In this document: piece by piece, positions 1 through 64,000 of the stretch | How positions within the stretch are numbered: the first letter of the stretch is position 1 | Layout: each line of letters begins with the position of its first letter | NCBI GenBank assembly: GCA_030650275.1 | Contig: JAUSEK010000019.1 | Coordinates: 144 to 64,143, forward strand | Source: Candidatus Omnitrophota bacterium | GTDB taxonomy: Bacteria; Omnitrophota; Gorgyraeia; Zapsychrales; Fredricksoniimonadaceae | Length of the DNA stretch: 64,000 bases | Direction of reading: 5' to 3' | Made by a program: the position numbers and the translations under genes | The notes under the pieces: model-generated | The model's input: the letters and a program-made list of their open reading frames with translations, nothing else | Told to the model about the DNA's origin: nothing | The model's database searches: none

Positions 1-1
1 G

Positions 2-3000
2 CTGGCCACCAATCCTTATGGCGATGCGCGCACCAAGGTGCTGGTTTTCCATGCCGAGATCCAGCAAAGGCCGTCGCATAATGAATTTTTGGGCACGGGC
101 GGGTCGCTGTATTTCCTTAAACACAAGGAGATCATCCAGGGCAGCGACAAGATCCGTTTGGAGGTGAGGGACAGGGTCACGGGTCTTCCCATCGGCAGCA
201 AGGTCATGAAAAACGGCGCGGACTATGAACTCGACGAGGGCGAAGGCAGGATCCTGTTCTGGCAGCCGGTCTCCATGATCGTCAAGGCGGAGTCCATCGT
301 CTCTGACGGGCTTTTGGAAGGCAATCCTGTTTACGTGGTCACGGATTATGAATACGCGGTCAAGGACAAACTGACTGAATCCAGCGAGGGTGGGCGCGTC
401 GCTCAAGCCGTGGGGGACAATGTTGTTGTGGGCGGCACCTATGTCAGGGAAACCCAGGCCGATAAGAATTATGAATTAAAAGGCGCGGACGTGACCGTCC
501 ATCTCGGGCCTGACGCGACCGTGAAAGCCGAGACCGCGCAGACCAGCGCGTCGAGCACCAGTTCATTCGTTTCCACCGACGGCGGCATCACGTTCACGAC
601 ATTGTCCACGGGCAACCTGGAAACCGGTTTGGCCTACGGCATCAAGGGCGACGCGCGCCTCTTTGACCGGCTGGGCTTAAGCAGTTATTACAAATGGATC
701 AGCAATGACTTTGCCACGACGGATTCCAGTTCACAGCAGGGCAAAGAATTGACCGGCATGACATTGACCTTTGACCTGACGCCGGTGACGCGTTTGACCG
801 CCCGTCGGGACATCCAGCGGCTTATGCAAAACAGCAACTTGCAGACCCAGGCGCAGGTCGGGGCCACGGAAACATCGACGACCATGGTGCAGATCGTGCA
901 TGAGGCCCAGCGCTTGAAACTGACCGGCGAATACCAGTTGACGCAGGTCAGAGAAAAGAAAGACGGGTTTGAAACAGCCACTAATCAGGAGCAGGCCGTT
1001 GTCGCGGGTAAGGCTGAATATTCGCTCACCGACCGCGTTGATGTGTTCTTGACCCAGCAGCTGGATATCAAGGACGCGTCCAAAGCCGTGACCACCGCCG
1101 GAGCGCAGGCGCGCCTCACGGACAAACTCACGCTGCGCGGCCAGGAGGCCTTCAGCAAGGAAGGCACGGCCATCAGCGCGGGACTGACGGCCAATGTGAC
1201 AGAGAAGCTGGCCCTTTCCTCCGATTATACGATCGCCCGCATGAACACAGGGGGAGTTGACAGGACCATGACCATCGGCGCCGAGCAGAAGGTCAATGAC
1301 AATATTTTTGCCTCCGGTTCAGTCGCAATGACGGAGTCCTCGACGGGGGACAAAACCACAACCGGTTCTCTGGGGACAAAGATGAAATTGTCCGACGCCA
1401 CATCATTGCAAGCGGCCATCGGCCAGACCCAGGCGGGCGGGGCCCAAGCCAAGAACGTGGCCTCTTTGCAGGCGACCACCCAGGTGGACAAGGATTCAAC
1501 GCTGTCCACCGCCTATCAGGTCAGCGGTGATGCCGCGACGGGGCAGACCAAGTCCCTCATCGTGGATGCCAGCCGCAAAGTGGATGACAAGACCTCCAGT
1601 TCTTCCAAGATGCAGGTGGATGAGGGCGCCGCGGGAGGCAAAACCACGACGCTGTCCTTCACCGATACCACAAAGATCAATGACCAGTTGCAGGCCGTGT
1701 CCGAGCGCACCTTCGGGATCGGGACCACCGGCATACAGCAGAATGCCAAATATGCCATCGTCCGCGACAAAGACGGCAAGAAACTGGAAGGCAGTTTGAC
1801 CCGCCAGCTTTCCCAGGACCAGACCGCCGTCACGCAATCGAATATTTTCGGCCTGTCGGGCGACGTCAACGACAGGGTGGCTTTGCTGGGCACCATTGAA
1901 AAAGGCCGTGTCCAGAACCTCGACGGGACGAGCACCAACCGCAGTGCGTTCACGCTGGGTACGGGATACGTGCTCAAGGACGTTGAAACGGCCGTCGAGC
2001 GCCTGACGAATTCCGCCAAGGTCGAACTGCGCCTGGACAATGGCGTTGAAAACAAACGCCAGTTTGTTTTTTATAACGCCCTGGAGGGCAAGCTCACGGA
2101 CAATCTCTCGGCGTCCGCCAAACTCCAGTATGACATCACCCAAAACATGACCACCAGGCAGGTTGAGGCCAGGCACAAGGAAATTATCCTCGGCACCGCG
2201 TACCGGCCCGTTAATTTTGACCGGTTGAACCTCATCGCCCAATATACGTATAAGGAAAATGTCGGCCCGTCGGGGCAGGTGAACGAGGCCGCCACGGATG
2301 TGACAGCCACCCGCGCGCAGGTTTTCTCCGGCGAAGCGGTGTATGATGTGGACGAGAACTGGCAGTTGGCCGAGAAATTCGCCCTGCGCATCAACGAGGA
2401 GAAGGTCACCGGTTTTGAGTTCAACAAGACGCACACCTGGCTTATGATCCACCGCATCAATTACCGCGTGGACCGCAACTGGCAGGTCAGCGGCGAATAC
2501 AGGCGGCTGACGCAGGCGGAGGCGAAGGACAGCAAGCAGGGCTTCCTGCTGGAAGCCACCCGCAACATCAACGACAACGCCCAGTTGGGGATCGGGTGGA
2601 ACTTCACCAATTTCAGCGACGATCTGACGTCGCTGAGTTATACATCCCAGGGGCCGTTCTTGCGCATGACCGGCAAGATGTATGACCGCACGCCGCAAGA
2701 AAAAGCGCGCGCCCGCGCCAAGTGGCTGGATGACCGGATCACGGAGTGGTCGTGGATCATGGTCAAAAAGGAATTGGCCAAACCCGGCAGCAAGGTCACC
2801 GCGGAACTCAATAATATGTTCGTCCTGGCCCAACAGGCGCAGAAAGCCGGCCGTTATGAGGAATCCAGACAGATCTATAAAGATGTGATCATGGCCGGAC
2901 AGATGATGTTTGATGAGGCCTCGCAGTATATCCGTTCCAAGATCGCTTTTGAGGAGAAATTGGAGGAATACAACAAGGCCGCGCAGGAGTATTTCAAAGG

Positions 3001-3073
3001 CGGCGAATATATCAAGGCCCGTAAATTATGGGAGAAAATAGTGGAAGACGCCCAAAAGCGTGTGATACAATAA
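2..3073 (+). CDS. Large envelope-associated protein, truncated at its 5' end. The body is Thr/Ser/Gly/Asp-rich and looks like an outer-membrane beta-barrel; the C-terminal tail is TPR-like and helical.
   Basis: The reading frame is open from the window edge; the GTG at 38 is only the track's first start. Long alternating beta-strand-like segments end in aromatic residues (..GIGWNFTNFSDDLT..). They are followed by a helical tail (EYFKGGEYIKARKLWEKI) resembling the repeat unit of the next gene. Confidence 0.35.
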   Translation: MATNPYGDARTKVLVFHAEIQQRPSHNEFLGTGGSLYFLKHKEIIQGSDKIRLEVRDRVTGLPIGSKVMKNGADYELDEGEGRILFWQPVSMIVKAESIVSDGLLEGNPVYVVTDYEYAVKDKLTESSEGGRVAQAVGDNVVVGGTYVRETQADKNYELKGADVTVHLGPDATVKAETAQTSASSTSSFVSTDGGITFTTLSTGNLETGLAYGIKGDARLFDRLGLSSYYKWISNDFATTDSSSQQGKELTGMTLTFDLTPVTRLTARRDIQRLMQNSNLQTQAQVGATETSTTMVQIVHEAQRLKLTGEYQLTQVREKKDGFETATNQEQAVVAGKAEYSLTDRVDVFLTQQLDIKDASKAVTTAGAQARLTDKLTLRGQEAFSKEGTAISAGLTANVTEKLALSSDYTIARMNTGGVDRTMTIGAEQKVNDNIFASGSVAMTESSTGDKTTTGSLGTKMKLSDATSLQAAIGQTQAGGAQAKNVASLQATTQVDKDSTLSTAYQVSGDAATGQTKSLIVDASRKVDDKTSSSSKMQVDEGAAGGKTTTLSFTDTTKINDQLQAVSERTFGIGTTGIQQNAKYAIVRDKDGKKLEGSLTRQLSQDQTAVTQSNIFGLSGDVNDRVALLGTIEKGRVQNLDGTSTNRSAFTLGTGYVLKDVETAVERLTNSAKVELRLDNGVENKRQFVFYNALEGKLTDNLSASAKLQYDITQNMTTRQVEARHKEIILGTAYRPVNFDRLNLIAQYTYKENVGPSGQVNEAATDVTATRAQVFSGEAVYDVDENWQLAEKFALRINEEKVTGFEFNKTHTWLMIHRINYRVDRNWQVSGEYRRLTQAEAKDSKQGFLLEATRNINDNAQLGIGWNFTNFSDDLTSLSYTSQGPFLRMTGKMYDRTPQEKARARAKWLDDRITEWSWIMVKKELAKPGSKVTAELNNMFVLAQQAQKAGRYEESRQIYKDVIMAGQMMFDEASQYIRSKIAFEEKLEEYNKAAQEYFKGGEYIKARKLWEKIVEDAQKRVIQ

Positions 3074-3081
3074 TTAAAATT

Positions 3082-6000
3082 ATGCGTTTTATCTCTATAT
3101 TATTTTTTATAAGTATCGGCCATTTTGTATGGGCCGAGGAGCCGCGCTCTGCTTTGGACAATACCCCTTCTGTGGAGACCGCGGCGGTCCCGGCTTCCAA
3201 GGCCGCAACTCCCGGAATAACTCCTGGCGCATCCGCCCCTGCCATCCAGGAACAGGCTCCGTCCAGTTACGTTTACGATCTTAAGAAACTCATCATCCAG
3301 TCCCGCGAAAATATCAAGCGCGTCAACGCAAAGATCAAAGACCAGGCCGTCATCAAGCGCAACCAGAAGCGTGAAGAACGGGCCAGGGAATATTATCAGC
3401 GCGGGATGCAATTGACCGACGAGGGAAAACTCGACGAAGCGCGTGAGTATTTTGAAAAGGCCGTGCGCATCACCGATCATCCTGAAATGATCGGCTATAT
3501 TAAGGAAAGCGAACGGCGGTTGAAACTGCAGGAACAGGCGATCAAGCACCAAGAGGTGCAGTACCTCAAACAGGAACAACAGGACGAGCGTTCCAAACAG
3601 GAGGACGCCCAGAACGCCTACCGGGAGGCCGTGGCCCTTTATAAAGAGAAAAAATATCAAGCCGCCAAAGACCAGTTTGAACATATTGATGCGCTGCTGC
3701 CCGATTACAAGGCCGTGCGCAGTTATCTGCGCATCCTGGACCAGGACATCATTGGGCAGGAAGCCCTGAATATCAAACAACAAAAGGTGGAGATCGAGCG
3801 CCAGAACAAGGAAGCCGAGATCGCCCGTGCGCGCGAGAAGGAGGTCTGGCGCCAGGAGATCGACCGCAAGGAAAAGGAACGCAAAGTCCAGGTCAACCAG
3901 CAGGCCGACAAGGTCTATAACGAAGCCGTCGCGCTTTATAAGGACAGGAAGTTTGCCGCGGCCAAAGAGAAATTTCAGGAAGTCGAATGGGTGGTCCCTG
4001 ATTACAAGGCCGGCCGGAATTATTTAAAGAACATTGATAAGGACATTGCCGACGAAGAAAAACGAACGGCTGTGCAGAGAGAAAAGGACCTGGAAAAACA
4101 GAAGTGGGAAGAAGAGGTCGCGCGCAAGAAAGAAGAGACCCAGCTCAAAGAGATCGAGGGGCAAAGGGAGAAAGAGCACCGCAAGCAGTTGGAAGAAGAG
4201 GCCCAGTTTGTTTATCAGGCAGCCCTGACATTATTTGACAAGGGGCTTTTGGACGAGGCTTTGGAGAAATTCAATGACATTGAGAAAACAGCGCCCGGTT
4301 TTAAGTCAACGCGTATTTATATCGCCAAGGTCGCGCAATTGAAAGAGAAGGAAAAACGGCGTCAGGACGAAGCGGCGGCCCAACAGGCACGTCAGAAGGT
4401 CCTCACCGATGAGAAAGCCAAACGGGACGCCGAAGAAGCCCAGCGCCGTCAATCGGCCCAGGACAAGGCGGCGAAAGAGAAGAAGGACCACGAAGCGCCT
4501 TTGGCGAAAAAACGCGCTGAATTGGAAGAGACCAGACGCCGCACACAGGAGGCCCAGCGGTCGTATGATGAGGGTATTGCTTTATACCGTCAAAAACAAT
4601 TTTTGCCTGCGAAAGAAAAATTTATGGCCGTGGCCAAAATTTTTCCGGATTTCAAGGACGCCAAAGAATATCTGAAGAAATCAGACGCGCAAGCTGTTGT
4701 CATTGTCTTACAACCGCCTCCCAAGCCGGCACGGCCTCCCAAGCCGGTACAGGTTCCCAAGCCCCAGCAGAATGCATCCAAAGAAGAACAGATGAAAGAG
4801 GCCCGGACCATCGCGGAATTGGCCCAGAGGTCCGCGGCGTTATATAAACAGATCTCCGCTTTGACCAGTGACCGCTATACCGTTACTGCCAAACGTAAAC
4901 TATCCAAGGTGGAAGACGTTTTAAACGGCCTTAAAGCGCAGAAAGAACATTTGTTGCGCCAGATGCGTGAGGAAGAAGAGCGCGCCCATCGCGCCCAGGT
5001 CGCGCAAGTGTACGATGAGGGCATCGTTGCTTTGAGGAACCATGATTTTGACGGGGCCAGGACCAAATTCCTGGAATTGGAAAATACGTCGCCGGATTAC
5101 AAGGCCACCCGTTCGTATTTGCAGCGGATCGAACAGGACAGGGAGCGCGCCGGACAGCAGGCGGTCCTGGAACGCACCCGGGCGGAAGAGACGCGTGCCA
5201 AGGAACTTGAGGAAAAACAACGGCGGGAAGAAACCGCGCGCGCGGCCGCTGAAGAAGACCGCAAACGCCAGTTGCGTCAGGCGCAGGAAGAAGAGATCCG
5301 TGGTTTTGCGGAGAAGGCCGCCATCCTTAATGATGATATCCTTAGGCTTGCCAAGGAACACAATTTTGACGAGGCCAAGGCCAAATTTGAAGAATTAGAG
5401 AAAGTGGTGGTTTCTTTAAAAGCCACCAAGGAAGCCATGGAATCAGGCCAGGCCAAAGAACAAGAAGCAAAGAAGCTGGCCCAGGACACACACCAGCTCA
5501 AAGAGACCCGGAAAACCGCGCGGGAAAAAGAACAGGCGCGTCAGAAAAAATTGATCAATGCCCTTGAGGTCCAGAAGAAAGAGATGGAAGGCCAGCGTCG
5601 GCAGGAGCGTTTGAATCCGAAGGAAGAGCTGACCCCCAAAGAGAGCCAGGAACGGATCGATCTTTCCAATAAGCGCAAGAAATATTTGGAGCGGGAAGAA
5701 CAGCGCAAGCAGGAAATGGAGCGCCGCCGTCAGGAAGCCGAACGCCTGGAGCGCGAACGTCAGGGGAGGTCTTCGGATGCCCCCAAAGCCGGTCAGATGC
5801 AAAAGAAACTGGAGGCCGAACGCGCCGTTTTGCGCAAACAGCTGGAAGACGGGGTGGAGGCCTTATACCAGGAAGCCATAGTTTTGTATAAAGCGGGCAA
5901 ATACATCGACGCTATCGAGAGATTCAATGATGTGCAGGATATTATCCCTGATTACAAACAATCCAAAGACCTTATGAAAAAAGCCATACAATTTTCAGTA

Positions 6001-6084
6001 AAGCCCCAGGAAAATATTCCCGGCGTGTCCCGCAATAAAGCCGTCAAAAACGCCCTCGACCGTTTCGAACCCAATGTCCGTTAA
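3082..6084 (+). CDS. Secreted protein of about 1000 aa made of charged (KEKE-type) coiled coil interrupted by a roughly 40-aa TPR-like unit repeated 6-7 times, plus a Pro-rich [17 protein letters not shown] linker. TolA-like or fibrous periplasm-spanning architecture.
   Basis: The ATG at 3082 gives an N-terminal signal peptide, [18 protein letters not shown]. The motif [AV]Y.EA[VI]ALYK..K[YF].AAK..F........PDYKA.R.YL..I recurs at about aa 197, 290, 390, 505, 660, 940. Long Glu/Lys/Arg/Gln runs lie between copies. Confidence 0.45.
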
Positions 6085-8125
6085 TCGGCTTGGAGCTGAA
6101 CAAAGTCCGTATCTGCTCCAGCACTCTAATAACCCGGTGTTCTGGTATCCATGGGGCCCGCAGGCCTTTGCCGCGGCTGTTGGCGCGGACAAGCCCATCC
6201 TTTTATCCATCGGATATTCCACCTGCCATTGGTGCCATGTCATGGCGCATGAGTCCTTTGAAAATGAAGATATCGCGAATGTCCTCAATGACCATTTTAT
6301 AGCGGTCAAGGTGGACCGCGAAGAGCGGCCGGATGTGGACCATGTGTATATGGCGGCCGTTGTTGCCATGACCGGACAGGGCGGATGGCCGCTGACGGTA
6401 TTTTTGACCCCCGACGGGAAACCATTTTACGGGGGCACGTATTTTCCTCCTTATGCCCAAAGCGGGTCACAGGGGTTTAAAGATATCCTGCTGTCCGTTG
6501 CCGATGCCTGGCGCAACAACCGTGAGGGCATCTTATCGTCTTCGGATGAGATCACACGATCGTTGAACGTAGGGGCACGGCATGCCGTGCCCCTACAGGA
6601 TGAATTATCGGGATCGGTACTGGATGCGGCATTCCGCCAGATGTCCGCCCATTTTGACGCGGCCAACGGCGGTTTCGGTTCCAGCCCCAAATTTCCCATG
6701 CCGCACGGACTTGGGTTCTTATTGCGCCATCATCACCGCACTAAGGATCAAAAGGCGCTGGTCATGGTCGAACAGACGCTCGCGGCCATGGCCCGCGGCG
6801 GGATCTGGGACCATATCGGTTTCGGTTTTCATCGTTATTCGACGGATGCCCGATGGCATGTCCCGCATTTTGAGAAAATGCTTTATGACCAGGCCCTTTT
6901 GGCCCGCGTTTATCTGGAGGCGTTCCAGGTCACGGGTCAAAAAACATACGCTGATATTGCCGAAAATATTTTTACTTATGTTTTAAGGGACATGCGTCAG
7001 CCCGAAGGCGGTTTTTATTGCGCTGAAGATGCAGATAGCCCTGTAGGGGCGATTCCTGCCTGCCGGCAGGCAGGAATAATCGCCCATACAATCAATAAGG
7101 AAGGCGCATTCTACGTCTGGACCCACAAAGAGATCATTGAAATTCTGGGCCCCAAAGAGGCAGATGCATTTTGCGCGTGGTATGGCGTCAAGCCCGACGG
7201 CAACGCGGCCTTCGATCCCCACGGTGAGTTTGTCGGCAAGAATATTCTTTTTCTTTCCAAAGATCCCGAGGATGAACACATGGCGACCCTTTGCCGTCAA
7301 CAGCTGTTTGAACGTCGGCAGACGCGTCCGCGGCCGCATTTGGATGATAAGGTCATCGTTGACTGGAACGGGCTTATGATCTCTGCTCTGGCTTTCGGCG
7401 GGCGCGTTTTGGGCAAAGAGCGATACGTGGATGCTGCCCGGGCAGCTGCTGATTTCATTTTATCCCATCTCGTGGATGATGGACGGCTTGTCCATCGCTG
7501 GAGACAGGGACAGGCGGGGATCCCGGCCACGCTGGAGGACTATGCGTTTTTTATGACAGGTCTCATTGACTTGTATGAGGCGTCTTTTGAGGGAAAATAT
7601 CTGGAGCAAGCCAGACGTTTGGCCCGTGTGATGCAGGAATTGTTTGAAGATGATGTTAACGGCGGTTTTTACATGACCGCCCGCGATGCCCAAACCCTGA
7701 TCACGCGGCCCAAAGAGATCTACGACGGGGCCATCCCGTCGGGTAATTCAGCGTCGGCGCTGGCCTTGCTGCGTTTGCACGCGTTGACCGGCGAAGAGGG
7801 GTTTTACGCAAGCGCATCGCGCATCTTCGCGTGTTTTTCCGGCGCTATCAGCCAGGCGCCGTCTGCTTACACACTGGCCCTGTGCGCTTATGATTTTTAC
7901 CGCGAGGGAGCGACACAGGTGGTGTTGTCAGGGCCGCCCGGCGAAGCCATTGCCAAAATGACGAAAGTGTTGTATAAACATTTTGTTCCAAATAAGTCCG
8001 TGGTTCACGAAGCAGGGGCGCCAAGGGTCATGGTACGCGTTTGTAAAGGAAGGACATGCCTGACCCCGACGGACGATCCCGCGGTCCTGGAACGCCAGAT
8101 CGGAGATGTTCATGAAGGCCGTTAA
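6074..8125 (+). CDS. Thioredoxin-domain protein of the DUF255/YyaL family, with an N-acyl-glucosamine-epimerase-like alpha/alpha-toroid C-terminus.
   Basis: The N-terminus [23 protein letters not shown]...[15 protein letters not shown] is the hallmark of YyaL/spermatogenesis-associated-20-like proteins. Length 683 aa. Confidence 0.8.
6569..6596. repeat. Palindromic element GTAGGGGCACGGCATGCCGTGCCCCTAC, a perfect 28-bp palindrome, flanked by ACGT...AGGA and embedded in-frame inside the yyaL-like CDS.
   Basis: Read directly. Related copies lie at 30646-30673 and 62569-62596. Confidence 0.8.
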
Positions 8126-9104
8126 ATTTTTTTTTCTTGCCTTAGGGATCCTTTTCGTTGTCGTTGCCATTGCCGCGTTCATTTTTATCAAAACATTCAA
8201 TGTGAATACGTATTTGCCCCAGATCACCAAAGCCGCCTCCGACGCCTTGGGGCGCGAGGTGAGCATCGCCGCCGCAGGCCTCGATTTTTCCTGGCAGGGG
8301 ATCGCCGTGGATGTTTTTGACATCCGCGTGGCCGGAGAGCCTTCCATTGAGGCGGGCAAAGCCAGCGTGCAGATGGGGCTCATGCCGCTCTTAAGACAGC
8401 GCAAGGTCCATGTCACTCATATCATTATTTCAGACATCAGGGTCAATGCCGGTGATGCACAGACACCTTTGGACATACGGATCCCGAAGCTGGAGGCCCA
8501 TGTCAATGACCTGTCTTTGGATGCCCCTTTGCCTGTCAGCGGGGAGGCGTTCTTTACCGACGGCCGTCTGGAGAATTTCAATGTCCTTAAGGCCGTGCTG
8601 GGTCGTATCAATGTCATTCCCGGCTTGGGAGAACAGATCGAGGGTTTGTTGTCGGAAACGCTCAGGGAAAAATTAGGGGGCGATACCACCGCCCTGGATA
8701 GGGTGCGGGTAAAATTCACGCTCCGCCAGGGGCAAATTTTGATCGATGATGCCGTGGTCCAATCCCCGCTCTTCGAGGCCGGGATCAAAGGCACGGCCGG
8801 TTTTGACGGGAACGTCAGCATGGATGTGTCTTTTTATGCGGCCAAGGACCTGTCGCAGGAGATCACGCGTTTCATTACACCGCTTCAGGGCATTCTGGAC
8901 CAGGACGGGCGTTTATATGTTCCCGGCAAACTCATCGGTCAGGCGCCGAAGGTCCGTTATGTTCCGAACGCCGGCTATCTGGCCAAAAAGATCGTGACCG
9001 GCGAGGGGATCAAGCAGATCAGCCAACAGTTGGAGAAAGTGCTGGATAAGAACCCCGAAGTCAAAGAGATCCTCAACAGTGTCCTTAACGGTATTTTTAA
9101 ATGA
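8106..9104 (+). CDS. AsmA-like or DUF748-type protein with an N-terminal membrane anchor.
   Basis: The N-terminal TM helix [22 protein letters not shown] is followed by a beta-rich domain of the kind seen in the AsmA family. Assignment is by general resemblance only. Confidence 0.4.
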
Positions 9105-9208
9105 CCATGACGGGTAAGACAAAATTCAGCGGGGCCGTCGTTGTCGTGGTCATTTTAGCCATGGCGATCGCGTATTATCTGGTTTTTCGTCACGCTGTAA
9201 TTAAGTAG
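9101..9208 (+). CDS. Possible small (35 aa) single-TM membrane protein.
   Basis: The ATG overlaps the preceding stop (ATGA). The hydrophobic core is AVVVVVILAMAIAYYLVF. It lies below the ORF-track size cutoff. Confidence 0.2.
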   Translation: MTMTGKTKFSGAVVVVVILAMAIAYYLVFRHAVIK

Positions 9209-9290
9209 CCACCTATTATGGGGACACCCACCGTAACCTTAATTAAAGCGGGGACATGGCCGTAATTAAGGTTACGGTGGGTGTCCCCAG
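9197..9290. repeat. Nested palindromic element. A 27-bp-arm hairpin (GGGGACACCCACCGTAACCTTAATTAA / TTAATTAAGGTTACGGTGGGTGTCCCC, loop AGCGGGGACATGGCC) is preceded by GTAATTAAGTAGCCACC.
   Basis: Read directly, with a 26/27 arm match. It shares TTATGGGGACA with the element at 34441 and AATTAAGGTTACGG.GGGTG with the element at 22101. Confidence 0.8.
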
Positions 9291-9305
9291 ACTGGGTACT
9301 CATTT

Positions 9306-9731
9306 ATGCCTTGTTCCGACAGCACTTCCGGTTTGAATATCACGCTGGACGCCCACGAGCGTTTGGTCAAATTTGAATTCGCCAAGATCACCTGTTCCAG
9401 CGAGATCGCGGGAAATACGGGTTTGTCCAAATTTTGCGCGGGCAAGACCATCCAGGAAATTCTGGATCTGGATTTTTATATGCTGGCTTCCGCGCTTGAC
9501 CTCAACACGGAGGAAGAAAGGCAGTTTATCCTGTATTTGGAACTTGATGCTTTAAAGGCGGGGTTGGCGCAATACCTTGGAGTGGACCATCCGTCGGTGG
9601 ACCGCGAACGCTGCCGCATCACGTCCATTGAATATGCGCCTGATCTTATTGAAATTGCCGAAGTGATCTTACCGCCGAAGGAACTTCCGAAGATCTTGCC
9701 CTGCAGTTTGAAAGACAGGCCCGTGGTTTAG
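9306..9731 (+). CDS. Hypothetical protein.
   Basis: A 141-aa ORF in an otherwise unexplained gap, converging on ilvN. No recognisable motif. Confidence 0.3.
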   Translation: MPCSDSTSGLNITLDAHERLVKFEFAKITCSSEIAGNTGLSKFCAGKTIQEILDLDFYMLASALDLNTEEERQFILYLELDALKAGLAQYLGVDHPSVDRERCRITSIEYAPDLIEIAEVILPPKELPKILPCSLKDRPVV

Positions 9732-10228
9732 GTTTCTTTTTTACCCTTGGCCATTAAAATTTTGCCCGTCCGCACCATCTCCACCACACCGTATTTTTTC
9801 GCCATGGCCTCAAATTCGTTCAACTGGGCGGTGGTCCCGGTCTGTTCAATGATGTAATATTTTTCGGAAGAATCATCGATCTTGACGTGGAATTTGCGCG
9901 CGGCCTTGGTGACAAAGGCCTTGACCGCGGGCGACGCCTTCAATTTGACCAGGGACAGTTCTTTTTCAACGCTGTGGGCCATGTCATGTTCGCCGCAATG
10001 GATGACGTCCACCAATTTGCCCGCGTTCTTGATGATCTGGTCCAGGGTTTCCAGGTTTCCCCTGGCCGTGAGGGTCATGCGTGAATATTTCGGGTTGACC
10101 GTGGGGGAGACCACCAGAGAGTCAATGTTATAACCGCGCCGGGCAAAGACCAAAGCGATGCGCACCAGCACTCCGGGCTTATTGGCCACGAGCACGCTGA
10201 TCGTATGGGAAGGGTCGGTATTTTTCAT
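9728..10228 (-). CDS. ilvN: Acetolactate synthase small (regulatory) subunit with an ACT domain.
   Basis: SVLVANKPGVLVRIALVFARRGYNIDSLVV is the ACT-domain signature of IlvH/IlvN. It sits directly downstream of the large subunit. Confidence 0.85.
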   Translation of the reverse strand: MKNTDPSHTISVLVANKPGVLVRIALVFARRGYNIDSLVVSPTVNPKYSRMTLTARGNLETLDQIIKNAGKLVDVIHCGEHDMAHSVEKELSLVKLKASPAVKAFVTKAARKFHVKIDDSSEKYYIIEQTGTTAQLNEFEAMAKKYGVVEMVRTGKILMAKGKKET

Positions 10229-10237
10229 ATTGGTCCC

Positions 10238-11992
10238 CTACGTAGAACCGGTCGGTTTTTCCAATTTCCCCGTCGGTTTTTCAATGATCATGTGAAAGGC
10301 GCTTTTGCCCGCCGGGACCATGGGATACACGTTGCCTTCCTTGATGACCTCCGCGTGGATGACGCAGGGGCCGGGATATTCCATGGCCTGTTTCATCACG
10401 TCATGGCAGCGTTCCACCGTGTTGATGTGAAAACCTTTGATGCCGTAGGCCTCGGCGAGTTTGACGAAATCCGGGTTGCCTTCCAGGTCCACGCCGGAAA
10501 GCCGGTTCTCAAAAAACAGCTCCTGCCACTGGCGCACCATCCCCAGATATTTGTTGTCAATGATGAGCACCTTCACCGGTAATTTGTGGATGAACATGGT
10601 TGAAAGTTCGGAGAGCGTCATTTGGAAACCGCCGTCGCCCACGATGGCCACGACCAGGTTTTTGGGTTTGCCGAACTGCGCGCCGATGGCGGCCGGAAAG
10701 CCGAAGCCCATGGTGCCCGCGCCGCCCGAGGAGATCCAGTGGTCGCCCCTACCGGAGAGGTAGAACTGCGCGGCCCACATCTGGTGTTGGCCCACGTCGG
10801 TGGTGACAATGGCGCGGCCGTTGGTCACCTTGTAACAGGTATCAAGGACGTACTGGGCGGTGAGGCCTTTGTCATTTTCGTATTTGAGCGGGAATTCTTT
10901 GCGGTAAAAGGCCAGTTCCGCCAGCCATTCCTTGGTATCCAGCGGCGCGACGTGTTTGATGAGCTCTTCCACGGTTTCCCTGGCATCGGCCACCACCCAG
11001 GCATCGGGTTTGACGATCTTGTTGATCTCGGAGAAATCCGCGTCAATGTGCAGTTTTTTGGCTTTCACGCAGAATTCGCGGTTGTCGCCGTTGATGCGGT
11101 CGTCCCAGCGCGAGCCGATGGACAGGATGAGGTCGCAATTGATGATCGCCTTGTTGGCATAGGCGGTGCCGTGCATGCCCAGCATTCCCAAAGACAAGGG
11201 ATGGGTTTCGGGGAATTCCCCTTTGCCAAGAAGCGTGTTGGTCACGGGCGCGTTGAGTTTTTCCGCCAGTTTCTTGATGGCGTCCCCGGCGCGCGCGATC
11301 ACAGCACCATGCCCCACCAGCAAAAGCGGCTTTTTGGAGCCCTTGAACATTCCGGCCATCTTCAGGACATCGTGTTGATTGGGTTTGGGCAGTTCCTTGT
11401 AACCCGGAATGTCCATTTCAGGATTGAGGGTGCCGCCGGTGAACGGGGCGGACGTGATGTCCTTGGGCAGATCGATGAGCACAGGCCCGGGCCGTCCGGT
11501 CTGGCAGATATGCCAGGCCTCTTTGATGACGCGCGGGATGTCATTGGTGTTTTTGACCAGATAACTGTGTTTGACGATGGGCATGGTGATGCCCACGATG
11601 TCCGCTTCCTGGAAAGCGTCCTTGCCGAGCATGGAGGTGATGGTCTGGCCCGTGAGCACGATGATGGGCACGGAATCCATATGGGCGGTCAAAATGCCGG
11701 TCACCGTGTTGGTAGCGCCGGGGCCCGAGGTCACCAGGACGACACCGGGCCTGCCCGTGGCCCGGGCATAACCGTCGGCCATGTGGGTGGCGCCCTGTTC
11801 ATGGCGGGTCAAAATGAGCTTGATCTTGGAGCCCACCAGGGCATCAAAAATAGGGATGGCCGCACCGCCGGAAAGGCCCCAAATGTACTCAACGCCGAAA
11901 TTCTCCAGGCATTGGACAAGGGCTTGGGCGCCGTTGATGGGCTGTGGTTTTTTGGTCGCTGTTTTAGTCATCATGAAGCCGTATCTTATCAC
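10238..11992 (-). CDS. ilvB: Acetolactate synthase large (catalytic) subunit, ThDP-dependent.
   Basis: Carries ThDP-enzyme motifs (GDGGFQM..., the GLSGGAA N-domain) and is 584 aa long. Confidence 0.85.
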   Translation of the reverse strand: MIRYGFMMTKTATKKPQPINGAQALVQCLENFGVEYIWGLSGGAAIPIFDALVGSKIKLILTRHEQGATHMADGYARATGRPGVVLVTSGPGATNTVTGILTAHMDSVPIIVLTGQTITSMLGKDAFQEADIVGITMPIVKHSYLVKNTNDIPRVIKEAWHICQTGRPGPVLIDLPKDITSAPFTGGTLNPEMDIPGYKELPKPNQHDVLKMAGMFKGSKKPLLLVGHGAVIARAGDAIKKLAEKLNAPVTNTLLGKGEFPETHPLSLGMLGMHGTAYANKAIINCDLILSIGSRWDDRINGDNREFCVKAKKLHIDADFSEINKIVKPDAWVVADARETVEELIKHVAPLDTKEWLAELAFYRKEFPLKYENDKGLTAQYVLDTCYKVTNGRAIVTTDVGQHQMWAAQFYLSGRGDHWISSGGAGTMGFGFPAAIGAQFGKPKNLVVAIVGDGGFQMTLSELSTMFIHKLPVKVLIIDNKYLGMVRQWQELFFENRLSGVDLEGNPDFVKLAEAYGIKGFHINTVERCHDVMKQAMEYPGPCVIHAEVIKEGNVYPMVPAGKSAFHMIIEKPTGKLEKPTGST

Positions 11993-12303
11993 AAACCCAA
12001 AAGTTTCGCCAGCTCGCCGTTCTCGTGCATTTCGGTGATGATGTCACAGCCGCCGACGAACTGGCCTTTGATGAAGATCTGGGGGATGGTGGGCCAGTCG
12101 GTGAATTCCTTGACGCCCTGGCGCAGTTCTTCGCTGGCCAGAATGTCATGGCTTTTGATGGGAAGGTTGTAGGATCGCAGGATCTGCACGGACCTGGCCG
12201 AAAACCCGCACTGGGGCGCGTCCGGCGTGCCTTTCATGTAGATCACGATCGGATTGGTCTTGATCTCGTTTTCAATGTCCTGCCGCATTTTATCTGATAA
12301 CAT
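11989..12303 (-). CDS. grxD: Monothiol glutaredoxin (Grx4 family).
   Basis: The CGFS active site (PQCGFSARSVQIL) within a 104-aa protein. Confidence 0.85.
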   Translation of the reverse strand: MLSDKMRQDIENEIKTNPIVIYMKGTPDAPQCGFSARSVQILRSYNLPIKSHDILASEELRQGVKEFTDWPTIPQIFIKGQFVGGCDIITEMHENGELAKLLGL

Positions 12304-12341
12304 AATCGTCTCCTAAATGACCCCGCCGTCGGCGGGGGAAT

Positions 12342-12620
12342 TTAAAAACCGTATTGTGATTTGACGTCCTCCCACTTGGCAGGGGTGAAAGTTTTTAAGG
12401 CCAAAGCGTGCACAGCGCCGGCGAGCGCTCCTTTGAGCGGCGCCATGACCATTTGATGTTGCTGTATCAACGTTTTCCCCTCAAAGGCCGGGGCAATGAC
12501 AAAGGCCTGCAGATGCTGTCCATCGTTCATGGGGTCGAGAACATGCGCGGCGGCCCCGGGGATGGAGCGTTCAATAGCGTTCTTGATTTCCTGGACCGTC
12601 ATTTGTTTTTCTTGAACCAC
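12342..12620 (-). CDS. ibaG: BolA-family protein of IbaG/YrbA type.
   Basis: Its C-terminus HALALKTFTPAKWE....YGF parallels the IbaG C-terminus. It is adjacent to grxD, its classical partner. Confidence 0.65.
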   Translation of the reverse strand: MVQEKQMTVQEIKNAIERSIPGAAAHVLDPMNDGQHLQAFVIAPAFEGKTLIQQHQMVMAPLKGALAGAVHALALKTFTPAKWEDVKSQYGF

Positions 12621-12829
12621 TCAATGATATCTGATGATTCATAGAGCGCTTTGCCGTTGATGACCAGACACGGCACTTGGGTCTTGCCGCCGATCTTGAT
12701 GAGTTCATCGCGGAAAGAAGGGTTTGCGTGGGTATCTTTCATGGGCACGCTGATATTTTCTTTGGACAGAAAGTCGCGCACGCGGCCGCAATACGGACAG
12801 CCCTGAAAATGATAAAGGGTCAATGGCAT
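12599..12829 (-). CDS. Glutaredoxin (dithiol CPYC type).
   Basis: CPYC active site and a 76-aa thioredoxin fold. Confidence 0.75.
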   Translation of the reverse strand: MPLTLYHFQGCPYCGRVRDFLSKENISVPMKDTHANPSFRDELIKIGGKTQVPCLVINGKALYESSDIIEWFKKNK

Positions 12830-12839
12830 AGTTGAGTCC

Positions 12840-13808
12840 TTATTTTACAGATTTTTCGACGAAATCAATGACTTTTTCCTGCAGAGCGACGTTATACAGG
12901 CGGTTCATTTCCTGCATGCAGGTCGGGGAGGTGACGTTGACCTCGATCAAAAACCCGCCGATGATGTCAATGCCGACGAAATAAAGCCCCAAACGCAGCA
13001 GATGCTCTTTGAGGACGCCGATGATGTGGCTGTCGCGGGCCGTGAGCTGGGCCGCGTGCGGTTTACCGCCGGCAAAGAAATTATTACGGTGGTCGCCTTC
13101 CTCGTGCACGCGCAGCACGGCGCCCAGCGGTTCGCCGTTTAACAGCAAAATGCGTTTGTCCCCGCTCTCTGCGTCCGGCACGTAACGCTGGAGGACAACG
13201 GGCACCGACCAGCGCCGGGAGAGGTTTTCCAGAATGACCTTGGTGTTGGTGTCCCCGGGCTTGATATGAAAGACCGCGTGCCCGCCGAACGCGTTGGTCG
13301 GTTTGGCAATGACGCCGTTTCCGCCGGAGGCGGATCCGCCTTTGGCGGACTTTTCTTTGGCGATGAAATCCAGAAGGTCAGGACGCCTGCAGGAAATGAG
13401 GGTTTTCGGAGTGATGTCCGTAAATTGCGCGGCCCAGATCTTTTCATTGACGGTGCGTATGCCCGACGGTTTGTTGATGACGAGGACGTTGGGGGGCAGC
13501 TGGTCCAAAAGCCATGTGTTCATCAGGTATTGTTCGTCCACCGGAGGGTCGGGACGCACGAACACGGCGTGGACCTGGTCTTGCGTCAGGGTGGCCGCGT
13601 GTTCTTCAATGAACGGCTCATGGACGATTAGTTGCGGCTTGACCTTGACGACGTGAAAATGCACCTTGCCGTCTTTGAGCGCGATGCCGTCCTCGGCCAG
13701 GAAATACACGTCATGCCCGCGCGCGTGCGCGCCGACCATGAGGATGAAGGTGGTGTCTTTTTCCATCGCCACTGTTTCCAGCGGGTCCATCAAAAAGAGG
13801 AATTTCAT
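12840..13808 (-). CDS. gshB: Glutathione synthetase (ATP-grasp).
   Basis: The N-terminus KFLFLMDPLE... with ATP-grasp motifs is typical of GshB. Length 322 aa. Confidence 0.75.
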   Translation of the reverse strand: MKFLFLMDPLETVAMEKDTTFILMVGAHARGHDVYFLAEDGIALKDGKVHFHVVKVKPQLIVHEPFIEEHAATLTQDQVHAVFVRPDPPVDEQYLMNTWLLDQLPPNVLVINKPSGIRTVNEKIWAAQFTDITPKTLISCRRPDLLDFIAKEKSAKGGSASGGNGVIAKPTNAFGGHAVFHIKPGDTNTKVILENLSRRWSVPVVLQRYVPDAESGDKRILLLNGEPLGAVLRVHEEGDHRNNFFAGGKPHAAQLTARDSHIIGVLKEHLLRLGLYFVGIDIIGGFLIEVNVTSPTCMQEMNRLYNVALQEKVIDFVEKSVK

Positions 13809-14998
13809 CGGGCCTGGCTCTCCAATTCCCGGGTCTCGCGTCCCGCCGCCACTCCGGCGATGCGGGCGAGGATCCGGTAGATGTCAAAGATGTTCATGTT
13901 GTGTTTGACCCCGCAGTCCTGGCCGTATTTGTCCAAATGGGGACATACCTTTTGGAAAGCCATGCCGCCGGGGGAATTCAGGTTCTCGCGCGGGCTCTTG
14001 CCGGTATGATAACGGTAAAACCCGCCGATGAGATTGTTGTCGACTTGATAAATGCATACTTCGCAGGGGCTTTGTTCGATGCGCTGGATGGTGGGCACGC
14101 CTTCCTGCAATAGAAAACGCGTGACCGGTTGTCCGCTTTTGCCGCGCAAAAGGTCATTGCGTTTTTTGCGGTTGAGTTCCAGGATCTGCGCCGGGTCCTC
14201 GATGGGCACGACCCCCATGCCGTAGGTGCCGCTGTCGGCCTTGATGAAGGCAAAGGGCTTTTCGTTGATCTTGTGTTCTTTGTATTTCGCGCGCACACCG
14301 TCAAACAACCGGACCGCGGCGTCATGCAGTTTTTGATGCCCCTCGTCGCTGTTGATGTCCACGTCGTCCACGGCCTCAAAGAGGCAGGAAAAAAGCCACG
14401 GGTCCAGACCTACGATGCGGGCGAATTCTTCGGCAAGCCGGCCGGTTTGGATGAAATGTCCGGATTTCAACCGCGCGTGCCAGCCCGCGTGCATGGACGG
14501 GAACACCGGGACATTGGACTTTTTAAGCGCGTCGGGAATACCGGAGGAAAGGTCATTGTTCATGACGATCAGGTCGCATTGCGTGCACGCGGTCTTGATG
14601 TCTTCGGGAAAGGCCACGCTGACCTCAAATCCCGCTTTACGGATGATGTCCTGCAGGATGCGCACATTTTCCAGATAGGCGGTGTTCCGGGTGTGCTCTT
14701 CGGTGACGATGAGGATCTTGCGTGCCCCAGGCACACGCTTGAGGATGGCTTCGCGGATAAAATGCGAGGCGTCGGCAATGCCGTGTTCGCACAGGTTATT
14801 GAACCCGGCGGGAAAAAGGTTGGTGTCCACCACCGTCATTTTAAATCCCGCGTCGCGGATATCAACGGAGGAATAGAAGGGTGTCTCCTTTTTTTCATGG
14901 CCCAACAGCCATTGATGGACCTCTTCCTGCTTGCTTTGGATGCAGGGCACGCAGAAACTTCCGGTGAAATTATTTTGGACGGTCAGTGATTTACGCAT
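13805..14998 (-). CDS. Glutamate--cysteine ligase-like carboxylate-amine ligase, probably GshA of the short-form group.
   Basis: A 397-aa protein overlapping gshB by 4 nt. The assignment is supported mainly by the operon context with gshB. Confidence 0.45.
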   Translation of the reverse strand: MRKSLTVQNNFTGSFCVPCIQSKQEEVHQWLLGHEKKETPFYSSVDIRDAGFKMTVVDTNLFPAGFNNLCEHGIADASHFIREAILKRVPGARKILIVTEEHTRNTAYLENVRILQDIIRKAGFEVSVAFPEDIKTACTQCDLIVMNNDLSSGIPDALKKSNVPVFPSMHAGWHARLKSGHFIQTGRLAEEFARIVGLDPWLFSCLFEAVDDVDINSDEGHQKLHDAAVRLFDGVRAKYKEHKINEKPFAFIKADSGTYGMGVVPIEDPAQILELNRKKRNDLLRGKSGQPVTRFLLQEGVPTIQRIEQSPCEVCIYQVDNNLIGGFYRYHTGKSPRENLNSPGGMAFQKVCPHLDKYGQDCGVKHNMNIFDIYRILARIAGVAAGRETRELESQAR

Positions 14999-15021
14999 AT
15001 TGGATGTGCTACAATGATCGC

Positions 15022-15273
15022 ATGGATCGAATATCTCTTGAGCGTATTTTGCGCGAACATTTCCAGCCGTCCGCGCTTGAAGTGATCGACGATTCTCCTT
15101 TGCATGCCGGCCACGCCGGGGCGGGTCAGGGCGGCCATTACCGCGTCGTCATCGTCGCTGAAGCGTTCAAGGGGCAAACATCCCTAAAAAAACACCGCAT
15201 GATCTACGACGCCCTGTCTTCCCATTGGCATGGCAATATCCACGCTTTGTCCATTCGGGCCTCATGTCCGTAA
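15022..15273 (+). CDS. bolA: BolA family transcriptional regulator.
   Basis: FQPSALEVIDDSPLHAGH....HYRVVIVAEAFKGQTSLKKHRMIYDAL....IHALSI aligns motif-for-motif with E. coli BolA. Confidence 0.8.
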   Translation: MDRISLERILREHFQPSALEVIDDSPLHAGHAGAGQGGHYRVVIVAEAFKGQTSLKKHRMIYDALSSHWHGNIHALSIRASCP

Positions 15274-15274
15274 T

Positions 15275-16663
15275 TTATATCCCATTTTGAATTTTAAGTG
15301 CCGCCTCGGCCTTGCGCGCGCTGTTGCGCACGATCTCCGGCAGGGCGGGGTGAATGTAGATCATGTTGAGAAGATCATCCAGCGTGCCGTTCTTGTTCAT
15401 GAAGGCAATGACCATGTGGATCATGTCCGAGGCCTCATCCCCGATGATATGACAACCCAGGATCCTGCGGGATTTGCGCTCGACCAATAGTTTACAAAAA
15501 CCATGGTCAGATAGCAAGGCCATACCCATGGCACTGCTTTTGTAGGGATTAAGCCCGACGACATAGTCTGCGCCCTCGTCTTTGAGTTGCTCCTCGGTTT
15601 TTCCCACACCCGCGATCTGCGGATGCGCGAAGATCGCGTGAGGCATGGGCGGATATTGGATGGGGCGTTTGGGACTGTTGCCGAACAGCGCATGGAACAG
15701 GTATTCGCCCTCAAAATTAACGCTGTGCCTGAAAAAATAACGGCCGATGCAATCGCCCAAAGCATAAACACCATCGGCAGATGTTTGCAGAAAATCGTCC
15801 ACGGCGATGAAGGCACGGTTGTTGAGGCGTATGCCGGCATTTTCAAGATGCAAGGTATCCGCGTTGGAGACAATGCCTGTGGCGACTAAGAGTGCCTCGG
15901 CGGAGATCTTTTGGTTTTGGTTGTTTTGGGTGTAATGCACGGTGAATTGCCCGTCGCCATGCTCCACGCGCGCGGGCACGGCGCCAAGGCGTATGTCGTG
16001 GCGTTGGGAAAAGACCCGGACAAATTCAGCAGCTACTTCGGCGTCTTCGTTTCGCAGCATGGAGGAGCGCACCAGAAAACACGTTTTGGTCCCCAGCGCC
16101 CCATAGGCATGGCCCAGTTCAGCCGCGATATACCCGCCGCCTAAAATGATCATGCTTTTGGGCAAGGCTGTGCTGCGCAGGGCCTCGGTGCTGGTCATAA
16201 AAGGCGTTCCGGCCAGACCCGGGATATCGGGAATGTGGGGCCGGGTACCGATGGCGATAAAGATTTTTGGCGCTGTCATGCGTTCGCCGTTGACCTCAAT
16301 AGTTTTGTTATCAATGAATTTGGCTTCGCCTTTGATAGAGGTGATATTGGGGTGTTTGCTGTAACTGGCCGCGATCTTGTCGGAATCATTGTCCACGGTC
16401 TGCGAAATGCGGGTGACGAGTTTGGCAAAATCCACCGTGAAGTTGGGATCATTGTGCAGATCAAATTTGCGGGCCTCTTTGATGGCCAGGGCCACGTCCG
16501 CCGGATGGATGAGCATTTTGGAGGGGATGCATCCGCGGTTAAGACAAGTGCCACCCAGGCGGTCTTTTTCAATGACCGCGACCTTATGGCCCAGGGAGGC
16601 GGCCGGAGAGGTGATCTTGGCCCCGCCGCCGGAGCCGATTGTAATGACATCAAAAGTTTTCAT
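15275..16663 (-). CDS. FAD-dependent pyridine-nucleotide disulfide oxidoreductase of the Lpd/glutathione-reductase family. It has no lipoyl domain, and the context suggests a thiol-disulfide reductase.
   Basis: Redox-active disulfide GGTCLNRGCIPSK, an FAD GxGxxG motif at the N-terminus, and a C-terminal HPALPE dimerisation-interface motif. Confidence 0.7.
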   Translation of the reverse strand: MKTFDVITIGSGGGAKITSPAASLGHKVAVIEKDRLGGTCLNRGCIPSKMLIHPADVALAIKEARKFDLHNDPNFTVDFAKLVTRISQTVDNDSDKIAASYSKHPNITSIKGEAKFIDNKTIEVNGERMTAPKIFIAIGTRPHIPDIPGLAGTPFMTSTEALRSTALPKSMIILGGGYIAAELGHAYGALGTKTCFLVRSSMLRNEDAEVAAEFVRVFSQRHDIRLGAVPARVEHGDGQFTVHYTQNNQNQKISAEALLVATGIVSNADTLHLENAGIRLNNRAFIAVDDFLQTSADGVYALGDCIGRYFFRHSVNFEGEYLFHALFGNSPKRPIQYPPMPHAIFAHPQIAGVGKTEEQLKDEGADYVVGLNPYKSSAMGMALLSDHGFCKLLVERKSRRILGCHIIGDEASDMIHMVIAFMNKNGTLDDLLNMIYIHPALPEIVRNSARKAEAALKIQNGI

Positions 16664-17631
16664 ATTTTAGATAAACTTTCTTCTAGATATTTTTCTAAAC
16701 GTGCAATGGTCGGCTCCAGCGTCGTGTATTGCATTAATTCCATACGCACTTGGGCAATGTTCGCCAGGCCTTTGAGATAGCCCGCGTAATGTTTGCGGAA
16801 GGTGATGACCCCGCCTTTTTCGCCTTTGTGCGCCACGTTGAGTTTCAGATGTTCCATGCAGGTCTGGATACGTTCTTCAACGGACGGTTCCGGCAAATGG
16901 GAGCCGGTTTTCAGATAATATTTGGTTTGCTTGAAGATCCACGGATTGGCGATGGCGCCGCGGCCGATCATGACCCCGTCGCATCCGGTCGCGAACATGG
17001 CCTGGACGTCCTCGGGGGAGGCGATGTCCCCGTTGCCGATGACAGGGATCTTAACGGCTTTTTTAATTTTCTCCAGCCAGGACCAGTCGGCAAAACCGTT
17101 ATGGGCTTGGGCACGGGTGCGGCAGTGCAGGGTGAGCGCCTGCGCGCCGGCATCCTCCACCATCTTTGCCACGTCGGTGATGACGATGCTTTCCTCGTCC
17201 CACCCTAAGCGTGTTTTGACCGTGACCGGCAATTTCGTGCCCTTGACCGTGGCTTTGACAATGGCCTCAAACAGGGGAAGGTCGCGCAAAAGTCCGGCGC
17301 CTTCATTGCGCGCCACGTGGTTTTTGACCCAGCATCCGCAATTGACGTCAATAAAATCCGGTTTGAGGCGTTCAATGGCCTGGGCCGCGCCGGACATGGC
17401 CTCGGGCCGTCCGCCGAATATCTGGATGGCCACCGGCCGTTCCTCATCGCAGATCTCTATTTTTTCCATGATGCGGGGGATGTCGCGGATGATCCCCTCG
17501 GAAGAGGTGAATTCCGTATACACGATGTCCGCGCCCAGGCGTTTGCAGATGACGCGAAACGGCATTTCCGTCACGTCTTCCATGGGCGCCAGGCACAGGG
17601 GTTTGTCGATGGTCAGGGAACCGATTTTCAT
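16660..17631 (-). CDS. tRNA-dihydrouridine synthase.
   Basis: DKPLCLAPMEDVTEMPFR is the Dus family N-terminal motif. Confidence 0.8.
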   Translation of the reverse strand: MKIGSLTIDKPLCLAPMEDVTEMPFRVICKRLGADIVYTEFTSSEGIIRDIPRIMEKIEICDEERPVAIQIFGGRPEAMSGAAQAIERLKPDFIDVNCGCWVKNHVARNEGAGLLRDLPLFEAIVKATVKGTKLPVTVKTRLGWDEESIVITDVAKMVEDAGAQALTLHCRTRAQAHNGFADWSWLEKIKKAVKIPVIGNGDIASPEDVQAMFATGCDGVMIGRGAIANPWIFKQTKYYLKTGSHLPEPSVEERIQTCMEHLKLNVAHKGEKGGVITFRKHYAGYLKGLANIAQVRMELMQYTTLEPTIARLEKYLEESLSKI

Positions 17632-17678
17632 AACGCGCTATTATAACTAAATTTACTTTTTATGCAAATCTAGTATAA

Positions 17679-18938
17679 TTGGGCCCTATGGCCATTGTTT
17701 TGGATATTAGAGAAGACGCCATCCGCAGGGGCATAAGGACTGTTGGGGTGGGTAAGAAGGGCAGTAAGTCCTTAAGCGGTCCATTAGCCCAAGAGATCGC
17801 GGAAGATCTTAAAGCAGGCAAGGTGACGCCCGCGTCTGCCGGCGCTTTTTTTGCCGGGCTTTTTTATAAAGGCACGACACCGGACGAAGAGGTCTTGGAC
17901 AGCGCTTTTGAAACGCCGGGCGCGCTCAAAGACCCGCGGCTTTTGGTCAAGGCCTTAGCTTCGGATGCCCCGGATTTTGTGCAGGACATTTGCCTGCGGC
18001 TTTTGTCCGGCCAGACGCTGGATAAGAATACCGCTTATCGTCTGGGTCAATTTTTATTGTCTGATGCGTCCGGTGATGGGGCCAGGGGCTTGATCGCCAG
18101 TTTGCTGCGGGTGCGCTATGAGACCGATGATGAATATGAAGGTTTGCTCACAGCCATCAATGAAACCATCGTGCCCGCGTTCCGCGCGCTCGTGCCGTCG
18201 GGAGAGCCGATCATCCAAATGGCTGAACCGTTTGACGGCAATGACCATTCCTATATGGTCACGCCTTTGTTGGGCAGGTATGCGCAGGGACTGGGTTACA
18301 GGGTTGTCCATTTAACGGGCCGCAACAGCGGGCCGAAATCGGTTTATAATCTTTTGGATGTTGCCGATGCGCTGGCTGTGCCTTACGCGCGGGGGAATGC
18401 GGATCTAGGAAATCCGAAACCGGAATACGGCCGGTTCATCCGCCAGCAAGACCTGTCCCCGGCCGTGGACCGCTGGGTGGACATCCGCCGTCAGACCATC
18501 AAGCGTCCGTTCTTGGCGACGCTGGAGAAATTTTTAAACCCTGCGGCTGCGCGCGTTGTCGTGACTTCGGCCTTCCATCCGCCGTACGGCGAGAAAATGC
18601 GGACAGTGTCCGAACGCGCGGGTTTCGCGGGAATTGTCGTTGTCCGCAACGGCATGGAAGGCGGTTTGGGTTTTCCGCTGATGCGTCCGGCGAAGATTTT
18701 GTTGTCCGCGCGTCAAAAAGACGGTTCTTATCTGCGTCATGAAATGGATTTTGACGCCGGTGTTAAAATAGAAGTTGAGGAAAAAAGGGAATGCCTTTTG
18801 GCGTCGGAAAACGCCCGGCTCATTGAACAATATGCCCGCGCGGGTTCAAGCGGGGACAGACATTTTGACCTAAGGACCAGGGCCACGTGCGCGGGTTTCC
18901 ATCAGGCCCTGGAATGGTTGAAAAGGAGCGGAATATGA
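17679..18938 (+). CDS. Divergent glycosyltransferase-family-3 / anthranilate phosphoribosyltransferase (TrpD)-like protein lacking the canonical GTGGD motif.
   Basis: An N-terminal helical domain resembling Glycos_trans_3N (..AGAFFAGLFYKGTTPDEE..). The core ..DGNDHSYMVTPLL..YAQGLGYRVVHLTGRNSGPKS.VYNLLDV.DALAV parallels the TrpD phosphate-binding region. Confidence 0.4.
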   Translation: MGPMAIVLDIREDAIRRGIRTVGVGKKGSKSLSGPLAQEIAEDLKAGKVTPASAGAFFAGLFYKGTTPDEEVLDSAFETPGALKDPRLLVKALASDAPDFVQDICLRLLSGQTLDKNTAYRLGQFLLSDASGDGARGLIASLLRVRYETDDEYEGLLTAINETIVPAFRALVPSGEPIIQMAEPFDGNDHSYMVTPLLGRYAQGLGYRVVHLTGRNSGPKSVYNLLDVADALAVPYARGNADLGNPKPEYGRFIRQQDLSPAVDRWVDIRRQTIKRPFLATLEKFLNPAAARVVVTSAFHPPYGEKMRTVSERAGFAGIVVVRNGMEGGLGFPLMRPAKILLSARQKDGSYLRHEMDFDAGVKIEVEEKRECLLASENARLIEQYARAGSSGDRHFDLRTRATCAGFHQALEWLKRSGI

Positions 18939-19900
18939 TGTCTTTGCAAATACGCATGGCACTTTTGGTGGCGGCTCTGTTCGCTATTGTTTACGCGGCC
19001 ATTGTCCTGATCGGAACGGCCATGGGGATGAACGATTTTTATTTTTATCTGATCATTTCCGTGGGGTTGATGTGGTTGCAATTCATGATCGGCCCCAAGA
19101 TCATTGAATGGACCATGCAGTTAAAATACATCAAGCGCGAAGATGACCCGAAACTCTGGAGTATGGTCGAGGAGATGGCCCGCAAGGCCAATATCCCCAT
19201 GCCGCGCGTGTGCATTTCACCGTCGCAGGTGCCCAATGCGTTCGCGTTCGGCCGTGGTCAGCGCGACGGGCGCGTGTGCGTTTGCCAGGGCATCCTGCGC
19301 CTGCTGGACGAGGAAGAATTAAAAGCGGTTTTAGGCCATGAATTGACCCATCTTAAAAACCGCGATGTGGTCGTCATCACCTTATTGTCGGTGGTCCCCA
19401 TGATCATGTACCGCCTGGCCTGGCATTTCATGTGGTACGGCGGCGGACGCAGGAATGACCGCAACGCGCCCAGCGGCCTTGTCATCGGGTTGGCCGCGTT
19501 CCTGTTTTATTTCATCACCAATCTTCTGGTGCTCTACGGTTCGCGCATCCGGGAATATTACGCGGACAAGGGCTCCGTTGAATTAGGCAATAAACCATCA
19601 GCTTTAGCGTCGGCATTGTATAAACTGGTCTATGGCTCCGCGCGCATGGCCAACACCGAAGACCTCAAGCAGGTTGAAGGGATGAAAGCATTTTTTCTCA
19701 ATGACCCGTCGCAGGCCATGAATGAGATCAAAGACCTCGCTCAATTGGATATCAACAAAAGCGGCACCATTGACACCAATGAACTGTTCCGCTTGAGGAA
19801 CAAGACGGTCACCCTGTCCACGGGCGAGAAAATGATGGAATTGCTGGGCACGCACCCGAACATGCTCAAGCGCATCAAACATTTATCAGATCTCAAATGA
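18935..19900 (+). CDS. htpX: M48 family zinc metalloprotease (HtpX-like).
   Basis: HExxH in GHELTHLKNRD and N-terminal TM helices. The start was chosen at the ATG at 18935, which is preceded by an AAAAGGAG RBS and overlaps the upstream stop (ATGA). Confidence 0.75.
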   Translation: MMSLQIRMALLVAALFAIVYAAIVLIGTAMGMNDFYFYLIISVGLMWLQFMIGPKIIEWTMQLKYIKREDDPKLWSMVEEMARKANIPMPRVCISPSQVPNAFAFGRGQRDGRVCVCQGILRLLDEEELKAVLGHELTHLKNRDVVVITLLSVVPMIMYRLAWHFMWYGGGRRNDRNAPSGLVIGLAAFLFYFITNLLVLYGSRIREYYADKGSVELGNKPSALASALYKLVYGSARMANTEDLKQVEGMKAFFLNDPSQAMNEIKDLAQLDINKSGTIDTNELFRLRNKTVTLSTGEKMMELLGTHPNMLKRIKHLSDLK

Positions 19901-21171
19901 AAATTTCTTTTTACACATTGGGCTGCCGGCTCAATCAAAGCGAGACCGCCTCCATCCGCAATTCCTTTGAGGTCGGCGGCTATACCGTTGTTGATTTTGA
20001 CAAGCCATCAGACATCGCGGTCATCAATACCTGCACCGTGACCGAAGGGGGAGACACGGACACGCGGCGTCTGGTCCACCGCGTCAATCGCCTCAACCCC
20101 AATGCCCGTATCGCCTTGGTTGGCTGTCAGGCCCAGGTGCAAAAGGAGCGATTAGCGACCTTACCCAACGTGCGCTGGATCGTCGGCAATCAGAAGAAAA
20201 TGGACCTGGTGGATGTGTTCCGCCGCTATCCCGACCCTGTGCAGGCCGAAGTGATCACGCCGACCATTGAACGCGAAGCATTCACCATCGCGGTTTCATC
20301 CGTAGATGACCGGCATACCCGCGCCAATATCAAAATTCAGGATGGCTGTGACTTTTTCTGTTCATTCTGCGAAATTCCTTACGCGCGCGGCCGGGCCCGT
20401 AGCCGTGTCTTTGACGACATTATTAAGGAAGCGCGCATTTTGGCGCAAGCAGGCCGCCGTGAGATCGTTTTGACCGGTATCAATATCGGCACTTACGGCC
20501 ATGAAGGCAAAAAATTGATGGATGTCATCGCGCGCTTAGAAGGCATCGCCGGCATTGACCGCATCCGCATATCGTCTATTGAACCGACCACCATTCCTTT
20601 GGAAATATTCGGCCGCATGGGCCAGGGCAAATTATGCCGCTATCTGCACATCCCCTTGCAAAGCGGCCATGATGATATTTTGTCCGCCATGAAGCGCAAA
20701 TACACGACGGGTGAGTTCAGAAATTTTATCCGCGGGGCTTACGCGCAAGTGCCGCAGATCTGCATCGGCACCGACGTGATCGTTGGTTTTCCGGGAGAAA
20801 CCGACGCGCAGTTCGCGGATGCCGAGGCGTTTTTGAGGCAAGAGCCCATCCATTATTTTCACGTGTTCAGTTATTCCCAACGGCAAATGGCTAAAAGTAA
20901 GGACATGGGGGAGGTTGTTGCCCCGCAAACCATCAGCAAGCGCAGTCAAATTTTACGCGACCTAAGCCAGCGCAAACGCCTCATGTTTTATGGATCGCTC
21001 ATCGGCACCACACAGGCGGTTTTGTTTGAAGAACAAAAAGGCGGATTCTGGACCGGCCTGACCGACAATTATGCGCGGGTCAAGGTCAGATCCGACACTG
21101 ACCTCCACAATCAATTAGTCCCTGTCCGTTTGGAAAAAATGGACGGGCAGGCTATTTACGGGGAGTATTGA
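19897..21171 (+). CDS. mtaB: Radical-SAM tRNA methylthiotransferase of the MiaB-like family, MtaB type.
   Basis: N-terminal MTTase domain FYTLGCRLNQSET, a radical SAM cysteine cluster, and a TRAM-like C-terminus. Confidence 0.65.
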   Translation: MKISFYTLGCRLNQSETASIRNSFEVGGYTVVDFDKPSDIAVINTCTVTEGGDTDTRRLVHRVNRLNPNARIALVGCQAQVQKERLATLPNVRWIVGNQKKMDLVDVFRRYPDPVQAEVITPTIEREAFTIAVSSVDDRHTRANIKIQDGCDFFCSFCEIPYARGRARSRVFDDIIKEARILAQAGRREIVLTGINIGTYGHEGKKLMDVIARLEGIAGIDRIRISSIEPTTIPLEIFGRMGQGKLCRYLHIPLQSGHDDILSAMKRKYTTGEFRNFIRGAYAQVPQICIGTDVIVGFPGETDAQFADAEAFLRQEPIHYFHVFSYSQRQMAKSKDMGEVVAPQTISKRSQILRDLSQRKRLMFYGSLIGTTQAVLFEEQKGGFWTGLTDNYARVKVRSDTDLHNQLVPVRLEKMDGQAIYGEY

Positions 21172-21172
21172 T

Positions 21173-21559
21173 ATGTCTGAATCGCAAGCCAGAAATGTAT
21201 TGGGAGGAAAGCTCGAGCCCTGCTGCAAATTCCCGATGACGGGGTTTTACCGCGACGGGTATTGCAACACCGGCCCGGAGGATCTGGGCCGGCATACGGT
21301 GTGCATCCGGGTCACGGAGGAATTCCTGGCATTTTCCAAGGACGCCGGCAATGATCTTTCCACACCGCAACCGGAGTCCGATTTTTCGGGCTTGATCGCG
21401 GGCGACCAGTGGTGTTTATGCGCCTTGCGCTGGCAGGAGGCCTTTGAAGTCGGCGCCGCGCCGCAAGTCGTTCTGGGATCCACCCATGAGGCAACACTTC
21501 AAGTCGTCAAACTGGAAGACCTCAAAGCCCATGCCGTCCGTGAAAGTAAAAAATTTTAA
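21173..21559 (+). CDS. DUF2237 family protein.
   Basis: GGKLEPCC..PMTGFYRDGYC matches DUF2237 proteins. Confidence 0.5.
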   Translation: MSESQARNVLGGKLEPCCKFPMTGFYRDGYCNTGPEDLGRHTVCIRVTEEFLAFSKDAGNDLSTPQPESDFSGLIAGDQWCLCALRWQEAFEVGAAPQVVLGSTHEATLQVVKLEDLKAHAVRESKKF

Positions 21560-21571
21560 AAGGAGGGTCAT

Positions 21572-21766
21572 ATGGTTTATGAAAAACAAACGGCTTTGAA
21601 AGTGGCAGGGGCGTTCTTTTTATTGATCGCCATTGTGCATTTCCTAAGGGTGATTTTTGGGTGGGGAGTTATTATTAACGGTCTTATGATGCCTTTGTGG
21701 GTCAGTGTCATCGCGGGCCTTATTACGTTCACCCTGTCGATGTGGATGTTTAGATCAACGCGTTAA
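21572..21766 (+). CDS. Small two-TM membrane protein.
   Basis: Strong RBS AAGGAGGG 8 nt upstream; two hydrophobic helices. Confidence 0.45.
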   Translation: MVYEKQTALKVAGAFFLLIAIVHFLRVIFGWGVIINGLMMPLWVSVIAGLITFTLSMWMFRSTR

Positions 21767-21808
21767 TTGCTTAAATGTTTGGAGGACGCCAACGGTAACC
21801 TATAAAAG

Positions 21809-21845
21809 TTTGTCATTCCCGAATGCTTGTGTCGGGAATCCAGAC
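21809..21845. repeat. Hairpin repeat unit TTGTCATTCCCGAATGCTTGTGTCGGGAATCCAGAC (stem ATTCCCGA/TCGGGAAT).
   Basis: A second near-identical copy at 34488-34523 shares the upstream TAAAAG. Confidence 0.75.
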
Positions 21846-22100
21846 GAGGCTAATGATAGACCCCCGACTGAAACATTCGGGGGTGACAGTTTTGGGACAG
21901 GTTCTAGTCTGTGCATTTTTTGCACATACTGAGAATTTAGTTATCTGGAATTTCCGGATAACTGAAGGAAATTCAGTATGTTCCATTTTGGAACATGGTG
22001 AACTGTTGCAAAATTTGCAATAGTTGGGTTTGTATAAGAGAGTCAGCCAAAAGAAAAAGGTATCATTGTGCCTTTGGTGGTAAACTTGATCAATAAATTG

Positions 22101-22133
22101 AATTAAGGTTACGGCGGGTGGCTACTTAATTTT
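22101..22133. repeat. Short member of the AATTAAGGTTACGG.GGGTG / GGTGGCTACTTAATT palindromic family, followed by a tandem CTACTTAATTTTA x2.
   Basis: It is the reverse complement of the outer parts of the 9197-9290 element, with the central TATTATGGGGACACCCA segment absent. Confidence 0.7.
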
Positions 22134-22146
22134 ACTACTTAATTTT

Positions 22147-23460
22147 ATGAAAATATTTTTGGAAACATACGGCTGTCAGATGAACGAGTACGACTCCGAA
22201 CTCGTGCGCACGATCTTGGCCCGTGAGAAGTATGAGTTTGTGCCCGACGAGCATCAGGCGGACATTGTCATGCTCAACACCTGCGCTATCCGCGAGCACG
22301 CGCATCGCAAGGTGTATGGCCGTGTTCATTCCATACGCCACGCCCGCCCCAAGGACAAGCCGGTCATGATAGGGATATTGGGGTGCATGGCCACCAATTT
22401 ACGCCAGGACTTGTTTGAAGACCGCAGCATGAAAATTGACTTCATTGCCGGGCCCGACAGTTACAAACGCCTGCCGGATCTGATCCGCGAGGCGGGTCAG
22501 GATGGGCAAAAGGCCTATGACGTCACCCTGTCCGAATTTGAAACCTATTCCGACATCACCCCCAGCCGCAAACAAGGCGTTAATGCGTGGATCGCCGTCA
22601 TGCGCGGGTGCAATAATTTCTGCACGTTTTGCGTCGTACCCTACACGCGCGGCCGCGAGCGCAGCCGCTCGGTGGAAAATGTGGTTGAAGAGGTCAAACA
22701 TCTGGCCGCCGAAGGATTCAAACAAGTCACCTTGCTGGGCCAAAACGTGAATTCCTATCACCATGAAGGCAAGGATTTTGCGGACCTGATGCAGGCGGTC
22801 AGCCGCGTGCACGGCATTGAGCGCATCCGTTTCACATCACCTCACCCGAAAGATTTTCCGGTCCGTTTTCTTGACCTGATGGCGTCCAACCCAAAGATCT
22901 GCAAACAGATCCATTTGCCTTTGCAGGCGGGCAATAACCGCGTTTTGGACATGATGAACCGTACTTATACTAAGGAAGAGTTCCTCGCCCTGGCCGCGGA
23001 CATGCGCAAGCGCATCCCGGGCTTATGCCTGTCCACCGACGTCATTGTGGGTTTTCCGACGGAAACCGACGCGGAATTTGAAGACACGTTGAGCGTCATG
23101 CGCGAAGTGCGTTTTGATTCGGCCTTCACGTTCAAATACTCCGAGCGCAAAGGCACCATTGCCTCCAAGAAACACCCCGACGATGTGGCTGAAGCCGTTA
23201 AAACCCAACGCATCATGCGGCTCAATGACCTGCAAAAACAGATCTCCTACGAAAAGAACCTCGCCCATGTCGGCGAAACCCATACGGTCCTGGTGGAATC
23301 CCTGGCCACGGCCAGGTCCTCCGACGAATGTCAGGGCAGGACAGACGGCAATAAACTCGTCATTCTACCCAGCGGTCCATATAAGGTAGGGGACATGCTC
23401 CAGGTCCGCATCACCCATGCCACACCCCATGCTTTACGCGGTGGGCCTTTCGGAGTATAA
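22147..23460 (+). CDS. miaB: tRNA-2-methylthio-N6-dimethylallyladenosine synthase.
   Basis: MKIFLETYGCQMNEYDSE is the canonical MiaB N-terminus; radical SAM and TRAM domains present. Confidence 0.85.
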   Translation: MKIFLETYGCQMNEYDSELVRTILAREKYEFVPDEHQADIVMLNTCAIREHAHRKVYGRVHSIRHARPKDKPVMIGILGCMATNLRQDLFEDRSMKIDFIAGPDSYKRLPDLIREAGQDGQKAYDVTLSEFETYSDITPSRKQGVNAWIAVMRGCNNFCTFCVVPYTRGRERSRSVENVVEEVKHLAAEGFKQVTLLGQNVNSYHHEGKDFADLMQAVSRVHGIERIRFTSPHPKDFPVRFLDLMASNPKICKQIHLPLQAGNNRVLDMMNRTYTKEEFLALAADMRKRIPGLCLSTDVIVGFPTETDAEFEDTLSVMREVRFDSAFTFKYSERKGTIASKKHPDDVAEAVKTQRIMRLNDLQKQISYEKNLAHVGETHTVLVESLATARSSDECQGRTDGNKLVILPSGPYKVGDMLQVRITHATPHALRGGPFGV

Positions 23461-23519
23461 TTGCAATAGGATAGTTTTTGCAAATTAACGCGTTTAGGTA
23501 TATAGTTTATTTTTAATAT

Positions 23520-24554
23520 ATGCTGAAAACCACGCACATCACAGCCGAAGACCTCTACGAAAAACTTAAGAACATTAAGGTCGGGGGGACCGTGTGTCAT
23601 TATTCGCTTAAGAAATGCGAAGAACTGACCCCCATTATCAATGAAATTAATGAACTTAAGGAAGAGAAGAACGCCGTCATTCTGGCGCATTCCTACATCA
23701 GCCCCGAGATCATTTACGGGGTCAGCGATTTCGTCGGGGATTCCTACAAATTAAGCCGTGATGCCATGACCACCAAGGCCTCGACCATTGTCTTTACCGC
23801 GGTGCGGTTCATGGGCGAGACAGCCAAGATCCTCAACCCTGAAAAAGAGGTCTTGATCCCGGCACCCTTGGACGGATGCACGCTGGCGGATTCCATCAAC
23901 GCATCCCAGGTCCGCGATCTGCGCAAACAATATCCGGGCTATACCTTCGTCTGCTACATCAATACCACCGCCGAGGTCAAAGCCGAATGCGATGTCTGTG
24001 TCACGTCGTCCAACGTTTATAAGATCGTTGAAAATATCGCCAATGACAAAATTTATTTCCTGCCGGACAAGCTCATGGGCCAGAATCTTAAGAACGCCAT
24101 GGAACGCCGCGGCATCAAAAAGGACATCCGTTTTTACAGCGGTACTTGCTACGTGCACGAGACGTATAACATTGAGGACATTTTGAAGATCCGCCTGGAA
24201 TACCCCCTTGCCAAGATCGTCAGCCATCCCGAATGCAACGCCGCGGTGGTGGACAATTCCGATTTCGTGGGAAGCACCGAGCAAATGCTCGGATTCATGC
24301 GCGAAACCGAGACCAAAGAATTTTTGATGCTCACCGAATGCGGCCTGTCCAGCCGCCTGCAGTCGGAATTCCCCGACAAGAAACTGGTCGGCAGCTGCAC
24401 CATGTGCAAATACATGAAATCCAACACCCTTGAGGACATCCTGCGGGTCCTTAAAGATCCGTTGCCCAAAGACCGCGTCGTTTTCAACGAGGATATCCGC
24501 CTGCGCGCCCTCAAAAGCATTGAGGCGATGTTCCGTTACGCCCAACCCTCTTAA
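23520..24554 (+). CDS. nadA: Quinolinate synthase.
   Basis: NadA triple-repeat fold motifs (..VILAHSYISPEI.., ..CYINTTAEVKA..). Confidence 0.8.
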   Translation: MLKTTHITAEDLYEKLKNIKVGGTVCHYSLKKCEELTPIINEINELKEEKNAVILAHSYISPEIIYGVSDFVGDSYKLSRDAMTTKASTIVFTAVRFMGETAKILNPEKEVLIPAPLDGCTLADSINASQVRDLRKQYPGYTFVCYINTTAEVKAECDVCVTSSNVYKIVENIANDKIYFLPDKLMGQNLKNAMERRGIKKDIRFYSGTCYVHETYNIEDILKIRLEYPLAKIVSHPECNAAVVDNSDFVGSTEQMLGFMRETETKEFLMLTECGLSSRLQSEFPDKKLVGSCTMCKYMKSNTLEDILRVLKDPLPKDRVVFNEDIRLRALKSIEAMFRYAQPS

Positions 24555-25669
24555 TGAACGACTCGTTCGTCGAACCTCAATATTTTACGTTCGGTCATCC
24601 CCCGGATGAACTGGTCCTTAAAAGCGGGCTCAAACTCGGGCCCGTCACCCTGGCCTATGAGACCTATGGGCGGCTTAACACCGCCAAGAGCAATGCCATC
24701 CTTGTTTTTCACGCTTTGACCGGTGACGCCCACGCGGCAGGGGTGCATAAGGATTCCAAAAACCCCGGCTGGTGGGACGCGATGATCGGGCCGGGCAAGG
24801 CCTTTGACACGGCCAAGTATTTTGTCATTTGCGTCAATGTCATCGGCGGATGCAAGGGAAGCACGGGCCCGGCGTCCATCAATCCCGCCACCAACAAGCC
24901 CTACGGTTTGAGTTTTCCCGTCGTGACCATTGAAGACATGGTGGCGGCCCAAAAGCGGCTCATTGACCATCTGGGCATCAAGCAATTGCTCTGCGTCACC
25001 GGCGGGTCCATGGGAGGTCTGCAGGCCCTGAAATGGTCTTTGCTTTACCCGGACACCGTGCGCTCGGCCATTTTGATCGCCACCAATTACCGTCACACCG
25101 CCCAGCAGATCGCTTTGCACGAGGTGGCGCGTCAGGCCATCATGTCCGACCCGGACTGGCAGGGCGGCGATTATTACGGCAAAAGCGTCCCGGCCCGGGG
25201 CCTGGCGGTCTCGCGCATGATAGGTCACATCACCTACATGAGCGAGCGGTCCATGGATGAAAAATTCGGCCGCAAACTCAAAGGGAAGGAAAAACTCGGC
25301 TACGATTTTTCGCATGATTTTGAGGTGGAAAGCTATCTCAAATACCGCAGTGACAATTTCGTCCAGCGTTTTGACGCCAACAGTTATCTGTACATTTCCA
25401 AGGCGCTGGATTATTTTGACATCGCTGAGGATTCAGACCTGCCGCAGGCGTTCAAGGCCGCGGCTTGCAAATTCCTGATCATCACCTTCACGTCGGACTG
25501 GCTGTATCCGTCGTATCAAAGCAAAGAAATGGTCAAGGCCATGAAAGCCAACCATCTGGACGTGTCGTTCATCGAAATAGAGACCGATTACGGCCATGAT
25601 TCGTTTTTGGTGGAAATTGAAGGCCAGTCAAAATTAGTCAAAAGCTTTTTGGGGAATTTGCCTGTTTAA
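24554..25669 (+). CDS. metX: Homoserine O-acetyltransferase.
   Basis: Alpha/beta-hydrolase fold with nucleophile GGSMGG. The N-terminus matches MetX, and metW lies downstream. Confidence 0.85.
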   Translation: MNDSFVEPQYFTFGHPPDELVLKSGLKLGPVTLAYETYGRLNTAKSNAILVFHALTGDAHAAGVHKDSKNPGWWDAMIGPGKAFDTAKYFVICVNVIGGCKGSTGPASINPATNKPYGLSFPVVTIEDMVAAQKRLIDHLGIKQLLCVTGGSMGGLQALKWSLLYPDTVRSAILIATNYRHTAQQIALHEVARQAIMSDPDWQGGDYYGKSVPARGLAVSRMIGHITYMSERSMDEKFGRKLKGKEKLGYDFSHDFEVESYLKYRSDNFVQRFDANSYLYISKALDYFDIAEDSDLPQAFKAAACKFLIITFTSDWLYPSYQSKEMVKAMKANHLDVSFIEIETDYGHDSFLVEIEGQSKLVKSFLGNLPV

Positions 25670-26256
25670 TGGAAACCTTGCGCGCTGACCACAAACTCAT
25701 TTTAGAAATGATCGAACCCGACAGCCATGTGCTGGATCTGGGCTGCGGGGACGGCGAACTTTTGTCCTTGCTCATGAAGCGCCGGCATTGCCGGGCCACG
25801 GGCATTGAGATCAATGAGAAAGCCATTTACAAATGCATTGAACACGGAGTCACGGTGTCGCACGGGGACATTGATTCGGGTCTGGAGGATTACGGGGACC
25901 AGCGTTTTGATTATGTCATTCTCAACGAAAGTTTACAGGAGGTCTTAAATCCCGACAAAGTCATCAAGGAGGCCCTGCGGGTGGGAAAGAAGGTCATCGT
26001 CGGCATCCCGAATTTCTGCCATATCTCGGCGCGCCTGCAGATCTTTTTTCTGGGCAAGGTGCCGGTGACCAAGGGTTTGCCTTATAAGTGGTACAATACG
26101 CCCAACTTGCGTTTTTTGAGCATCAAGGACTTCCGTCAGTTTTGCGCGGAGCGGGGGATCATCGTGGAGCGCGAGAGGGCCATCGGGGCCAGCCGGGAAG
26201 TGTTCTTTGCGCGCAACATTTTCGCGTACGCCGCGATCTTCCTCTTGCGCAAATGA
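25669..26256 (+). CDS. metW: Methionine biosynthesis protein MetW.
   Basis: A 195-aa protein with a SAM-MTase-like fold (VLDLGCGDGELL), immediately after metX. Confidence 0.8.
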   Translation: METLRADHKLILEMIEPDSHVLDLGCGDGELLSLLMKRRHCRATGIEINEKAIYKCIEHGVTVSHGDIDSGLEDYGDQRFDYVILNESLQEVLNPDKVIKEALRVGKKVIVGIPNFCHISARLQIFFLGKVPVTKGLPYKWYNTPNLRFLSIKDFRQFCAERGIIVERERAIGASREVFFARNIFAYAAIFLLRK

Positions 26257-26257
26257 T

Positions 26258-26488
26258 TCAGGCCGCGAGTTTTTTGTGGCTGCCGTCGCAGAACGGTTTA
26301 TTGCCGCTTGTTTTACAGCCGCACCAGGCCACCTGTTTTTCTTCCGTGATCTCCACGAACATCGGCCTCATATTTGTGGAGGAGTGCGACCCGTCGCAGA
26401 ACGGCTGTTTTTGCGACAGCCCGCAGGCGCACCAGACGTAGCGGCCCGGCTTTAGGGTCATGACATAAGGATGATTGTGGTTGTCCAT
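26258..26488 (-). CDS. CDGSH iron-sulfur domain protein.
   Basis: Two C..C....FCDGSH motifs. Confidence 0.8.
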   Translation of the reverse strand: MDNHNHPYVMTLKPGRYVWCACGLSQKQPFCDGSHSSTNMRPMFVEITEEKQVAWCGCKTSGNKPFCDGSHKKLAA

Positions 26489-26531
26489 GAACTTAGATTA
26501 ACGATTTTTGCGGTATCATTCAAGTCCATTT

Positions 26532-27725
26532 ATGCCTAAATACGATTTTATCATCATCGGCGCTGGCATCATCGGCCTGACAACGGCCCACGCGCTCAAA
26601 ACCCGCAAGCTTTCGGCCCGCATTGTCGTCATTGACAAGGAAAACGCTCCGGCTTTTCACGCGTCGGGGCGTAACAGCGGAGTTTTGCACGCCGGGTTTT
26701 ATTACACCGCCGACAGTTTAAAAGCCAAATTCACCGTTGAGGGAAACCGGCAGATGAAGGCCTATGCGCGCTCCAAGGGTCTTGCTGTTAATGAATGCGG
26801 CAAATTGGTCGTTGCCCAAAATGAATATGAATTGGGCCAGCTCGACGAGTTATTGCTCCGCGGTCAGCGCAATGGGGCCAATGTGCGTTTGATCGACGAG
26901 TACAAAGCGCGCGAACTGGAACCCAATGTGCGCACCCATCAAAAGGCCCTGCATTCGCCGGACACCGCCAGCATTGACCCTAAAGCGGTGTGCCGGGCCT
27001 TGAAAGAAGACCTCACCGGAGCCGGGGTGGAGTTTGTGTTCGGCGCAAAATATTTAAGCCATACCGGTCATGTCATTCACACCACGGAGGGGGATTTTGA
27101 GGCCCAAAGGATCATCAATTGCGCCGGGCTGTACGCGGACAAGATCGCGCAGGATTTCGGTTTCGGGAAAAAATACACCATGATCCCCTTTAAGGGCCTG
27201 TATTTGAAATACACCAAGAACAAGACGGACGTGCGCATGCATATTTATCCGGTGCCCAATTTGAAAAACCCGTTTTTGGGGGTGCATTTTACCAAGACCG
27301 TGGACGGCACCATCAAAATAGGCCCGACCGCCATCCCGGCGCTGTGGCGGGAGAATTATGACCTTAAAACCGGTTTTCAGCCCACGGAAATGGCCAAGGT
27401 GCTCTTTTATGAAAGCAAATTATTTCTGACCAATGCCTTTGGGTTTCGGGACCTGGCTTTGGAAGAGACCCGTAAATATGATAAAAAATATTTTATAGGG
27501 TTGGCCGCCCAAATGGTACAGAACATTGATCCCAAAGGATTCACGGAATTCACCCCGCCCGGGATCCGGGCCCAATTGCTGGACAAGGAAACCCTTTCCC
27601 TGGTCCAGGATTTCGTTGTGGAAGGGGACAGCGTCAGCACCCACGTCTTAAACGCCGTATCGCCTGCCTTTACCTGTGCCTTCCCATTCTCTAAGTACAT
27701 TGTAGATCAATACCTTGGCGCATAA
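26532..27725 (+). CDS. lhgO: FAD-dependent oxidoreductase, L-2-hydroxyglutarate oxidase (LhgO)-like.
   Basis: DFIIIGAGIIGLTTA Rossmann motif in a protein of about 400 aa with DAO-family layout. Confidence 0.55.
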   Translation: MPKYDFIIIGAGIIGLTTAHALKTRKLSARIVVIDKENAPAFHASGRNSGVLHAGFYYTADSLKAKFTVEGNRQMKAYARSKGLAVNECGKLVVAQNEYELGQLDELLLRGQRNGANVRLIDEYKARELEPNVRTHQKALHSPDTASIDPKAVCRALKEDLTGAGVEFVFGAKYLSHTGHVIHTTEGDFEAQRIINCAGLYADKIAQDFGFGKKYTMIPFKGLYLKYTKNKTDVRMHIYPVPNLKNPFLGVHFTKTVDGTIKIGPTAIPALWRENYDLKTGFQPTEMAKVLFYESKLFLTNAFGFRDLALEETRKYDKKYFIGLAAQMVQNIDPKGFTEFTPPGIRAQLLDKETLSLVQDFVVEGDSVSTHVLNAVSPAFTCAFPFSKYIVDQYLGA

Positions 27726-27808
27726 CCACGCCTAATTAATTCTTGTCACGGTATAGCTTTTATGTTATCCTATATACGTCAGAATTAGAAGTATATGAGG
27801 AGGTCAAA

Positions 27809-28363
27809 ATGGACATCAGGATCTTGATCCAAAGCACGCCGAACCCGAACGCTTTGAAGTTCGTGCTCAATATCCCGGTTAAAACCGAGGGTAAGGTCAC
27901 GTATAAAAACGCTGACCAGGCCGGGCAAAATCCTATGGCCGCGGCGATCTTTACCGTGCCCAATGTCACGGAAGTGTATTTTTTTGACAATTATGTCACG
28001 GTCACCCAGGACGGCAACGCCGATTGGGACGCCATTGAAGAGCAGATCAAGCGCCTGATCCTTGACCATGCTGAAAATCATGACCCGGATTTTAAGGTGG
28101 AAGAGGCCCAGAAACCGGCCCCGGTATCGGACAACCCGGACATTCAGAAGATCAATGAGATCCTGGACCGCACCATCCGTCCGGCCCTGCAGATGGACGG
28201 CGGGGACCTGCACGTGATCAGTTACGACGGGAGCGTGCTGGGGGTCACTTATCAGGGCGCTTGCGGGTCATGCCCCAGTTCTTCCGCGGGAACGTTAAAG
28301 GCCATTGAAAATATTTTAAAGGACGAGTTCAGTCCCGGGATCACCGTGGAGATCGCGAGTTAA
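27809..28363 (+). CDS. nfuA: NifU/Nfu family Fe-S cluster carrier, with an Nfu_N domain and a NifU C-terminal CxxC domain.
   Basis: The C-terminal ..QGACGSCPSS.. motif. A GAGGAGG RBS lies before the ATG at 27809. Confidence 0.75.
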   Translation: MDIRILIQSTPNPNALKFVLNIPVKTEGKVTYKNADQAGQNPMAAAIFTVPNVTEVYFFDNYVTVTQDGNADWDAIEEQIKRLILDHAENHDPDFKVEEAQKPAPVSDNPDIQKINEILDRTIRPALQMDGGDLHVISYDGSVLGVTYQGACGSCPSSSAGTLKAIENILKDEFSPGITVEIAS

Positions 28364-28366
28364 TAT

Positions 28367-28714
28367 ATGGAACTGGCCAAGAAAAAATGTTTGCCGTGCG
28401 AAGGGATCGGACGCGCGTTTGACCGCGCCGAGGCCCAGGCGGGCTTGAAGGAAATACCCGGGTGGTATTTGTCGGATGACGCCAAAAGCATCTGGCGGGA
28501 ATTTGTCATGAAGGATTTTGTCGCTGCGGTGGAGTTTGTCAATGCCATAGCACCCATCGCCGAGGCCGAAGGCCATCATCCGGACCTTCATTTGACCGGT
28601 TACCGCAAACTGCGCATTGACCTAAATACGCATGCGCTTGGCGGGATTACGGAGAATGACCTCATTTTGGCGGCAAAGATCAACACGCTTAGTCCTCGAC
28701 TGGCAAAGGGGTGA
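28367..28714 (+). CDS. Pterin-4a-carbinolamine dehydratase (PCD/DCoH).
   Basis: The EGHHPDL motif in a 115-aa protein. Confidence 0.75.
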   Translation: MELAKKKCLPCEGIGRAFDRAEAQAGLKEIPGWYLSDDAKSIWREFVMKDFVAAVEFVNAIAPIAEAEGHHPDLHLTGYRKLRIDLNTHALGGITENDLILAAKINTLSPRLAKG

Positions 28715-28717
28715 GAT

Positions 28718-29179
28718 ATGTTTAAAATAAACCGTAAATTGGAGTACGCGCTCATCTCCCTGCGGCACATGAGCGCCAAGGCGCCGGGGCAATTGACGTC
28801 GGCCAAGGAGATCTGCGACATTTACAATACGCCGTTTGACCCGACCTCGCGCGTTTTACAGATCATGGCCCAGCACGAGATCGTGCGCGCCGAGCAGGGC
28901 GCCCATGGCGGGTATCAGATCCTCAAAGACCTTTCCAAGGTCAGTCTGCAGGACCTCACACAGATGATCGAGGGGCCTCTGGAGATCGTCAACTGTTTCC
29001 ACGGCAATTATTCGCATTGCGACATTACGGCCAGCTGTAACGTGATCTCGCCGATGCTGAATCTCAACGAGAGGATCGCGGGATTCTTTAAGAACATCAA
29101 CGTTCAGGAACTCATTCAATCGCGCAATCAGGGCGAAAAACAGATCCGCAGCAAGCCTATCGCTGTGGGTCAGGAATAA
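28718..29179 (+). CDS. Rrf2 family transcriptional regulator (IscR/SufR-like), the likely regulator of the downstream suf operon.
   Basis: [18 protein letters not shown] is the Rrf2 wHTH N-terminus, and C-terminal Cys residues are present. Confidence 0.8.
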
Positions 29180-29183
29180 AGAT

Positions 29184-30644
29184 ATGAGCGACATCGTCAA
29201 ACAAAAAGAGTTGGAAGACAACAAACTCTCGGGCGGCGAGTACCGTTACGGCTTTTTTACGGACATTGAGGCCGAAACCGTGCCCAAGGGCCTTAACGAA
29301 GAAACTGTGCGTCTGATCTCCGCCAAAAAGAAAGAGCCGGAATGGATGCTCGAGTGGCGCTTGAAGGCCTTTCGCCACTGGCAGAAAATGACCGAGCCCC
29401 AATGGCCCAATTTTGAGTATGGCCCCATTGATTATCAGGACCTGTATTATTACTCGGCGCCCAAGCAGAAAAATGAAAATCCTAAGAACCTGGGGGAGGT
29501 TGACGAGGAATTGCTCAAGACCTTTGACCGTCTTGGTATCCCTTTGACCGAACAGAAGCGTTTGACCGGGGTGGCCGTGGACGCGGTTTTTGACAGCATT
29601 TCCGTGGGGACAACCCATCAAAGTGAATTGGCCAAGTTGGGGGTCATTTTTTGCTCCATGTCCGAGGCCGTCTTGAACCATCCTGATCTGGTCAAAAAAT
29701 ATATGGGCTCTGTCGTGCCCGCGGCTGACAATTTCTTCGCGGCGCTCAACTCCGCGGTTTTCAGCGATGGGTCATTCTGCTACATTCCCAAAGGCGTGCA
29801 TTGTCCTTTGGAACTCTCAACGTATTTTCGCATCAACGCGGAAAACACCGGGCAGTTTGAACGCACCCTGATCGTGGCCGAAGATGACAGTTATGTCAGT
29901 TATCTGGAAGGGTGCACCGCGCCCATGCGCGACACCCATCAATTGCACGCCGCGGTCGTGGAGCTGGTGGCTTTGAACAATGCCGAGATCAAATATTCCA
30001 CGGTGCAAAACTGGTATTCCGGCGACAAAGAGGGCAAGGGCGGCATTTACAATTTCGTGACCAAGCGCGGCAAATGCGTGGGGGTCAATTCCAAGATCTC
30101 CTGGACCCAGGTGGAAGCGGGCAGTGCCATCACCTGGAAATATCCCTCGGTCATTCTGCAGGGGGACAATTCCGTCGGGAAATTCTATTCGGTGGCCCTG
30201 ACCAGCCATCGCATGACCGCGGACACCGGCACCAAGATGATCCATATCGGCAAAAATACCAAAAGCACCATTGTGTCCAAGGGCATCGCTTCCGAATATG
30301 CCAACAACAGTTACCGGGGTTTGGTTAAGATCATGCCGTCGGCCGAAGGGGCGCGCAATTTTTCCCAATGCGACTCCATGCTGGTGGGCAACCGCTGCAG
30401 CGCCAATACCTTTCCTTATATTGAGGTGAAAAACAACACCGCGGTGGTGGAGCATGAGGCCTCAACATCCAAGATCAACGCCGAACAGATGTTTTATCTG
30501 CGTTCGCGCGGGCTGGACTTGGAAGAGGCGATCTCGCTCATCATCAACGGATTTTGCAAGGATGTTTTTAAGGAATTGCCGCTTGAGTTTTCCGTTGAGG
30601 CGATCAAATTACTGGAAATGAAATTGGAAGGCAGCGTAGGTTAA
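29184..30644 (+). CDS. sufB: Fe-S cluster assembly protein SufB.
   Basis: A 486-aa protein with the conserved SufB core. Confidence 0.9.
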
Positions 30645-30645
30645 C

Positions 30646-30673
30646 GTAGGGGCACGGCATGCCGTGCCCGTAC
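30646..30673. repeat. Second copy of the GTAGGGGCACGGCATGCCGTGCCC(G)TAC palindrome, with ACGT...AGGA flanks, lying between sufB and sufC.
   Basis: Read directly; one arm mismatch relative to the 6569 copy. Confidence 0.8.
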
Positions 30674-30688
30674 AGGAAAGGAATTGTA

Positions 30689-31441
30689 ATGTTGGAAATT
30701 AAGGATTTACACGCAGGCATAGAAGGCAAAGAGATCCTGGCAGGGGTCAACCTTAAGGTCAATGCCGGCGAGGTGCACGCCATCATGGGCCCCAACGGGT
30801 CGGGCAAAAGCACCTTGTCCAAGGTGTTGGCCGGCCATCCGCAGTATCAGGTGACGTCGGGGACCATCACGTATGAGGTCAATTTCAAGAAGATCAATTT
30901 GACCGAACTTGAGCCGGACCAGCGCGCGCTGGAAGGCATATTTCTGGCTTTTCAGTATCCTGTGGAGATCCCTGGCGTGCCGACATCGGTGTTTTTAAGG
31001 GCCGCGTTCAATGCCATTTGCCGCCATCAGGGCGCCAATGAAATGGACCCCATTGATTTTGACAAATATTTGCGCGAAAAAATGAAACTCCTGCACATGG
31101 ATGAGCAGTACATTGACCGTCCGGTGAACGTGGATTTTTCCGGCGGGGAGAAAAAGCGCAATGAGATCCTGCAGATGGCGGTCCTGAATCCGCGTCTGGC
31201 TGTTCTGGACGAGACCGATTCGGGGCTGGACATTGATTCCATGAAGATCGTGGCGGACGGCGTCAATAAATTGCAGCGCAAGGACAATGCCATTGTCCTC
31301 ATCACCCATTATCAGCGGCTTTTGAATTACATACAGCCCGATTTTGTCCACATCATGATCGATGGAAAGATCGTCAGGTCCGAGGGCAAGGAACTGGCCC
31401 TGGAAGTGGAAAGCCGCGGCTATGACTGGTTGGTTAAATAA
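30689..31441 (+). CDS. sufC: Fe-S cluster assembly ATPase SufC.
   Basis: Walker A GPNGSGKST and an ABC signature. The start is at MLEIKDL. Confidence 0.9.
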   Translation: MLEIKDLHAGIEGKEILAGVNLKVNAGEVHAIMGPNGSGKSTLSKVLAGHPQYQVTSGTITYEVNFKKINLTELEPDQRALEGIFLAFQYPVEIPGVPTSVFLRAAFNAICRHQGANEMDPIDFDKYLREKMKLLHMDEQYIDRPVNVDFSGGEKKRNEILQMAVLNPRLAVLDETDSGLDIDSMKIVADGVNKLQRKDNAIVLITHYQRLLNYIQPDFVHIMIDGKIVRSEGKELALEVESRGYDWLVK

Positions 31442-31443
31442 AT

Positions 31444-32763
31444 ATGATGACTCAAGAACGGCGATATCCTTTGCGCATTGATGGCCTGGACGAATACCAG
31501 GAAAAGCTGATCGATGCTTCCCCGGCATGGCTCAAAGCCCTGCGCCGTCGGAGTGTGGCCCTTTTTACCGAAGCAGGCCTGCCCACGGTCAAGGAGGAGG
31601 AATGGAAGTATACGCCTCTGGTGGATGTTTTTAACCGTCATTTGCGCGTGGCTGTTGACCCTGTGTCCGTGGATGAGGCGAAGTTGCACGTTTATCAGGA
31701 TGAAGGCGATATCCACGTTGTTTTGGTCAATGGGGTCTTCAACGCCCAACTCTCCGGATTAGACCGCCTGCCTAAGGGGCTGTCCATTTTGTCTTTCCAT
31801 GAAGCCGCCGGCCGTCACTCGCAAGAAATGGAACTGCTCACCGCGCGGCTGACACCCAATGACTCCAAGGCCTTTGTTTCTTTGAACCACGCGCTTTTTA
31901 CTGACGGTGTTTTTGTGCGTGTTGAGGAGAATGCCGTCATTGAACCGCTCATCCATATCATCCACGCGACGGCCTGCGATGAGCCGGATGTCATGGTTTT
32001 TCCGCGCTGCATGGTCATCGTGGGCAAGAACGCGCAGGCCTCCATCATGGAAAGCCACGTTTCCCTGGACGCGGAAGTGTATGTCAGTGACGCGCTCACC
32101 GATATCCGCATCGGCGAGGGGGCCGTTGTCCACTATTGCAAGGCCGAAGCCGAAAATGCCGGCTCTGTCCATATCGCCGCGACCCGCATCTGGCAGGAGG
32201 GCGCCAGCACCCTGGAATCGTTTGCCTTTGCCCACGGGGCGCTGTTGACGCGCAACAATCTTTCCATCCTGCTTAAAGGCGAGGGGGCCAACACCGTGAT
32301 GAACGGATTTTACGCCATTGACGGTCAACAGCACGTGGACAATCACACGTTTTTGGACATCCAGCATCCTAATTGCACCACTTTTCAATTCTATAAAGGG
32401 CTTCTCAATGGCGCCGGCCACGCGGTGTTCAACGGCAAGATCTATGTGCATCCCGAAGCGCAGAAGACCAACGCGTATCAGTTGAACAAACATTTGTTGT
32501 TAGGGGCCGAGGCGCGGGTGGACACCAAACCCCAACTGGAGATCTTTGCCGACGACGTCAAATGCACCCACGGCGCCACCATCGGCCAGTTGAGCGAGGA
32601 CGAGGTCTTTTATCTGCAAAGCCGCTGTATCAACCGGACCAAGGCGGTGCAGTTATTGTCCAAAGGGTTCATGGACGATATCATCAATACGGTCAAGTCC
32701 TTGCCCATCCGCCGCAAACTGAATAAACTTTTGTCCGTCAAATTTCCGGAAGTTAAACTTTAG
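31444..32763 (+). CDS. sufD: Fe-S cluster assembly protein SufD.
   Basis: SufB-paralogous beta-helix protein, positioned after sufC. Confidence 0.85.
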   Translation: MMTQERRYPLRIDGLDEYQEKLIDASPAWLKALRRRSVALFTEAGLPTVKEEEWKYTPLVDVFNRHLRVAVDPVSVDEAKLHVYQDEGDIHVVLVNGVFNAQLSGLDRLPKGLSILSFHEAAGRHSQEMELLTARLTPNDSKAFVSLNHALFTDGVFVRVEENAVIEPLIHIIHATACDEPDVMVFPRCMVIVGKNAQASIMESHVSLDAEVYVSDALTDIRIGEGAVVHYCKAEAENAGSVHIAATRIWQEGASTLESFAFAHGALLTRNNLSILLKGEGANTVMNGFYAIDGQQHVDNHTFLDIQHPNCTTFQFYKGLLNGAGHAVFNGKIYVHPEAQKTNAYQLNKHLLLGAEARVDTKPQLEIFADDVKCTHGATIGQLSEDEVFYLQSRCINRTKAVQLLSKGFMDDIINTVKSLPIRRKLNKLLSVKFPEVKL

Positions 32764-32776
32764 AAGGGTCAAGACC

Positions 32777-34003
32777 ATGTCTGCCCTCGATGTTAAAAAG
32801 ATCCGCTCGGACTTCCCTAACCTGCACATTCAGGTGCACGGCAAGCCGCTGGTATATCTGGACAATGCGGCCACCACGTTCAAACCCCATTGTGTGATAG
32901 AGGCCATGGATGCCTATTACTCGCAAGGCACGTCCAACGTGCATCGCGGCGTGCATTATTTGAGCGAGCACGCCACCCAGGCGTTTGAAGAGGCCCGCAA
33001 GACCGTGGCGGAATTCCTGAATGCCGCCAAGCCGCAGGAGATCATTTTTACCCGCGGGGCCACGGAATCCATCAACCTTGTGGCCCAGAGTTATGGCCGC
33101 GCGTTTCTTAAACCCGGCGATGAAATTCTCATTTCCCACATGGAGCATCATTCCAATATCGTGCCCTGGCAGATCTTGTGCCAGCAAACAGGATGCGTGT
33201 TAAAGGTCGCACCCATCAACCGTCAGGGAGAGATCATTTGGGAAGAATTTTTGCGTTTGCTTGGGCCCAAGACAAAGATCGTTTCCGTCGTATGGGTGTC
33301 CAACTCTTTGGGCACGGTCAATCCCGTTGAAAATATCATTAAAGAAGCGCATCAACGCGGGGCTGTGGTGCTGGTTGACGGCGCGCAGGCGGTCACGCAT
33401 GCTCCGGTGGATGTGAAGGCCCTGGATTGCGACTTTTTTGTCTTTTCCGGGCATAAAATTTTTGGGCCCACAGGTGTCGGCGTTCTGTACGGCAAGGAGA
33501 AATTGTTGGACGCCATGCCTCCGTATCAGGGCGGGGGAGACATGATCGCTTCTGTGACTTTCGCCAAAACAACGTATAATGTTCTGCCCTATAAATTTGA
33601 GGCAGGCACGCCTGCCATTGCCGAGGTCATCGGCTTGGGCGAAGCCCTGCGTTACGTGCAAAGCATCGGTTTTGCGGACATGGCCGCGCAGAAAAAAGAA
33701 TTGCTGGAATACGGCACGCAGGTACTTTCCGCCATCCCCGGTGTGACCCTCATCGGCACGGCCAAGGAAAAGACATCCATCATCTCTTTTATCGTGGAGG
33801 GCATACACCCGCATGACCTGGGGACCCTCGTGGACGAAGAGGGTGTGGCCATACGCACCGGGCATCATTGCACCCAGCCGGTGATGGATTTCTTCGGTGT
33901 GCCCGCGACCGCCCGCGCGTCCATGGCTTTCTATAACACCAAAGAAGAATTAGACGTTTTGGCCAAGGCCATCCATAAAGCGAAAGAAGTTTTCCATGCG
34001 TGA
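32777..34003 (+). CDS. sufS: Cysteine desulfurase, SufS type.
   Basis: Class V aminotransferase fold with the PLP lysine in the ..SGHK.. motif and the catalytic Cys loop HHC. Confidence 0.85.
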   Translation: MSALDVKKIRSDFPNLHIQVHGKPLVYLDNAATTFKPHCVIEAMDAYYSQGTSNVHRGVHYLSEHATQAFEEARKTVAEFLNAAKPQEIIFTRGATESINLVAQSYGRAFLKPGDEILISHMEHHSNIVPWQILCQQTGCVLKVAPINRQGEIIWEEFLRLLGPKTKIVSVVWVSNSLGTVNPVENIIKEAHQRGAVVLVDGAQAVTHAPVDVKALDCDFFVFSGHKIFGPTGVGVLYGKEKLLDAMPPYQGGGDMIASVTFAKTTYNVLPYKFEAGTPAIAEVIGLGEALRYVQSIGFADMAAQKKELLEYGTQVLSAIPGVTLIGTAKEKTSIISFIVEGIHPHDLGTLVDEEGVAIRTGHHCTQPVMDFFGVPATARASMAFYNTKEELDVLAKAIHKAKEVFHA

Positions 34004-34439
34004 CGAACTCTACCAACAGACAATCATTGAACACAACCGTCACCCGCGCAATTTCCGCAAGATCGCGGGCGCGACCCACGCGGCCGAGGGCTACAATCCT
34101 TTGTGCGGGGACCATTTGTGGGTCTATATGAACGTTGCTGACGGCATCATCAAGGACGCGGCGTTCGAGGGCTCCGGGTGCGCCATTTCCAAGGCCTCAT
34201 CATCCATGATGACAGAGGCCTTAAAAGGCAAGACCATTGCCCAAGCCAAGGCCTTGTTTGACGAATTCCATCGCTTAGTCATCGGTGAATTGAAGCCCGA
34301 CGGCAAGACCGATCATCTGGACAAACTTGCTGTTTTTTCCGGCATCTGGCAATACCCCTCGCGCGTCAAATGCGCGTCGCTGTCCTGGCACACCATGAAT
34401 GGCTCGCTGGACAAGGTTAAAACCATTTCAACCGAGTGA
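33996..34439 (+). CDS. sufU: SUF-system NifU/IscU-like scaffold (SufU).
   Basis: CGD...GSGCAIS Cys ligands. Confidence 0.8.
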   Translation: MRDELYQQTIIEHNRHPRNFRKIAGATHAAEGYNPLCGDHLWVYMNVADGIIKDAAFEGSGCAISKASSSMMTEALKGKTIAQAKALFDEFHRLVIGELKPDGKTDHLDKLAVFSGIWQYPSRVKCASLSWHTMNGSLDKVKTISTE

Positions 34440-34440
34440 A

Positions 34441-34477
34441 TTATGGGGACATGTACTTGTTACGTGTCCCCATAATT
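34441..34477. repeat. Palindrome TTATGGGGACATGTA-CTTG-TTACGTGTCCCCATAA with 15-bp arms, immediately after the sufU stop.
   Basis: Read directly. It shares the TTATGGGGACA end with the 9216 element. Confidence 0.8.
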
Positions 34478-34487
34478 CCTAAAAGGA

Positions 34488-34523
34488 TTGTCATTCCCGA
34501 ATGCTTTTGTCGGGAATCCAGAC
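34488..34523. repeat. Second copy of the ATTCCCGAATGCTT.TGTCGGGAATCCAGAC hairpin unit, in the moaA leader.
   Basis: Read directly. Confidence 0.75.
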
Positions 34524-34526
34524 ACT

Positions 34527-35543
34527 ATGTCCACACTCGATCAACTTAATCGCCCACTAAGAGACCTGCGCATCTCCGTCATTGACCGCTGCAATTTTCG
34601 CTGTCCGTACTGCATGCCCGCGGAACAGTTCCACCGCACCTACGAATTTCTGAACAAAAACGAATGGCTGTCCTTTGATGAAATTGATCGGCTGGCGCGC
34701 GTTTTTGTTTCTTTAGGCGTCAAAAAACTGCGCCTCACCGGCGGCGAGCCCTTGTTGCGGCCCAACATTGACGAACTGGTCCGCAAATTATCCACCATTG
34801 AAGGGGTAGAAGACCTGGCCCTGACCACCAACGGTTCCATGCTGGCCGAATGGGCAGGGCGCTTAAAAGCCGCGGGCCTCAAACGCCTGACCGTGAGTTT
34901 GGATACCTTGGACCCGGACGTCTTTAAGCAAATGAACGGCAATCGGGGCAAGGTGGAGGATGTGCTGGACGGCATCAAAGCCGCCGAGGCGGCCGGTTTT
35001 AAACGCATCAAATTCAATGTCGTCATCCAACGCGGGGTCAATGACCATACCATTCTGGACCTGGTGCGGCATTTCCGCGGCACCGGCCACGTCCTGCGTT
35101 TCATTGAATACATGGACGTGGGCAATCAAAACCGCTGGGAATACAAGTATGTGGTGCCTTCGTCCGAAATTGTCCAAATGATCCAGGACGTCTATCCTTT
35201 GGAACGCTTTGACGGCACCCAGGACGGGGAAACCTCCGAGCGCTACCGTTTCAAGGACGGGCAGGGGGAGATCGGGTTTGTTTCCTCGGTCAGCCACGCT
35301 TTTTGCGGCACCTGTAACCGCCTGCGCCTCTCCGCCGACGGCAAAATGTACACCTGCCTTTTTGCCACCCACGGCACCGACCTGCTGGCGAACCTGCGCA
35401 ACGGCGCCGACGATGCCTTCCTGGCCCATCTCATCCGCGTCACCTGGATGAAGCGCGAAGACCGTTATTCCGAACTGCGGTCCGAACATCGCCAATCTAA
35501 TAGGAATATTCCTAAGGTTGAGATGTATCATATAGGTGGATGA
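34527..35543 (+). CDS. moaA: GTP 3',8-cyclase (molybdenum cofactor biosynthesis MoaA).
   Basis: LRISVIDRCNFRCPYCMP matches the MoaA N-terminal radical-SAM cluster, and C-terminal second-cluster cysteines are present. The last ~15 aa (NRNIPKVEMYHIGG) run into the AT-rich island and may be junction-derived. Confidence 0.85.
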   Translation: MSTLDQLNRPLRDLRISVIDRCNFRCPYCMPAEQFHRTYEFLNKNEWLSFDEIDRLARVFVSLGVKKLRLTGGEPLLRPNIDELVRKLSTIEGVEDLALTTNGSMLAEWAGRLKAAGLKRLTVSLDTLDPDVFKQMNGNRGKVEDVLDGIKAAEAAGFKRIKFNVVIQRGVNDHTILDLVRHFRGTGHVLRFIEYMDVGNQNRWEYKYVVPSSEIVQMIQDVYPLERFDGTQDGETSERYRFKDGQGEIGFVSSVSHAFCGTCNRLRLSADGKMYTCLFATHGTDLLANLRNGADDAFLAHLIRVTWMKREDRYSELRSEHRQSNRNIPKVEMYHIGG

Positions 35544-35549
35544 TGAGAA

Positions 35550-36605
35550 ATGAATAATTGGCCAATACCAGAGTTTACAAAAAGCCAAGTCAGTAAGGCC
35601 GGGGAAACATTAATTAACCCTACCTCTCCATTACAACAGGTAATGGCATTTCGAATACTCAATAATTGGCGTTCTTGTCACGGGTATCCAATTAATACTT
35701 TTCAATCTACTTTAAGGAAGAAGCTTGTTGCGATTGGAGTTCCTAAAGCTATCGTCGCGCAACGTTTAAAAAGAACACCTTCAATTATTAGAAAATTGAA
35801 AAGATTTAAGCATATGCAGCTTTCAAGAATGCAAGATATTGGAGGACTAAGAGCAGTGGTTAGGAATTTAGAGCAACTTCGTGCTTTGGAGAGTAATTAT
35901 GCTAAAAGCCGATTTGAGCATTTTTTTGTAAGTAAAGATGATTATATTCTCTCCCCCAAGAAATCAGGGTATCGGGGGGTTCATATTATTTATAAATATC
36001 GTAATAAAAAAGTGCCTGTATACGATGGTTTATTGCTCGAACTTCAAATTAGAACTGATTTACAACACGCCTGGGCAACAGCGGTAGAGACAATTGATAC
36101 ATTTTTAGAATTTTCATTAAAAGCAAGCGAAGGACCAAGAAGATGGCTTAAGTTTTTTGCTTTAGTAGGATCAGCATTTGCGCATTTAGAAGAAACAACA
36201 CCAGTTCCTGAGTATGGGCATTTATCAAAACGTGAAACATTTCTGGAGGTTGTACAGGCGGCTAAAGGGCTTGGTGTACGTCATAAATTAAGTGCTTTCT
36301 CTATTGTTGCAAATCATATTTTGACTGATGAGAAAACCAGTAGCTACCATTATCATTTAATCGAATTAAATCCTGCTGAGAAAACTGTTAGCCTTCGATC
36401 ATTTGGGCGGGATCAGGTTGAGTTAGCTAATGAGGAATATTCCAAGAAAGAGCAGCGTATTTTAAAAGGTGAAAAGTTGCAAATTGTTCTTGTTTCAGCG
36501 GGAAATATTGAAACATTAAAGCGGGCCTATCCTAATTATTTCTTGGATACCAAGAATTTTGTTCAAAGGTTAGATGAAATTGAGACATTAGTTGGAAAAC
36601 TATAA
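35550..36605 (+). CDS. RelA/SpoT-domain (alarmone-synthetase fold) protein of 351 aa with a ~160-aa C-terminal extension. Candidate CapRel-like fused toxSAS toxin-antitoxin defense protein.
   Basis: Synthetase motifs appear in order: basic Syn1 (..AIGVPKAIVAQRLKRTPSIIRKLKR..), DIGGLRAVV, GYRGVHIIY and ELQIRTDLQHAWA. There is no separate small antitoxin ORF beside it. The gene is AT-rich and sits at the island edge next to a Type I R-M system. Confidence 0.7.
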   Translation: MNNWPIPEFTKSQVSKAGETLINPTSPLQQVMAFRILNNWRSCHGYPINTFQSTLRKKLVAIGVPKAIVAQRLKRTPSIIRKLKRFKHMQLSRMQDIGGLRAVVRNLEQLRALESNYAKSRFEHFFVSKDDYILSPKKSGYRGVHIIYKYRNKKVPVYDGLLLELQIRTDLQHAWATAVETIDTFLEFSLKASEGPRRWLKFFALVGSAFAHLEETTPVPEYGHLSKRETFLEVVQAAKGLGVRHKLSAFSIVANHILTDEKTSSYHYHLIELNPAEKTVSLRSFGRDQVELANEEYSKKEQRILKGEKLQIVLVSAGNIETLKRAYPNYFLDTKNFVQRLDEIETLVGKL

Positions 36606-36660
36606 GAAATAGTAATTCTGATCAATAATGCCCAGCGGATTTGTTAAGGGAGAAAGCATA

Positions 36661-38235
36661 ATGACTGAAAAACAAAGAAAGAAGAACATTAAAAGTATTG
36701 AAGAAACCTTGTGGGATTCGGCAAATAAGCTCCGTGGTTCGGTTGAGCCATCAGAATACAAGCATGTGGTGCTGGGACTGATATTCCTGAAGTTTGCCAG
36801 CGACAAGTTTGAGGAACGCAAGCAGGAATTGATTGCCGAGGGCAAAAAGAAGTATTTAGACATGGTGGAGTTTTACACCAGCAAGAATGTGTTCTATCTA
36901 GCTGAAATCTCACGCTGGAGTTATTTGATCGGAAATGCCAAGCAAGACGACATTGCCATAAAGATTGATACAGCCCTTTTTACCGTTGAGAAGAACAACC
37001 CTGCTCTCAAAGGCGCTTTGCCTGACAATTATTATTCACGAATGAATCTGGATGGAAGCAAGCTGGCGGCTTTGCTCGACACCATCAACAATATTAACAC
37101 CCTTAAAGACAAGCAGCAGGACATTGTAGGCAGGGTGTATGAATACTTCTTGAGTAAGTTCGCCATTGCAGAAGGAAAAGGCAAAGGAGAATTCTACACT
37201 CCCAAGAGTATTGTAAACCTGATTGCAGAGATGATTGAGCCTTACAAAGGGAAGATTTATGACCCTTGTTGCGGTTCGGGCGGCATGTTTGTGCAGAGCA
37301 TGAAGTTTATTGAAAGCCATCACGGAAATAAAAAAGACATTTCCATCTACGGGCAGGAAGCAATTACCACTACTTACAAGTTGGCAAAAATGAATTTAGC
37401 CATTCGGGGCATCAGTGCCAACCTAGGCGATGTGGCAGAGAATACTTTCTTTCGTGATCAGCACAAAGATCTGAAAGCCGATTACATCATGGCTAACCCA
37501 CCTTTCAATCAAAGCCAGTGGCGGGCAGACAACGAACTTACTAACGATCCGCGATGGGCTGGCTACGATGTTCCGCCAACAAGCAATGCTAACTATGCGT
37601 GGATTCTAAACATGGTGAGTAAACTATCTGAAAACGGTGCGGCTGGTTTTGTTTTGGCGAATGGTGCATTGAGTGCCGACGGAACGGAGAAAGCTATTCG
37701 CAGAAAATTGATCGAGAATAATTTGGTGGAAGCAATCATGGTTTTACCTAAAGGCATGTTTTATACAACACCAATTAGCGTTACACTTTGGTTTATGAAT
37801 AGAAATAAAAAAGCAAGAACTATTGAACTAAATGGTGAAATTAAGAAATATCGCAACCGAGAGAGAGAAATCTTATTTTTTGATTTAAGAAAGGTGGGGG
37901 AACCTTTTGAAAAGAAATTCGTGCAGTTTTCAGAAACCGCTATTAAGCAAATAACCGATACCTTTCATAATTGGCAACAGGCTGGTTTTGAGAAAACATA
38001 TCAGAATACGCCAGAGTTTTGCCGCAGCGTATCATTTGAGGAAATAGAGAAGAAAGATTTCTCACTGGTACCAAGCAAGTATATTGAGTTTGTAAATCGT
38101 GATGAGAATATTGACTTTGACGATAAGATGCAGAGTTTACAAACGGAATTTGCCAACCTGCTGAAAATCGAAGAAGAGTCGAAGAAAGATCTATTAATCG
38201 TTTTTAAAGAATTGGGCTATGAAATTAAATTATAA
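36661..38235 (+). CDS. hsdM: Type I restriction-modification system, DNA methyltransferase subunit.
   Basis: HsdM N-terminal domain, an N6-MTase fold with catalytic NPPF (MANPPFNQSQW), and a SAM motif. The ATG at 36661 is preceded by an AAGGGAG RBS. Confidence 0.9.
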   Translation: MTEKQRKKNIKSIEETLWDSANKLRGSVEPSEYKHVVLGLIFLKFASDKFEERKQELIAEGKKKYLDMVEFYTSKNVFYLAEISRWSYLIGNAKQDDIAIKIDTALFTVEKNNPALKGALPDNYYSRMNLDGSKLAALLDTINNINTLKDKQQDIVGRVYEYFLSKFAIAEGKGKGEFYTPKSIVNLIAEMIEPYKGKIYDPCCGSGGMFVQSMKFIESHHGNKKDISIYGQEAITTTYKLAKMNLAIRGISANLGDVAENTFFRDQHKDLKADYIMANPPFNQSQWRADNELTNDPRWAGYDVPPTSNANYAWILNMVSKLSENGAAGFVLANGALSADGTEKAIRRKLIENNLVEAIMVLPKGMFYTTPISVTLWFMNRNKKARTIELNGEIKKYRNREREILFFDLRKVGEPFEKKFVQFSETAIKQITDTFHNWQQAGFEKTYQNTPEFCRSVSFEEIEKKDFSLVPSKYIEFVNRDENIDFDDKMQSLQTEFANLLKIEEESKKDLLIVFKELGYEIKL

Positions 38236-39445
38236 CAAACTTGGTCAGTATATTAAGGAAGTAAATGAAAGAAATAGTGATTTGGCTATTACCAAACTTA
38301 TTGGCGTAAGTATGGAGAAAACATTTATTTCTTCCGTTGCTAATATTGTTGATACAGATATGTCCGTTTATAAGATTCTAAAGAAAGGACAACTTGCTTG
38401 TAAGTTGATGAGTGTAGGAAGAGATGAAAAGCTTCCTGTGGATTTATATAAAAATGATGAACCTGCCATCGTTTCGTCTGCTTATTATGTTTTTGAACCA
38501 ATAGACAACAAGATTCTATTGTCAGAATATTTATTTATGTGGTTATGCCGTCCGGAGAATGATAGATACATTGGTTTTATAAGTGGTGGAGATGTCAGAG
38601 GAGGCATATCATGGGAAACATTTTGTGATATTCCTATTAAAGTTCCCCACCCTGCAAAACAAAAAGAAATTGTAAAAGAATACAACGCCATTGTAAAACG
38701 CATAGCTTTCAACAGTCAGTTTATTCAGAAATTAGAAGAAACAGCACAGGCAATTTACAAGCAATGGTTTGTTGATTTTGAATTTCCTAATGAGAGTAGA
38801 AAGCCCTACAGATCCAATAATGGTGAAATGGAATTTAATGAAAAATTAGAAAGAGAAATCCCAAAGGGGTGGAAAGTTGATGTAATTTCAAAGCTAGTAA
38901 CGGTAAAAGATGGCACACATGATTCACCCGAACCTACAGAGGTTGGTCATCCCTTGGTTACTTCAACGCACTTGAATCTATACGACCTTTCTTTGAATGA
39001 AACCTATAATATTAGCGCAGAAGATTTCAATCAAGCTAATAAACGGAGCAAAGTTGATAAGCACGACATTCTTTTTAGTATGATTGGCACGATTGGTTTA
39101 GTTAATTATGTTTTATATGACAATATAAATTTTGCAATTAAAAATGTGGGGCTTTTTAAGACATCTGAGAGAAAAGAAGTCGCAGAATACATTCTTTATT
39201 TCTTAAAGAGTGACTATTTGAAGTTACACATTCAATCAAGTTTATTAGGAAGCACTCAAAACTATGTAACATTAGACTTTTTAAGGACAATTCCTATTTT
39301 GATTCCTTCCAATAATATTTTTATACAATTTGAAGAATGTGCTGGGAAGATTGTTAATAATATTTATTTAAAAGTAAAAGAAAACAATGCTCTTAAAACA
39401 GTAAAGAATTTATTGCTTTCAAAACTTGCGACTATAGAGAATTAA
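38219..39445 (+). CDS. hsdS: Type I restriction-modification system, specificity subunit.
   Basis: Two target-recognition domains separated by conserved helical repeats; sits between hsdM and hsdR. Confidence 0.85.
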   Translation: MKLNYNKLGQYIKEVNERNSDLAITKLIGVSMEKTFISSVANIVDTDMSVYKILKKGQLACKLMSVGRDEKLPVDLYKNDEPAIVSSAYYVFEPIDNKILLSEYLFMWLCRPENDRYIGFISGGDVRGGISWETFCDIPIKVPHPAKQKEIVKEYNAIVKRIAFNSQFIQKLEETAQAIYKQWFVDFEFPNESRKPYRSNNGEMEFNEKLEREIPKGWKVDVISKLVTVKDGTHDSPEPTEVGHPLVTSTHLNLYDLSLNETYNISAEDFNQANKRSKVDKHDILFSMIGTIGLVNYVLYDNINFAIKNVGLFKTSERKEVAEYILYFLKSDYLKLHIQSSLLGSTQNYVTLDFLRTIPILIPSNNIFIQFEECAGKIVNNIYLKVKENNALKTVKNLLLSKLATIEN

Positions 39446-39448
39446 AAA

Positions 39449-42400
39449 ATGTTCAACGAGGAATCATTAGAAAAAGCCGTCATTGAGCTATTTGCAGGGC
39501 AACAAATCCCGCACTGCAAAGGTGAGACCATTCATAAAGAAATGAGTGATGTCTTGCTTCGCGATGATTTGAAGAAGTTTTTGCTCAATCAATACGCTGC
39601 TGAAGATATTACTCAGCAGGAAATTGAAAGCATCATCCGTAGTTTAGACTTTTTTCCAAGTTCAGCTTTATACGAAAGTAATAAAGCCATCATAAAATTA
39701 TTGGCAGATGGCTTTACAATAAAGAGGGCAGACCGTAGTAAGAAGGATCTCCGCATTCATCTGATAGACTTTGTAACAGACAATAACATTTATAAGTTCG
39801 TGAACCAATTGGAAATATTAGGTTACGAAAAACGTATCCCTGACGGCATTGTTTATATCAATGGCTTGCCATTAGTAGTAATCGAATTTAAAAGCGCAGT
39901 AAAAGAAAATACCACCGTCAAAGATGCCTACACTCAGTTAACGGTTCGCTACCGTAGGGATATTCCAGAGTTGTTTAAATACAATGCTTTTTGTGTAATA
40001 AGCGATGGCGTGAATAACAAAATAGGCTCTCTTTTTGCTCAATATGATTTCTTTTACGCATGGCGGAAAGTAAATCCTGAAGATGAAGCGGTAGATGGCA
40101 TCAATTCGCTTTATAGCATGGTGCAGGGCTTGTTTAACAAACAGCGCCTAAAAGATGTAATTCGTAACTTCATTTATTTCCCTGACACAGCTAAAGACGA
40201 TATAAAGATTGTATGCCGCTATCCGCAATACTACGCCGCTAACAAATTGTTTGATAGCGTTAAGTTGAATATGCGACCACACGGAAGCGGAAAGGGCGGA
40301 ACTTATTTCGGGGCAACTGGCTGCGGCAAAAGTTTCACCATGCTATATCTCACGCGGTTGCTCATGAAAAGCCCACACTTTGCAAGCCCGACCATTGTAT
40401 TGATCACCGATCGAACTGATTTAGACGACCAGCTATCAACACAATTTACCAATGCCAAAAGTTTTATTGGCGATGAAAATGTCATCAGCGTAGAAACCCG
40501 TGCCGAACTTAAAACACTGTTACAGAACAGAAAAAGTGGCGGTGTTTTTCTTACCACCATTCACAAGTTTACAGAAAGCACTGAGTTGCTCACCGATAGA
40601 TCAAATGTGATTTGTATTTCAGACGAAGCGCACCGTTCACAGATCAACCTTGACCAAAGAATAGAAGTTACCGATCAAGGGGTAGCTAAGAAATTCGGCT
40701 TTGCCAAGTACCTGCACGATTCTTTACCACAGGCTACTTACGTGGGCTTCACCGGTACGCCTATTGATGCAACGCTCGATGTGTTTGGTGAGGTAGTAGA
40801 TGCCTACACCATGAAGGAATCAGTGAACGATGAAATTACCGTTAGAATCGTTTATGAAGGCAGAGCCGCTAAAGTATTACTCAATGAGCAGAAACTGAAA
40901 GAGATTGAAGAATATTACAAGAAGTGTTCGGAAGAAGGCGCGAATGAATATCAGGTGGAAGAAAGTAAAAGAGTCGTTACGCAAATGGAAGTTATTTTGG
41001 GCGACCCAAAGCGATTGAAATTAGTAGCCGCAGACTTTGTGGAACATTACGAAAAGCGCATTGAAGAAGGATCTACCATAAGAGGCAAAGCAATGTTTGT
41101 AGCCAGTAGCCGCCCCATTGCTTACGATTTGTATAAAGAAATCATTGCCTTACGACCAGAGTGGGCTGAAGCAAAAGAATGCGAGGAAGGCGTAGAATTG
41201 ACTGCAGAAGAAAAGAGAGAGCTAAAGCCCATTGAGAAAATCAAAATGGTCATGACTCGGCATAGAGATGATCCAAAAGAGCTGTATGACATGCTTGGAA
41301 CAAAAGAAAGCAGAAAAGAGCTAGACCGGCAATTTAAGATTACAAAATCGAATTTCAAAATTGCAATAGTCGTTGATATGTGGATAACCGGCTTTGATGT
41401 TCCATTTTTAGATACTATGTATATCGATAAGCCCATTCAGCAACATTCATTGATACAAACAATCTCCCGAGTGAATCGTGTGTACGAAGGCAAAGAAGCG
41501 GGATTGGTGGTGGACTACATTGGAATTAAAACCAATATGAATATTGCTTTGGCGAAATATACAAAAGTTGGTAGTGATGATTTTGAAGATGTAGGCAAAG
41601 CGGTTGTAATTGTAAAAGATCAGCTGGACTTGCTTGCAAAGCTCTTTCACAAGTTTGATCTACAACCTTTCTTTAACGGGACAGCAATGCAGCAGCTAAG
41701 TTGCCTTAATAACGCAGCAGAGTTTGTCCAGTTGACAGATGAAATGGAAAAGCGTTTTATTGGATTAACCAAGAAGTTACGATCTGCGTATAGCCTTTGC
41801 TGCAGCAGCGAAGGGCTTAGCGCTAAAGAAAGAGACCACATCCATTTTTATTTTGCCGTTAAAGCCATTATCCACAAATTAACAAAAGGCGATGCGCCCG
41901 ATACGGCACAGATGAATGACAAAGTGAGGGAAATGATTAAAGAGGCCTTGATCAGCGATGGCGTAGAAGAGATTTTCAAGCTAGATAAGAACGACCCAAA
42001 GAACAGTACAGATATTTTCAGCGATGAATACATGGCAAAGATAGAGAAAATTACATTGCCGAATACTAAAATCAAGTTGCTTCAGAAATTGCTGATTCAA
42101 GCAATTGAGGAATTTAAGAAGGTAAACAGAATTAAAGGTGTTGATTTTACCAAGAAGATGAAAAAGCTGGTTGATCTGTATAATGAAAGAAAAGATTTTC
42201 AGGCAATGCAAAGCGATGTGTTGGACGATGTAGCCGAACAGTTTGCGAAGCTGTATAGAGATTTGCAGAAGGAGCGCAACTCATTCATGGATTTAGGAAT
42301 TGATTTTGAAGAAAAGGCATTTTATGACATTCTGAAAGCCATTGCACTGAAATACAAGTTTGAATATCCCGAAGATAAATTGATTGTACTTTCACAAGCA

Positions 42401-42589
42401 GTTAAAAAGATTGTGGACGATAAAGCGAAATATACTGATTGGTCTCATCGTGATGACATCAAAGCAGAATTAAAGATGGATTTGATTTTAGTTCTCGCTG
42501 AACATGGTTACCCCCCAGTACCCAAAGATGAAGTTTTTAAAGAAATATTTGAACAGGCCGAGAATTTCAAGAAATATAGTGAATTATAA
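39449..42589 (+). CDS. hsdR: Type I restriction enzyme, R (endonuclease/translocase) subunit.
   Basis: A 1046-aa protein with an N-terminal PD-(D/E)xK-like nuclease region, SF2 motifs (GSGKS..., DEAH in ISDEAHRSQ), and a C-terminal helical domain. Confidence 0.9.
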   Translation: MFNEESLEKAVIELFAGQQIPHCKGETIHKEMSDVLLRDDLKKFLLNQYAAEDITQQEIESIIRSLDFFPSSALYESNKAIIKLLADGFTIKRADRSKKDLRIHLIDFVTDNNIYKFVNQLEILGYEKRIPDGIVYINGLPLVVIEFKSAVKENTTVKDAYTQLTVRYRRDIPELFKYNAFCVISDGVNNKIGSLFAQYDFFYAWRKVNPEDEAVDGINSLYSMVQGLFNKQRLKDVIRNFIYFPDTAKDDIKIVCRYPQYYAANKLFDSVKLNMRPHGSGKGGTYFGATGCGKSFTMLYLTRLLMKSPHFASPTIVLITDRTDLDDQLSTQFTNAKSFIGDENVISVETRAELKTLLQNRKSGGVFLTTIHKFTESTELLTDRSNVICISDEAHRSQINLDQRIEVTDQGVAKKFGFAKYLHDSLPQATYVGFTGTPIDATLDVFGEVVDAYTMKESVNDEITVRIVYEGRAAKVLLNEQKLKEIEEYYKKCSEEGANEYQVEESKRVVTQMEVILGDPKRLKLVAADFVEHYEKRIEEGSTIRGKAMFVASSRPIAYDLYKEIIALRPEWAEAKECEEGVELTAEEKRELKPIEKIKMVMTRHRDDPKELYDMLGTKESRKELDRQFKITKSNFKIAIVVDMWITGFDVPFLDTMYIDKPIQQHSLIQTISRVNRVYEGKEAGLVVDYIGIKTNMNIALAKYTKVGSDDFEDVGKAVVIVKDQLDLLAKLFHKFDLQPFFNGTAMQQLSCLNNAAEFVQLTDEMEKRFIGLTKKLRSAYSLCCSSEGLSAKERDHIHFYFAVKAIIHKLTKGDAPDTAQMNDKVREMIKEALISDGVEEIFKLDKNDPKNSTDIFSDEYMAKIEKITLPNTKIKLLQKLLIQAIEEFKKVNRIKGVDFTKKMKKLVDLYNERKDFQAMQSDVLDDVAEQFAKLYRDLQKERNSFMDLGIDFEEKAFYDILKAIALKYKFEYPEDKLIVLSQAVKKIVDDKAKYTDWSHRDDIKAELKMDLILVLAEHGYPPVPKDEVFKEIFEQAENFKKYSEL

Positions 42590-42647
42590 AAATAGGGTCC
42601 TATTTTAAGTGCCAGTTCTTTTATTAATTTATTAAGGATTTTTTATT

Positions 42648-42676
42648 AGAAATAGTAACAGGCGCTAATTTTTTTA
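42648..42676. repeat. Junction motif AGAAATAGTAACAGGCGCTAATTTTTTTA.
   Basis: A near-identical copy at 49313-49340 directly abuts the mazG-like start codon. Confidence 0.7.
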
Positions 42677-42733
42677 AGATGAACACTATGAGTGTTTAGC
42701 GAAATGGACGTGATTTGGTAAGGGCGGTATAAA

Positions 42734-44380
42734 TTGGGAACGAAAATAAGAAAATATAATCTCAAGGAACTCGTTCGTTTTATCGAGTCGAAGCATGTTG
42801 CTGTCCCAGAGTTTCAGCGCGGGTTTGTCTGGAAAACGGGACAGGTTAAGAAGCTTTTCGATAGTCTCATAAAACAATATCCTGTGGGTAGTTTTATTCT
42901 TTGGGAAACAAACAAGCATATCGATGCCCGAACTTTGGATGGTGAAAAATTGCCTCAAAGAAAGTTCTTGATATTAGATGGGCAACAGAGAATGGCAAGT
43001 ATATATTACCTTTGTCGCCAAAAGAAATTTGTTGAGCCTCGTGTGAAAGATAAGTTTCATGAAACCTGCGATAATCGCGAACGTCAAGTTATTGACTTCG
43101 AGAAGTTTTATATCGACAGAAACAAAAAGGGACCGGTTCTGGAATATGCTCGGGAAAGTTCGTGTGAATTGGATTTTAATAAATTCTCTCGTCTCGTTCG
43201 AAATAGCTATCGGGTGCCTGTAATAACTATTTCATTGAACGACTATCACCACGCGATAGAAGTATTTGAGCGTATCAATCAGGCGGGCACTCGTATTTCA
43301 ACGGAATCAATATTCTTATCAGAGACTTGGAATCAGCATTCCAATATTGGTAAAATTTTGAGAACATGGAAAAGGCAAAACAGAGAAGCTCTTACCAGCG
43401 GAATAGACACTGTTATCTTTATACATGTTTTCGCGATAATTTTACAGTTAGAGAAACGGAAGCAACAAACAGTCGAGATAGGAATTACTACGCTAAAAAA
43501 GATAGCCGAAGAAGTTCATCAGCATACAAGTAACACATATAACAAGATTTTTAAAGATGTCGTAGATTCAGTGGCCCGCGCAGTTACTCATTTAAAAGAA
43601 GAATATGAGATCGTTTCCCTTAGCGATTTGCCTTCGCAGACAATGATTACGATTTTAGCGGTATTTTCTTACTATCGAAAAAGAGCACCTACTAAGAAGC
43701 AGGCAACTGAGTTGAGAAAATGGTTCTGGCGATCGTCACTTTCTAATCGGTATATCGGTTCTGGCTACTCGCAACATATTGGCATGGATGCTAAGAAGAT
43801 GCGTGATTTGGCTGAGCATAATCGCGACTTGAAAATCTCCCCAGCGGATATAAAAATATTTGCGAAAGTTAAAGGTGTTGATATACGTGCTGGTCGTTCG
43901 ACTTACCGTAATATTATTAAACAGGCTCTTTGGCAACAAACCCCAATTTTTATAAATGGAAAAAAGATAAGTCGGGATGATGTTGAATCCGGCCAGCATA
44001 AACCAGAAGATGACCATTTTTTCCCTTATGATTTATATCGAAAAGGTATCTCTGGACAAGAAATCAATAATATATTGAATATTCATTTTTTGAATGGAGA
44101 CGAGAATAGCAGAAAAAAGAATCGTTTACCATCGGAGTGGTTACAAGAACAGATTGACGATATTGGAGCAAATGCTAGCATAGTCGAAAAATATTTTTCC
44201 AGTCAGCTGCTGCCATTTAGAAATTTGAAAGATCTTCGCAGATATGAGCGTGCCTTTAAAGAAAAAGGGATGCGGGCGAAACAGAGTAAGTTTGCGCGTA
44301 GTTATCAGAGTTTTTTATGGCGTAGATTTAAGCTGTTTGAAAAAACGCTTAATCGCCTACAAAATGGCCGATTGAAATAG
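42734..44380 (+). CDS. GmrSD-family protein (DUF262 N-terminal ParB/Srx-like NTPase domain plus DUF1524 His-Me finger C-terminus). A type IV modification-dependent restriction endonuclease-like protein.
   Basis: The DUF262 hallmark DGQQR (ILDGQQRMASIYY) and a C-terminal H..EDDHFFPY His-Me-finger-like motif. TTG start per the track; AT-rich. Confidence 0.75.
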   Translation: MGTKIRKYNLKELVRFIESKHVAVPEFQRGFVWKTGQVKKLFDSLIKQYPVGSFILWETNKHIDARTLDGEKLPQRKFLILDGQQRMASIYYLCRQKKFVEPRVKDKFHETCDNRERQVIDFEKFYIDRNKKGPVLEYARESSCELDFNKFSRLVRNSYRVPVITISLNDYHHAIEVFERINQAGTRISTESIFLSETWNQHSNIGKILRTWKRQNREALTSGIDTVIFIHVFAIILQLEKRKQQTVEIGITTLKKIAEEVHQHTSNTYNKIFKDVVDSVARAVTHLKEEYEIVSLSDLPSQTMITILAVFSYYRKRAPTKKQATELRKWFWRSSLSNRYIGSGYSQHIGMDAKKMRDLAEHNRDLKISPADIKIFAKVKGVDIRAGRSTYRNIIKQALWQQTPIFINGKKISRDDVESGQHKPEDDHFFPYDLYRKGISGQEINNILNIHFLNGDENSRKKNRLPSEWLQEQIDDIGANASIVEKYFSSQLLPFRNLKDLRRYERAFKEKGMRAKQSKFARSYQSFLWRRFKLFEKTLNRLQNGRLK

Positions 44381-44388
44381 GATTCAGT

Positions 44389-44492
44389 TGGAAACAATTT
44401 CACAATCATAAGGATGTGGCGTTGTCCCTAGTTTTGCAGGCGGCGGAGGTGCTGGAGCATTTCTAGTGGAAATCGCCGCAAGAGGTCAAGAA
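44389..44492 (+). pseudogene. Degenerate fragment of a MazG-like gene, corresponding to residues ~20-54 of the intact copy at 49341, with an in-frame TAG.
   Basis: About 88% nucleotide identity to 49397-49502. Its translation KQFHNHKDVALSLVLQAAEVLEHF*WKSPQEVK compares with the intact KQFHNHKDVALSLVLEAAEVLEHFQWKSPQEVK. Confidence 0.8.
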
Positions 44493-44766
44493 AGTAGCTA
44501 AGAGTTTACTTGCGACGCTTAAACATGGGCAGTGAGTGCTTGATTGGTGTAAAAGACAACAAACGCGAGCAGCTGTCCGTGTGGCTATTGGCCGGGTCTC
44601 GGATGAATTATCGCAACGTTATGGTTGCGATCTTTTTGAATCAAAGTGTGAGGTCATTTATTGACACATTTATGATAGTTATTTTGGTGAGGGAAGAAGT
44701 TATTTTGTAAGAAATTGAGTTTTTATATGAAAAATGCAACAGACCTAAACTATATAAAGACTCGCG

Positions 44767-47700
44767 ATGATTCCTAAATTCAACAAAGGCGACCAGGTTC
44801 AGCGTACAAACGACTCCAGTCGTATCGGGGTTATTGTTGATGTGGATGTTTTACATGGTGGAATTCAATATTATAAAGTTTTTTTTGATGGAGAAGAACG
44901 TCCGGTTCTTTCAGAGTTTGATATTCGGCCCCACATAGAGGGGGTTTCGCCAGTGGATGTCTTAAGGCTGGGGCACTTGGGATTTTTCGAAGAATTTCAG
45001 TTGAACATCCTTTATCAGAAGCTTTCTAAGATTAATATCCTTACAAATAACCTTTATTCATTTAATGCCTCCCGAACCAATTTTTATCCGTATCAGTTCA
45101 AGCCACTTCTCAAGTTTCTGGATTCTTTCAACAATCGCGTTCTTATTGCGGATGAGGTAGGTCTTGGTAAAACTATTGAGGCGGGTCTTATTTTTCAGGA
45201 ATTAAAAGCGAGGCAAAATCTCCAACGGATTCTTGTCGTTTGCCCGTCAGGTCTGAAAGACAAATGGAAGATGGAAATGGAACATCGCTTTGGGGAAGAA
45301 TTTAATATTTGGCGTCGGCCAGACCTCATGCGTTTCTTGGATAAGCTTGAGGAGTCTTATGCGGTTCAGTCCTTGAAGGTTATTATTCCACTTGAAACTA
45401 TTCGCTACAGGGGTGTAGTTGAACGAATAGAAGAGATCGGTCCTGCATTTGATTTGGTGATCATTGATGAAGCGCATCATATGCGAAATCAGACAACGCT
45501 GAACCATAGGACTGGAAAAGTTTTGAGCGATTTTGCAGATGCTATGGTTATGTTAACGGCAACCCCAGTGCAAATGGGGAATAGAGATCTTTTTAATTTA
45601 TTGCATATTTTAGATGATGAGAACTTTTCAAATCATCAAGTTTCGGAGGAACTCTTTACTCAAAATGAACCTGTTGTCTTGGCCCAAACATGTTTGAGCC
45701 ATATTCCCGCAGATCTTGAAAGAGCTGGGGAGTTGTTAACCGATTTTTTTGCGGATTTAGATAAGGCAAGGAAGCCTTATCAGCATAATCTTTGTTTGGA
45801 TGTTATTGATCGGATGAAGCAGCTCAAGGCAGTTGATCAGCGATTGCCAGAATATCGTCGCCAGTTAGTCGATATTCAGAGGAATGTGTCGGAATTAAAC
45901 TTTCTAGGACATATTCTAAATCGCACTCGCAAGAGAGATGTTAAAGAAAAGATCGTGTTACGACAGGCTAAAACTGTGAAGGTGGATCTATCTGATAAGG
46001 AGAAGGTGTTTTATAAGGCTGTAGAGGCCTTTGTGCGGGCGGATGCAAAGAGGCGGGGCATTGATTCAAGGGTGATTGGATGGATGCTGATCAATCCGTT
46101 AAGACGTACGGCTTCGTGTATATCAGCTATGGTGGAGCATTATAAGCAGCATTTAGATAATTCTGAAGTTGAGGATGATGATCCTCTAGATGATGAGAGT
46201 GATGAGAAAACAGAGTCAAAAAGCTCAGGTTTTGAATTGGCGCGTAATAATCTTTTGGAAATTATTAACACTTGGGGAGGGTCTACTGAAGATACGAAAT
46301 TTCAAAAGTTTATGGAGGCTATTCAGAAGTTAAAGAAAGAGGATGGGAAGCTCAAAATAATGGTTTTTGCTTTTTATAAGGCAACCTTACGTTATCTTTC
46401 TAAAAAATTGAAAGCTGCGGGGATAAAAAATCTTATTATTTCAGGAGACGTGCCTTATAAAGAGCGAGCGGCATTGATTAATCAATTTAAGGACGAAAAT
46501 TCTTCTATAGAAGTGTTGTTGTCATCAAGGGTCGGCAGTGAAGGTTTAGATTTTCAATTTTGCGATACCATGGTTAATTATGATCTTCCATGGAACCCAA
46601 TGGAGGTTGAGCAGAGAATAGGACGCCTTGATCGTATTGGGCAGCGCTCCCAAAAGATCAGAATTTATAACATGTCTTTGGCGGATACAATAGAGGATCG
46701 GGTGCTTATGCGGCTTTATGAACGGATCGGGATTTTTGAACGTTCGATAGGAGGATTGGAGCCTATTATGGGCGCGCAGATCCAGGAACTTGTTACTGAG
46801 GTGTTGACCAAAGAGCTTTCTGCTAAAGAGCAGGAGGATCTTGTTGAACGCAAGGCATTGATTTTGGAGAAGAAAGAACGGGAGATGCGTGAGCTGGAGG
46901 AAAAATCGGCAAAATTTATTGGGGTAGATACTTATTTTGAAGATGAGATTGCAAGAATACAGAAAACAAGAAGATATATAACTCCGCAGCAGTTGAAAAA
47001 GTTTATTCTTTATTTTTTAGAGCGGTTCTTCCCAAAGACTCGCTTTGAATATTCCGAAAAGACTTGCCTAGGGAAGATTGTGGCTGATCAAGCGTTGCAA
47101 GGTTTTATCTCAAAATGTGAAAAGTCACATGATTTATCAAGATTTTATTCTACGGATGGGGTTGAAATTACCTTTGATTCTGATACGGCTTTGCAGAATC
47201 CCAGTATAGAGTTTCTAAATAATACGCATCCACTAACAGCTCTTATCTTAAGGTATTATCAAGAAAATCCGATTCATCACAATAATGCTTATTTTGTTAA
47301 ACTTGATACGAATATTGCGCCTAAGGGGAAATATTTTTTTTATGTATTCCGACTTAAAATCGAAGCGGCGCGACACACCAACACGATTGAGACAGTTTTT
47401 ATTGATGAAACCCTTAATGAGATTTGCCCAGGAGAAGATTCCGAGGTTTTGTTAGGTGAGATGCTAGAGAGCGGGCGGAGATCGGAAGATGGAAGCTCTT
47501 TTTCTATTGATCCAGGTTATTTGGATCAGTCCCATCGTATGGCGCTAGGGACATTTTTAAAGAATAAGGAACAAAGAAAATCTGATGCGGAACGGAGCAA
47601 TAACCTTTTGATTGAAGGTCGAGTAGCCAGTATTCGATTAAATTTTGAAAAGAAGATTAAACAGAAACAGAAATTATTAGAAAGGGGTATTCAGGGGAAT

Positions 47701-47847
47701 AAGAAAAAGAGTTATCTTACGATGCTAGAGGGGGAGATTAGGAAATATAGAAATCAAATGGAGGCTGGCATCACTTTGGAGGAGACCAAACGGAGCGTCA
47801 GTTGTTCGCATGTTGAAATTGCTGCAGGGATTCTGGAGATCGTGTAG
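44767..47847 (+). CDS. SNF2-family (Swi2/Snf2, RapA/HepA-like) helicase/translocase of 1026 aa with an N-terminal Tudor/SH3-like domain.
   Basis: Motif I DEVGLGKTIEAG, motif II DEAHHMRN, and a helicase-C region (..LSSRVGSEGLDFQFCDTMVNYDLPWNP...QRIGRLDRIGQ). The N-terminus KGDQVQR...RIGVIVDV....YYKVFFDG resembles the RapA N-terminal Tudor-like fold. Confidence 0.85.
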   Translation: MIPKFNKGDQVQRTNDSSRIGVIVDVDVLHGGIQYYKVFFDGEERPVLSEFDIRPHIEGVSPVDVLRLGHLGFFEEFQLNILYQKLSKINILTNNLYSFNASRTNFYPYQFKPLLKFLDSFNNRVLIADEVGLGKTIEAGLIFQELKARQNLQRILVVCPSGLKDKWKMEMEHRFGEEFNIWRRPDLMRFLDKLEESYAVQSLKVIIPLETIRYRGVVERIEEIGPAFDLVIIDEAHHMRNQTTLNHRTGKVLSDFADAMVMLTATPVQMGNRDLFNLLHILDDENFSNHQVSEELFTQNEPVVLAQTCLSHIPADLERAGELLTDFFADLDKARKPYQHNLCLDVIDRMKQLKAVDQRLPEYRRQLVDIQRNVSELNFLGHILNRTRKRDVKEKIVLRQAKTVKVDLSDKEKVFYKAVEAFVRADAKRRGIDSRVIGWMLINPLRRTASCISAMVEHYKQHLDNSEVEDDDPLDDESDEKTESKSSGFELARNNLLEIINTWGGSTEDTKFQKFMEAIQKLKKEDGKLKIMVFAFYKATLRYLSKKLKAAGIKNLIISGDVPYKERAALINQFKDENSSIEVLLSSRVGSEGLDFQFCDTMVNYDLPWNPMEVEQRIGRLDRIGQRSQKIRIYNMSLADTIEDRVLMRLYERIGIFERSIGGLEPIMGAQIQELVTEVLTKELSAKEQEDLVERKALILEKKEREMRELEEKSAKFIGVDTYFEDEIARIQKTRRYITPQQLKKFILYFLERFFPKTRFEYSEKTCLGKIVADQALQGFISKCEKSHDLSRFYSTDGVEITFDSDTALQNPSIEFLNNTHPLTALILRYYQENPIHHNNAYFVKLDTNIAPKGKYFFYVFRLKIEAARHTNTIETVFIDETLNEICPGEDSEVLLGEMLESGRRSEDGSSFSIDPGYLDQSHRMALGTFLKNKEQRKSDAERSNNLLIEGRVASIRLNFEKKIKQKQKLLERGIQGNKKKSYLTMLEGEIRKYRNQMEAGITLEETKRSVSCSHVEIAAGILEIV

Positions 47848-49309
47848 AGTTTTTTTTCAAAAAAAGTCGTTATCTGGTCAGAAAGTCAAACCGGAAGATC
47901 AGACCGAAAGTCCTGCCGCTGCGCCTGCAATTATCAAGACATCATCTGGGAAGCTTCCCATTCATGTTGGTATTGATTTTGGAACAAGTTGTTCTAAAGC
48001 GTGTTATCAAATCCAAGATGGAAGGGAGAAGGTTTACTTAATTGATTTTAAACATCAGTTAAAGTCTTTTCCTTCATACGTTATTCCTTCAGTTCTTATT
48101 GGTGATGAGCAAAATCGGATATATATAGGTGAAGAGGCAGGTGAGGCTGTAGAAGCAGGAAAATGGGGATTAGGGTTAAGAAATTTTAAAACACTCTTAG
48201 CGTCAGTTCAGAATGAGGATTTTGTTGACAAAGTTTCCGCATCTCATTTCAAGGAAAATTTACAACTATTAGGTCTTGATAAGGAGGGCGTTGGAGTATC
48301 AGAAGTTACGTCTCTTTATGTTGCCTATATGATGCACCGATGCAGAGATTTTCTAAAGCGTCAATATGTAGGCAGAGAATTGCATATTAATTATAATGTG
48401 TGTATTCCTATCGATTATGCTGAAGATAATCTCGTAAGAAAAGACTTTGAAAAAATGTTGGCTGTAGCTCAGGAACTCTACAGATTTTGGGAACGAGAGA
48501 AAGGTGAGTCGCGCAGTTTATTACGTCTTGCCAGTGAATTAAAAAGCCAGTGTGTATATGATGAAACTCAAATGAATGTTTTTGCTATTCCTGAGGCTGT
48601 CGCAGAACTGGTTGGTTATCGTAAGTCTGCGGATAGGGAGGCAGGCTTGTACGCTCTTATTGATATTGGTTCGGGAACAACCGACGTATCGATTTTTAGA
48701 CTTGACCGAGGTTTGAAAGAGCGTGCTGTGTGGTTGTCATCAGATGCTATACCTATGGGCATGTATCAATTAGAGAAATTAGTTGTGAAAGCTTTGAGGA
48801 AACAAGGACATGATGATTCGTTGGGTGAAGTTTATAGAGCTTTCGAGAATTTTAAGGAAATTTCAACCGGGCTTCAGGAGGATGTGTTCTTAAGAATAAG
48901 AAAGAGGATTAGGGCTTTTATTAGAAGTGATGAGTATAAAAGACCTTGGAGATCTGCTCATATCAAATTGAGGAAACAAAGAAGAGAGAGTTTGGATGAT
49001 ATAAAGATTGTTTTTCTCGCAGGAGGAGGAGCAAAGATTGCCTTGGCCAAAGGCATGAATTTTCTTTTTAGTTCATCGCCGCTTGCTTCATCGGCGGTTT
49101 CTAAAAAGCCCTATAACTTGTCAGCGTTGTCCTGTTCTCCCAATCTAGAGGGTGCTTTGGTTTCTGATTTTTGGCGCCTATCCGTGGCTTATGGATTAAG
49201 TTTTCCAGCACCAAAGTTGGGAGAATATAAGCTTCCGAAAGATTTTCCAGAGGATAATCCGCCTTCTTTACCAATACAGGATTGGCCGGATAGGGATGAT
49301 ACGCGGTAA
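47810..49309 (+). CDS. Hsp70/actin-fold (ASKHA superfamily) ATPase of 499 aa. Its start overlaps the 3' end of the SNF2 gene by 38 nt.
   Basis: Phosphate-1 motif HVGIDFGTSCSKA (compare DnaK IGIDLGTTNS), a connect motif VFAIPEAVAELVGY, and phosphate-2 ALIDIGSGTTDVSIF (compare DnaK DLGGGTFDVS). Confidence 0.75.
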   Translation: MLKLLQGFWRSCRVFFQKKSLSGQKVKPEDQTESPAAAPAIIKTSSGKLPIHVGIDFGTSCSKACYQIQDGREKVYLIDFKHQLKSFPSYVIPSVLIGDEQNRIYIGEEAGEAVEAGKWGLGLRNFKTLLASVQNEDFVDKVSASHFKENLQLLGLDKEGVGVSEVTSLYVAYMMHRCRDFLKRQYVGRELHINYNVCIPIDYAEDNLVRKDFEKMLAVAQELYRFWEREKGESRSLLRLASELKSQCVYDETQMNVFAIPEAVAELVGYRKSADREAGLYALIDIGSGTTDVSIFRLDRGLKERAVWLSSDAIPMGMYQLEKLVVKALRKQGHDDSLGEVYRAFENFKEISTGLQEDVFLRIRKRIRAFIRSDEYKRPWRSAHIKLRKQRRESLDDIKIVFLAGGGAKIALAKGMNFLFSSSPLASSAVSKKPYNLSALSCSPNLEGALVSDFWRLSVAYGLSFPAPKLGEYKLPKDFPEDNPPSLPIQDWPDRDDTR

Positions 49310-49340
49310 AAAGAAATAGAGTGACAGGCGCTAATTTTTA

Positions 49341-49688
49341 ATGGCAGAAATCAAAACAATCACCGCAAAAATAAGAAAATTCCGCGATGAGCGGGATTGG
49401 AAGCAATTCCACAATCATAAGGACGTGGCGCTGTCTTTGGTCTTAGAGGCGGCAGAAGTGCTGGAGCATTTCCAGTGGAAATCGCCGCAAGAGGTCAAGG
49501 AACATGGCGAGGCCTGCAGGTCCGAGATCTCGGATGAGCTGGCGGATGTTGCCGTGTATTTATTTGAACTCGCGGATAATCTCGGGATCGATTTGTCAAA
49601 GGCCATTGATATCAAAATGAAGAAAAATGCCCTGAAATACCCGGTTGAGAAAGCCAGGGGCAGGCATACGAAATACAACAATCTTTAG
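49341..49688 (+). CDS. MazG-like nucleoside triphosphate pyrophosphohydrolase (small all-alpha NTP-PPase).
   Basis: EEA.E..E motifs in ..LEAAEVLEHF.. and ..ELADVAVYLFELA.. characteristic of MazG/HisE-type NTP-PPases; 115 aa. Confidence 0.75.
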   Translation: MAEIKTITAKIRKFRDERDWKQFHNHKDVALSLVLEAAEVLEHFQWKSPQEVKEHGEACRSEISDELADVAVYLFELADNLGIDLSKAIDIKMKKNALKYPVEKARGRHTKYNNL

Positions 49689-49692
49689 GTAG

Positions 49693-49775
49693 AAATTAAA
49701 CATTTGAAAATCGCGCCAGGAATCATTAGAATCATCCTTAGTCAAGCAGGGCTTCCCCGGCCGTAGTCTGTTTGA
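49693..49775 (+). promoter_or_regulatory. Repeat unit R1: near-consensus sigma70 promoter (TTGAAA-17nt-TAGAAT, with -35 at 49704-49709 and -10 at 49727-49732) plus a conserved leader GTCAAGCAGGGCTTCCCCGGCCGTAG, upstream of the ORF6N gene.
   Basis: Read directly; a 17-nt spacer. Copies R2 (50399-50482) and R3 (51801-51900) match at roughly 85-95%. Confidence 0.65.
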
Positions 49776-49828
49776 CAAAAATCCCCTGTAGTAAATCTAT
49801 TAACTTTTAATCTACAAGGGGGTATTCC

Positions 49829-50371
49829 ATGTTCAAGAAATCAGAAACTGTCGCATCGGTCGAGATCATTCAAAACAAGATCTTTTTGATCCGGGGCCGG
49901 AAGGTCATGCTGGATAGGGATCTAGCGGAATTATACGGAGTGCCGACAAAAAGGTTTAATGAACAGGTCAAGAGAGGCATAAAGAGGTTTCCAGCAGATT
50001 TTATGTTTCAATTGACCCAGGAAGAATATGAAAACTTGAGGTCGCAAATTGCGACCTCAAGTTGGGGAGGAAGACGGTACCTGCCTTATGTATTTACCGA
50101 TTACGGTGTAGCAATGCTTTCCAGCGTGTTAAATAGTGACCGAGCTGTTGAGGTTAATATACAGATCATGCGGGCTTTTGCCAGATTGAGGGAGATGATT
50201 ATTTCCCACAAAGATCTGGCTCGCAAGATCGAAGACCTGGAGCGGAATTTTAAAGACCATGATAAGAAGTTTGTTGAGGTTTTTGAGGCGATCAGGCGGT
50301 TGCTGCAGAAAAAAGAAGAGCCGCCCAAGCCCAAGATACCGATCGGGTTTCATCCGCCAATGAAGCCGTAA
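49829..50371 (+). CDS. ORF6N-domain protein (phage antirepressor-type DNA-binding N-domain) with a coiled-coil C-terminus.
   Basis: IRGRKVMLDRDLAELYGV.TKRFNEQVKRGIKRFPADFMFQLTQEE matches the ORF6N domain consensus. Confidence 0.75.
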   Translation: MFKKSETVASVEIIQNKIFLIRGRKVMLDRDLAELYGVPTKRFNEQVKRGIKRFPADFMFQLTQEEYENLRSQIATSSWGGRRYLPYVFTDYGVAMLSSVLNSDRAVEVNIQIMRAFARLREMIISHKDLARKIEDLERNFKDHDKKFVEVFEAIRRLLQKKEEPPKPKIPIGFHPPMKP

Positions 50372-50398
50372 AAAATATAAAACTCCAGCCGTTGGTTG

Positions 50399-50482
50399 GA
50401 GAAATTAACATTTGAAAACCGCGCCAGGAATCATTAGAATCATCCTTAGTCAAGCAGGGCTTCCCCGGCCGTGATCTGCTTG
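50399..50482 (+). promoter_or_regulatory. Repeat unit R2: TTGAAA (50412-50417) -17nt- TAGAAT (50435-50440) plus the conserved leader, upstream of the AbiEii gene.
   Basis: Read directly. Confidence 0.65.
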
Positions 50483-50617
50483 GTAAATTCCCCTCCAAGT
50501 GAGGACATTGATACGATTCTTCAAGGTGCCAATTTGGCTCCCCATGCGGAGCATCAGTCTTCTTGATACAATTTGACAATACTACTTATGAGTAGTATAC
50601 TTTCAGTGAGGCCAAAG

Positions 50618-51313
50618 ATGAAAAACAAGATCGCCTATATAAAGAAAGAGCAGAAAAGAATCACCGGATTAGTCGCTCGCAAATTCAAGGACTATTACTT
50701 GACCGGCGGCACGGCGCTGGCTTTTTATGTCCGGCACCGTTTCTCGGAGGATTTAGATTTTTTTAGCCAAAAGTATGACAAGAAAACACCGGAAAAGATC
50801 ATGGCCTATATTTCCCAAGAAACCGGATTTGATTATCAACTGGATGCCGAGCAGGATGATCCTAAATTAATTCCGATGAAGGTTTATTTTATGGAATTAA
50901 AGGGTGGTGAAGTATTGAAGATAGATTTTGTTAAGGATTATGTCGCAAATGTCCATCCAATCAAGAACGGTATGCACTCCATGGATGATATTTACTACAG
51001 GAAGATCTGTGCGGCGATAGGGGGCCAGGAAAAACAAGGCGAGGCAGGGCAGGTCGTGGCCACGGGCCGGCGAAGCGTTAAAGACCTGTTTGATATTTAC
51101 TATCTTTCTTCTCATTACAAGTCGTTGGCGGATTTTTTCTTTGAATATTTTGCGTACAACCATACAGAACGCCTTGAAGCCTGGTACAGAGGGTTTGACC
51201 GGACAGAAGCAAAATTGGCTTTGATGGACCTGGTTCCCAAGGTGGACACGGGGAAGGTTTTTAAGTATTTGGATGGGCAAATATTAAAACTGATCCCTGG
51301 AAAACTGTTGTGA
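50618..51313 (+). CDS. AbiEii/AbiGii-family nucleotidyltransferase toxin (DUF1814).
   Basis: GGTALAFYVRHRFSEDLDFF matches the AbiEii NTase motif (GG[ST]AL ... R.S.D[IL]D). The start was taken at MKNKIAYI (50618). Confidence 0.7.
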   Translation: MKNKIAYIKKEQKRITGLVARKFKDYYLTGGTALAFYVRHRFSEDLDFFSQKYDKKTPEKIMAYISQETGFDYQLDAEQDDPKLIPMKVYFMELKGGEVLKIDFVKDYVANVHPIKNGMHSMDDIYYRKICAAIGGQEKQGEAGQVVATGRRSVKDLFDIYYLSSHYKSLADFFFEYFAYNHTERLEAWYRGFDRTEAKLALMDLVPKVDTGKVFKYLDGQILKLIPGKLL

Positions 51314-51320
51314 GGCATCT

Positions 51321-51788
51321 ATGAAGATCAATTGGTTGTGGGACACAACGCTGAACAAGGTGCGGGTCAAGAAGATCCTGCATAATGAAAGAGACCCGCG
51401 TTTTTACATTTATGCGGAGAAGTTGTTTTCCCGTGTCGACGATCCCAAGGAGGCCTTTAGTTATGTTTCTAAAGAAGCTTTTTGCCGTCAATGGCCTGTT
51501 GTCAGAAAAAGGATCGCAAAAGATGCCTGGGCAAGAGAGAGGGCGGGTTTCTGGCAGGGTATCTATGAACAGACGTTGAGTATCCCGCCAGAGCGATTAA
51601 GTGTTGCCCAACGGATCAAAGAATTAAGGGTCCATATGGGGTATACCCAAAAGGAAATGGCTAAAAGATTGGGTGTTATTCAGCAGTACGTTTCCCGTTT
51701 GGAAGCCGGCCGGGAGAATTTGACCTTGGATACCTTAAAACGGATAGCCCAAGTTTTTGATAAAGATCTGATCGTTCAATTGAATTAA
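51321..51788 (+). CDS. XRE-family HTH protein (C-terminal HTH_XRE, novel N-terminal domain); candidate cognate antitoxin or regulator for the upstream AbiEii.
   Basis: The C-terminus QRIKELRVHMGYTQKEMAKRLGVIQQYVSRLEAGRENLTLDTL is a classic HTH_3. The gene starts 8 nt after the AbiEii stop. Confidence 0.6.
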   Translation: MKINWLWDTTLNKVRVKKILHNERDPRFYIYAEKLFSRVDDPKEAFSYVSKEAFCRQWPVVRKRIAKDAWARERAGFWQGIYEQTLSIPPERLSVAQRIKELRVHMGYTQKEMAKRLGVIQQYVSRLEAGRENLTLDTLKRIAQVFDKDLIVQLN

Positions 51789-51800
51789 TTCGAGTGGCAC

Positions 51801-51900
51801 GTTATGAGGTTTGGGTGAGGGAAGTTTTTGAAAACTGCACCAGGAATCATTAGGATCATTCTTAGTTAAGCAGGGCTTCCCCGGCCATAGTTTGCTTGCT
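51801..51900 (+). promoter_or_regulatory. Repeat unit R3: TTGAAA (51828-51833) -17nt- TAGGAT (51851-51856) plus the conserved leader, upstream of the Bro-N gene. It is preceded by the motif TTATGAGGTTTGGGTGAGGG.
   Basis: Read directly. Confidence 0.6.
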
Positions 51901-51945
51901 CCCCGTAGCACAAGCGTTATAATCTATTAAACAGAAGGGGGCATC

Positions 51946-52788
51946 ATGTCTCAAGAAATGATCTCAACCAAAATTGCCATTTTTAAGGGTAAACAGATCA
52001 GGAGAACCATTCATAATAATGAATGGTGGTTTTCAGTTGTGGATATCGTAGGGTCTCTGACGGATAGTGAAAATCCCAGGGATTATTGGTATAAAATGAA
52101 GGTTCGTGAAAAAGATGATGCGGGTGTTGAACTGTCGACATTTTGTCGACAGTTGAAATTAGTCGCACCGGATGGCAAGAATAGGGAAACTGACTGCGCT
52201 GATACAGAGGGCATATTCCGTATTATCCAATCCATCCCATCACCCAAAGCTGAACCTTTTAAGCGTTGGCTGGCCAAGGTCGGTTATGAGCGTATTCAAG
52301 AGATAGAAAATCCCGAGCTTGCGGCTAAACGGATGCGGTTGCTCTATAAGCTAAAGGGATATAGCGATGACTGGATCGAAAAGCGCATGCGCGGCATTGT
52401 CATCCGGGAAGAATTAACGGATGAATGGCAGAAGCGTGGCGCACAGGAAGACAAAGATTACGAGGTTTTGACCGCCGAAATAGCCAAAGCCACGTTTGGC
52501 ATCACTCCTAGTGAGTACAGGAAGTTAAAAGGGTTAAAGCGTGAAAATCTGCGGGATCATATGGATGATTTTGAGCTGATCTTTACGATGCTGGGAGAGC
52601 GTTCTACAACGGAAATCCACCGCACCGAAGATTCCAAAGGTATGGCTAAATTAAAAGATGACTCAAAAGCCGGTGGGGACATTGCCGGGGGCGCCCGCCA
52701 ACAGTTGGAAAAAAGGCTTGGGCGGTCGGTTGTTTCAAAAGAGAATTATTTAAATAAGCCACAGAATAAGAAGTTGCCTAGGAAATAA
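51946..52788 (+). CDS. Bro-N domain protein (phage antirepressor-like N-domain) with a charged C-terminal region.
   Basis: The N-terminus ..FKGKQIRRTIHNNEWWFSVVDIVGSL.. fits the Bro-N fold consensus (F.F....iR.....e.wF...Dv...LG). Confidence 0.6.
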   Translation: MSQEMISTKIAIFKGKQIRRTIHNNEWWFSVVDIVGSLTDSENPRDYWYKMKVREKDDAGVELSTFCRQLKLVAPDGKNRETDCADTEGIFRIIQSIPSPKAEPFKRWLAKVGYERIQEIENPELAAKRMRLLYKLKGYSDDWIEKRMRGIVIREELTDEWQKRGAQEDKDYEVLTAEIAKATFGITPSEYRKLKGLKRENLRDHMDDFELIFTMLGERSTTEIHRTEDSKGMAKLKDDSKAGGDIAGGARQQLEKRLGRSVVSKENYLNKPQNKKLPRK

Positions 52789-52794
52789 AAAAAT

Positions 52795-53016
52795 ATGTCT
52801 AAACTACAGGATTTGATCGAATGGGATTATTTGGGGTCGCATTATAGCGTGTACATCAAGCATTTTACGGACGATGACGGCAAGAGGGGGATGACGATGG
52901 TTTTTGAGGACGTGACCCGGGAAAAGGTCACGGAAATGACCGTTCCCTCGCGCAAATTCCCCGCGTTCCTGAAAGCGGTTAACGGCGGTGCAGAGCCGTA
53001 TAGAGGGATCTTTTGA
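52795..53016 (+). CDS. Hypothetical small protein.
   Basis: A 73-aa ORF 6 nt after the Bro-N stop; no motif recognised. Confidence 0.3.
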   Translation: MSKLQDLIEWDYLGSHYSVYIKHFTDDDGKRGMTMVFEDVTREKVTEMTVPSRKFPAFLKAVNGGAEPYRGIF

Positions 53017-53203
53017 GGTCCACCTATTTTTACCCGGCAATTTGATTGACAGGGGGTTGCCCGGTGATATATTGAAAACAGATGTATCGGAGAGTCCTGT
53101 GTTGAAGGGGGAACCTGGACTATAAAAAAAGTAAAACCTTCGCAAGGTCAGATGGCTGACTCGGCGGGGTTTTTTTATTTATATCAAACGAAAGGACAGG
53201 ATT

Positions 53204-53953
53204 ATGGAAACGGGAAAGATCTTCAGGGATTCACAGATCATTGTTTTGGGTGTTTGCATTGCGGTGGCCACCGTCGCGGCGAGTTTGATATTGGCCAAAG
53301 GGTTTATGGCGGTGGTCAAATTCAACCAGCAGGTGGTGACGGTGACCGGGTCGGCGCAAAAGAACATTAAAAGCGATAAAATTGTCTGGAAGGCGATCTT
53401 CAGCCGCCGCGAACGCGACCTGCCCAGCGGCTATAAAAAGGTCCAGGAAGACCTGGATAAGGTGAAAAAATATCTGATGAACCAGGGTGTGGTGGATAGC
53501 GAGATCATTATTCAGCAGATCGTCAGCGACAAAGTATACAAGAAAACTTCGCAGGGCAAGGACACCAATGAAATTGATTATTACGCCTTGATCCAGCCCA
53601 TTGAGGTGTGGTCCAATCAGGTGGATAAGGTGACGGCGGTGTCGCGCGGCTCAACGGAGCTGATCAATCAAAACATCGCCTTTGAATCCGGCGCGCCGGA
53701 GTATTACTATACAAAACTCGACGAACTTAAGATTGAAATGCTGGCGTTGGCCACCGAGAACGCGAAACGGCGGGCCGAGAACATGGTCAAGGCCACGGGC
53801 AATAAGATCGGGTTTATCCGTTCGGCGAGGATGGGGATATTCCAGATCACGCCGGTCAATTCCACCGAGGTTTCCGACTACGGCGTGAATGACACCACAT
53901 CGCTGGAGAAAAAAGTGACGGCGGTGGTGAATGCGGGGTTTAGTATTGAATGA
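53204..53953 (+). CDS. SIMPL-domain (DUF541) periplasmic or membrane-anchored protein.
   Basis: An N-terminal TM/signal anchor, then ..VTVTGSAQ.., the typical first strand of SIMPL domain proteins. Recognised by overall pattern. Confidence 0.5.
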   Translation: METGKIFRDSQIIVLGVCIAVATVAASLILAKGFMAVVKFNQQVVTVTGSAQKNIKSDKIVWKAIFSRRERDLPSGYKKVQEDLDKVKKYLMNQGVVDSEIIIQQIVSDKVYKKTSQGKDTNEIDYYALIQPIEVWSNQVDKVTAVSRGSTELINQNIAFESGAPEYYYTKLDELKIEMLALATENAKRRAENMVKATGNKIGFIRSARMGIFQITPVNSTEVSDYGVNDTTSLEKKVTAVVNAGFSIE

Positions 53954-54016
53954 AAATCTTTGTGAAAACGCATCCCAAGGCCAGGAAAATACAGGTGCTT
54001 GCCAGGGATGCGGCCC

Positions 54017-54075
54017 ATTATGAGGTTTGGGTGAGGGCCAGGCGGTCATTGAGATCGATGATTAGTTTACCAAAA
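54017..54075. repeat. Degenerate fourth copy of the left part of the R repeat (ATTATGAGGTTTGGGTGAGGG ... TCATTGAGATCGATGATTAG). It lacks the promoter hexamers and abuts the murB stop.
   Basis: Read directly. A fifth partial relative (TTTTGGTGAGGGAAG) lies at about 44680-44695. Confidence 0.55.
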
Positions 54076-54996
54076 CCCCTGCTCATTGGCTCCGGGTGCG
54101 TTTTGGAACTTGCCGGCGAAGCGCACTTCGCGGTTTAAGACCAGATCAAATTTTGCCTTGACCAGCAGGGCCATTTTCAGCGATAGGTCGTGCACGTTTT
54201 GCGCTGTGCAGTGAGGGCCTTTGATGATGATATTGGCGTGTTTTTCAAAAATTTGGGCCCCGCCGACTTTTAAGTTTTTCCCGCCCGCCTGCTCCAAAAA
54301 CCATCCCGCGGCCTGACGGCGTTCGGCTTTGGAGGTGGGCTCAATGTTACGGAAAAAACTGCCGGCGCATGGATGGGTGACCAGGTCAGGATGCTTTTCA
54401 GCGCGCGTTTTCAGGATGGCGGCGCGTTCCGTCGCCAGTGCAACACAGTCGCCCGGTTTGAGGGCAAAGGTGACGTCCAGGACGATCTCGCCGGTTTCTT
54501 TCAGGCGCGAGTGGCGGTAAGCGAAGGCAAAGTAGTCCGGACCGACGGTCTTGGCATTGCCTTTGTGGTCCAGGATGGTCGCGGATTTAAGCACATCGCC
54601 CACTTGTTTGCCCCAGGCGCCGGCATTGCCCACCACAGCCCCGCCTACGGTGCCTGGAATGCCCGTGGCGTAATTTAACCCTTCCAGGCCCTCTTCCACC
54701 ATGTTCAGGGCCAGCGCGTCCAAAGACGTGCCGCCGGACACTGTCACGTCATCGTTGCTGCGTTTGATGAGCGGGGTAGGACTGACAAAACGCACCACCG
54801 CAGCGTCCAGGCCCTCGTCCGAAACAACCAAATTGGACCCGCCGCCGATGAGCACGAACGGTGTTTTGTCAGCCGCCAGTTGTTTCACGGCCTGTTTGAC
54901 TTCATCAGGCGTTTGGCAATCCAGCAAATACCGGCAAGGGCCGCCCAGGCGGAACGTCGTATAATCCGCCAGCAGGGCGTCGGGGATGCTTTTCAT
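54067..54996 (-). CDS. murB: UDP-N-acetylenolpyruvoylglucosamine reductase.
   Basis: LADYTTFRLGGP N-terminal FAD-binding motif; 309 aa. Confidence 0.85.
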   Translation of the reverse strand: MKSIPDALLADYTTFRLGGPCRYLLDCQTPDEVKQAVKQLAADKTPFVLIGGGSNLVVSDEGLDAAVVRFVSPTPLIKRSNDDVTVSGGTSLDALALNMVEEGLEGLNYATGIPGTVGGAVVGNAGAWGKQVGDVLKSATILDHKGNAKTVGPDYFAFAYRHSRLKETGEIVLDVTFALKPGDCVALATERAAILKTRAEKHPDLVTHPCAGSFFRNIEPTSKAERRQAAGWFLEQAGGKNLKVGGAQIFEKHANIIIKGPHCTAQNVHDLSLKMALLVKAKFDLVLNREVRFAGKFQNAPGANEQGFW

Positions 54997-55313
54997 TATT
55001 TCGGGAGGCCTTCTAAATACGCGTTGACCGAGGCGATGCCGTTATTGACGGACACGGCATTGTATCCTTCGGCCTGAAGGAGTTCGGCCACGTGATGGCT
55101 GCGGCCGCCTTTGGCGCAGAAGATGAGATAGGACGTGTCCTTGCTCAAGACATCTTTGTTCAAAGGAAATCCGGAACAGGGCATGCACAGATGTTCAGCC
55201 TGCGCGGGCCATTCCCGGATCTCTTCGTCCTCGCGCACGTCCACGAGTGCGTATTTTTTGAAATCCTCCGGGGAAATGCTGTGGATGTCAATGTCAATAT
55301 CTGCTGGATTCAT
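54996..55313 (-). CDS. Rhodanese-like (sulfurtransferase) domain protein.
   Basis: Active-site loop CAKGGRSHH; 105 aa. Confidence 0.8.
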   Translation of the reverse strand: MNPADIDIDIHSISPEDFKKYALVDVREDEEIREWPAQAEHLCMPCSGFPLNKDVLSKDTSYLIFCAKGGRSHHVAELLQAEGYNAVSVNNGIASVNAYLEGLPK

Positions 55314-55741
55314 ACTTTCACCTCGTGTTGACAGCCGCGCACCCAGTCGGAAGTCCCATCCGCGAAGAATTCTTTTTTCCAGATGAGCAGGCGTTTTTTA
55401 ACTTCTTCAATAATGTAGCGCGAGGCCTTAAAGGCCTCGTCCCGGTGGCTGGCCCAGACGCCGATCCATATTGCTGTTTCCCCGACGTTGAGTTTGCCCA
55501 CGCGCTGGACGCATACCGCGCGCGTGACGGGAAAAAGAGACAGGGCCTCGGCCATGATCTTTTTGCCTTCTGTTGTGCAGGCCGGCGTATCAGCGATGTA
55601 TTGCAGAACGCTGACCTTGCCGCTGCCGTGTTGGTCGGCGCGGACAATGCCCTCAAAGGTCACCAGCGCGCCGTCGGCGTCGTTGGCGCCGGTATTTTTG
55701 AAAGAGGCGATGTCAATGGAGCTTTCCTGAAGGATGAACAT
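55310..55741 (-). CDS. moaE: Molybdopterin synthase catalytic subunit.
   Basis: GALVTFEGIVR...(HR)..AF.A....I..VK..L.IWKKE pattern characteristic of MoaE. The start was taken at MFILQESS. Confidence 0.75.
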   Translation of the reverse strand: MFILQESSIDIASFKNTGANDADGALVTFEGIVRADQHGSGKVSVLQYIADTPACTTEGKKIMAEALSLFPVTRAVCVQRVGKLNVGETAIWIGVWASHRDEAFKASRYIIEEVKKRLLIWKKEFFADGTSDWVRGCQHEVKV

Positions 55742-55995
55742 CAATAAGTCACCTTGACAATGCCACCGAGGATCTTGCACTGGCATCCGAGGCGGTGATT
55801 GCGGTCCTGGCCCAGGGCCGATTCCTCTTCATTCAGTTCGTTGAGGTTTTCGGCGCCTTCAAGCACTTCGATCTGGCAGGTGCCGCAGACCCCGGAGTTG
55901 CAGGAAAAGGGGATGCCGGCGGTTTCGCACGCTTCCGCGATCTGTTTGCCGTCGGGGACTTCGTATTCAATATTGTCAATGAAGAGTTTGGCCAT
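55741..55995 (-). CDS. [2Fe-2S] ferredoxin-like protein.
   Basis: CNSGVCGTCQIEV... and a later ..LGCQC.. cysteine pattern. Its stop overlaps the moaE start. Confidence 0.6.
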   Translation of the reverse strand: MAKLFIDNIEYEVPDGKQIAEACETAGIPFSCNSGVCGTCQIEVLEGAENLNELNEEESALGQDRNHRLGCQCKILGGIVKVTY

Positions 55996-56053
55996 AAATG
56001 AGCCCCACAGGGCGAATTTATCTCGAGTCCCGCTATGCGGGACGAGAGATCTC

Positions 56054-56980
56054 TTATTCCTTAAACTGCAGCACCGGAAAAACAATATTTTTTTCCGGAT
56101 TAGGGAATTCCTGCACGCTTGTGCCGGGATAGGCGTTTTGGATCTTTTCAATGATGGTGTCCACCAGATAACGGGGGACGGACGCCCCGGAACTTAAACC
56201 GACCTTACTTTTATTTTTAAAGATACTGACATCCAGTTCTTCCGCCGTGTCCACGATATGGCTTTCAACGCCCTGGCCTTCGCCGGTTTCCCGCAGGCGG
56301 TTGCTGTTGGACGAATGCGGCGAGCCGCAGATGATGATGATGTCGCAGGTCTTGGCCAATTCCTTGACCGCGTCCTGGCGGTTCTGGGTGGCATAACAAA
56401 TGTCCGAGCGCGACGGGCCCACGAGTTTGGGAAATCTTTTCTGGAGTTTGGCAATGATGCCCTTGGTCTCATCCACCGACAAGGTGGTTTGGGTGATATA
56501 GGCCACGGTCTTGCCGGGGGCTATGTCCAGATCGTCCACGTCATCTTCATCTTCCACAATATGCAAAAAGTCGGGACGGACATAGCCCGATGTGCCCACC
56601 AGTTCCTGATGCCCGACGTGCCCGATGAGCACGGTGTCAATGTTCTGGCTGGAAAATTTCACCGCTTCTTTGTGGACCTTGGTGACTAAGGGGCAGGTGG
56701 CATCCACGTATTTCAATTGACGGGTCTTGGCCTGGTCAATGAGGGTCGGGGGAATGCCGTGGGCGCTGAAAATGATGCGGCTGCCTTCGGGAACGTCGTT
56801 AAGGTCTTCAACGAAAATAACGCCCCGCTCGCGCATGTCATTGACCACCGACGTGTTGTGCACGATGTCGTGATAGACATAAAGCGGCGTGCCGTAGGTT
56901 TGCAGGGCCAATTCCACGATATCAATGGCGCTGGCCACCCCGGCGCAAAACCCCTGTGTCCTGGCTAGAAAGATTTCCAT
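56054..56980 (-). CDS. ispH: 4-hydroxy-3-methylbut-2-enyl diphosphate reductase.
   Basis: The N-terminus LARTQGFCAGV matches IspH/LytB. Confidence 0.85.
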   Translation of the reverse strand: MEIFLARTQGFCAGVASAIDIVELALQTYGTPLYVYHDIVHNTSVVNDMRERGVIFVEDLNDVPEGSRIIFSAHGIPPTLIDQAKTRQLKYVDATCPLVTKVHKEAVKFSSQNIDTVLIGHVGHQELVGTSGYVRPDFLHIVEDEDDVDDLDIAPGKTVAYITQTTLSVDETKGIIAKLQKRFPKLVGPSRSDICYATQNRQDAVKELAKTCDIIIICGSPHSSNSNRLRETGEGQGVESHIVDTAEELDVSIFKNKSKVGLSSGASVPRYLVDTIIEKIQNAYPGTSVQEFPNPEKNIVFPVLQFKE

Positions 56981-57126
56981 ATATTGCTTTTTTGGCTGAT
57001 GTTCCTTATAATACGCCGTCAATTATAGCATTTTTGCTTGAGGTGTAAATGACTCCTTGCATTCTCCCTTGTGGGAGTCATCCTGAGCGAGGCTGAGCGA
57101 AGTCGAAGCCGAGTCGAAGGATTCTC

Positions 57127-58335
57127 ATGATCAAACGTCGTCAAACACCTGTTGTAGTTGTCGGCCCGGTTCTTTTGGGCGCTGGCCAGCCGGTGCGCAT
57201 CCAGTCCATGACCGATACGCCCACCGCGGACGTTGAGGCCACGTTGGCCCAGACCAAGTCGCTCATTGAGGCCGGCTCTGAATTGGTGCGCTGGACCATC
57301 AATGACAATGACGCGGCCAAAGGAGCGGCCGAGGCCATACGCCGCCTGCGCAGTGAGGGCATCACCACACCCATCATCGGTGATTTTCATTTCAACGGCC
57401 ACACGCTTTTGAACAAACATCCCGAAACCGCCCGTTTGCTGGACAAATACCGCATCAATCCCGGCAATGTGGGTAAGGGCAAAATGCACGACGACAATTT
57501 CGCGCAGATCGTCAAGATCGCCGTGGATAACGGCAAGGCCGTGCGCATCGGCGTCAACTGGGGGTCCTTGGACCAGGAGCTTTTGACGGCAATGATGGAT
57601 GCCAATGCGCGTCTGGCTAACCCTAAGGATTTCCGCGATGTGACCATTGATGCCATGATCCAAAGCGCTTTGCGCTCGTCGGAATACGCCATTAAATTGG
57701 GTTTGCCCAAGGAAAAAATTGTCTTGAGCGTGAAAATGTCGGTTCTGCAGGACATGGTCGCGGCGTATCGCCGTCTGGCCGCATCCTGCGATCTTGCTTT
57801 GCATTTGGGATTGACCGAGGCCGGGGCTGATGTCAAAGGCGTGGCGTCGAGCGCCGCGGCCTTGTCCATTTTATTGCAGGAAGGCATCGGCGATACCATC
57901 CGCGTTTCCCTGACGCCCCAGCCCAATGTGCCGCGCGCCAAAGAAGTGGAAGTGTGCAAAGAGGTCTTGCAGGCCATGGGGTTTCGGCATTTTGCGCCGA
58001 GCGTCACCAGTTGTCCCGGATGCGGCAGGACGTCGAGCGATTATTTTCAGTATCTGGCCCGCGACATCAATGACCATATCAAATTGAAAATGCCGGCGTG
58101 GAAAAGCAGGTATCCGGGCATTGAGCAATTAAAGATCGCGGTGATGGGATGTGTTGTCAACGGTCCCGGCGAGAGCAGGCACGCGGATATCGGCATCAGT
58201 CTGCCCGGTACCTCCGAGACGCCCATCGCGCCCGTTTACGTGGATGGCAAAGAATCCGTGACGCTCAAAGGCGGGAGAATTAAGGAAGAGTTTATTGATA
58301 TTCTTGAGAATTACATCAAAAAGCGGTATGCGTAA
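57127..58335 (+). CDS. ispG: (E)-4-hydroxy-3-methylbut-2-enyl-diphosphate synthase (flavodoxin).
   Basis: IspG/GcpE TIM-barrel N-terminus VRIQSMTDT and a C-terminal 4Fe-4S Cys cluster SCPGCGRT. Confidence 0.85.
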   Translation: MIKRRQTPVVVVGPVLLGAGQPVRIQSMTDTPTADVEATLAQTKSLIEAGSELVRWTINDNDAAKGAAEAIRRLRSEGITTPIIGDFHFNGHTLLNKHPETARLLDKYRINPGNVGKGKMHDDNFAQIVKIAVDNGKAVRIGVNWGSLDQELLTAMMDANARLANPKDFRDVTIDAMIQSALRSSEYAIKLGLPKEKIVLSVKMSVLQDMVAAYRRLAASCDLALHLGLTEAGADVKGVASSAAALSILLQEGIGDTIRVSLTPQPNVPRAKEVEVCKEVLQAMGFRHFAPSVTSCPGCGRTSSDYFQYLARDINDHIKLKMPAWKSRYPGIEQLKIAVMGCVVNGPGESRHADIGISLPGTSETPIAPVYVDGKESVTLKGGRIKEEFIDILENYIKKRYA

Positions 58336-58336
58336 T

Positions 58337-58834
58337 ATGGAATCTTCCGACAAGAAGTCGCTGATGCAGCTTCACCCCAGAAGGGTTGACATTGTCCTTC
58401 TGATCCTCACTTCAGCCGTATTGCTTTATAAGGGTTTTCAACTCCCTGTCCTGACGGTAAGAAAGTTGTGGGAAAAGAACACCTTTTCGATCCTTTCAGG
58501 CATTGATAATCTTTGGGCGGAAGAGTATTATTTTCTGGCAGCTCTCATTTTTTTCTTTTCGGTTGCTTTTCCTGTTGTAAAATTATTTTTTCTTGCGGTG
58601 ATCTGGTTTGTGAAGTTAGGGAATGAGCTGAGAAGAAAAATGCTTTTTTGTCTGGAAGTTTTGGGCAGATGGTCGATGCTGGATGTTTTTATCGCCGCTG
58701 TTCTGGTCGTGACCGTCAAATTAGGCGCTTTGGCATCGGCCAATCTGGAAGACGGGATCTATTTTTTCGGAATGTCCATTTTGCTGGCCATGATCGCCAC
58801 TAATTTAGTGGATTATTTGGCGCGCCGCGTTTAA
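58337..58834 (+). CDS. PqiA-family (paraquat-inducible protein A-like) integral membrane protein, single-domain form.
   Basis: Four predicted TM helices with the conserved ..GRWSMLDVF..A..V.. region typical of PqiA repeats. Confidence 0.55.
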   Translation: MESSDKKSLMQLHPRRVDIVLLILTSAVLLYKGFQLPVLTVRKLWEKNTFSILSGIDNLWAEEYYFLAALIFFFSVAFPVVKLFFLAVIWFVKLGNELRRKMLFCLEVLGRWSMLDVFIAAVLVVTVKLGALASANLEDGIYFFGMSILLAMIATNLVDYLARRV

Positions 58835-59295
58835 TCATATTTTCTCCACGTCTTTGTCTTGCCGTCGTAAATCTCTTTCACACGTTGATCAGCGGGTAAT
58901 CCATCCTCCAGCGGCCAGGCCGTGACTTCCAGTTTATTCCCGTCAATATCGTAGAAATACAGTGACCAGCTTTTTTCGCGTTTTTTGGCGTATTCAATGG
59001 TGACGCCATGTTCTTCCAGACGCTTGATCATGGGTCCAAAATCGTCGGAGTGGACGCGGAACGAAAAATGATTGGCACCCAAGCCCTCATGAGCAAAAGG
59101 GTGCGCATCGTCAAGGTTCTTAGCTTGGATGATCCCCAGCAAGGAGGGGCCGCAGTCCAAAAAGTATTCAATCCCGGGTTTGGATGGTTCGCGCGCGGTG
59201 ATTTTTAAGCCGATCACCTTCGTGTAGAACTCAACCGACTTGTCTAAGTCGCGCACGTTCAAAGCCACGTGATCTATGCCCTGAATTCTGATCAT
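58831..59295 (-). CDS. VOC/glyoxalase-family protein.
   Basis: IDHVALNVRDLDKSVEFYTKVIGL is the VOC N-terminal metal-binding module. Confidence 0.75.
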   Translation of the reverse strand: MIRIQGIDHVALNVRDLDKSVEFYTKVIGLKITAREPSKPGIEYFLDCGPSLLGIIQAKNLDDAHPFAHEGLGANHFSFRVHSDDFGPMIKRLEEHGVTIEYAKKREKSWSLYFYDIDGNKLEVTAWPLEDGLPADQRVKEIYDGKTKTWRKYD

Positions 59296-60095
59296 ATTTT
59301 GACTGTCCGTTCGATCTTACGCTGTTTGAAAATAAGATATTCGTTGTACCCGATGGACTTGGCCAGATCAACGGCCTTGTCAAAATCGCGGCCCACGTCC
59401 TTGGGGTCATGCGCGTCCGAGCCGAAGGTGAGCGGCACACCGGCTTCGTGATAAATTTTCAGGCAGGCGGGGGCAGGGTACATTTCCTTGACGGGTTTTC
59501 TTAGGCCCGAGGTGTTGATCTCAACAGCAACGCCGGTTTCCTTGAAGACCTTGGCCGTGGCTTTGACCTCGTCGGTCAGGTCCGCGGTCGGCCTGTAGCC
59601 GAATTTTTTGGGCAGATCGCAGTGGCCGATGATATTAAAGAAGCCGGTTTTGGCGCTTTGGCGCAACAGGGCGTAGTAATCACGGTAGATTTGGTTGATG
59701 TCCTTTGTTTTCCATTCTTCAACGGTGGCGGGGTCATCCACAGCCCAGCCGTTGATAAAGTGCACGGACCCGATGATATAGTCGTACGGATAGCCGTCAA
59801 TGATGGCCTTGGTCTTGGCTTCAAAGCCGGGGATAAAATCCGATTCCAGCGCCGTCTTGATGGTGATCCGGCCGGCGTACTTGGCACGTACTTCTTCGAT
59901 CATGCGATGGTAGAGGGGCAGTTCGTCGAGGTCCATGGTGATGCCCGGCATGGGCTCATGGACCATGGGCGCGTGGTCGGAAAAACCTATTTCCTTGAGG
60001 CCCGCCTTGAGCCCAAAGCCAACGTATTCTTCGGGACTGCCAACGGCATGCCCGCAAAGAGGGGTGTGCATGTGATAATCGGTCTGGGGCAACAT
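59292..60095 (-). CDS. PHP-family histidinol-phosphatase.
   Basis: DYHMHTPLCGH is the PHP motif I; a 267-aa HisJ/HisK-type protein. Confidence 0.75.
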   Translation of the reverse strand: MLPQTDYHMHTPLCGHAVGSPEEYVGFGLKAGLKEIGFSDHAPMVHEPMPGITMDLDELPLYHRMIEEVRAKYAGRITIKTALESDFIPGFEAKTKAIIDGYPYDYIIGSVHFINGWAVDDPATVEEWKTKDINQIYRDYYALLRQSAKTGFFNIIGHCDLPKKFGYRPTADLTDEVKATAKVFKETGVAVEINTSGLRKPVKEMYPAPACLKIYHEAGVPLTFGSDAHDPKDVGRDFDKAVDLAKSIGYNEYLIFKQRKIERTVKI

Positions 60096-60162
60096 AAGCG
60101 TTGATTATAGCAGAGCTTTGCCAATTTACAATGGTAGACAGCGTCCGGCAGCTGTGTTATGA

Positions 60163-60711
60163 TTGGCACTTATGGATGAATTTTTCCGCAAAATGATCGA
60201 AAGCATCGGGGAAGACCCCAAGCGCGAAGGCCTGCTCAAGACGCCTCACCGCGCGGCGCGGGCTTTTGAATTCATGACCCAGGGGTACAAGACAGACGTC
60301 AAGGAGATCGTCAATAACGCGGTCTTCACGTCCGATAATGACGAAATGGTCATCGTCAAGGACATTGAAATGTATTCCCTGTGCGAGCACCATATGCTGC
60401 CGTTTTTCGGCCGGGCCCACATCGGTTATATTCCCAACGGCAAGATCATCGGTCTTTCCAAAATAGCCCGCATCGTGGACATGTATGCCCGGCGCCTGCA
60501 GGTGCAGGAAAATCTGACCAAGGAGATCGCGCAAACCCTGATGCACGTCACCGGCGCTTTGGGTGTCGGGGTCGTTATCGAGGCCCAACATTTGTGCATG
60601 ATGATGCGCGGGGTTGAAAAACAGAACTGCTGCATGAAAACATCCTGCATGCTGGGCGCGTTCCGTAAAGACGCTTCCACCCGCACGGAATTCTTGAGTT
60701 TAATCAAATGA
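60163..60711 (+). CDS. folE: GTP cyclohydrolase I.
   Basis: ..[19 protein letters not shown].. and ..[10 protein letters not shown].. motifs. Confidence 0.85.
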
Positions 60712-61424
60712 CATTCAAAGGCACGGCTCTGGTGACCGGCGCGGCCAAACGTTTGGGCGCGGCTGTTGCTTTGCATTTGGCAGGGCAGGGGCATCACGTC
60801 GCTTTGCATTATAACCGTTCCAAGACAGAGGCCATGAAAACAGCCCAGGCCATTTATAAAACAGGCGTGCGCTGTGAATTGTTCGCCTGCGACTTGTCCG
60901 ATGAAAAAGCCGTGTCGGGCCTTGTCGGCCAGGTCCACCGGTCCATGCCGAACTTAAATCTTTTGGTCAACAGCGCTTCCATGTTCATCCCCGGCCGTTT
61001 CGGGGGGGACATGGGTTTATTTAAAACGCACTGGGACATCAATTTTAAAGCGCCCTATATCCTGTCCTGCGCTTTTGTCCGGATGGTCAAAAAGGGGCAC
61101 ATCATCAATTTTATTGATACCAACGTGGCCAAGAACGTCACCCGTTATGAGGATTACCTTTTGACTAAAAAGACCTTGTATGCGTTCACCAAAATGGCCG
61201 CGGCCGCGTGGGGTCCGCATATCCGCGTTAACGGCATCTCTCCGGGCATGATTCTTTCGCCGGTGAATCACCCGTCGGATGACCGCGCCCGTCGCGCGAA
61301 AAAGATCCCGTTGCAGAGGGTCGGGCATCCCAAATACATCGTGCAGACCCTGCAATTCCTGCTGGACAACGATTATCTCACCGGCCAGATCATTGCCACG
61401 GACGGCGGAGAGGGGTTGGTTTAA
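60708..61424 (+). CDS. SDR-family reductase, pteridine reductase / FolM-like.
   Basis: [11 protein letters not shown] Rossmann motif and a YxxxK catalytic dyad. It sits between folE and folB. Confidence 0.6.
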
Positions 61425-61786
61425 TGATGGCTACCATACGCATCAACGATCTTCGCCTGCGCGCCTTCATCGGCACCCACCCTTGGGAACGCAGGAACAA
61501 ACAGGACCTCATCCTGAATTTGGCCATCTGCTACGATGCTTCCAAAGCGTCCAAGTCCGACCGCCTGAAGGATGCCCTGGATTACGAAGCCCTGACTGAA
61601 AGGGTGGGCCGCACGGTCCAGCGTTCCCGGCACTATCTATTAGAGAAGCTGGCGGCCAAGGTGCTGGACGTGGTGCTTGCGGCTGACCCCAGGGTCAGCG
61701 GCGCCTGGGTGCGTCTGGACAAGCCCCATGCCATCGGCGAAGCCCGTTCGGTGTCTTTTGAGCTTGCGCGCGCCTTGAAAAAATAA
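61424..61786 (+). CDS. folB: Dihydroneopterin aldolase.
   Basis: FolB fold; the start IRINDLRLRAFIGTHPWER is typical. Confidence 0.8.
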   Translation: MMATIRINDLRLRAFIGTHPWERRNKQDLILNLAICYDASKASKSDRLKDALDYEALTERVGRTVQRSRHYLLEKLAAKVLDVVLAADPRVSGAWVRLDKPHAIGEARSVSFELARALKK

Positions 61787-61827
61787 ATTTTCCTTGCACC
61801 CGACACAGGCATTGGTAATATAGCCCT

Positions 61828-62565
61828 ATGTTCAAAGATCAGGTGGTTTTGGTGACCGGGTCCACCCGGGGCATCGGCAAAGAGATCGCCAAGGCCTTTG
61901 CCGGTCAGGGGGCGAGTGTCATTGTGATCGGCCGTGACGCCGGACAGGCGGGCCAGGCAGCTGCTGAAATCATTGCAAACGGCGGTTCGGCAGACGGTTA
62001 CGCGTGCGACGTAACGGATGGCAACAGCGTCCAAGAAACGGTCAATAAAATTCTTGACAAACATAAGCGCATTGATATATTAGTCAACAACGCCGGCATC
62101 ACGCGTGACAATCTGCTCTTGAGGATCGACGAGTCCGATTGGGACGAGGTCATCAGGGTCAATCTCAAGGGCGTTTTTAATGTCACCAAGGTGATTGCCA
62201 GGGCGATGCTCAAAGCCAAAAAGGGCAAGATCATCAGCATCGCATCGGTCATTGGAATTACGGGGAACGCGGGACAGGCCAATTACGCGGCGAGCAAGGC
62301 CGGCATCATCGGTTTTTCCAAGTCCGTCGCCAAAGAACTGGCGTCCCGGGGCATCACGGTCAACGTCGTGGCGCCCGGATACATCCTCACCGACATGACC
62401 GCCCGGCTTTCCCAGGCGGTCCAGGATGGTATCATGAAGGACATCCCCTTGCAGCATTTTGGCAGTCCCCGCGATGTGGCCGGCGTATGCATGTTTTTGG
62501 CCTCACCGGCGGCGGACTATATCACCGGCCAGACCATCGTCGTTGACGGCGGTTTGACGCTTTAA
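61828..62565 (+). CDS. fabG: 3-oxoacyl-[acyl-carrier-protein] reductase.
   Basis: Classical SDR with VTGSTRGIG and a YAASKAG catalytic motif, upstream of acpP. Confidence 0.85.
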   Translation: MFKDQVVLVTGSTRGIGKEIAKAFAGQGASVIVIGRDAGQAGQAAAEIIANGGSADGYACDVTDGNSVQETVNKILDKHKRIDILVNNAGITRDNLLLRIDESDWDEVIRVNLKGVFNVTKVIARAMLKAKKGKIISIASVIGITGNAGQANYAASKAGIIGFSKSVAKELASRGITVNVVAPGYILTDMTARLSQAVQDGIMKDIPLQHFGSPRDVAGVCMFLASPAADYITGQTIVVDGGLTL

Positions 62566-62568
62566 GGG

Positions 62569-62596
62569 TAGGGGCGGGGTAACCCCGCCCGTACAG
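62569..62596. repeat. Variant of the GTAGGGG...CCC(G)TACAGGA palindrome family, with interior GCGGGGTAACCCCGC, lying between fabG and acpP.
   Basis: Read directly. Confidence 0.7.
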
Positions 62597-62620
62597 GAGT
62601 AATAACAAGGAGGTTTCTCA

Positions 62621-62857
62621 ATGGCAGCACAAGACAAGATCAAATCGATCATTGCCGAACAATTGGGTGTCAAACCGGAAGAGGTCACTCCCGGCGCGTC
62701 GTTCGTGGACGATCTGGGGGCGGATTCTCTGGACACCGTTGAATTGATCATGGCCCTGGAAGAGGAATTCAACATTGAGATCCCCGATGAGGACGCTGAA
62801 AAGATGAAGACGGTGGGGGACGCGATCAAATACATTGAAGAAAAAGCCAGCGTTTAA
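62621..62857 (+). CDS. acpP: Acyl carrier protein.
   Basis: DLGADSLD phosphopantetheine-attachment motif; 78 aa. Confidence 0.9.
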
Positions 62858-62887
62858 GTTTTGGTCCAGGCGTTCTTTGTTTCACCT

Positions 62888-62916
62888 TTGCCCCGGCTTT
62901 GAGGTCGGGGCAAAAT
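62888..62916 (+). terminator. Stem-loop TTGCCCCG-GCTTTGAGGT-CGGGGCAA followed by AATTTTA; candidate attenuator or terminator between acpP and fabF.
   Basis: Read directly. An acpP-fabF intergenic hairpin is a common arrangement. Confidence 0.45.
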
Positions 62917-62934
62917 TTTAATAGGGGTTTTTGA

Positions 62935-64000
62935 ATGCATAAAAAACGTGTGGTCGTCACCGGCATGGGGGCGCTTAGCCCGGTCGGCAGCGGCACAGAA
63001 AAGTTTTGGAAAGCATTGGTCGCGGGCCAAAGCGGCATACGCCCCATCACGCATTTTGATGCCTCTGCTTTTGATTCGCGCATCAACGGCGATGTCATTG
63101 ACTATGACCCTTTGCAGCATTTTTCCACCAAGGATGCCCGTAATCTGTCACGGTTCATCCAGTTCGGTGTGGTCGCGGCCAATGAAGCCATGGCGCATTC
63201 CAAACTGGAGATCAAGAACATGGACCCTTACCGCGTCGGGGTCATCGTGGGCTCGGGCATCGGCAGCATGGCTTCCGCCGAGGAGGAGTATGAGAAATTT
63301 TTGGCCAAGGGCCCCGGCCGCATTACACCGTTCTTTATCCCCAAGATGATCATCAACGAGGCCGCGGGCCAGATCTCCATCAATTTAGGCGCCAGAGGCC
63401 ATTGTTCAGCGGTGGTCACCGCCTGCTCGACAGGCAATAATTGTATCGGCGATGCTTTTCGCATGATCCAGCACGGGGAAGCCGAGGCGATGATCGCCGG
63501 CGGCGCTGAAAGCGCCACGTCTGTTTTGGGTCTTGGCGGATTTTGCGCTCTGAAGGCCTTGTCCAAATGCAATGACGCGCCCCAGAAAGCAAGCCGGCCT
63601 TTTGATCTTAACCGCGACGGTTTTGTCATGGCCGAAGGCGCGGGGATCGTTATTTTGGAAGAATTGGGATTCGCGAAAAAACGGGGGGCCCGCATTTTGG
63701 CCGAGGTGGTTGGTTACGGCTCCACCGCCGACGCGTATCATATCACCGCGCCGCATGAAGAGGGGGAAGGGGCGGTGAAGTCCATGGAATTCGCGCTCAA
63801 GGACGCGGGATTGACCGTCCAGGACATTTCTTACATCAATGCCCACGGCACGTCAACGAAACTCAATGACCAGATCGAGACCCTGGCGATCAGGAAGGTC
63901 TTTAAGGACAGGGCCAAGAAAGTCCCCATTTCTTCAACCAAGTCCATGACCGGCCATTTGCTGGGCGCTGCCGGCGCCATTGAACTCATTGCCTGTATCA
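62935..64000 (+). CDS. fabF: 3-oxoacyl-[acyl-carrier-protein] synthase II, truncated at its 3' end by the window edge.
   Basis: My own translation from the ATG at 62935 gives [44 protein letters not shown]..., the KAS II N-terminus. It is absent from the ORF track because no stop falls within the window. Confidence 0.8.

Follow-up and report, generated by a model that had tools for sequence, protein, structure and literature searches.

A probable horizontally acquired defence island in an integrase-less hotspot between moaA and murB of one Candidatus Omnitrophota lineage

The window, that is, the whole stretch of 64,000 nucleotides from a Candidatus Omnitrophota genome that was analysed here, contains a variable region of 18,523 bp which fills, from stop codon to stop codon, the entire gap between two core genes that converge on each other, moaA (stop at 35543) and murB (stop at 54067). 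The rhodanese and moaE genes lie on the - strand, as does murB. All genes of the island are co-oriented on the + strand, and the minus-strand open reading frames of at least 80 aa within it are all shadows of + strand genes. The features are as follows (window positions).

34527-35543, + strand: moaA, radical-SAM gene of Moco synthesis, left flanking core gene (Pfam Radical_SAM and Mob_synth_C)
35544-54066, no strand: whole variable region between the convergent moaA and murB stops, as delimited by GC, empty relatives and breakpoints
35550-36605, + strand: CapRel-type fused toxin-antitoxin, toxSAS RelA/SpoT synthetase domain and C-terminal autoinhibitory sensor domain (Pfam RelA_SpoT; PADLOC PDC-S33, 403 bits, full length)
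36628-38235, + strand: hsdM (Pfam N6_Mtase/HsdM_N; PADLOC MTase_I, 490 bits)
38219-39445, + strand: hsdS with two TRDs (Pfam Methylase_S; PADLOC Specificity_I, 195 bits)
39449-42589, + strand: hsdR (Pfam HSDR_N/SWI2_SNF2/T1R_D3/T1RH-like_C; PADLOC REase_I, 1200 bits)
42734-44380, + strand: GmrSD/BrxU-like protein, DUF262 N-terminal domain and divergent His-Me-finger-like C-terminus (Pfam GmrSD_N, 100 bits; PADLOC PDC-M55C and HEC-05)
44388-44493, + strand: MazG pseudogene fragment, equivalent to nt 57-162 of MazG, with an in-frame TAG
44767-47847, + strand: RapA/DrmD-like SNF2 ATPase, 1026 aa, first gene of a pair (Pfam SNF2-rel_dom and Helicase_C)
47810-49309, + strand: standalone Hsp70-NBD-like ATPase, 499 aa, second gene of the pair, its start overlapping the SNF2 stop
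49341-49688, + strand: MazG-like NTP pyrophosphohydrolase, conserved internal anchor of the hotspot (Pfam MazG-like)
49691-49787, + strand: promoter-leader repeat copy 1, about 97 nt, upstream of ORF6N
49829-50371, + strand: ORF6N-domain protein (Pfam ORF6N, 126 bits; PADLOC PDC-S05, 210 bits)
50400-50494, + strand: promoter-leader repeat copy 2, upstream of AbiEii
50573-51313, + strand: AbiEii-family nucleotidyltransferase (Pfam AbiEii, 51 bits; PADLOC AbiEii, 41 bits)
51321-51788, + strand: Xre-type HTH_3 protein following AbiEii (Pfam HTH_3, 58 bits)
51802-51821 and 54018-54037, + strand: 20-nt exact direct repeat TTATGAGGTTTGGGTGAGGG, second copy 29 nt before the murB stop
51818-51903, + strand: promoter-leader repeat copy 3, upstream of Bro-N
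51946-52788, + strand: Bro-N domain protein (Pfam Bro-N; PADLOC PDC-S13, 394 bits, full length)
52795-53019, + strand: 73-aa ORF (reading frame 52795-53016) with the second conserved anchor at its end
53204-53953, + strand: SIMPL/DUF541 protein (Pfam SIMPL)
54067-54996, - strand: murB, right flanking core gene (Pfam MurB_C and FAD_binding_4)

All genes that a first-pass annotation of this DNA had named are present on the + strand and in the order it gave (Pfam, PADLOC). The PADLOC search that it recommended returned matches to PDC-S33, type I R-M, the DrmD model, PDC-S05, AbiEii and PDC-S13; note that PDC-S05, PDC-S13, PDC-S33 and PDC-M55C are PADLOC candidates supported by genomic association only. 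It had recognised an island at 35545-54075, which stands as an island with slightly different bounds (35544-54066, set by the moaA and murB stops). The 73-aa ORF, the SIMPL gene and the MazG fragment had escaped it, as had the three repeats of about 97 nt and the 20-nt exact direct repeat.

The GC content of the region is 40.6%, compared with 0.539 in the left and 0.543 in the right flank. The sequence had been described as AT-rich up to about 49.3 kb and of intermediate GC beyond, and this is what we see: GC is about 0.38-0.40 in 35544-49340, about 0.45 in 49341-52951 and 0.50 in 53020-54066. Codon usage, expressed as GC3, separates the blocks more sharply than GC does. Host genes have a GC3 of 0.66-0.71 and the genes from the CapRel-like to the Hsp70-like one have 0.26-0.46; MazG has 0.60, the genes from ORF6N to Bro-N have 0.47-0.54, and the 73-aa ORF and SIMPL have host-like values of 0.65-0.70 (SIMPL 0.70).

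The first gene had been called toxSAS-like; the RelA/SpoT assignment holds, and it can be narrowed to a fused CapRel-type protein. Residues 8-341 align over the full length with the CapRelSJ46 structures 7ZTB/9ERV (E 4e-46), the equivalents of R79, R116 and the G-loop residue Y155 are kept, and so is the YXXY autoinhibition motif (AYPNYF, Y327/Y330). As in CapRelSJ46 (PDB 7ZTB; PMC9712102), toxSYNTH residues and sensor are found on a single polypeptide, of 351 aa here and 373 aa there. On the other hand, no more than about 35-40% of the residues are identical overall, and gaps are most frequent in the pseudo-ZFD sensor region (both read from the alignment), so that the trigger specificity cannot be inferred from the homology; moreover, the host here is neither an enterobacterium nor a prophage. 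The three following genes (36628-42589) form a complete type I restriction-modification operon. The GmrSD/BrxU-like protein is a putative type IV, modification-dependent nuclease. Its top PDB match is 7P9K ("DUF262 domain-containing protein"), which we take to be BrxU, and the match is confined to the N-terminus; the C-terminal sequence reads ...EDDHFFP...NNILNIHFLNGDEN.

The most novel element of the island is the SNF2 and Hsp70-like pair, an uncatalogued two-gene module that is not among the PADLOC v2 systems. The SNF2 ATPase scores 547 bits, full length, against the PADLOC DrmD model PDLC02623 and 243 bits against the BrxHI|BrxHII model; its top PDB match, RapA (E 2e-42), extends into the RapA N-terminal region, and its C-terminal 327 aa show no conserved PD-(D/E)xK motif. 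The partner has a weak Pfam match to MreB-like_C and a PADLOC remote match to PDC-M61B only (members of the family score 25-40 bits), and its AF2 model (pLDDT 86.8) has BiP and DnaK as top Foldseek PDB matches (E 2e-13). D56, K127, E262, D285 and D292 are invariant and have Hsp70-like spacing, with the motifs GLDFGTSxTK, IDxGAGTTDVS and GGG. In 6 of the 6 other loci that we examined, from bacteria and an archaeon, an SNF2 gene lies directly upstream of the Hsp70-like homologue; the SNF2 protein of the archaeal locus is 43% identical to ours over the full length.

RapA-like SNF2 proteins are also found as DrmD in DISARM class 1, BrxHII in BREX type 3 and ArmA in ARMADA II (PMC12839542, PMC13463889), and the SNF2 protein described here sits, like them, in defence-gene neighbourhoods. 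However, it has neither DrmA/B/C and a methylase (DISARM), nor PglX, PglZ and BrxC (BREX), nor ArmB/C/D (ARMADA) beside it, and its invariable partner, the standalone Hsp70-NBD-like ATPase, has no counterpart in these three systems. An Hsp70-fold ATPase that was taken into a defence-type operon is known from CoCoNuT type III, where CnuD has an SBD and HEAT repeats and its catalytic residues are described as degenerate (PMC11090510). In our case, by contrast, only an NBD-like part is recognised, the catalytic residues appear intact, and there is no McrB/McrC partner.

MazG, which has no PADLOC match, is present in all four of the closest strains (L081, L082, L083 and L155) at 90-95% nucleotide identity. 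The MazG fragment between the GmrSD and SNF2 genes shares 86.8% identity with the resident MazG (49397-49502) and 91% with the MazG of L082 and L155. Such a diverged MazG fragment, left behind amid the cargo, indicates that the cargo was stacked serially.

Downstream of MazG, three small cassettes each follow one of the three repeats. The copies are 77-91% identical, occur nowhere else in the window and have no match in viral contigs; a single copy is found after MazG in L081, L082 and L083. Each carries a sigma-70-like TTGAAA-17-TAGAAT/TAGGAT and has an RBS and a start codon downstream of it; the repeats thus behave as promoter-leaders. The ORF6N protein has homologues of 64-65% identity in two relatives, L018 (in the same gap) and L014. 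The annotated start of AbiEii overlaps a promoter-like site (50573-50601), and the true start is likely to be near 50618. By sequence, AbiEii and HTH_3 are a non-canonical AbiE-like pair: the nucleotidyltransferase is of the family known from the AbiE type IV toxin-antitoxin, but instead of an AbiEi-type antitoxin upstream there is an Xre-type HTH_3 protein downstream. The right-hand 1.3 kb, with the 73-aa ORF and SIMPL, is strain-variable, host-like in composition and not defence. The former has no family match in Pfam; SIMPL, preceded by a near-consensus promoter at 53046-53073, has no PADLOC match and no homologue at the locus in relatives. Like MazG, SIMPL is not a defence gene.

Among about 45 related Omnitrophota loci the synteny is kept: suf-nifU-moaA on one strand and murB-(rhodanese)-moaE-ispH on the other, followed by ispG. 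The host assignment is also backed by an identical protein that is annotated as Ca. Omnitrophota. The first-pass annotation had called for a search for the empty site, and in at least 24 of these loci moaA and murB converge and are less than 120 bp apart (2-4 nt between the stops in 13 of them, below 120 bp in 11 more), which supports an ancestrally contiguous moaA / murB-rhodanese-moaE locus that was split by insertion after moaA. None of the roughly 45 loci has the gene set of the window, and CapRel, R-M, GmrSD and SNF2/Hsp70 genes were found at the locus in none of them. Omnitrophota that are less closely related mostly have a gene of native GC for a large secreted protein in this gap, which makes the gap a general variable spot that is not dedicated to defence.

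The four closest strains, whose flanks share 87-93% nucleotide identity with ours, have other defence genes of low GC in this position (cargo GC 0.37-0.41 vs 0.53-0.59 in the host). In L082 and L083 these are a DpnI-like mREase_II (355 bits), a small ORF with a CopG-antitoxin-like protein after it, and a metallophosphatase. L155 carries PDC-S41 (949 bits) together with a fusion of a DUF2075 helicase and an S24 peptidase, and L081 carries the same type of fusion protein and HTH genes. A site without cargo in many relatives, and with other defence genes in the closest strains, is what an ordinary defence hotspot looks like.

On the left, similarity to the relatives stops at 35541-35559. In the junction alignment the moaA C-terminus (...EMYHIGG*) is whole in all strains and divergence begins straight after the stop; on the right, similarity to L082 and L083 restarts exactly at 54067, the murB stop. 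Overall, the breaks in homology to the closest strains coincide with gene boundaries and with three conserved anchors; they fall at the stop of moaA, where MazG starts, where the promoter-leader ends, at a 68-nt segment and at the stop of murB. The three anchors are MazG with its 97-nt promoter-leader, the 68-nt segment (52952-53019, common to L082 and L083, 91% identical to L082 11548-11614) and the murB stop. Thus, the mosaic island after moaA that had been proposed is there, but rather than a single insertion it consists of three variable slots parted by conserved anchors, the third (53020-54066) holding SIMPL. Identity to the closest strains is about 87-88% in moaA, near the island, vs about 92% further out, a suggestive difference that is confounded by indels and gene-specific constraint.

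Taken at a probability of roughly 0.8, our main reading is that 35544-54066 is a horizontally acquired defence island in an integrase-less hotspot of one Candidatus Omnitrophota lineage. The integration point is, with good confidence, the 2-4-nt spacer between the convergent moaA and murB stop codons. The concept of defence islands reportedly goes back to Makarova et al. in 2011.

A decayed site-specific integrative element (prophage, satellite, ICE or IME) whose integrase has since been lost seems improbable to us. Accessory genes of prophages and satellites are where Bro-N and ORF6N domains typically occur, the genes are co-oriented, and the 20-nt repeat brackets promoter-leader copy 3, Bro-N, the 73-aa ORF and SIMPL; it has only two copies in the window and none in close relatives, just 1 of 200 shuffles gives any 20-nt repeat match at two or fewer mismatches, and a site-specific event could account for these last 2.2 kb. 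However, ORFs, Pfam and PADLOC reveal no integrase, excisionase, replication, structural or transfer gene in 35544-54066, and the island has no unannotated ORF of integrase size. The search for tRNA and Rfam families found none, in line with the earlier remark that integrase and edge tRNAs are missing, and repeats are missing from both outer edges. An inverted match of 9-10 bp had been suggested as an edge feature; it is in fact 8 bp long (ATAGGTGG/CCACCTAT), occurs 3 times in the window vs 1.1 expected, a count reached by 5 of 100 shuffles, and its second arm, at 53020, is within the island, 1 kb away from the edge; we attribute the match to chance. Megablast against phages and plasmids was blank except for a 72% match within hsdM, and a single element insertion leaves unexplained why four strains have differing cargo with the same internal anchors.

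It is very doubtful that 49.7-52.8 kb is an integron-like cassette array (CALIN) with the three 97-nt repeats as attC sites. Although direct repeats do alternate with short one- or two-gene cassettes in one orientation, one of them a toxin-antitoxin-like pair, the repeats fold no better than shuffles on either strand (z -1.6 to +0.06), RYYYAAC/GTTRRRY core sites are absent from them by eye, they carry the promoter and leader described above, and Pfam and PADLOC detect no IntI.

Even less credible is an ancient, vertically inherited region whose low GC is due to a local bias of mutation or selection and not to transfer. The near-host GC3 (0.60-0.70) of MazG, the 73-aa ORF and SIMPL would fit, as would the MazG and promoter-leader common to the closest strains; yet with the empty sites, and with CapRel, R-M, GmrSD and SNF2/Hsp70 genes that are missing from the locus in every relative and have GC3 values far from those of the host, this reading is refuted for 35544-49340 and is partly viable only for MazG and 52795-54066. 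A chimera of assembly or binning, joining a low-GC contig to an Omnitrophota contig, is the least likely of all: the source is a metagenome-assembled genome and GC changes abruptly at 35544, but the island is not an assembly artefact, as an independent Logan assembly of run SRR13727527 repeats moaA through SNF2 (34496-46605) at 100% identity, both flanks lie on one 82-kb contig, and relatives share the architecture of low-GC cargo between moaA and MazG.

The best reading is a hotspot in which recombination between strains turns the cargo over, and features of this kind are known. From the breakpoint positions and one scar we infer that strains would exchange cargo through recombination for which the conserved flanks and the internal anchors provide the anchorage. 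It would be either homologous recombination or homology-facilitated illegitimate recombination following DNA uptake, rather than the work of an element-encoded recombinase. The CapRel/R-M/GmrSD block, for which we found no donor with identical cargo and which is seen only in the source organism, may have come from the moaA-MazG slot of another strain and been stacked before the resident SNF2/Hsp70-MazG block, leaving the MazG scar behind. Presumably only insertions that spare both core genes survive, which would explain the exact stop-to-stop placement.

As in the core-genome defence hotspots of Pseudomonas aeruginosa (PMC10250203), unrelated defence systems are clustered between core genes, with content that differs between strains, atypical composition and empty sites in some genomes. 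Unlike there, the host belongs to the Omnitrophota, a phylum whose known members are all uncultured, insertion took place in a spacer of a few nucleotides between two convergent stops, and internal anchors create three slots with zero mobile-element genes. For the organism, the island would provide independent anti-phage modules: CapRel, type I R-M, the GmrSD/BrxU-like nuclease, the SNF2 and Hsp70-like pair, and the three small cassettes (ORF6N, AbiEii-nucleotidyltransferase with HTH, and Bro-N), each behind the same promoter-leader. By homology, a phage protein would relieve the autoinhibition of CapRel, which may then pyrophosphorylate tRNA and halt translation.

The interval between the stop codons of moaA (plus strand) and murB (minus strand) has a GC content of 40.6%, compared with 53.9% and 54.3% in its flanks. 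The first-pass annotation had described a turn to AT-rich DNA at about 35.5 kb, followed by a stretch of intermediate GC, and the composition profiles bear this out. In the 1-kb profile, GC lies at 0.52-0.58 on both sides, at 0.33-0.43 between roughly 35.5 and 49.3 kb, at 0.43-0.47 up to about 53 kb and at 0.49 up to 54 kb. GC at third codon positions (GC3) is 0.66-0.71 in host genes, 0.26-0.46 from the CapRel-like to the Hsp70-like gene and 0.47-0.54 from ORF6N to Bro-N; MazG (0.60), a 73-aa ORF (0.65) and SIMPL (0.70) are host-like. The genes of the island lie exclusively on the plus strand, and every gene that had been named was recovered, in the same order, by Pfam and PADLOC.

Features of the moaA-murB interval (window positions)
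35544-54066, island between the stop codons of moaA (plus strand) and murB (minus strand)
44388-44493, MazG fragment (nt 57-162) with an in-frame TAG, directly 3' of the GmrSD-like gene
44767-47847, plus strand, SNF2 gene (RapA/DrmD-like)
47810-49309, plus strand, Hsp70-like ATPase gene
49341-49688, plus strand, MazG gene
51802-51821 and 54018-54037, exact 20-nt direct repeat TTATGAGGTTTGGGTGAGGG
52952-53019, 68-nt segment shared with the close strains L082 and L083
53046-53203, leader of SIMPL

Within 18.5 kb we see unrelated defence systems adjoining one another: CapRel-type, type I restriction-modification (R-M), GmrSD-like and AbiEii-like genes and the PADLOC candidate families PDC-S05 and PDC-S13. 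MazG has no PADLOC match, and SIMPL does not count among the defence genes. The region has an atypical composition (GC 0.406 versus 0.54, with GC3 differing as described), and the same site is empty in at least 24 relatives and filled with other cargo in four close strains. The feature is therefore a further case of something well known, a defence island at a hotspot of the core genome, and as such it is ordinary.

Genome and metagenome collections were scanned with MoaA, which gave 160 loci; an identical-protein look-up with two alternative MoaA starts found no exact protein on record. In those loci that belong to Omnitrophota the synteny is kept, with sufBCD-sufS-nifU-moaA on one strand, murB-(rhodanese)-moaE-ispH on the other and ispG beyond. 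In 13 loci moaA and murB are only 8-10 nt apart by tblastn (stops excluded), and in the sequences of these loci 2-4 nt separate the convergent stop codons. A further 11 have a gap below 120 bp. The remaining loci carry inserts of 0.4-8 kb, in distant relatives mostly one large secreted protein of native GC, and the 18.5-kb insert of the window is the largest among the loci compared. The proposal that a mosaic island splits an ancestral moaA/murB-moaE locus is supported by this conserved flanking synteny and by the empty relatives. The suggested comparison of the interval in relatives was run, and none has the content of the window, which argues against the ancient core region that had been named as the alternative.

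Several observations concern the flanks and the distant loci. The gap-filling proteins of many distant Omnitrophota come singly or in pairs, are 877-1651 aa long (L086 10148-17170, L093 4908-9863, L110 1576-5196, L119 11084-14650 and L018 12911-17080, all related moaA loci) and in most cases share an N-terminal motif, approximately LPAPGTMV..SP.FEPALIKGL.VH. Between murB and moaE the window has a rhodanese gene (54996-55313). It is missing in the close strain L082, the closest relative with this flank, and found in several more distant Omnitrophota, a small presence/absence polymorphism beside the hotspot. A 47-nt element with the palindrome CATTCCCGA-N9-TCGGGAATC occurs just 5' of moaA (34478-34523) and, 91% identical, at 21799-21845, where it precedes the ORF (22147-23460) for a radical-SAM methylthiotransferase. 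L082 keeps it 5' of moaA as well. The element has no Rfam match and might act as a common operator or leader of Fe-S enzymes close to suf/nifU. A 35-nt repeat (97% identity, 6566-6600 and 30643-30677) lies at unrelated intergenic or gene-end spots, one of them a sufB/sufC-like junction. Two neighbouring ORFs at 38-6084, each about 1,010 aa long, are internally repetitive and have a strong AT skew; TPR repeats occur in one of them.

In the flanks, four metagenomic contigs (L081, L082, L083 and L155) share 87-93% identity with the window. Their homology stops at the moaA stop (35541-35559) and returns solely at MazG with the next repeat (49337/49346-49831), at the 68-nt segment and from the stop of murB (54067) onwards. 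The cargo that these strains have between moaA and MazG is different, with a GC of 0.37-0.41 versus 0.53-0.59 in the host:

Cargo between moaA and MazG in the closest strains
L082 and L083, DpnI-like methyl-directed enzyme (PADLOC mREase_II, 355 bits) and a 126-aa ORF
L155, PDC-S41 (949 bits) and a fusion of a DUF2075 helicase with an S24 peptidase
L081, DUF2075-S24 protein and small HTH genes

On the 3' side of MazG, the place of ORF6N, AbiEii-HTH and Bro-N is taken in L082 by a small ORF, with a CopG-antitoxin-like protein encoded behind it, and by a metallophosphatase. From the breakpoints and the differing cargo around them we conclude that there are three variable slots with conserved anchors between them. 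Flank identity sliding along L082, which we considered as a recombination signature, was too noisy owing to indels.

The island also holds internal scars. The MazG fragment behind the GmrSD-like gene matches the resident MazG at 87% identity and that of L082 and L155 at 91%; since it is nearer to the latter, it is an allele of another strain. A 28-nt sequence is common to the hsdR/GmrSD gap and the region just 5' of MazG. Furthermore, a repeat of about 97 nt occurs in three copies, 5' of ORF6N, AbiEii and Bro-N, each holding TTGAAA-17-TAGAAT/TAGGAT, and the close strains have one copy directly after MazG. Such repeats could be read as attC sites of an integron or CALIN. We reject this, because they fold no better than shuffled sequence on either strand and contain promoter hexamers; there is also no IntI. 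We read them, from their sequence, as a probable reused promoter-leader. Their core was not found in viral contigs.

The 20-nt direct repeat brackets the third copy of the promoter-leader repeat, Bro-N, the 73-aa ORF and SIMPL, that is, the last 2.2 kb of the island. It has no further copies in the window and is absent from close relatives, and it could mark a separate event, possibly a site-specific one. About 130 nt 5' of the SIMPL start there is a near-consensus extended -10 promoter (TTGACA-16-TG-TATATT). The one edge symmetry that had been proposed, an inverted match of 9-10 bp, did not hold: it is 8 bp long (ATAGGTGG/CCACCTAT), three such matches occur in the window versus 1.1 expected, and its second arm lies 1 kb within the island, so we attribute it to chance. 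With the exception of this edge repeat, both the observation and the interpretation of the first-pass annotation are supported.

These comparisons show that the cargo was horizontally acquired, placed exactly stop-to-stop and replaced between strains. Cargo is probably exchanged by recombination anchored in moaA, MazG and murB; this would be either homologous recombination or, where one end alone is homologous, homology-facilitated illegitimate recombination. Only those events that spare both core genes would be kept by selection, and the foreign MazG allele may have been trapped when a second cargo block joined. We also looked for the marks of an integrase-mediated island or prophage and found no integrase or recombinase gene, no terminal repeats, no integrase-sized unassigned ORF and no tRNA, in agreement with what had been reported for the edges, and there was no match to any Rfam family, that is, no structured RNA by Rfam, across the whole window. 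When the island was compared with phages and plasmids by megablast, the sole match was one of 72% in hsdM, to an unannotated phage contig. An assembly artefact at the left junction is excluded by an independent Logan assembly (100% identity over 12.1 kb).

For the RelA/SpoT protein, the alignment to CapRelSJ46 (7ZTB, E 4e-46) is full-length. Its N-terminal toxSYNTH domain has the catalytic residues: in a HMMER alignment to 7ZTB/9ERV it keeps the equivalents of the ATP-coordinating arginines R79 and R116 and the G-loop tyrosine Y155 (reference residues from PMC9712102). The alignment runs to query residue 341/351 and so takes in the C-terminal antitoxin/sensor part of the same polypeptide, where AYPNYF of the query is aligned with AYPNYF of CapRelSJ46 (Y352/Y355), the autoinhibitory YXXY motif. 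Judging by this alignment, we file it as a putative CapRel-type fused toxin-antitoxin. The type I R-M system is complete by Pfam and PADLOC, with hsdM (N6_Mtase and HsdM_N), hsdS (two Methylase_S TRDs) and hsdR (HSDR_N, SWI2_SNF2, T1R_D3 and T1RH-like_C). The GmrSD-like protein has a clear N-terminal DUF262 domain (Pfam GmrSD_N, 100 bits; PDB 7P9K match); there is no Pfam match to DUF1524, and at the C-terminus a His-Me-like motif, DDHFFP...NNILNIHFLNGDEN, can be read directly from the sequence. The AbiEii-like NTase has an HTH_3 (Xre-type) protein on its 3' side and only the promoter-leader repeat on its 5' side; it does not form a canonical AbiE toxin-antitoxin, as there is no AbiEi gene upstream. 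ORF6N and Bro-N match PADLOC candidate families backed by genomic association alone.

The SNF2 protein gives a full-length match to a PADLOC DrmD model (547 bits), and among solved structures RapA is nearest to it (E 2e-42). We could not find a conserved or recognisable nuclease motif or domain in its C-terminus, and a word-index search with this region returned three fragments only. The 499-aa Hsp70-like protein has an identical counterpart, called hypothetical, on an 82-kb contig of a Candidatus Omnitrophota MAG. The top PDB matches of its AF2 model (pLDDT 86.8) are all Hsp70 nucleotide-binding domains (BiP, DnaK; E 2e-13), and it has the family-invariant residues D56, K127, E262, D285 and D292, the spacing of which we take to be Hsp70-like on the model of Hsc70. 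Both proteins retain their ATPase motifs. A profile search gave about 1,600 representatives of the Hsp70-like family (50% identity, E<=1e-30), and those that bear a source name are all called hypothetical. A scan of viral contigs for the Hsp70-like protein gave no match.

We examined six diverged homologous loci (24-40% identity), from bacteria and one Methanosarcinaceae archaeon. An SNF2 gene (1020-1050 aa) lies directly upstream of the Hsp70-like gene in all six and usually overlaps it, and the neighbours of the pair are hsdR, GmrSD_N, EcoRII-Vsr-Dcm, NERD-UvrD, DrmAB-like and TOTE genes. PADLOC v2.0.0 (2023), the sole catalogue compared, has no system matching the pair, and the Hsp70-like family has only a remote match there (PDC-M61B, 25-40 bits). 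The literature search for such a defence pair returned CoCoNuT, BREX and ARMADA papers only, none of which describes it. Tentatively, and with a probability of roughly one in three, this gene order and neighbourhood would point to an uncatalogued two-gene anti-phage system. As a speculation, the Hsp70-like subunit might sense or clamp a phage protein or nucleoprotein and thereby gate the SNF2 translocase; acting on invading DNA, the translocase might strip off or stall the complexes of replication or transcription.

A larger unit of GmrSD_N, SNF2 and Hsp70 could be proposed, as the archaeal locus also has GmrSD_N upstream. The two GmrSD proteins are, however, alike in the DUF262 N-terminus alone (34% over 99 aa), and in the window the MazG scar separates the GmrSD-like gene from SNF2; we therefore treat GmrSD and SNF2 as neighbours and not as one system. 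The DrmD-like SNF2 gene might suggest DISARM, but it stands alone in the island, where DrmA, DrmB, DrmC and DrmM are missing. Likewise, no component of BREX or ARMADA other than SNF2 was found in the island. In one of the loci homologous for the Hsp70-like gene (L162, 9650-17653) the pair adjoins a NERD-UvrD helicase and a DrmB-like (MZB/DUF1998) and large helicase pair, which hints at an occasional link to DISARM-like modules.

Omnitrophota are uncultured, often ultra-small bacteria, and to our knowledge their interactions with phages have been little described. Our analysis shows that they keep a classical, fast-turnover defence hotspot without mobile-element machinery. Together with the anchors, the trapped MazG scar makes the proposed stacking of cargo, through recombination between strains, concrete and open to testing. 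The island flags the SNF2 and Hsp70-like genes as a candidate that recurs in bacterial and archaeal defence neighbourhoods, and the moaA/murB gap is a place to seek new defence systems in this lineage.

Follow-up and report, generated by a model that had tools for sequence, protein, structure and literature searches.

CapRel is a single-protein anti-phage system in which the protein's own tail silences a tRNA-poisoning enzyme until a phage protein binds (PMC9712102). Its reference member, CapRelSJ46 from Salmonella phage SJ46 (PDB 7ZTB, 9ERV), is a fused toxic small alarmone synthetase (toxSAS) that acts as a tRNA pyrophosphokinase. The mechanism of this protein has been described in several studies (PMC9712102, PMC11578894, PMC11782079, PMC11559606), two of which cover the role of its YXXY motif in neutralization (PMC9712102, PMC11782079). 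The enterobacterial CapRelEbc and CapRelKp belong to the same fused family by description, and a variable pseudo-zinc-finger domain (pseudo-ZFD) sets which phage is sensed (PMC9712102, PMC13423816); CapRelEbc senses T7 Gp0.4 complexed with FtsZ (PMC13423816). The bipartite systems FaRel2:ATfaRel2 and PhRel:ATphRel also have a pseudo-ZFD and a YXXY motif, there blocking the ATP donor site of a tRNA-targeting toxSYNTH domain (PMC11782079), but they are encoded by separate toxin and antitoxin genes and form a heterotetramer. More distant are the RelQ/RelP enzymes (YjbM/YwaC), of about 210-230 aa and without an antitoxin or sensor domain, and the PANGU type I effector GRel/Pag1B, whose C-terminal domain is acidic and mimics DNA and whose gene has a neighbor coding for a nucleoid-associated activator, Pag1A (bioRxiv 10.64898/2026.04.06.716658).

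We consider, with a probability of roughly 80%, that the gene described here encodes a defense protein in which toxin and antitoxin are fused in a single polypeptide, and that this protein belongs to the CapRel subfamily of toxic small alarmone synthetases. A sequence-only reading had proposed a CapRel-like fused toxSAS, and homology over the whole length, structural matches to CapRel and conservation of the autoinhibition residues all support it. The protein is a real but ordinary addition to the known CapRel family. With it, the fused CapRels gain a divergent member, 38% identical to the reference, from the uncultivated phylum Omnitrophota, which is not named among CapRel hosts in the CapRel literature cited here, and it leaves the known working of CapRel-type systems unchanged.

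The gene and its domain layout

The gene and the parts of its product lie as follows in the window, by which we mean the whole 64,000-nt stretch of DNA analyzed.

35534 to 35539, plus strand: Shine-Dalgarno-like AGGTGG, 10 nt 5' of the ATG and within the last moaA codons
35550 to 36605, plus strand: CapRel-family gene, ATG start, stop codon included, 351 aa, reading frame intact
35550 to 35735, plus strand: N-terminal helical region, aa 1-62, three helices (11-22, 27-42 and 45-61 in the AF2 model)
35736 to 36134, plus strand: toxSYNTH catalytic core, aa 63-195 (Pfam RelA_SpoT at 71-177; residue mapping to CapRelSJ46)
36135 to 36323, plus strand: anchor-1 helices linking core to sensor, aa 196-258 (AF2 helices 197-213, 227-241 and 243-253)
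36324 to 36503, plus strand: pseudo-zinc-finger domain, beta-beta-alpha-beta, aa 259-318 (AF2 secondary structure; no cysteine)
36528 to 36539, plus strand: YXXY neutralization motif Y327-P-N-Y330 (by alignment; identical to CapRelSJ46 YPNY 352-355)
36552 to 36599, plus strand: C-terminal helical extension, anchor-2 equivalent, aa 335-350 (AF2 helix 335-350; CapRelSJ46 alignment)

The motifs quoted in the sequence-only reading are real: MQDIGGLRAVV, SGYRGVHIIY and LELQIRTDLQHAWA all occur in the translation of 35550-36605. The start codon is backed by an N-terminus of the form M-x-W-P-x-P-x-Y/F-S/T-K, which is kept in 71 homologs. An identical protein is recorded at NCBI, where it is annotated 'MAG: RelA/SpoT domain-containing protein'. 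We saw no sigma-70-like site on the plus strand upstream of the gene and, since no separate promoter was found, we infer that it is co-transcribed with moaA. The sole terminator-like hairpin, a weak one, falls within the 3' end of the coding sequence, and an Rfam search over the whole window returned no RNA family at the gathering threshold.

Profile searches describe the two halves of the protein very differently. Pfam RelA_SpoT matches residues 71-177 only (E 2.1e-16), and the C-terminal 166 aa match no Pfam family, even at E<=10; the earlier description of about 160 unassigned residues was therefore correct by Pfam, and homology in this half becomes visible only against solved structures. 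The PADLOC model PDC-S33, on the other hand, takes in residues 4-344 of the 351 (E 2.5e-121).

The N-terminal helical region precedes the catalytic core and aligns with CapRelSJ46 residues 14-69. Within the core are the ATP-coordinating arginines R72 (35763-35765) and R101 (35850-35852), the catalytic G-loop tyrosine Y141 (35970-35972) and ELQIRTDLQHAWA; the first three correspond to R79, R116 and Y155 of CapRelSJ46 and are invariant in 72 family members. Anchor-1 aligns to CapRelSJ46 residues about 216-275. In the AF2 model the next domain consists of strands 267-274 and 279-286, helix 287-305 and strand 311-317, matching the pseudo-ZFD topology of CapRelSJ46 (PMC9712102). Residues 196-351 contain no cysteine at all, so the C-terminal beta-beta-alpha-beta module is a pseudo-zinc-finger, which is presumed to be the trigger-binding sensor. 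At the YXXY motif the model has a short helix (328-331); Y327 is invariant in the family and Y330 is at least 90% conserved.

Homology to CapRelSJ46

As the CapRelSJ46 reference we used a sequence rebuilt from 7ZTB, whose identity is confirmed by the presence of all 12 residues named in PMC9712102 at that paper's numbering. A phmmer search of the PDB with the full protein gave CapRelSJ46 (7ztb_A/9erv_A) at E about 3.6e-46, with query residues 8-341 aligned to chain residues 14-366. The next matches, RelQ and others, had E values of 4.6e-11 or above and covered residues 66-182 only. With the family profile the CapRelSJ46 match was full length (E 8e-65); the FaRel2 and ATfaRel2 chains were absent from the PDB sequence matches of this profile even at E<=10. 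Identity to CapRelSJ46 is 38% over 326 aligned residues, and among full-length phage matches to the query the Salmonella phage SJ46 gene ranks with the best.

The C-terminal half was proposed for comparison with the CapRel antitoxin domain, and both sequence and AlphaFold give a positive answer. Used alone, the C-terminal 166 aa have a sole match, the CapRel antitoxin region (CapRelSJ46 209-366, E 6.8e-8). The AF2 model of the 351-aa protein (pLDDT 91.3, pTM 0.88) has 7ztb_B, 7ztb_A and 9erv_A as its top three Foldseek matches in the PDB, aligned end to end over about 356 columns with TM-scores of 0.68-0.70. Against the open CapRel crystal form the RMSD is about 9.7 A at a TM-score of 0.68; a high RMSD beside a good TM-score hints that the predicted domain arrangement differs from that of the open form.

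The residues that experiments have shown to matter in CapRelSJ46, for catalysis or for autoinhibition, are largely kept. A77, R79, R116, Y155, V338 and L339 are matched in the query by A70, R72, R101, Y141, V313 and L314, and further toward the C-terminus A351, Y352 and Y355 are matched by A326, Y327 and Y330. A341 is replaced conservatively by S316, and the YXXY scaffold is otherwise retained; the motif and its scaffold positions are invariant or nearly so across the family. The two proteins have in common, end to end, the N-terminal helices, toxSYNTH, the anchors, a cysteine-free pseudo-ZFD, YXXY and the C-terminal helix. They differ in length (351 aa against 373 aa for CapRelSJ46), the query being without an 8-residue insert after the Syn1 helix and without about 13 residues of the pseudo-ZFD loops. 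Their settings differ as well, in that CapRelSJ46 is encoded in a prophage and the query in a chromosomal defense island of an Omnitrophota MAG.

These matches bear directly on whether the gene could be a housekeeping small alarmone synthetase, that is, a (p)ppGpp synthetase like RelQ/RelP to which a regulatory C-terminal domain has been added. The Pfam RelA_SpoT match is in keeping with such an enzyme, as is a weak NCBIfam match to GTP diphosphokinase YjbM, whose 55.6 bits fall short of the cut-off of 320, and the RelA/SpoT synthetase core fold and motifs are indeed common to the query and RelQ/RelP. However, sequence similarity to RelQ/RelP spans about 115 core residues (E about 1e-11) and the fold matches are confined to a core of roughly 190 residues, with TM-scores, normalized to query length, of only 0.37-0.44. 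Outside this core the query has about 60 further residues at the N-terminus and about 155 at the C-terminus, which match CapRel, the C-terminal domain being specifically homologous to the CapRel antitoxin. The low GC content of the surrounding DNA, which marks it as foreign within a defense island, and the patchy spread of the family over many phyla also speak against a housekeeping role. Given the core-only sequence and fold matches and the CapRel-homologous C-terminus, we reject the RelQ/RelP interpretation as highly improbable.

PDC-S33 is a PADLOC candidate label only, and a literature search for it found no mention. CapRelSJ46 also matches this model (E 1.4e-85), so that a single model is common to both proteins and the label effectively denotes the fused CapRel family. 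With this link, genes now annotated as 'RelA/SpoT domain-containing protein' or 'putative GTP pyrophosphokinase' could be given their proper name by annotation pipelines.

Proposed mechanism, product and trigger

By analogy with CapRelSJ46, the protein is most likely an autoinhibited tRNA 3'-CCA pyrophosphokinase that would be released by a phage protein. In an uninfected cell the C-terminal domain would fold back onto the enzyme, and the YXXY 3-10 helix would sit between R72 and R101 and block the site for ATP, the pyrophosphate donor. Once a phage has infected the cell, one of its freshly synthesized proteins would bind the pseudo-ZFD and the anchors and keep the enzyme open. The basic toxSYNTH domain could then use ATP to pyrophosphorylate uncharged tRNAs at their 3'-CCA end, so that aminoacylation and translation would halt and the infection would abort. 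Each of these elements, from toxicity and autoinhibition to the tRNA target and the triggering by a phage, is transferred from a homolog that is only 38% identical.

A CapRel-fold toxSAS with the same C-terminal switch might instead make a nucleotide alarmone, either (pp)pApp, as do FaRel and Tas1, or (p)ppGpp, as does GRel/Pag1B of PANGU. The toxSAS subfamilies vary in acceptor in a way that sequence alone does not decide (PMC11782079; bioRxiv 10.64898/2026.04.06.716658), and 38% is the identity to the sole biochemically characterized fused CapRel. We nevertheless think an alarmone product unlikely. Among solved RSH enzymes, CapRelSJ46 is by far the closest to the query, and the N-terminal half of the query is strongly basic (pI 10.2, with 32 K+R against 15 D+E), as expected of the tRNA-binding surface of a translation-targeting toxSAS. 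Donor-site neutralization by YXXY and pseudo-ZFD is, moreover, tied to tRNA-targeting toxSASs (PMC11782079). No gene for a Pag1A-like or immunity partner accompanies it, and the C-terminal half, at pI 8.85, is not acidic, unlike the DNA-mimic domain of Pag1B. Membership of the PANGU type I group was rejected on the same two grounds of C-terminal pI and missing partner gene, the comparison with GRel/Pag1B being one by description.

For the tRNA-targeting CapRel reading, the phage protein that would act as trigger is probably not that of CapRelSJ46. The specificity residues differ, with L280 and L307 of CapRelSJ46 being K262 and T279 in the query, and the pseudo-ZFD is shorter. Across the family, mean identity to the query is 64.8% in the catalytic core, 50% in the anchors and 47.5% in the pseudo-ZFD, the least conserved segment. 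Column entropy gives the same picture of a sensor region that varies more than the core, a contrast that is moderate and not extreme. With its conserved catalytic and autoinhibitory machinery and its different sensor surface, the query could serve as a ready candidate for trigger discovery.

Defense island and family neighborhoods

Some 18 kb of low-GC DNA, rich in defense genes, form an island whose left border is sharp, and the gene lies right at that border. GC content drops from 0.59 (35400-35499) to 0.36 (35500-35599) at its left flank, confirming the island-edge position proposed earlier, and stays low until about 53-54 kb; the gene itself has a GC content of 33-39% against about 54% for the genome. 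The island holds Type I R-M, GmrSD-like, DrmD-like, AbiEii and PDC-S05 genes (PADLOC, Pfam), and the CapRel-family gene is part of this horizontally acquired defense island, a location that gives circumstantial support to a role against phages. At the island borders we found no direct repeats and, at the far side, no duplicated moaA 3' end. The window contains no tRNA genes, no integrase was seen among island ORFs of at least 90 aa, and neither phage nor integrase genes adjoin the CapRel-family gene. Directly downstream is a Type I R-M operon, given here as context only.

36628 to 42589, plus strand: Type I R-M operon (PADLOC MTase_I, Specificity_I and REase_I; Pfam)
36628 to 38235, plus strand: hsdM
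38219 to 39445, plus strand: hsdS
39449 to 42589, plus strand: hsdR

The moaA stop codon lies 6 nt upstream of the CapRel-family gene and the longest hsdM ORF begins 22 nt downstream of it, and these gaps leave no space for a separate antitoxin gene, as the sequence-only reading had held. The sole nearby ORF on the opposite strand (36600-36863, 87 aa) overlaps hsdM. We also clustered the four neighbors on each side in 80 species-representative loci of the family, and no neighbor family occurs in more than 4 of them. With no partner gene conserved over these loci, we take this to be a single-gene system. A bipartite toxSAS module of the FaRel2, PhRel, PhRel2 or FaRel type was rejected on the same evidence: the query is one ORF with no small ORF between the flanking genes and no conserved neighbor. 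The placement beside a Type I R-M system, which had been taken to fit a defense role, stands for this locus, where hsdM, hsdS and hsdR follow directly, but the adjacency is not conserved in the 80 related loci; it is not a family feature and so counts only as island co-location.

The wider family is spread patchily over many phyla at 40-60% identity. Its close homologs (55-60% identity) lie mostly outside recognizable defense islands, solitary among housekeeping genes, and this raises the question of whether a fused toxin-antitoxin of this kind senses phages at all. It might instead be a selfish or addiction element that stabilizes the island, or a regulator that responds to a signal from the host, such as one related to translation or tRNA. 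The close homologs are often wedged among translation genes as well as housekeeping ones: thrS is directly downstream in loci L008 and L015, glyQS in L009 and L053, proS and a long Rel are nearby in L002 and L004, and there is a class II aminoacyl-tRNA synthetase in L027 and TypA in L085. DnaK is no more than three genes away in 4 loci, and 6 of the 80 have a tRNA gene at a distance of about 700 nt or less. A host component would also have a parallel in CapRelEbc, whose activation reportedly needs host FtsZ in addition to the phage protein (PMC13423816).

We regard a role other than phage sensing as improbable, nonetheless. In the window the gene is plainly within a foreign defense island, and variation within the protein is greatest in the sensor domain, as expected of a host-phage interface; all characterized fused CapRels defend against phages. 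The synthetase association was noticed after the data had been seen and its numbers are small, with at least 5 aminoacyl-tRNA synthetases among 142 flanking genes, 3 translational GTPases and 4 DnaK genes near family members, and we therefore keep it at low probability. Islands commonly insert beside tRNA and conserved genes. Mobile-element and defense genes flank family members too, including 4 IS1595 elements, 2 integrases, 2 resolvases and several R-M or defense genes.

A related and similarly doubtful possibility concerns the clade of proteins of about 350 aa as a whole, which might be not purely a phage-capsid sensor but a CapRel-fold switch gated by a host translation factor, or one with a distinct tRNA isoacceptor specificity. 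The FtsZ-requiring CapRelEbc (PMC13423816) would be a precedent. Were this so, the Omnitrophota copy would be a single mobile representative of a wider regulatory module that targets tRNA.

This clade of about 350 aa, to which the query belongs, has thousands of members, spread over many bacterial phyla and CPR lineages and also present in some archaeal MAGs. These are often found as solitary genes beside aminoacyl-tRNA synthetase, translational GTPase or tRNA genes.

A fused CapRel-family gene beside moaA

The gene studied lies between moaA and a Type I restriction-modification (R-M) system, starting 6 nt past the moaA stop; the longest hsdM ORF begins 22 nt past its end. Gaps of this size could not accommodate a separate antitoxin gene; the sequence-only reading had noted that none lies nearby.

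34488-35543: moaA, Radical_SAM plus Mob_synth_C (Pfam)
35550..36605, + strand: CapRel-family gene, ATG start, 351-aa ORF

The start codon is supported by an N-terminus (M-x-W-P-x-P-x-Y/F-S/T-K-x-Q-V) that is conserved across 71 homologues, and AGGTGG sits 10 nt upstream. The RelA/SpoT motifs that had been read in the N-terminal half are all found in the 351-aa product (MQDIGGLRAVV, SGYRGVHIIY and LELQIRTDLQHAWA). Pfam RelA_SpoT is limited to residues 71-177 of the protein (E 2.1e-16), and the last 166 residues still had no Pfam match with the cut-off relaxed to E<=10, so the description of about 160 C-terminal residues as unassigned was accurate. The identical protein is held at NCBI under a generic name only, 'MAG: RelA/SpoT domain-containing protein [Candidatus Omnitrophota bacterium]', and a second assembly of the same organism has the same gene order around the gene.

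We regard the product as a new, divergent member of the well-characterised fused CapRel kind of toxSAS, and put the probability that it belongs to this family at about 95%. When all PDB chain sequences were searched, the top matches were 7ztb_A and 9erv_A (E 3.6e-46), titled 'Structure of the Salmonella tRNA pyrophosphokinase CapRel' and 'Salmonella CapRel bound to Bas11 Gp54'. The alignment runs end to end, query 8-341 against chain 14-366, and AYPNYF near the C-terminus is identical. Residues 14-366 of this reference, CapRelSJ46 of Salmonella phage SJ46, were reconstructed from the printed alignment, and all 12 functional residues named in PMC9712102 (A77, R79, R116, Y155, L280, L307, V338, L339, A341, A351, Y352, Y355) fell at their expected numbers (12/12). 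In a global alignment, 326 positions align and 38% of them are identical, with the N-terminal part at 42% and the C-terminal part at 34%. A 72-member family profile raised the CapRel match to E 8e-65 at full length, whereas the housekeeping synthetases RelQ and RelP reached about 1e-18 over profile positions 67-177 only. The C-terminal 166 residues as sole query found CapRelSJ46 alone (residues 209-366, E 6.8e-8), which makes the C-terminal homology independent of the synthetase domain. A RelQ/RelP-type enzyme was rejected on the PDB sequence search, the C-terminal search and the structural matches given below, and the earlier preference for a fused toxSAS is borne out.

Predicted structure, functional residues and probable mechanism

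An AlphaFold2 model built from the family alignment (mean pLDDT 91.3, pTM 0.88) places helices 197-213, 227-241 and 243-253 C-terminal of the synthetase core, followed by strands 267-274 and 279-286, helix 287-305 and strand 311-317 in the pseudo-zinc-finger domain (pseudo-ZFD), short helices 320-326 and 328-331, and a last helix 335-350. CapRelSJ46 has the same arrangement: anchor helices, a three-stranded sheet with a helix between its last two strands (the pseudo-zinc-finger), the YXXY switch and a C-terminal helical extension (PMC9712102). The comparison with the CapRel antitoxin domain that the sequence-only reading had proposed thus agrees in both sequence and topology. The C-terminal region contains zero cysteine, hence the term 'pseudo'. 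The top three Foldseek matches in the PDB were all CapRel (7ztb_B, 7ztb_A and 9erv_A; about 356 columns, TM 0.68-0.70, E about 1e-21), followed by RelP/RelQ at about 1e-7 with only about 190 residues covered. The CapRel matches had an RMSD of about 9.7 A despite the good TM-score, a hint that the two protein halves are placed differently in the model; CapRel was crystallised in its open state, and its authors report that AlphaFold predicts a closed one (PMC9712102).

Functional residues of CapRelSJ46 and their counterparts in the query
Y155, G-loop tyrosine: Y141
R79, R116, adenine/ATP-coordinating arginines: R72, R101
Y352, Y355, YXXY motif: Y327, Y330 (YPNY in both)
A77, V338, L339, A351, scaffold, substitutions make CapRelSJ46 constitutively toxic: A70, V313, L314, A326
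A341, scaffold: S316, a conservative change
L280, L307, recognition of the SECphi27 capsid protein: K262, T279, not conserved

The residues conserved with CapRelSJ46 are invariant or at least 90% conserved in the 72-sequence alignment. Within the family, conservation is highest in the catalytic core (64.8% mean identity to the query) and lowest in the anchors (about 50%) and the pseudo-ZFD (47.5%), which is longer in CapRelSJ46. The same pattern has been published for CapRel homologues (PMC9712102).

The evidence directly establishes the homology, the domain architecture and the conserved catalytic and autoinhibitory residues; it also shows that the gene has no partner and is foreign DNA, part of a defence island. 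The steps of the mechanism are drawn from CapRelSJ46 (PMC9712102, PMC11578894, PMC11782079, PMC11559606), and by analogy it is likely that they apply in full. At rest the pseudo-ZFD would be folded back, with the YPNY 3-10 helix between R72 and R101 excluding ATP. During infection, a newly made phage protein would bind the pseudo-ZFD and anchors and hold the enzyme open, and the open toxSYNTH (catalytic) domain would pyrophosphorylate the 3'-CCA of uncharged tRNAs, halting translation and aborting the infection. The trigger is probably other than those of CapRelSJ46, because the contact residues differ, and the query is a clean candidate for trigger discovery. A nucleotide alarmone, (pp)pApp or (p)ppGpp, is disfavoured as the output: the query is close to CapRel, the YXXY mode of neutralisation acts at the donor site, there is no partner gene and the C-terminus is non-acidic. 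Its N-terminal half is strongly basic (pI 10.2), which also speaks against an alarmone and fits the basic CCA groove and acceptor-stem surface of tRNA-targeting toxSAS (PMC11559606).

Family distribution and neighbourhoods

The PADLOC single-gene candidate model PDC-S33 matches query residues 4-344 (E 2.5e-121), and CapRelSJ46 matches PDC-S33 and no other model (E 1.4e-85). PDC-S33 and fused CapRel are therefore two labels for one family, an equation that is a by-product of this work; the literature searched did not mention PDC-S33. The family is very large, with >7,000 clusters at 90% identity among 8,000 candidates scored and a typical length of 345-365 aa. At 40-60% identity it is scattered over many phyla, among them Desulfobacterota, Nitrospirota, Acidobacteriota, Bacteroidota, Verrucomicrobiota and Planctomycetota, besides many CPR lineages and two archaeal MAGs; such patchiness marks a gene that moves horizontally. 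Full-length relatives in phage genomes were limited to Salmonella phage SJ46 and one E. coli phage. Omnitrophota is not among the host phyla listed in the 2022 CapRel paper; given so broad a distribution, such a host is unsurprising. The archaeal-binned contigs (L013, Methanobacteriota; L018, Methanosarcinales) carry full-length genes with 51-56% identity to the query, and fused CapRel reaches archaea if these are not binning contamination. A Cupriavidus sp. plasmid protein (P0090, L011 7001-8317, 438 aa) is a variant architecture with an additional C-terminal DUF2188 domain, and has plasmid, zeta-toxin and transposase genes as neighbours.

For 80 species-representative loci, genes were called and every neighbour up to four genes away was clustered. 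No neighbour family occurred in more than 4 of the 80, as expected for a fused single-gene system. Immediate neighbours are mixed: IS1595 transposases (4), integrases (2), resolvases (2), several R-M or candidate defence genes and many housekeeping genes. Adjacency to the Type I R-M system, earlier taken as a hint of defence, therefore stands as co-location in a shared island but not as conserved linkage.

Many homologues stand alone among housekeeping genes. Directly downstream are thrS in a Latescibacterota MAG (gene 7001-8053 and thrS 8073-10004 in L008/L015) and glyQS in Desulfamplus (glyQ and glyS in L009/L053); proS and long Rel are near the gene in two Syntrophobacterales genomes (upstream with rpmB in L002/L004), and DnaK is within 3 genes in 4 loci. 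Other close homologues that stand alone also have translation genes at their flanks, a class II aaRS in L027 and TypA in L085. A role outside defence, either in addiction or as a switch that answers to a host cue, draws weak support from these settings, from a count of at least 5 aaRS in 142 flanking genes (about 1-1.5 expected by our own rough estimate) and from tRNA genes within about 700 nt in 6/80 loci (L018, L057, L077, L079, L080, L090). We give it a low probability, as the idea arose after two of these cases had already been seen and islands are often found inserted next to tRNA and conserved genes. The nearby tRNA genes fit insertion at tRNA hot spots; in L057 (Gottesmanbacteria) the CapRel-family gene lies inside a tRNA gene cluster for Ser and Arg. 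For FaRel2, a different toxSAS, specificity for tRNA-Gly and tRNA-Thr has been reported (PMC11559606), and the occurrence of thrS and glyQS beside CapRel-family homologues may be chance.

The defence island

Where the CapRel-family gene starts, GC drops over 100 nt from 0.59 to 0.36, confirming the gene's position at an island edge, and then remains at 0.33-0.47 until about 53 kb against about 0.54 for the genome. The gene is the first of a foreign defence island.

Content of the island, 35.5 to about 53-54 kb
Type I R-M; GmrSD_N/DUF262 protein; MazG-like protein; Bro-N protein
DrmD-like SNF2 helicase overlapping an actin/Hsp70-like ATPase gene
ORF6N/PDC-S05 protein; AbiEii-like nucleotidyltransferase with HTH protein

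The last ~60 nt of moaA (35480-35543, conserved ...KVEMYHIGG tail) are AT-rich and island-like, so the junction may fall within the 3' part of moaA, whose original terminus the island would have replaced; a displaced copy of that terminus was not found at the far border of the island.

At 44767-49309, a 1026-aa SNF2 helicase (full-length PADLOC DrmD match, E 2e-164) overlaps by 38 nt the start of the gene for a 499-aa actin/Hsp70-like ATPase (Pfam MreB-like_C; weak PDC-M61B match). None of the other DISARM genes (DrmA/B/C/MI) is present with it, and the pair may be an uncharacterised two-gene defence module. A 106-nt internal part (49397-49502) of the MazG-like gene (49341-49688) is copied with 87% identity at 44388-44493, in a non-coding gap without an intact ORF after the GmrSD-like gene, and the 20-nt motif AGTRACAGGCGCTAATTTTT lies 5' of both genes (42654-42673, 49320-49339). 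These repeats suggest an older GmrSD-MazG arrangement into which the SNF2/ATPase block was inserted, or with which it recombined.

Three copies of an intergenic element of about 86 nt (49694-49779, 50402-50487, 51818-51903; 77-91% identity) each lie just 5' of one gene (ORF6N/PDC-S05, AbiEii-like and Bro-N). With a good predicted sigma-70-type promoter (TTGAAA, 17-nt spacer, TAGAAT) followed by a conserved GC-rich leader, the element resembles a promoter-leader cassette common to the three genes; an Rfam search gave no match. At 50573-51788, the gene for a 246-aa AbiEii-family nucleotidyltransferase comes immediately before one for a 155-aa protein that carries an XRE-type HTH at its C-terminus. 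The two resemble an AbiE-like toxin-antitoxin pair, except that the DNA-binding partner is encoded downstream instead of upstream.

Follow-up and report, generated by a model that had tools for sequence, protein, structure and literature searches.

How systems are gained and lost in chromosomal defence hotspots without mobile-element genes is still debated. The closest described loci are the core defence hotspots cDHS1/2 of Pseudomonas aeruginosa (PMC10250203) and the defence-island hotspots of E. coli (PMC10121019), and for such core-gene-flanked hotspots the proposal has been made that content is exchanged through homologous recombination in the flanks (PMC10250203, PMC10121019). Stacking with orphaned remnants is described for the Vibrio cholerae T6SS effector-immunity and Rhs orphan arrays, where homology-facilitated illegitimate recombination was proposed (PMC5361080). 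The locus analysed here is a clear but ordinary example of defence-island rebuilding; the event is of a known type, with no new mechanism or kind of element. In our main reading, to which we give a probability of roughly 0.6, a mazG fragment in the island is the dead remnant of an earlier mazG allele of this lineage, of the family that carries a short motif in front of the gene, and two haplotypes were stacked in the hotspot by one-sided or illegitimate recombination.

The window, that is, the whole stretch of 64,000 nucleotides, encodes proteins MDO8675472-87 of a Candidatus Omnitrophota MAG. Within it, an interval of 18.5 kb (35544-54066) separates two convergent core genes, moaA on the left (34527-35543, plus strand, MoaA in the source record) and murB on the right (54067-54996, minus strand). 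A low-GC block runs from about 35.5 to 54 kb, with values of 33-49% compared with about 54% elsewhere in the window. The left cargo (35550-42589, plus strand; Pfam, PADLOC) has a GC content of 38% against 53% in the core and consists of a RelA/SpoT-domain gene (PDC-S33) and a type I R-M system made up of hsdM (36628-38235), hsdS (38219-39445) and hsdR (39449-42589), all on the plus strand. It is missing from the sister islands, and the relatives of the type I R-M (the members of the hsdM cluster) were found in other contexts, beside a serine recombinase or CBASS, with neither the motif nor mazG. The right-hand cargo (49829-53953, plus strand), which also differs in the sister islands, comprises ORF6N, AbiEii with an HTH gene, Bro-N, small ORFs and SIMPL. 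Altogether, Pfam and PADLOC assign type I R-M, GmrSD, DrmD-like, PDC-S33, PDC-S05 and AbiEii as the defence genes of the window. In Pfam scans, neither the ORFs of the island nor the neighbouring genes yielded an integrase, transposase or other recombinase. The window has no tRNA, and Rfam gave nothing over 34-56 kb, with one sub-threshold match elsewhere.

When compared with cDHS1/2 and the E. coli hotspots, the locus shows the same fixed core flanks, strain-to-strain replacement, low GC content and dense defence genes, and the same lack of mobile-element hallmarks. On the other hand, it belongs to uncultured Omnitrophota, the island is small (4-18.5 kb), an internal mazG with the repeat R behind it splits the island into independently varying halves, and the datable scar of one event is preserved.

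The replacement of content can be seen directly in the sister genomes. Members of the 90% MazG cluster lie on groundwater metagenome contigs that belong to these genomes, and all the related sequences are metagenome assemblies. The L083 contig aligns with the window over 27212-35539 (90% identity) and 54067-59457 (87-93%), with nothing aligned in between, and L085 behaves likewise. The left block, suf-nifU-moaA, and the right block, murB-moaE-lytB, are 87-93% identical in L083, L085 and the related loci. On the moaA side the alignments end at 35539/35541 for L083 and L085, with 88-90% identity, which is the stop codon of moaA (35541-35543), and on the other side homology resumes at the stop codon of murB. 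The two genes are 18.5 kb apart in the window; the corresponding distance is about 4 kb for L083-type islands and about 7.9 kb for the L085 type. The L083 type contains a 60-aa ORF, a DpnI-like methyl-directed restriction enzyme, a 126-aa ORF, mazG and a group of an 84-aa ORF, CopG and a metallophosphatase; the L085 type contains small ORFs, a 296-aa protein, a 783-aa SLFN-type helicase with an S24 peptidase domain, mazG and Gp49/HTH pairs. In a further locus (L101), the genes after moaA are a LexA-like gene and a type II methyltransferase. The defence genes of the sister islands are of the DpnI-type mREase, SLFN-type helicase and type II MTase kinds, and across the haplotypes four left-hand and at least three right-hand contents are seen. 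All haplotypes have just one stretch of island sequence in common, mazG and the 86-nt R that immediately follows it, which is 90-95% identical among them. The 126-aa ORF, the DpnI gene and the other sister-island genes were also sought in the window as further fossils, and none was present. The moaA-murB interval is a core-gene-flanked chromosomal defence hotspot, in which the content is replaced between strains and the resident mazG-R is kept. An earlier note on this DNA had suggested a recombination hotspot with swapped cargo, and the four gene sets in the same moaA-murB interval of sister genomes bear this out. Neither moaA nor murB was found near mazG in more distant genomes, and so this location is specific to the lineage.

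Two cargo modules of the window lie between the type I R-M and mazG. The labels given to these genes in the earlier note, and the MazG-like label, agree with Pfam and PADLOC: GmrSD_N/DUF262, SNF2 (DrmD-like) and actin/Hsp70-fold. The GmrSD/DUF262 cassette (42711-44384, plus strand) consists of a gene at 42734-44380 that starts with TTG, preceded by 23 nt that contain the ribosome-binding site and followed by another 4 nt. The protein has a GmrSD_N domain (99.9 bits, Pfam) and a C-terminal half without a reported Pfam match, and its best PADLOC matches are PDC-M55C and HEC-05. In GmrSD type IV restriction enzymes, an N-terminal DUF262 (GmrS-like) domain is combined with a DUF1524 His-Me nuclease domain at the C terminus. 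Its closest relative (L106) is 93% identical in protein and has unrelated flanking genes; the DNA identity of 90.3% over 1675 nt is limited to 42711-44384. Other close GmrSD relatives (P0236-P0250) are 80-86% identical and lie on contigs of up to 141 kb. The second module (44767-49309, plus strand) has two genes, a DrmD-like SNF2 helicase (44767-47847) overlapping an actin/Hsp70-fold ATPase of 499 aa (47810-49309). The closest relative of the latter (L104) has 84% protein identity, and the DNA identity of 86% over 46250-49309 ends at the stop codon. In another locus (L105), a 40%-identical pair of SNF2 and actin-like genes stands beside another type I R-M, without mazG. Judged by where these homologies begin and end, GmrSD and SNF2/actin-like are separate, independently mobile modules with the borders given above. 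The proposal in the earlier note that both are later cargo holds well with the GmrSD relative at 90% in an unrelated context and with the actin-like homology of 86% up to the stop codon.

The intact MazG-like gene (49341-49688, plus strand, 115 aa) is the conserved internal anchor of the island and is 90-95% identical in all sister islands. It matches PF12643 over the full length with 72.7 bits against a cut-off of 27, and its metal-binding Glu residues are intact. Behind the GmrSD cassette, after the bases CAG at 44385-44387, lies a fragment of the same gene (44388-44493, plus strand) that covers codons 20-54. The earlier note had described it as a copy of about 104 bp with about 88% identity and an in-frame TAG. 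The pairwise alignment was run and gave an ungapped match between 44388-44493 and 49397-49502 in which 92 of 106 positions are identical (86.8%; E 2e-33 by BLASTN), and a repeat search independently agrees. The fragment is in the mazG frame from W20 to E54, with the TAG at 44464-44466, and the change E36Q affects a Glu that is invariant in the 120 nearest relatives. Since it retains only residues 20-54, has lost the invariant Glu and contains a stop, the fragment is a pseudogene. Its GC content is 48%, as in mazG, and that of its neighbours is 38-40%. Past 44493 the similarity to mazG is not significant (E 0.22 for a target of 307 nt). An extension of the pseudogene to about 44634 through 'SDEL...LFE' was considered and rejected: this stretch had been joined to the fragment by tblastn of the whole window, alone it has an E of 0.22, and it is the terminator-like hairpin of the following spacer. 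The spacer itself (44494-44766, plus strand) contains this hairpin (44610-44631) with a T run and an AT-rich region upstream of the SNF2 gene, and it shows no homology in any compared locus.

The second repeated element is a short motif, of which copy A (AGAAATAGTAACAGGCGCTAATTTTT, 42648-42673, plus strand) is in the spacer between hsdR and GmrSD, and copy B (AGAAATAGAGTGACAGGCGCTAATTTTT, 49312-49339, plus strand) is between the stop codon of the SNF2/actin-like module and the mazG ATG. The duplication claimed in the earlier note, upstream of the GmrSD-like gene and at the start of mazG, is real: BLASTN of 42500-44800 against 49200-49800 aligns the copies with 25 of 28 positions identical, one 2-nt gap and one mismatch. 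Within the 64 kb, the exact 16-mer ACAGGCGCTAATTTTT is confined to 42658 and 49324, and a search that tolerates 2 mismatches adds no further site. The expected number of occurrences is 0.06, and two copies were obtained in 0 of 100 shuffles. Copy B ends one base before the mazG ATG (49341), and it is outside the SNF2/actin-like module, because the L104 homology diverges right after the stop codon.

The earlier note had allowed that the similarities might fall within chance for AT-rich sequence. The sequence is indeed AT-rich and all the data are metagenomic, but E is 2e-33 for the fragment and no shuffle in 100 reproduced the motif pair. For an assembly artefact, the fragment has unique non-mazG sequence on both sides, and the arrangement from hsdS to mazG is also present in a separately assembled Logan contig. 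Chance similarity or a misassembly is scarcely credible as an explanation.

We then consider how the fragment is related to the intact gene. One candidate is an in-place tandem duplication of motif and mazG, in which one copy decayed and the cargo was inserted between them. Motif and fragment do keep the order and orientation of their partners, from which they are separated by about 6.66 kb and 5.0 kb respectively, and the two copies of the motif resemble each other closely (1 mismatch and a 2-nt indel). The substitutions in the fragment tell a different story. It differs from the co-resident mazG at 14 nt but by only 3 amino-acid changes, compared with 8.7 +/- 1.6 expected under neutral decay (P=0.0005), where the expectation was obtained by placing 14 substitutions at random with the same transition/transversion split. 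Eight of the 14 differences are synonymous variants that also exist in sister alleles, mostly in the L083 allele. The other six are private and divide equally into 3 synonymous and 3 non-synonymous changes, with E36Q and the stop among the latter, a split that is as expected for decay after inactivation. The fragment is also nearer to the L083 allele (11 differing sites; 91% identical over 101 nt) than to the alleles of the window, L082 and L085 (14 sites), and it is in the L083 haplotype that mazG is likewise preceded by the motif. At third positions its divergence from all intact alleles is 0.17-0.26, on a level with the 0.20-0.30 of the core flanks between genomes. From the synonymous bias, the variants in common with sister alleles and the between-strain-like divergence, the fragment is shown by these sequence comparisons to be a diverged allele and not a recent in-place duplicate. 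In-place duplication is quite improbable as the origin of the scar, and an older in-place duplication with both copies long functional is disfavoured. Accordingly, from the words 'duplicated or invaded' in the earlier note we keep the invasion and drop the duplication, since the mazG copies are diverged alleles.

The intact gene has a third-position divergence of only 0.12-0.14 from the L085/L082 alleles. This suggests that the intact mazG is the more recent import and the fragment plausibly the resident allele, an argument that rests on the 35 codons of the fragment.

The distribution of the motif in other genomes helps to define what it is. In every L083-type contig a variant, AAAGAAATAGCGGCAGGCGTTAATTCTT, precedes mazG by 20 nt, and there it supplies the final codons of the 126-aa ORF together with its stop. 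The ancestral order that the earlier note had postulated, with the motif directly followed by mazG, is in this way a real haplotype of the L083 type. The note had also called for a search of relatives for the motif with alternative cargo, and the motif turned up in the L083 type with no wider distribution: it does not precede mazG in the L085/L082 type, it is absent from the 80 genome loci with mazG relatives, and a pattern scan of the metagenome collection returned L083-type contigs and 4 chance matches inside unrelated coding sequence. Being limited to L083-type contigs and absent from the L085/L082 type, the motif is best read, on its occurrence in the compared sequences, as a lineage-specific 5' flank of mazG in one haplotype family. 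The broader claim that it is a general junction or recombination site does not survive, given a lineage-specific element that is absent from one sister haplotype and is an ORF end in L083; a role as a widespread site was rejected on the same metagenome scan and 80 loci. We also rejected a structured RNA or terminator, because the motif folds no better than shuffles.

The two direct copies of 26-28 nt that bracket the extra genes could be taken as attL and attR, in which case the 6.66-kb segment of GmrSD, fragment and SNF2/actin-like genes would be an element inserted site-specifically at a motif serving as the att site. The L083-type variant just upstream of mazG would then resemble the empty site. 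Such insertion is very unlikely, as there is no integrase or recombinase in the island, the metagenome scan found the motif nowhere else than on L083-type contigs and in the 4 chance matches, and both GmrSD and the SNF2/actin-like genes occur elsewhere alone, without the motif. It also leaves the mazG-internal fragment inside the element unexplained.

In the reading that we prefer, stacking of two haplotypes, the ancestor would have had the order cargo-motif-mazG-R. Another haplotype may then have contributed DNA with the SNF2 and actin-like ATPase module, a motif of its own and an intact mazG-R. On its right side this DNA would have been joined by homologous recombination in or beyond mazG/R, and on its left side by an illegitimate joint inside the resident mazG after nt 162, which would leave mazG(1-162) as junk. 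One-sided homologous plus illegitimate joining has the consequence that cargo sets are stacked and not exchanged, and the class of mechanism would be homology-facilitated illegitimate recombination. In a second step, a self-contained GmrSD cassette would have landed in the dispensable remnant, removing the spacer and the first 56 nt of mazG. The fragment adjoins unrelated sequence, followed by the SNF2 module and then the intact mazG-R, as a truncated-resident scar requires, and motif copy A has the same spacing as in the L083 variant. We infer the order of events, the recombination mechanism and the joints, because no donor or intermediate (hsdR-motif-mazG, or SNF2/actin-like-motif-mazG without type I R-M) was found. 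The closest alleles to the intact mazG, those of L085/L082, are without the motif, and hence the sampled haplotypes do not include the supposed donor. Today the fragment and motif A probably serve no purpose beyond being 3' untranslated or intergenic DNA around GmrSD.

A different history needs homologous exchange only, with the island halves swapped through moaA, mazG-R and murB, and the scar being older and brought in with the left half of a donor lineage. The island borders are the stop codons of core genes, mazG-R is common to all haplotypes and ideal for double crossovers, and the intact mazG is nearer to L085/L082 than the flanks are. Nevertheless, this merely relocates the illegitimate event to another lineage, the divergence of the fragment is equally compatible with a resident and with an imported allele, and no other haplotype with the fragment was found among the 80 genome loci with mazG relatives or in the metagenome collection. 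We consider pure homologous exchange doubtful.

If two haplotypes were stacked, the locus comes close to the T6SS/Rhs orphan arrays: a module with a one-sided homologous anchor was added, and a truncated piece of the resident was left upstream. The differences are that the cargo is anti-phage and not toxin/immunity pairs, that there is one remnant and no long array, and that the joint has no known donor. The value of the locus is that one event is readable in it, with a truncated, plausibly resident allele beside an intact one that looks imported and with module borders placed within a few bases by means of other metagenomes. For an uncultured phylum, it would concretely support the view that one-sided or illegitimate recombination can bring in new systems on top of the old ones instead of in exchange for them, and it shows that a conserved gene inside an island can act as an internal anchor.

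The sequences at the joints themselves were compared as well. The 34-nt filler between motif A and the GmrSD cassette (42677-42710, plus strand) is outside the L106 homology and has no significant match to the mazG 5' end or the L083 spacer. A remnant of the mazG 5' end after motif A was rejected on comparison of 42677-42745 with 49340-49410, which 474 of 1000 shuffles equalled, and 42677-42745 against the L083 spacer did not rise above shuffles either. No source was found in the compared loci for 42677-42710, 44385-44387 or 44494-44766. At the GmrSD/fragment joint, GGATT versus GGGATT is at most a candidate microhomology.

The repeat R always stands behind mazG. Its first copy, R1 (49694-49779, plus strand, 86 nt), has a promoter-like TTGAAA-17-TAGAAT and a hairpin, and further copies are at 50402-50487 and 51818-51903. 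These repeats lie between cassettes and have promoter-like -35/-10 elements and a simple hairpin that folds no better than shuffled sequence does, and full or partial R copies occur at cassette borders in every haplotype. R was absent from viral contigs. The short cassettes trimmed to the ORF, and R repeated between the cassettes right of mazG, are reminiscent of integron arrays. Unlike in integrons, no integrase was found, R is promoter-like and stands upstream of the cassettes, unlike an attC site at the 3' end of each, and the motif is not at cassette ends elsewhere. It is in our view unlikely that mazG, the 28-nt motif and the promoter-bearing R serve the Omnitrophota as a dedicated platform on which defence cassettes are stacked without an integrase. 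If they did, short conserved elements would be preferred crossover anchors, R would give a promoter to each new cassette, and the mazG fragment and the partial R copies would be regular by-products.

The interpretation in the earlier note was largely right, and its fragment, motif and gene labels stood; the exception is a third trace, TTTTGGTGAGGGAAG near 44682, said to echo R3. The sequence is present, but its similarity to R3 is within chance: local alignment of 44494-44766 with the R3 region scored 16.5 against 12.9 +/- 2.4 for shuffled sequence, and 48 of 500 shuffles equalled it. Alignments of the same spacer with R1 and R2 were worse than the shuffle average, and the piece of R3 matched by the trace lies outside the part common to R1 and R2.

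The open reading frame immediately 3' of the MazG-like gene is an SLFN-group-3 helicase (formerly DUF2075) of about 800 aa in 28 of 72 genome loci (within L002-L081), for example at 10345-12750 in L009 and 10426-12855 in L005, and it often overlaps the mazG stop codon. An S24 peptidase domain was found in 19 of these 28 helicases and a GIY-YIG domain in 7; PADLOC returned only partial matches for the helicases beside mazG (PDC-S41, Nhi and AbiO). The sister Omnitrophota contig L085 also encodes an SLFN-type helicase (5204-7555). The MazG-like gene and the SLFN-group-3 helicase seem to form a two-gene module that recurs. No paper joining DUF2075, MazG and defense turned up in a full-text literature search.

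Some Omnitrophota genomes carry at least two MazG-like genes, either about 20 kb apart or on separate contigs, as in CAVYLG010000005.1 (loci L005 and L012) and JBAZER01 (L006 and L023). At L006 and L011, these genes are located amid ORF6N and AbiEii/HTH cassettes resembling those of the window.

Directly after mazG there is always one full copy of R, an 86-nt repeat in which a promoter-like TTGAAA-17-TAGAAT is followed by a hairpin. The R copies are located at 49694-49779, 50402-50487 and 51818-51903 in the window, at 534-619 in the sister contig L082, at 10076-10161 and 11523-11543 in a third sister contig, L083, and at 7924-8008, 8836-8875 and 10049-10072 in L085. Every haplotype has extra copies, full or partial, at cassette borders in the right-hand part of the island, and the identity is 100% over 40 nt in one partial copy. 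R was not found in viral contigs or more distant genomes. It could serve as a portable promoter/5'UTR and as a recombination anchor.

Upstream of mazG, the L083-type island has a 126-aa ORF (L083 9319-9699) with no match in Pfam or PADLOC. A GNAT-like motif, RRQGYGLKIL, was spotted in it by eye, and its nine final codons are the 28-nt motif.

In the window (44767-49309), the gene of a 499-aa actin/Hsp70-fold protein, with weak MreB-like_C and PDC-M61B matches, is overlapped by that of a DrmD-like SNF2 helicase (1026 aa). The pair is a conserved recurring unit, being present also in two other loci, L104 and L105, and in the latter (4970-9485) it again adjoins a type I R-M system. It is possibly an uncharacterised defence pair.

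The GmrSD gene starts with TTG in the window (42734) and with ATG in a 93%-identical relative (L106, 304). Its cassette includes just 23 nt 5' of the gene, containing the ribosome-binding site without an obvious promoter.

Other dispersed repeats lie outside the island. A 42-nt repeat (21804-21845 and 34482-34523; also L083 7248-7282), its copies 93% identical and enclosing a small inverted repeat, TCCCGA...TCGGGA, looks REP-like; one copy, kept in the sister genome, occupies the spacer between nifU and moaA, immediately to the left of the island. Further palindromic repeats of the core genome (6566-6600 with 30643-30677, and 9211-9297 with 22098-22130) comprise GTAGGGGCACGGCATGCCGTGCCCCTAC, which occurs twice, and an inverted repeat of 35 nt that also has a related third arm.
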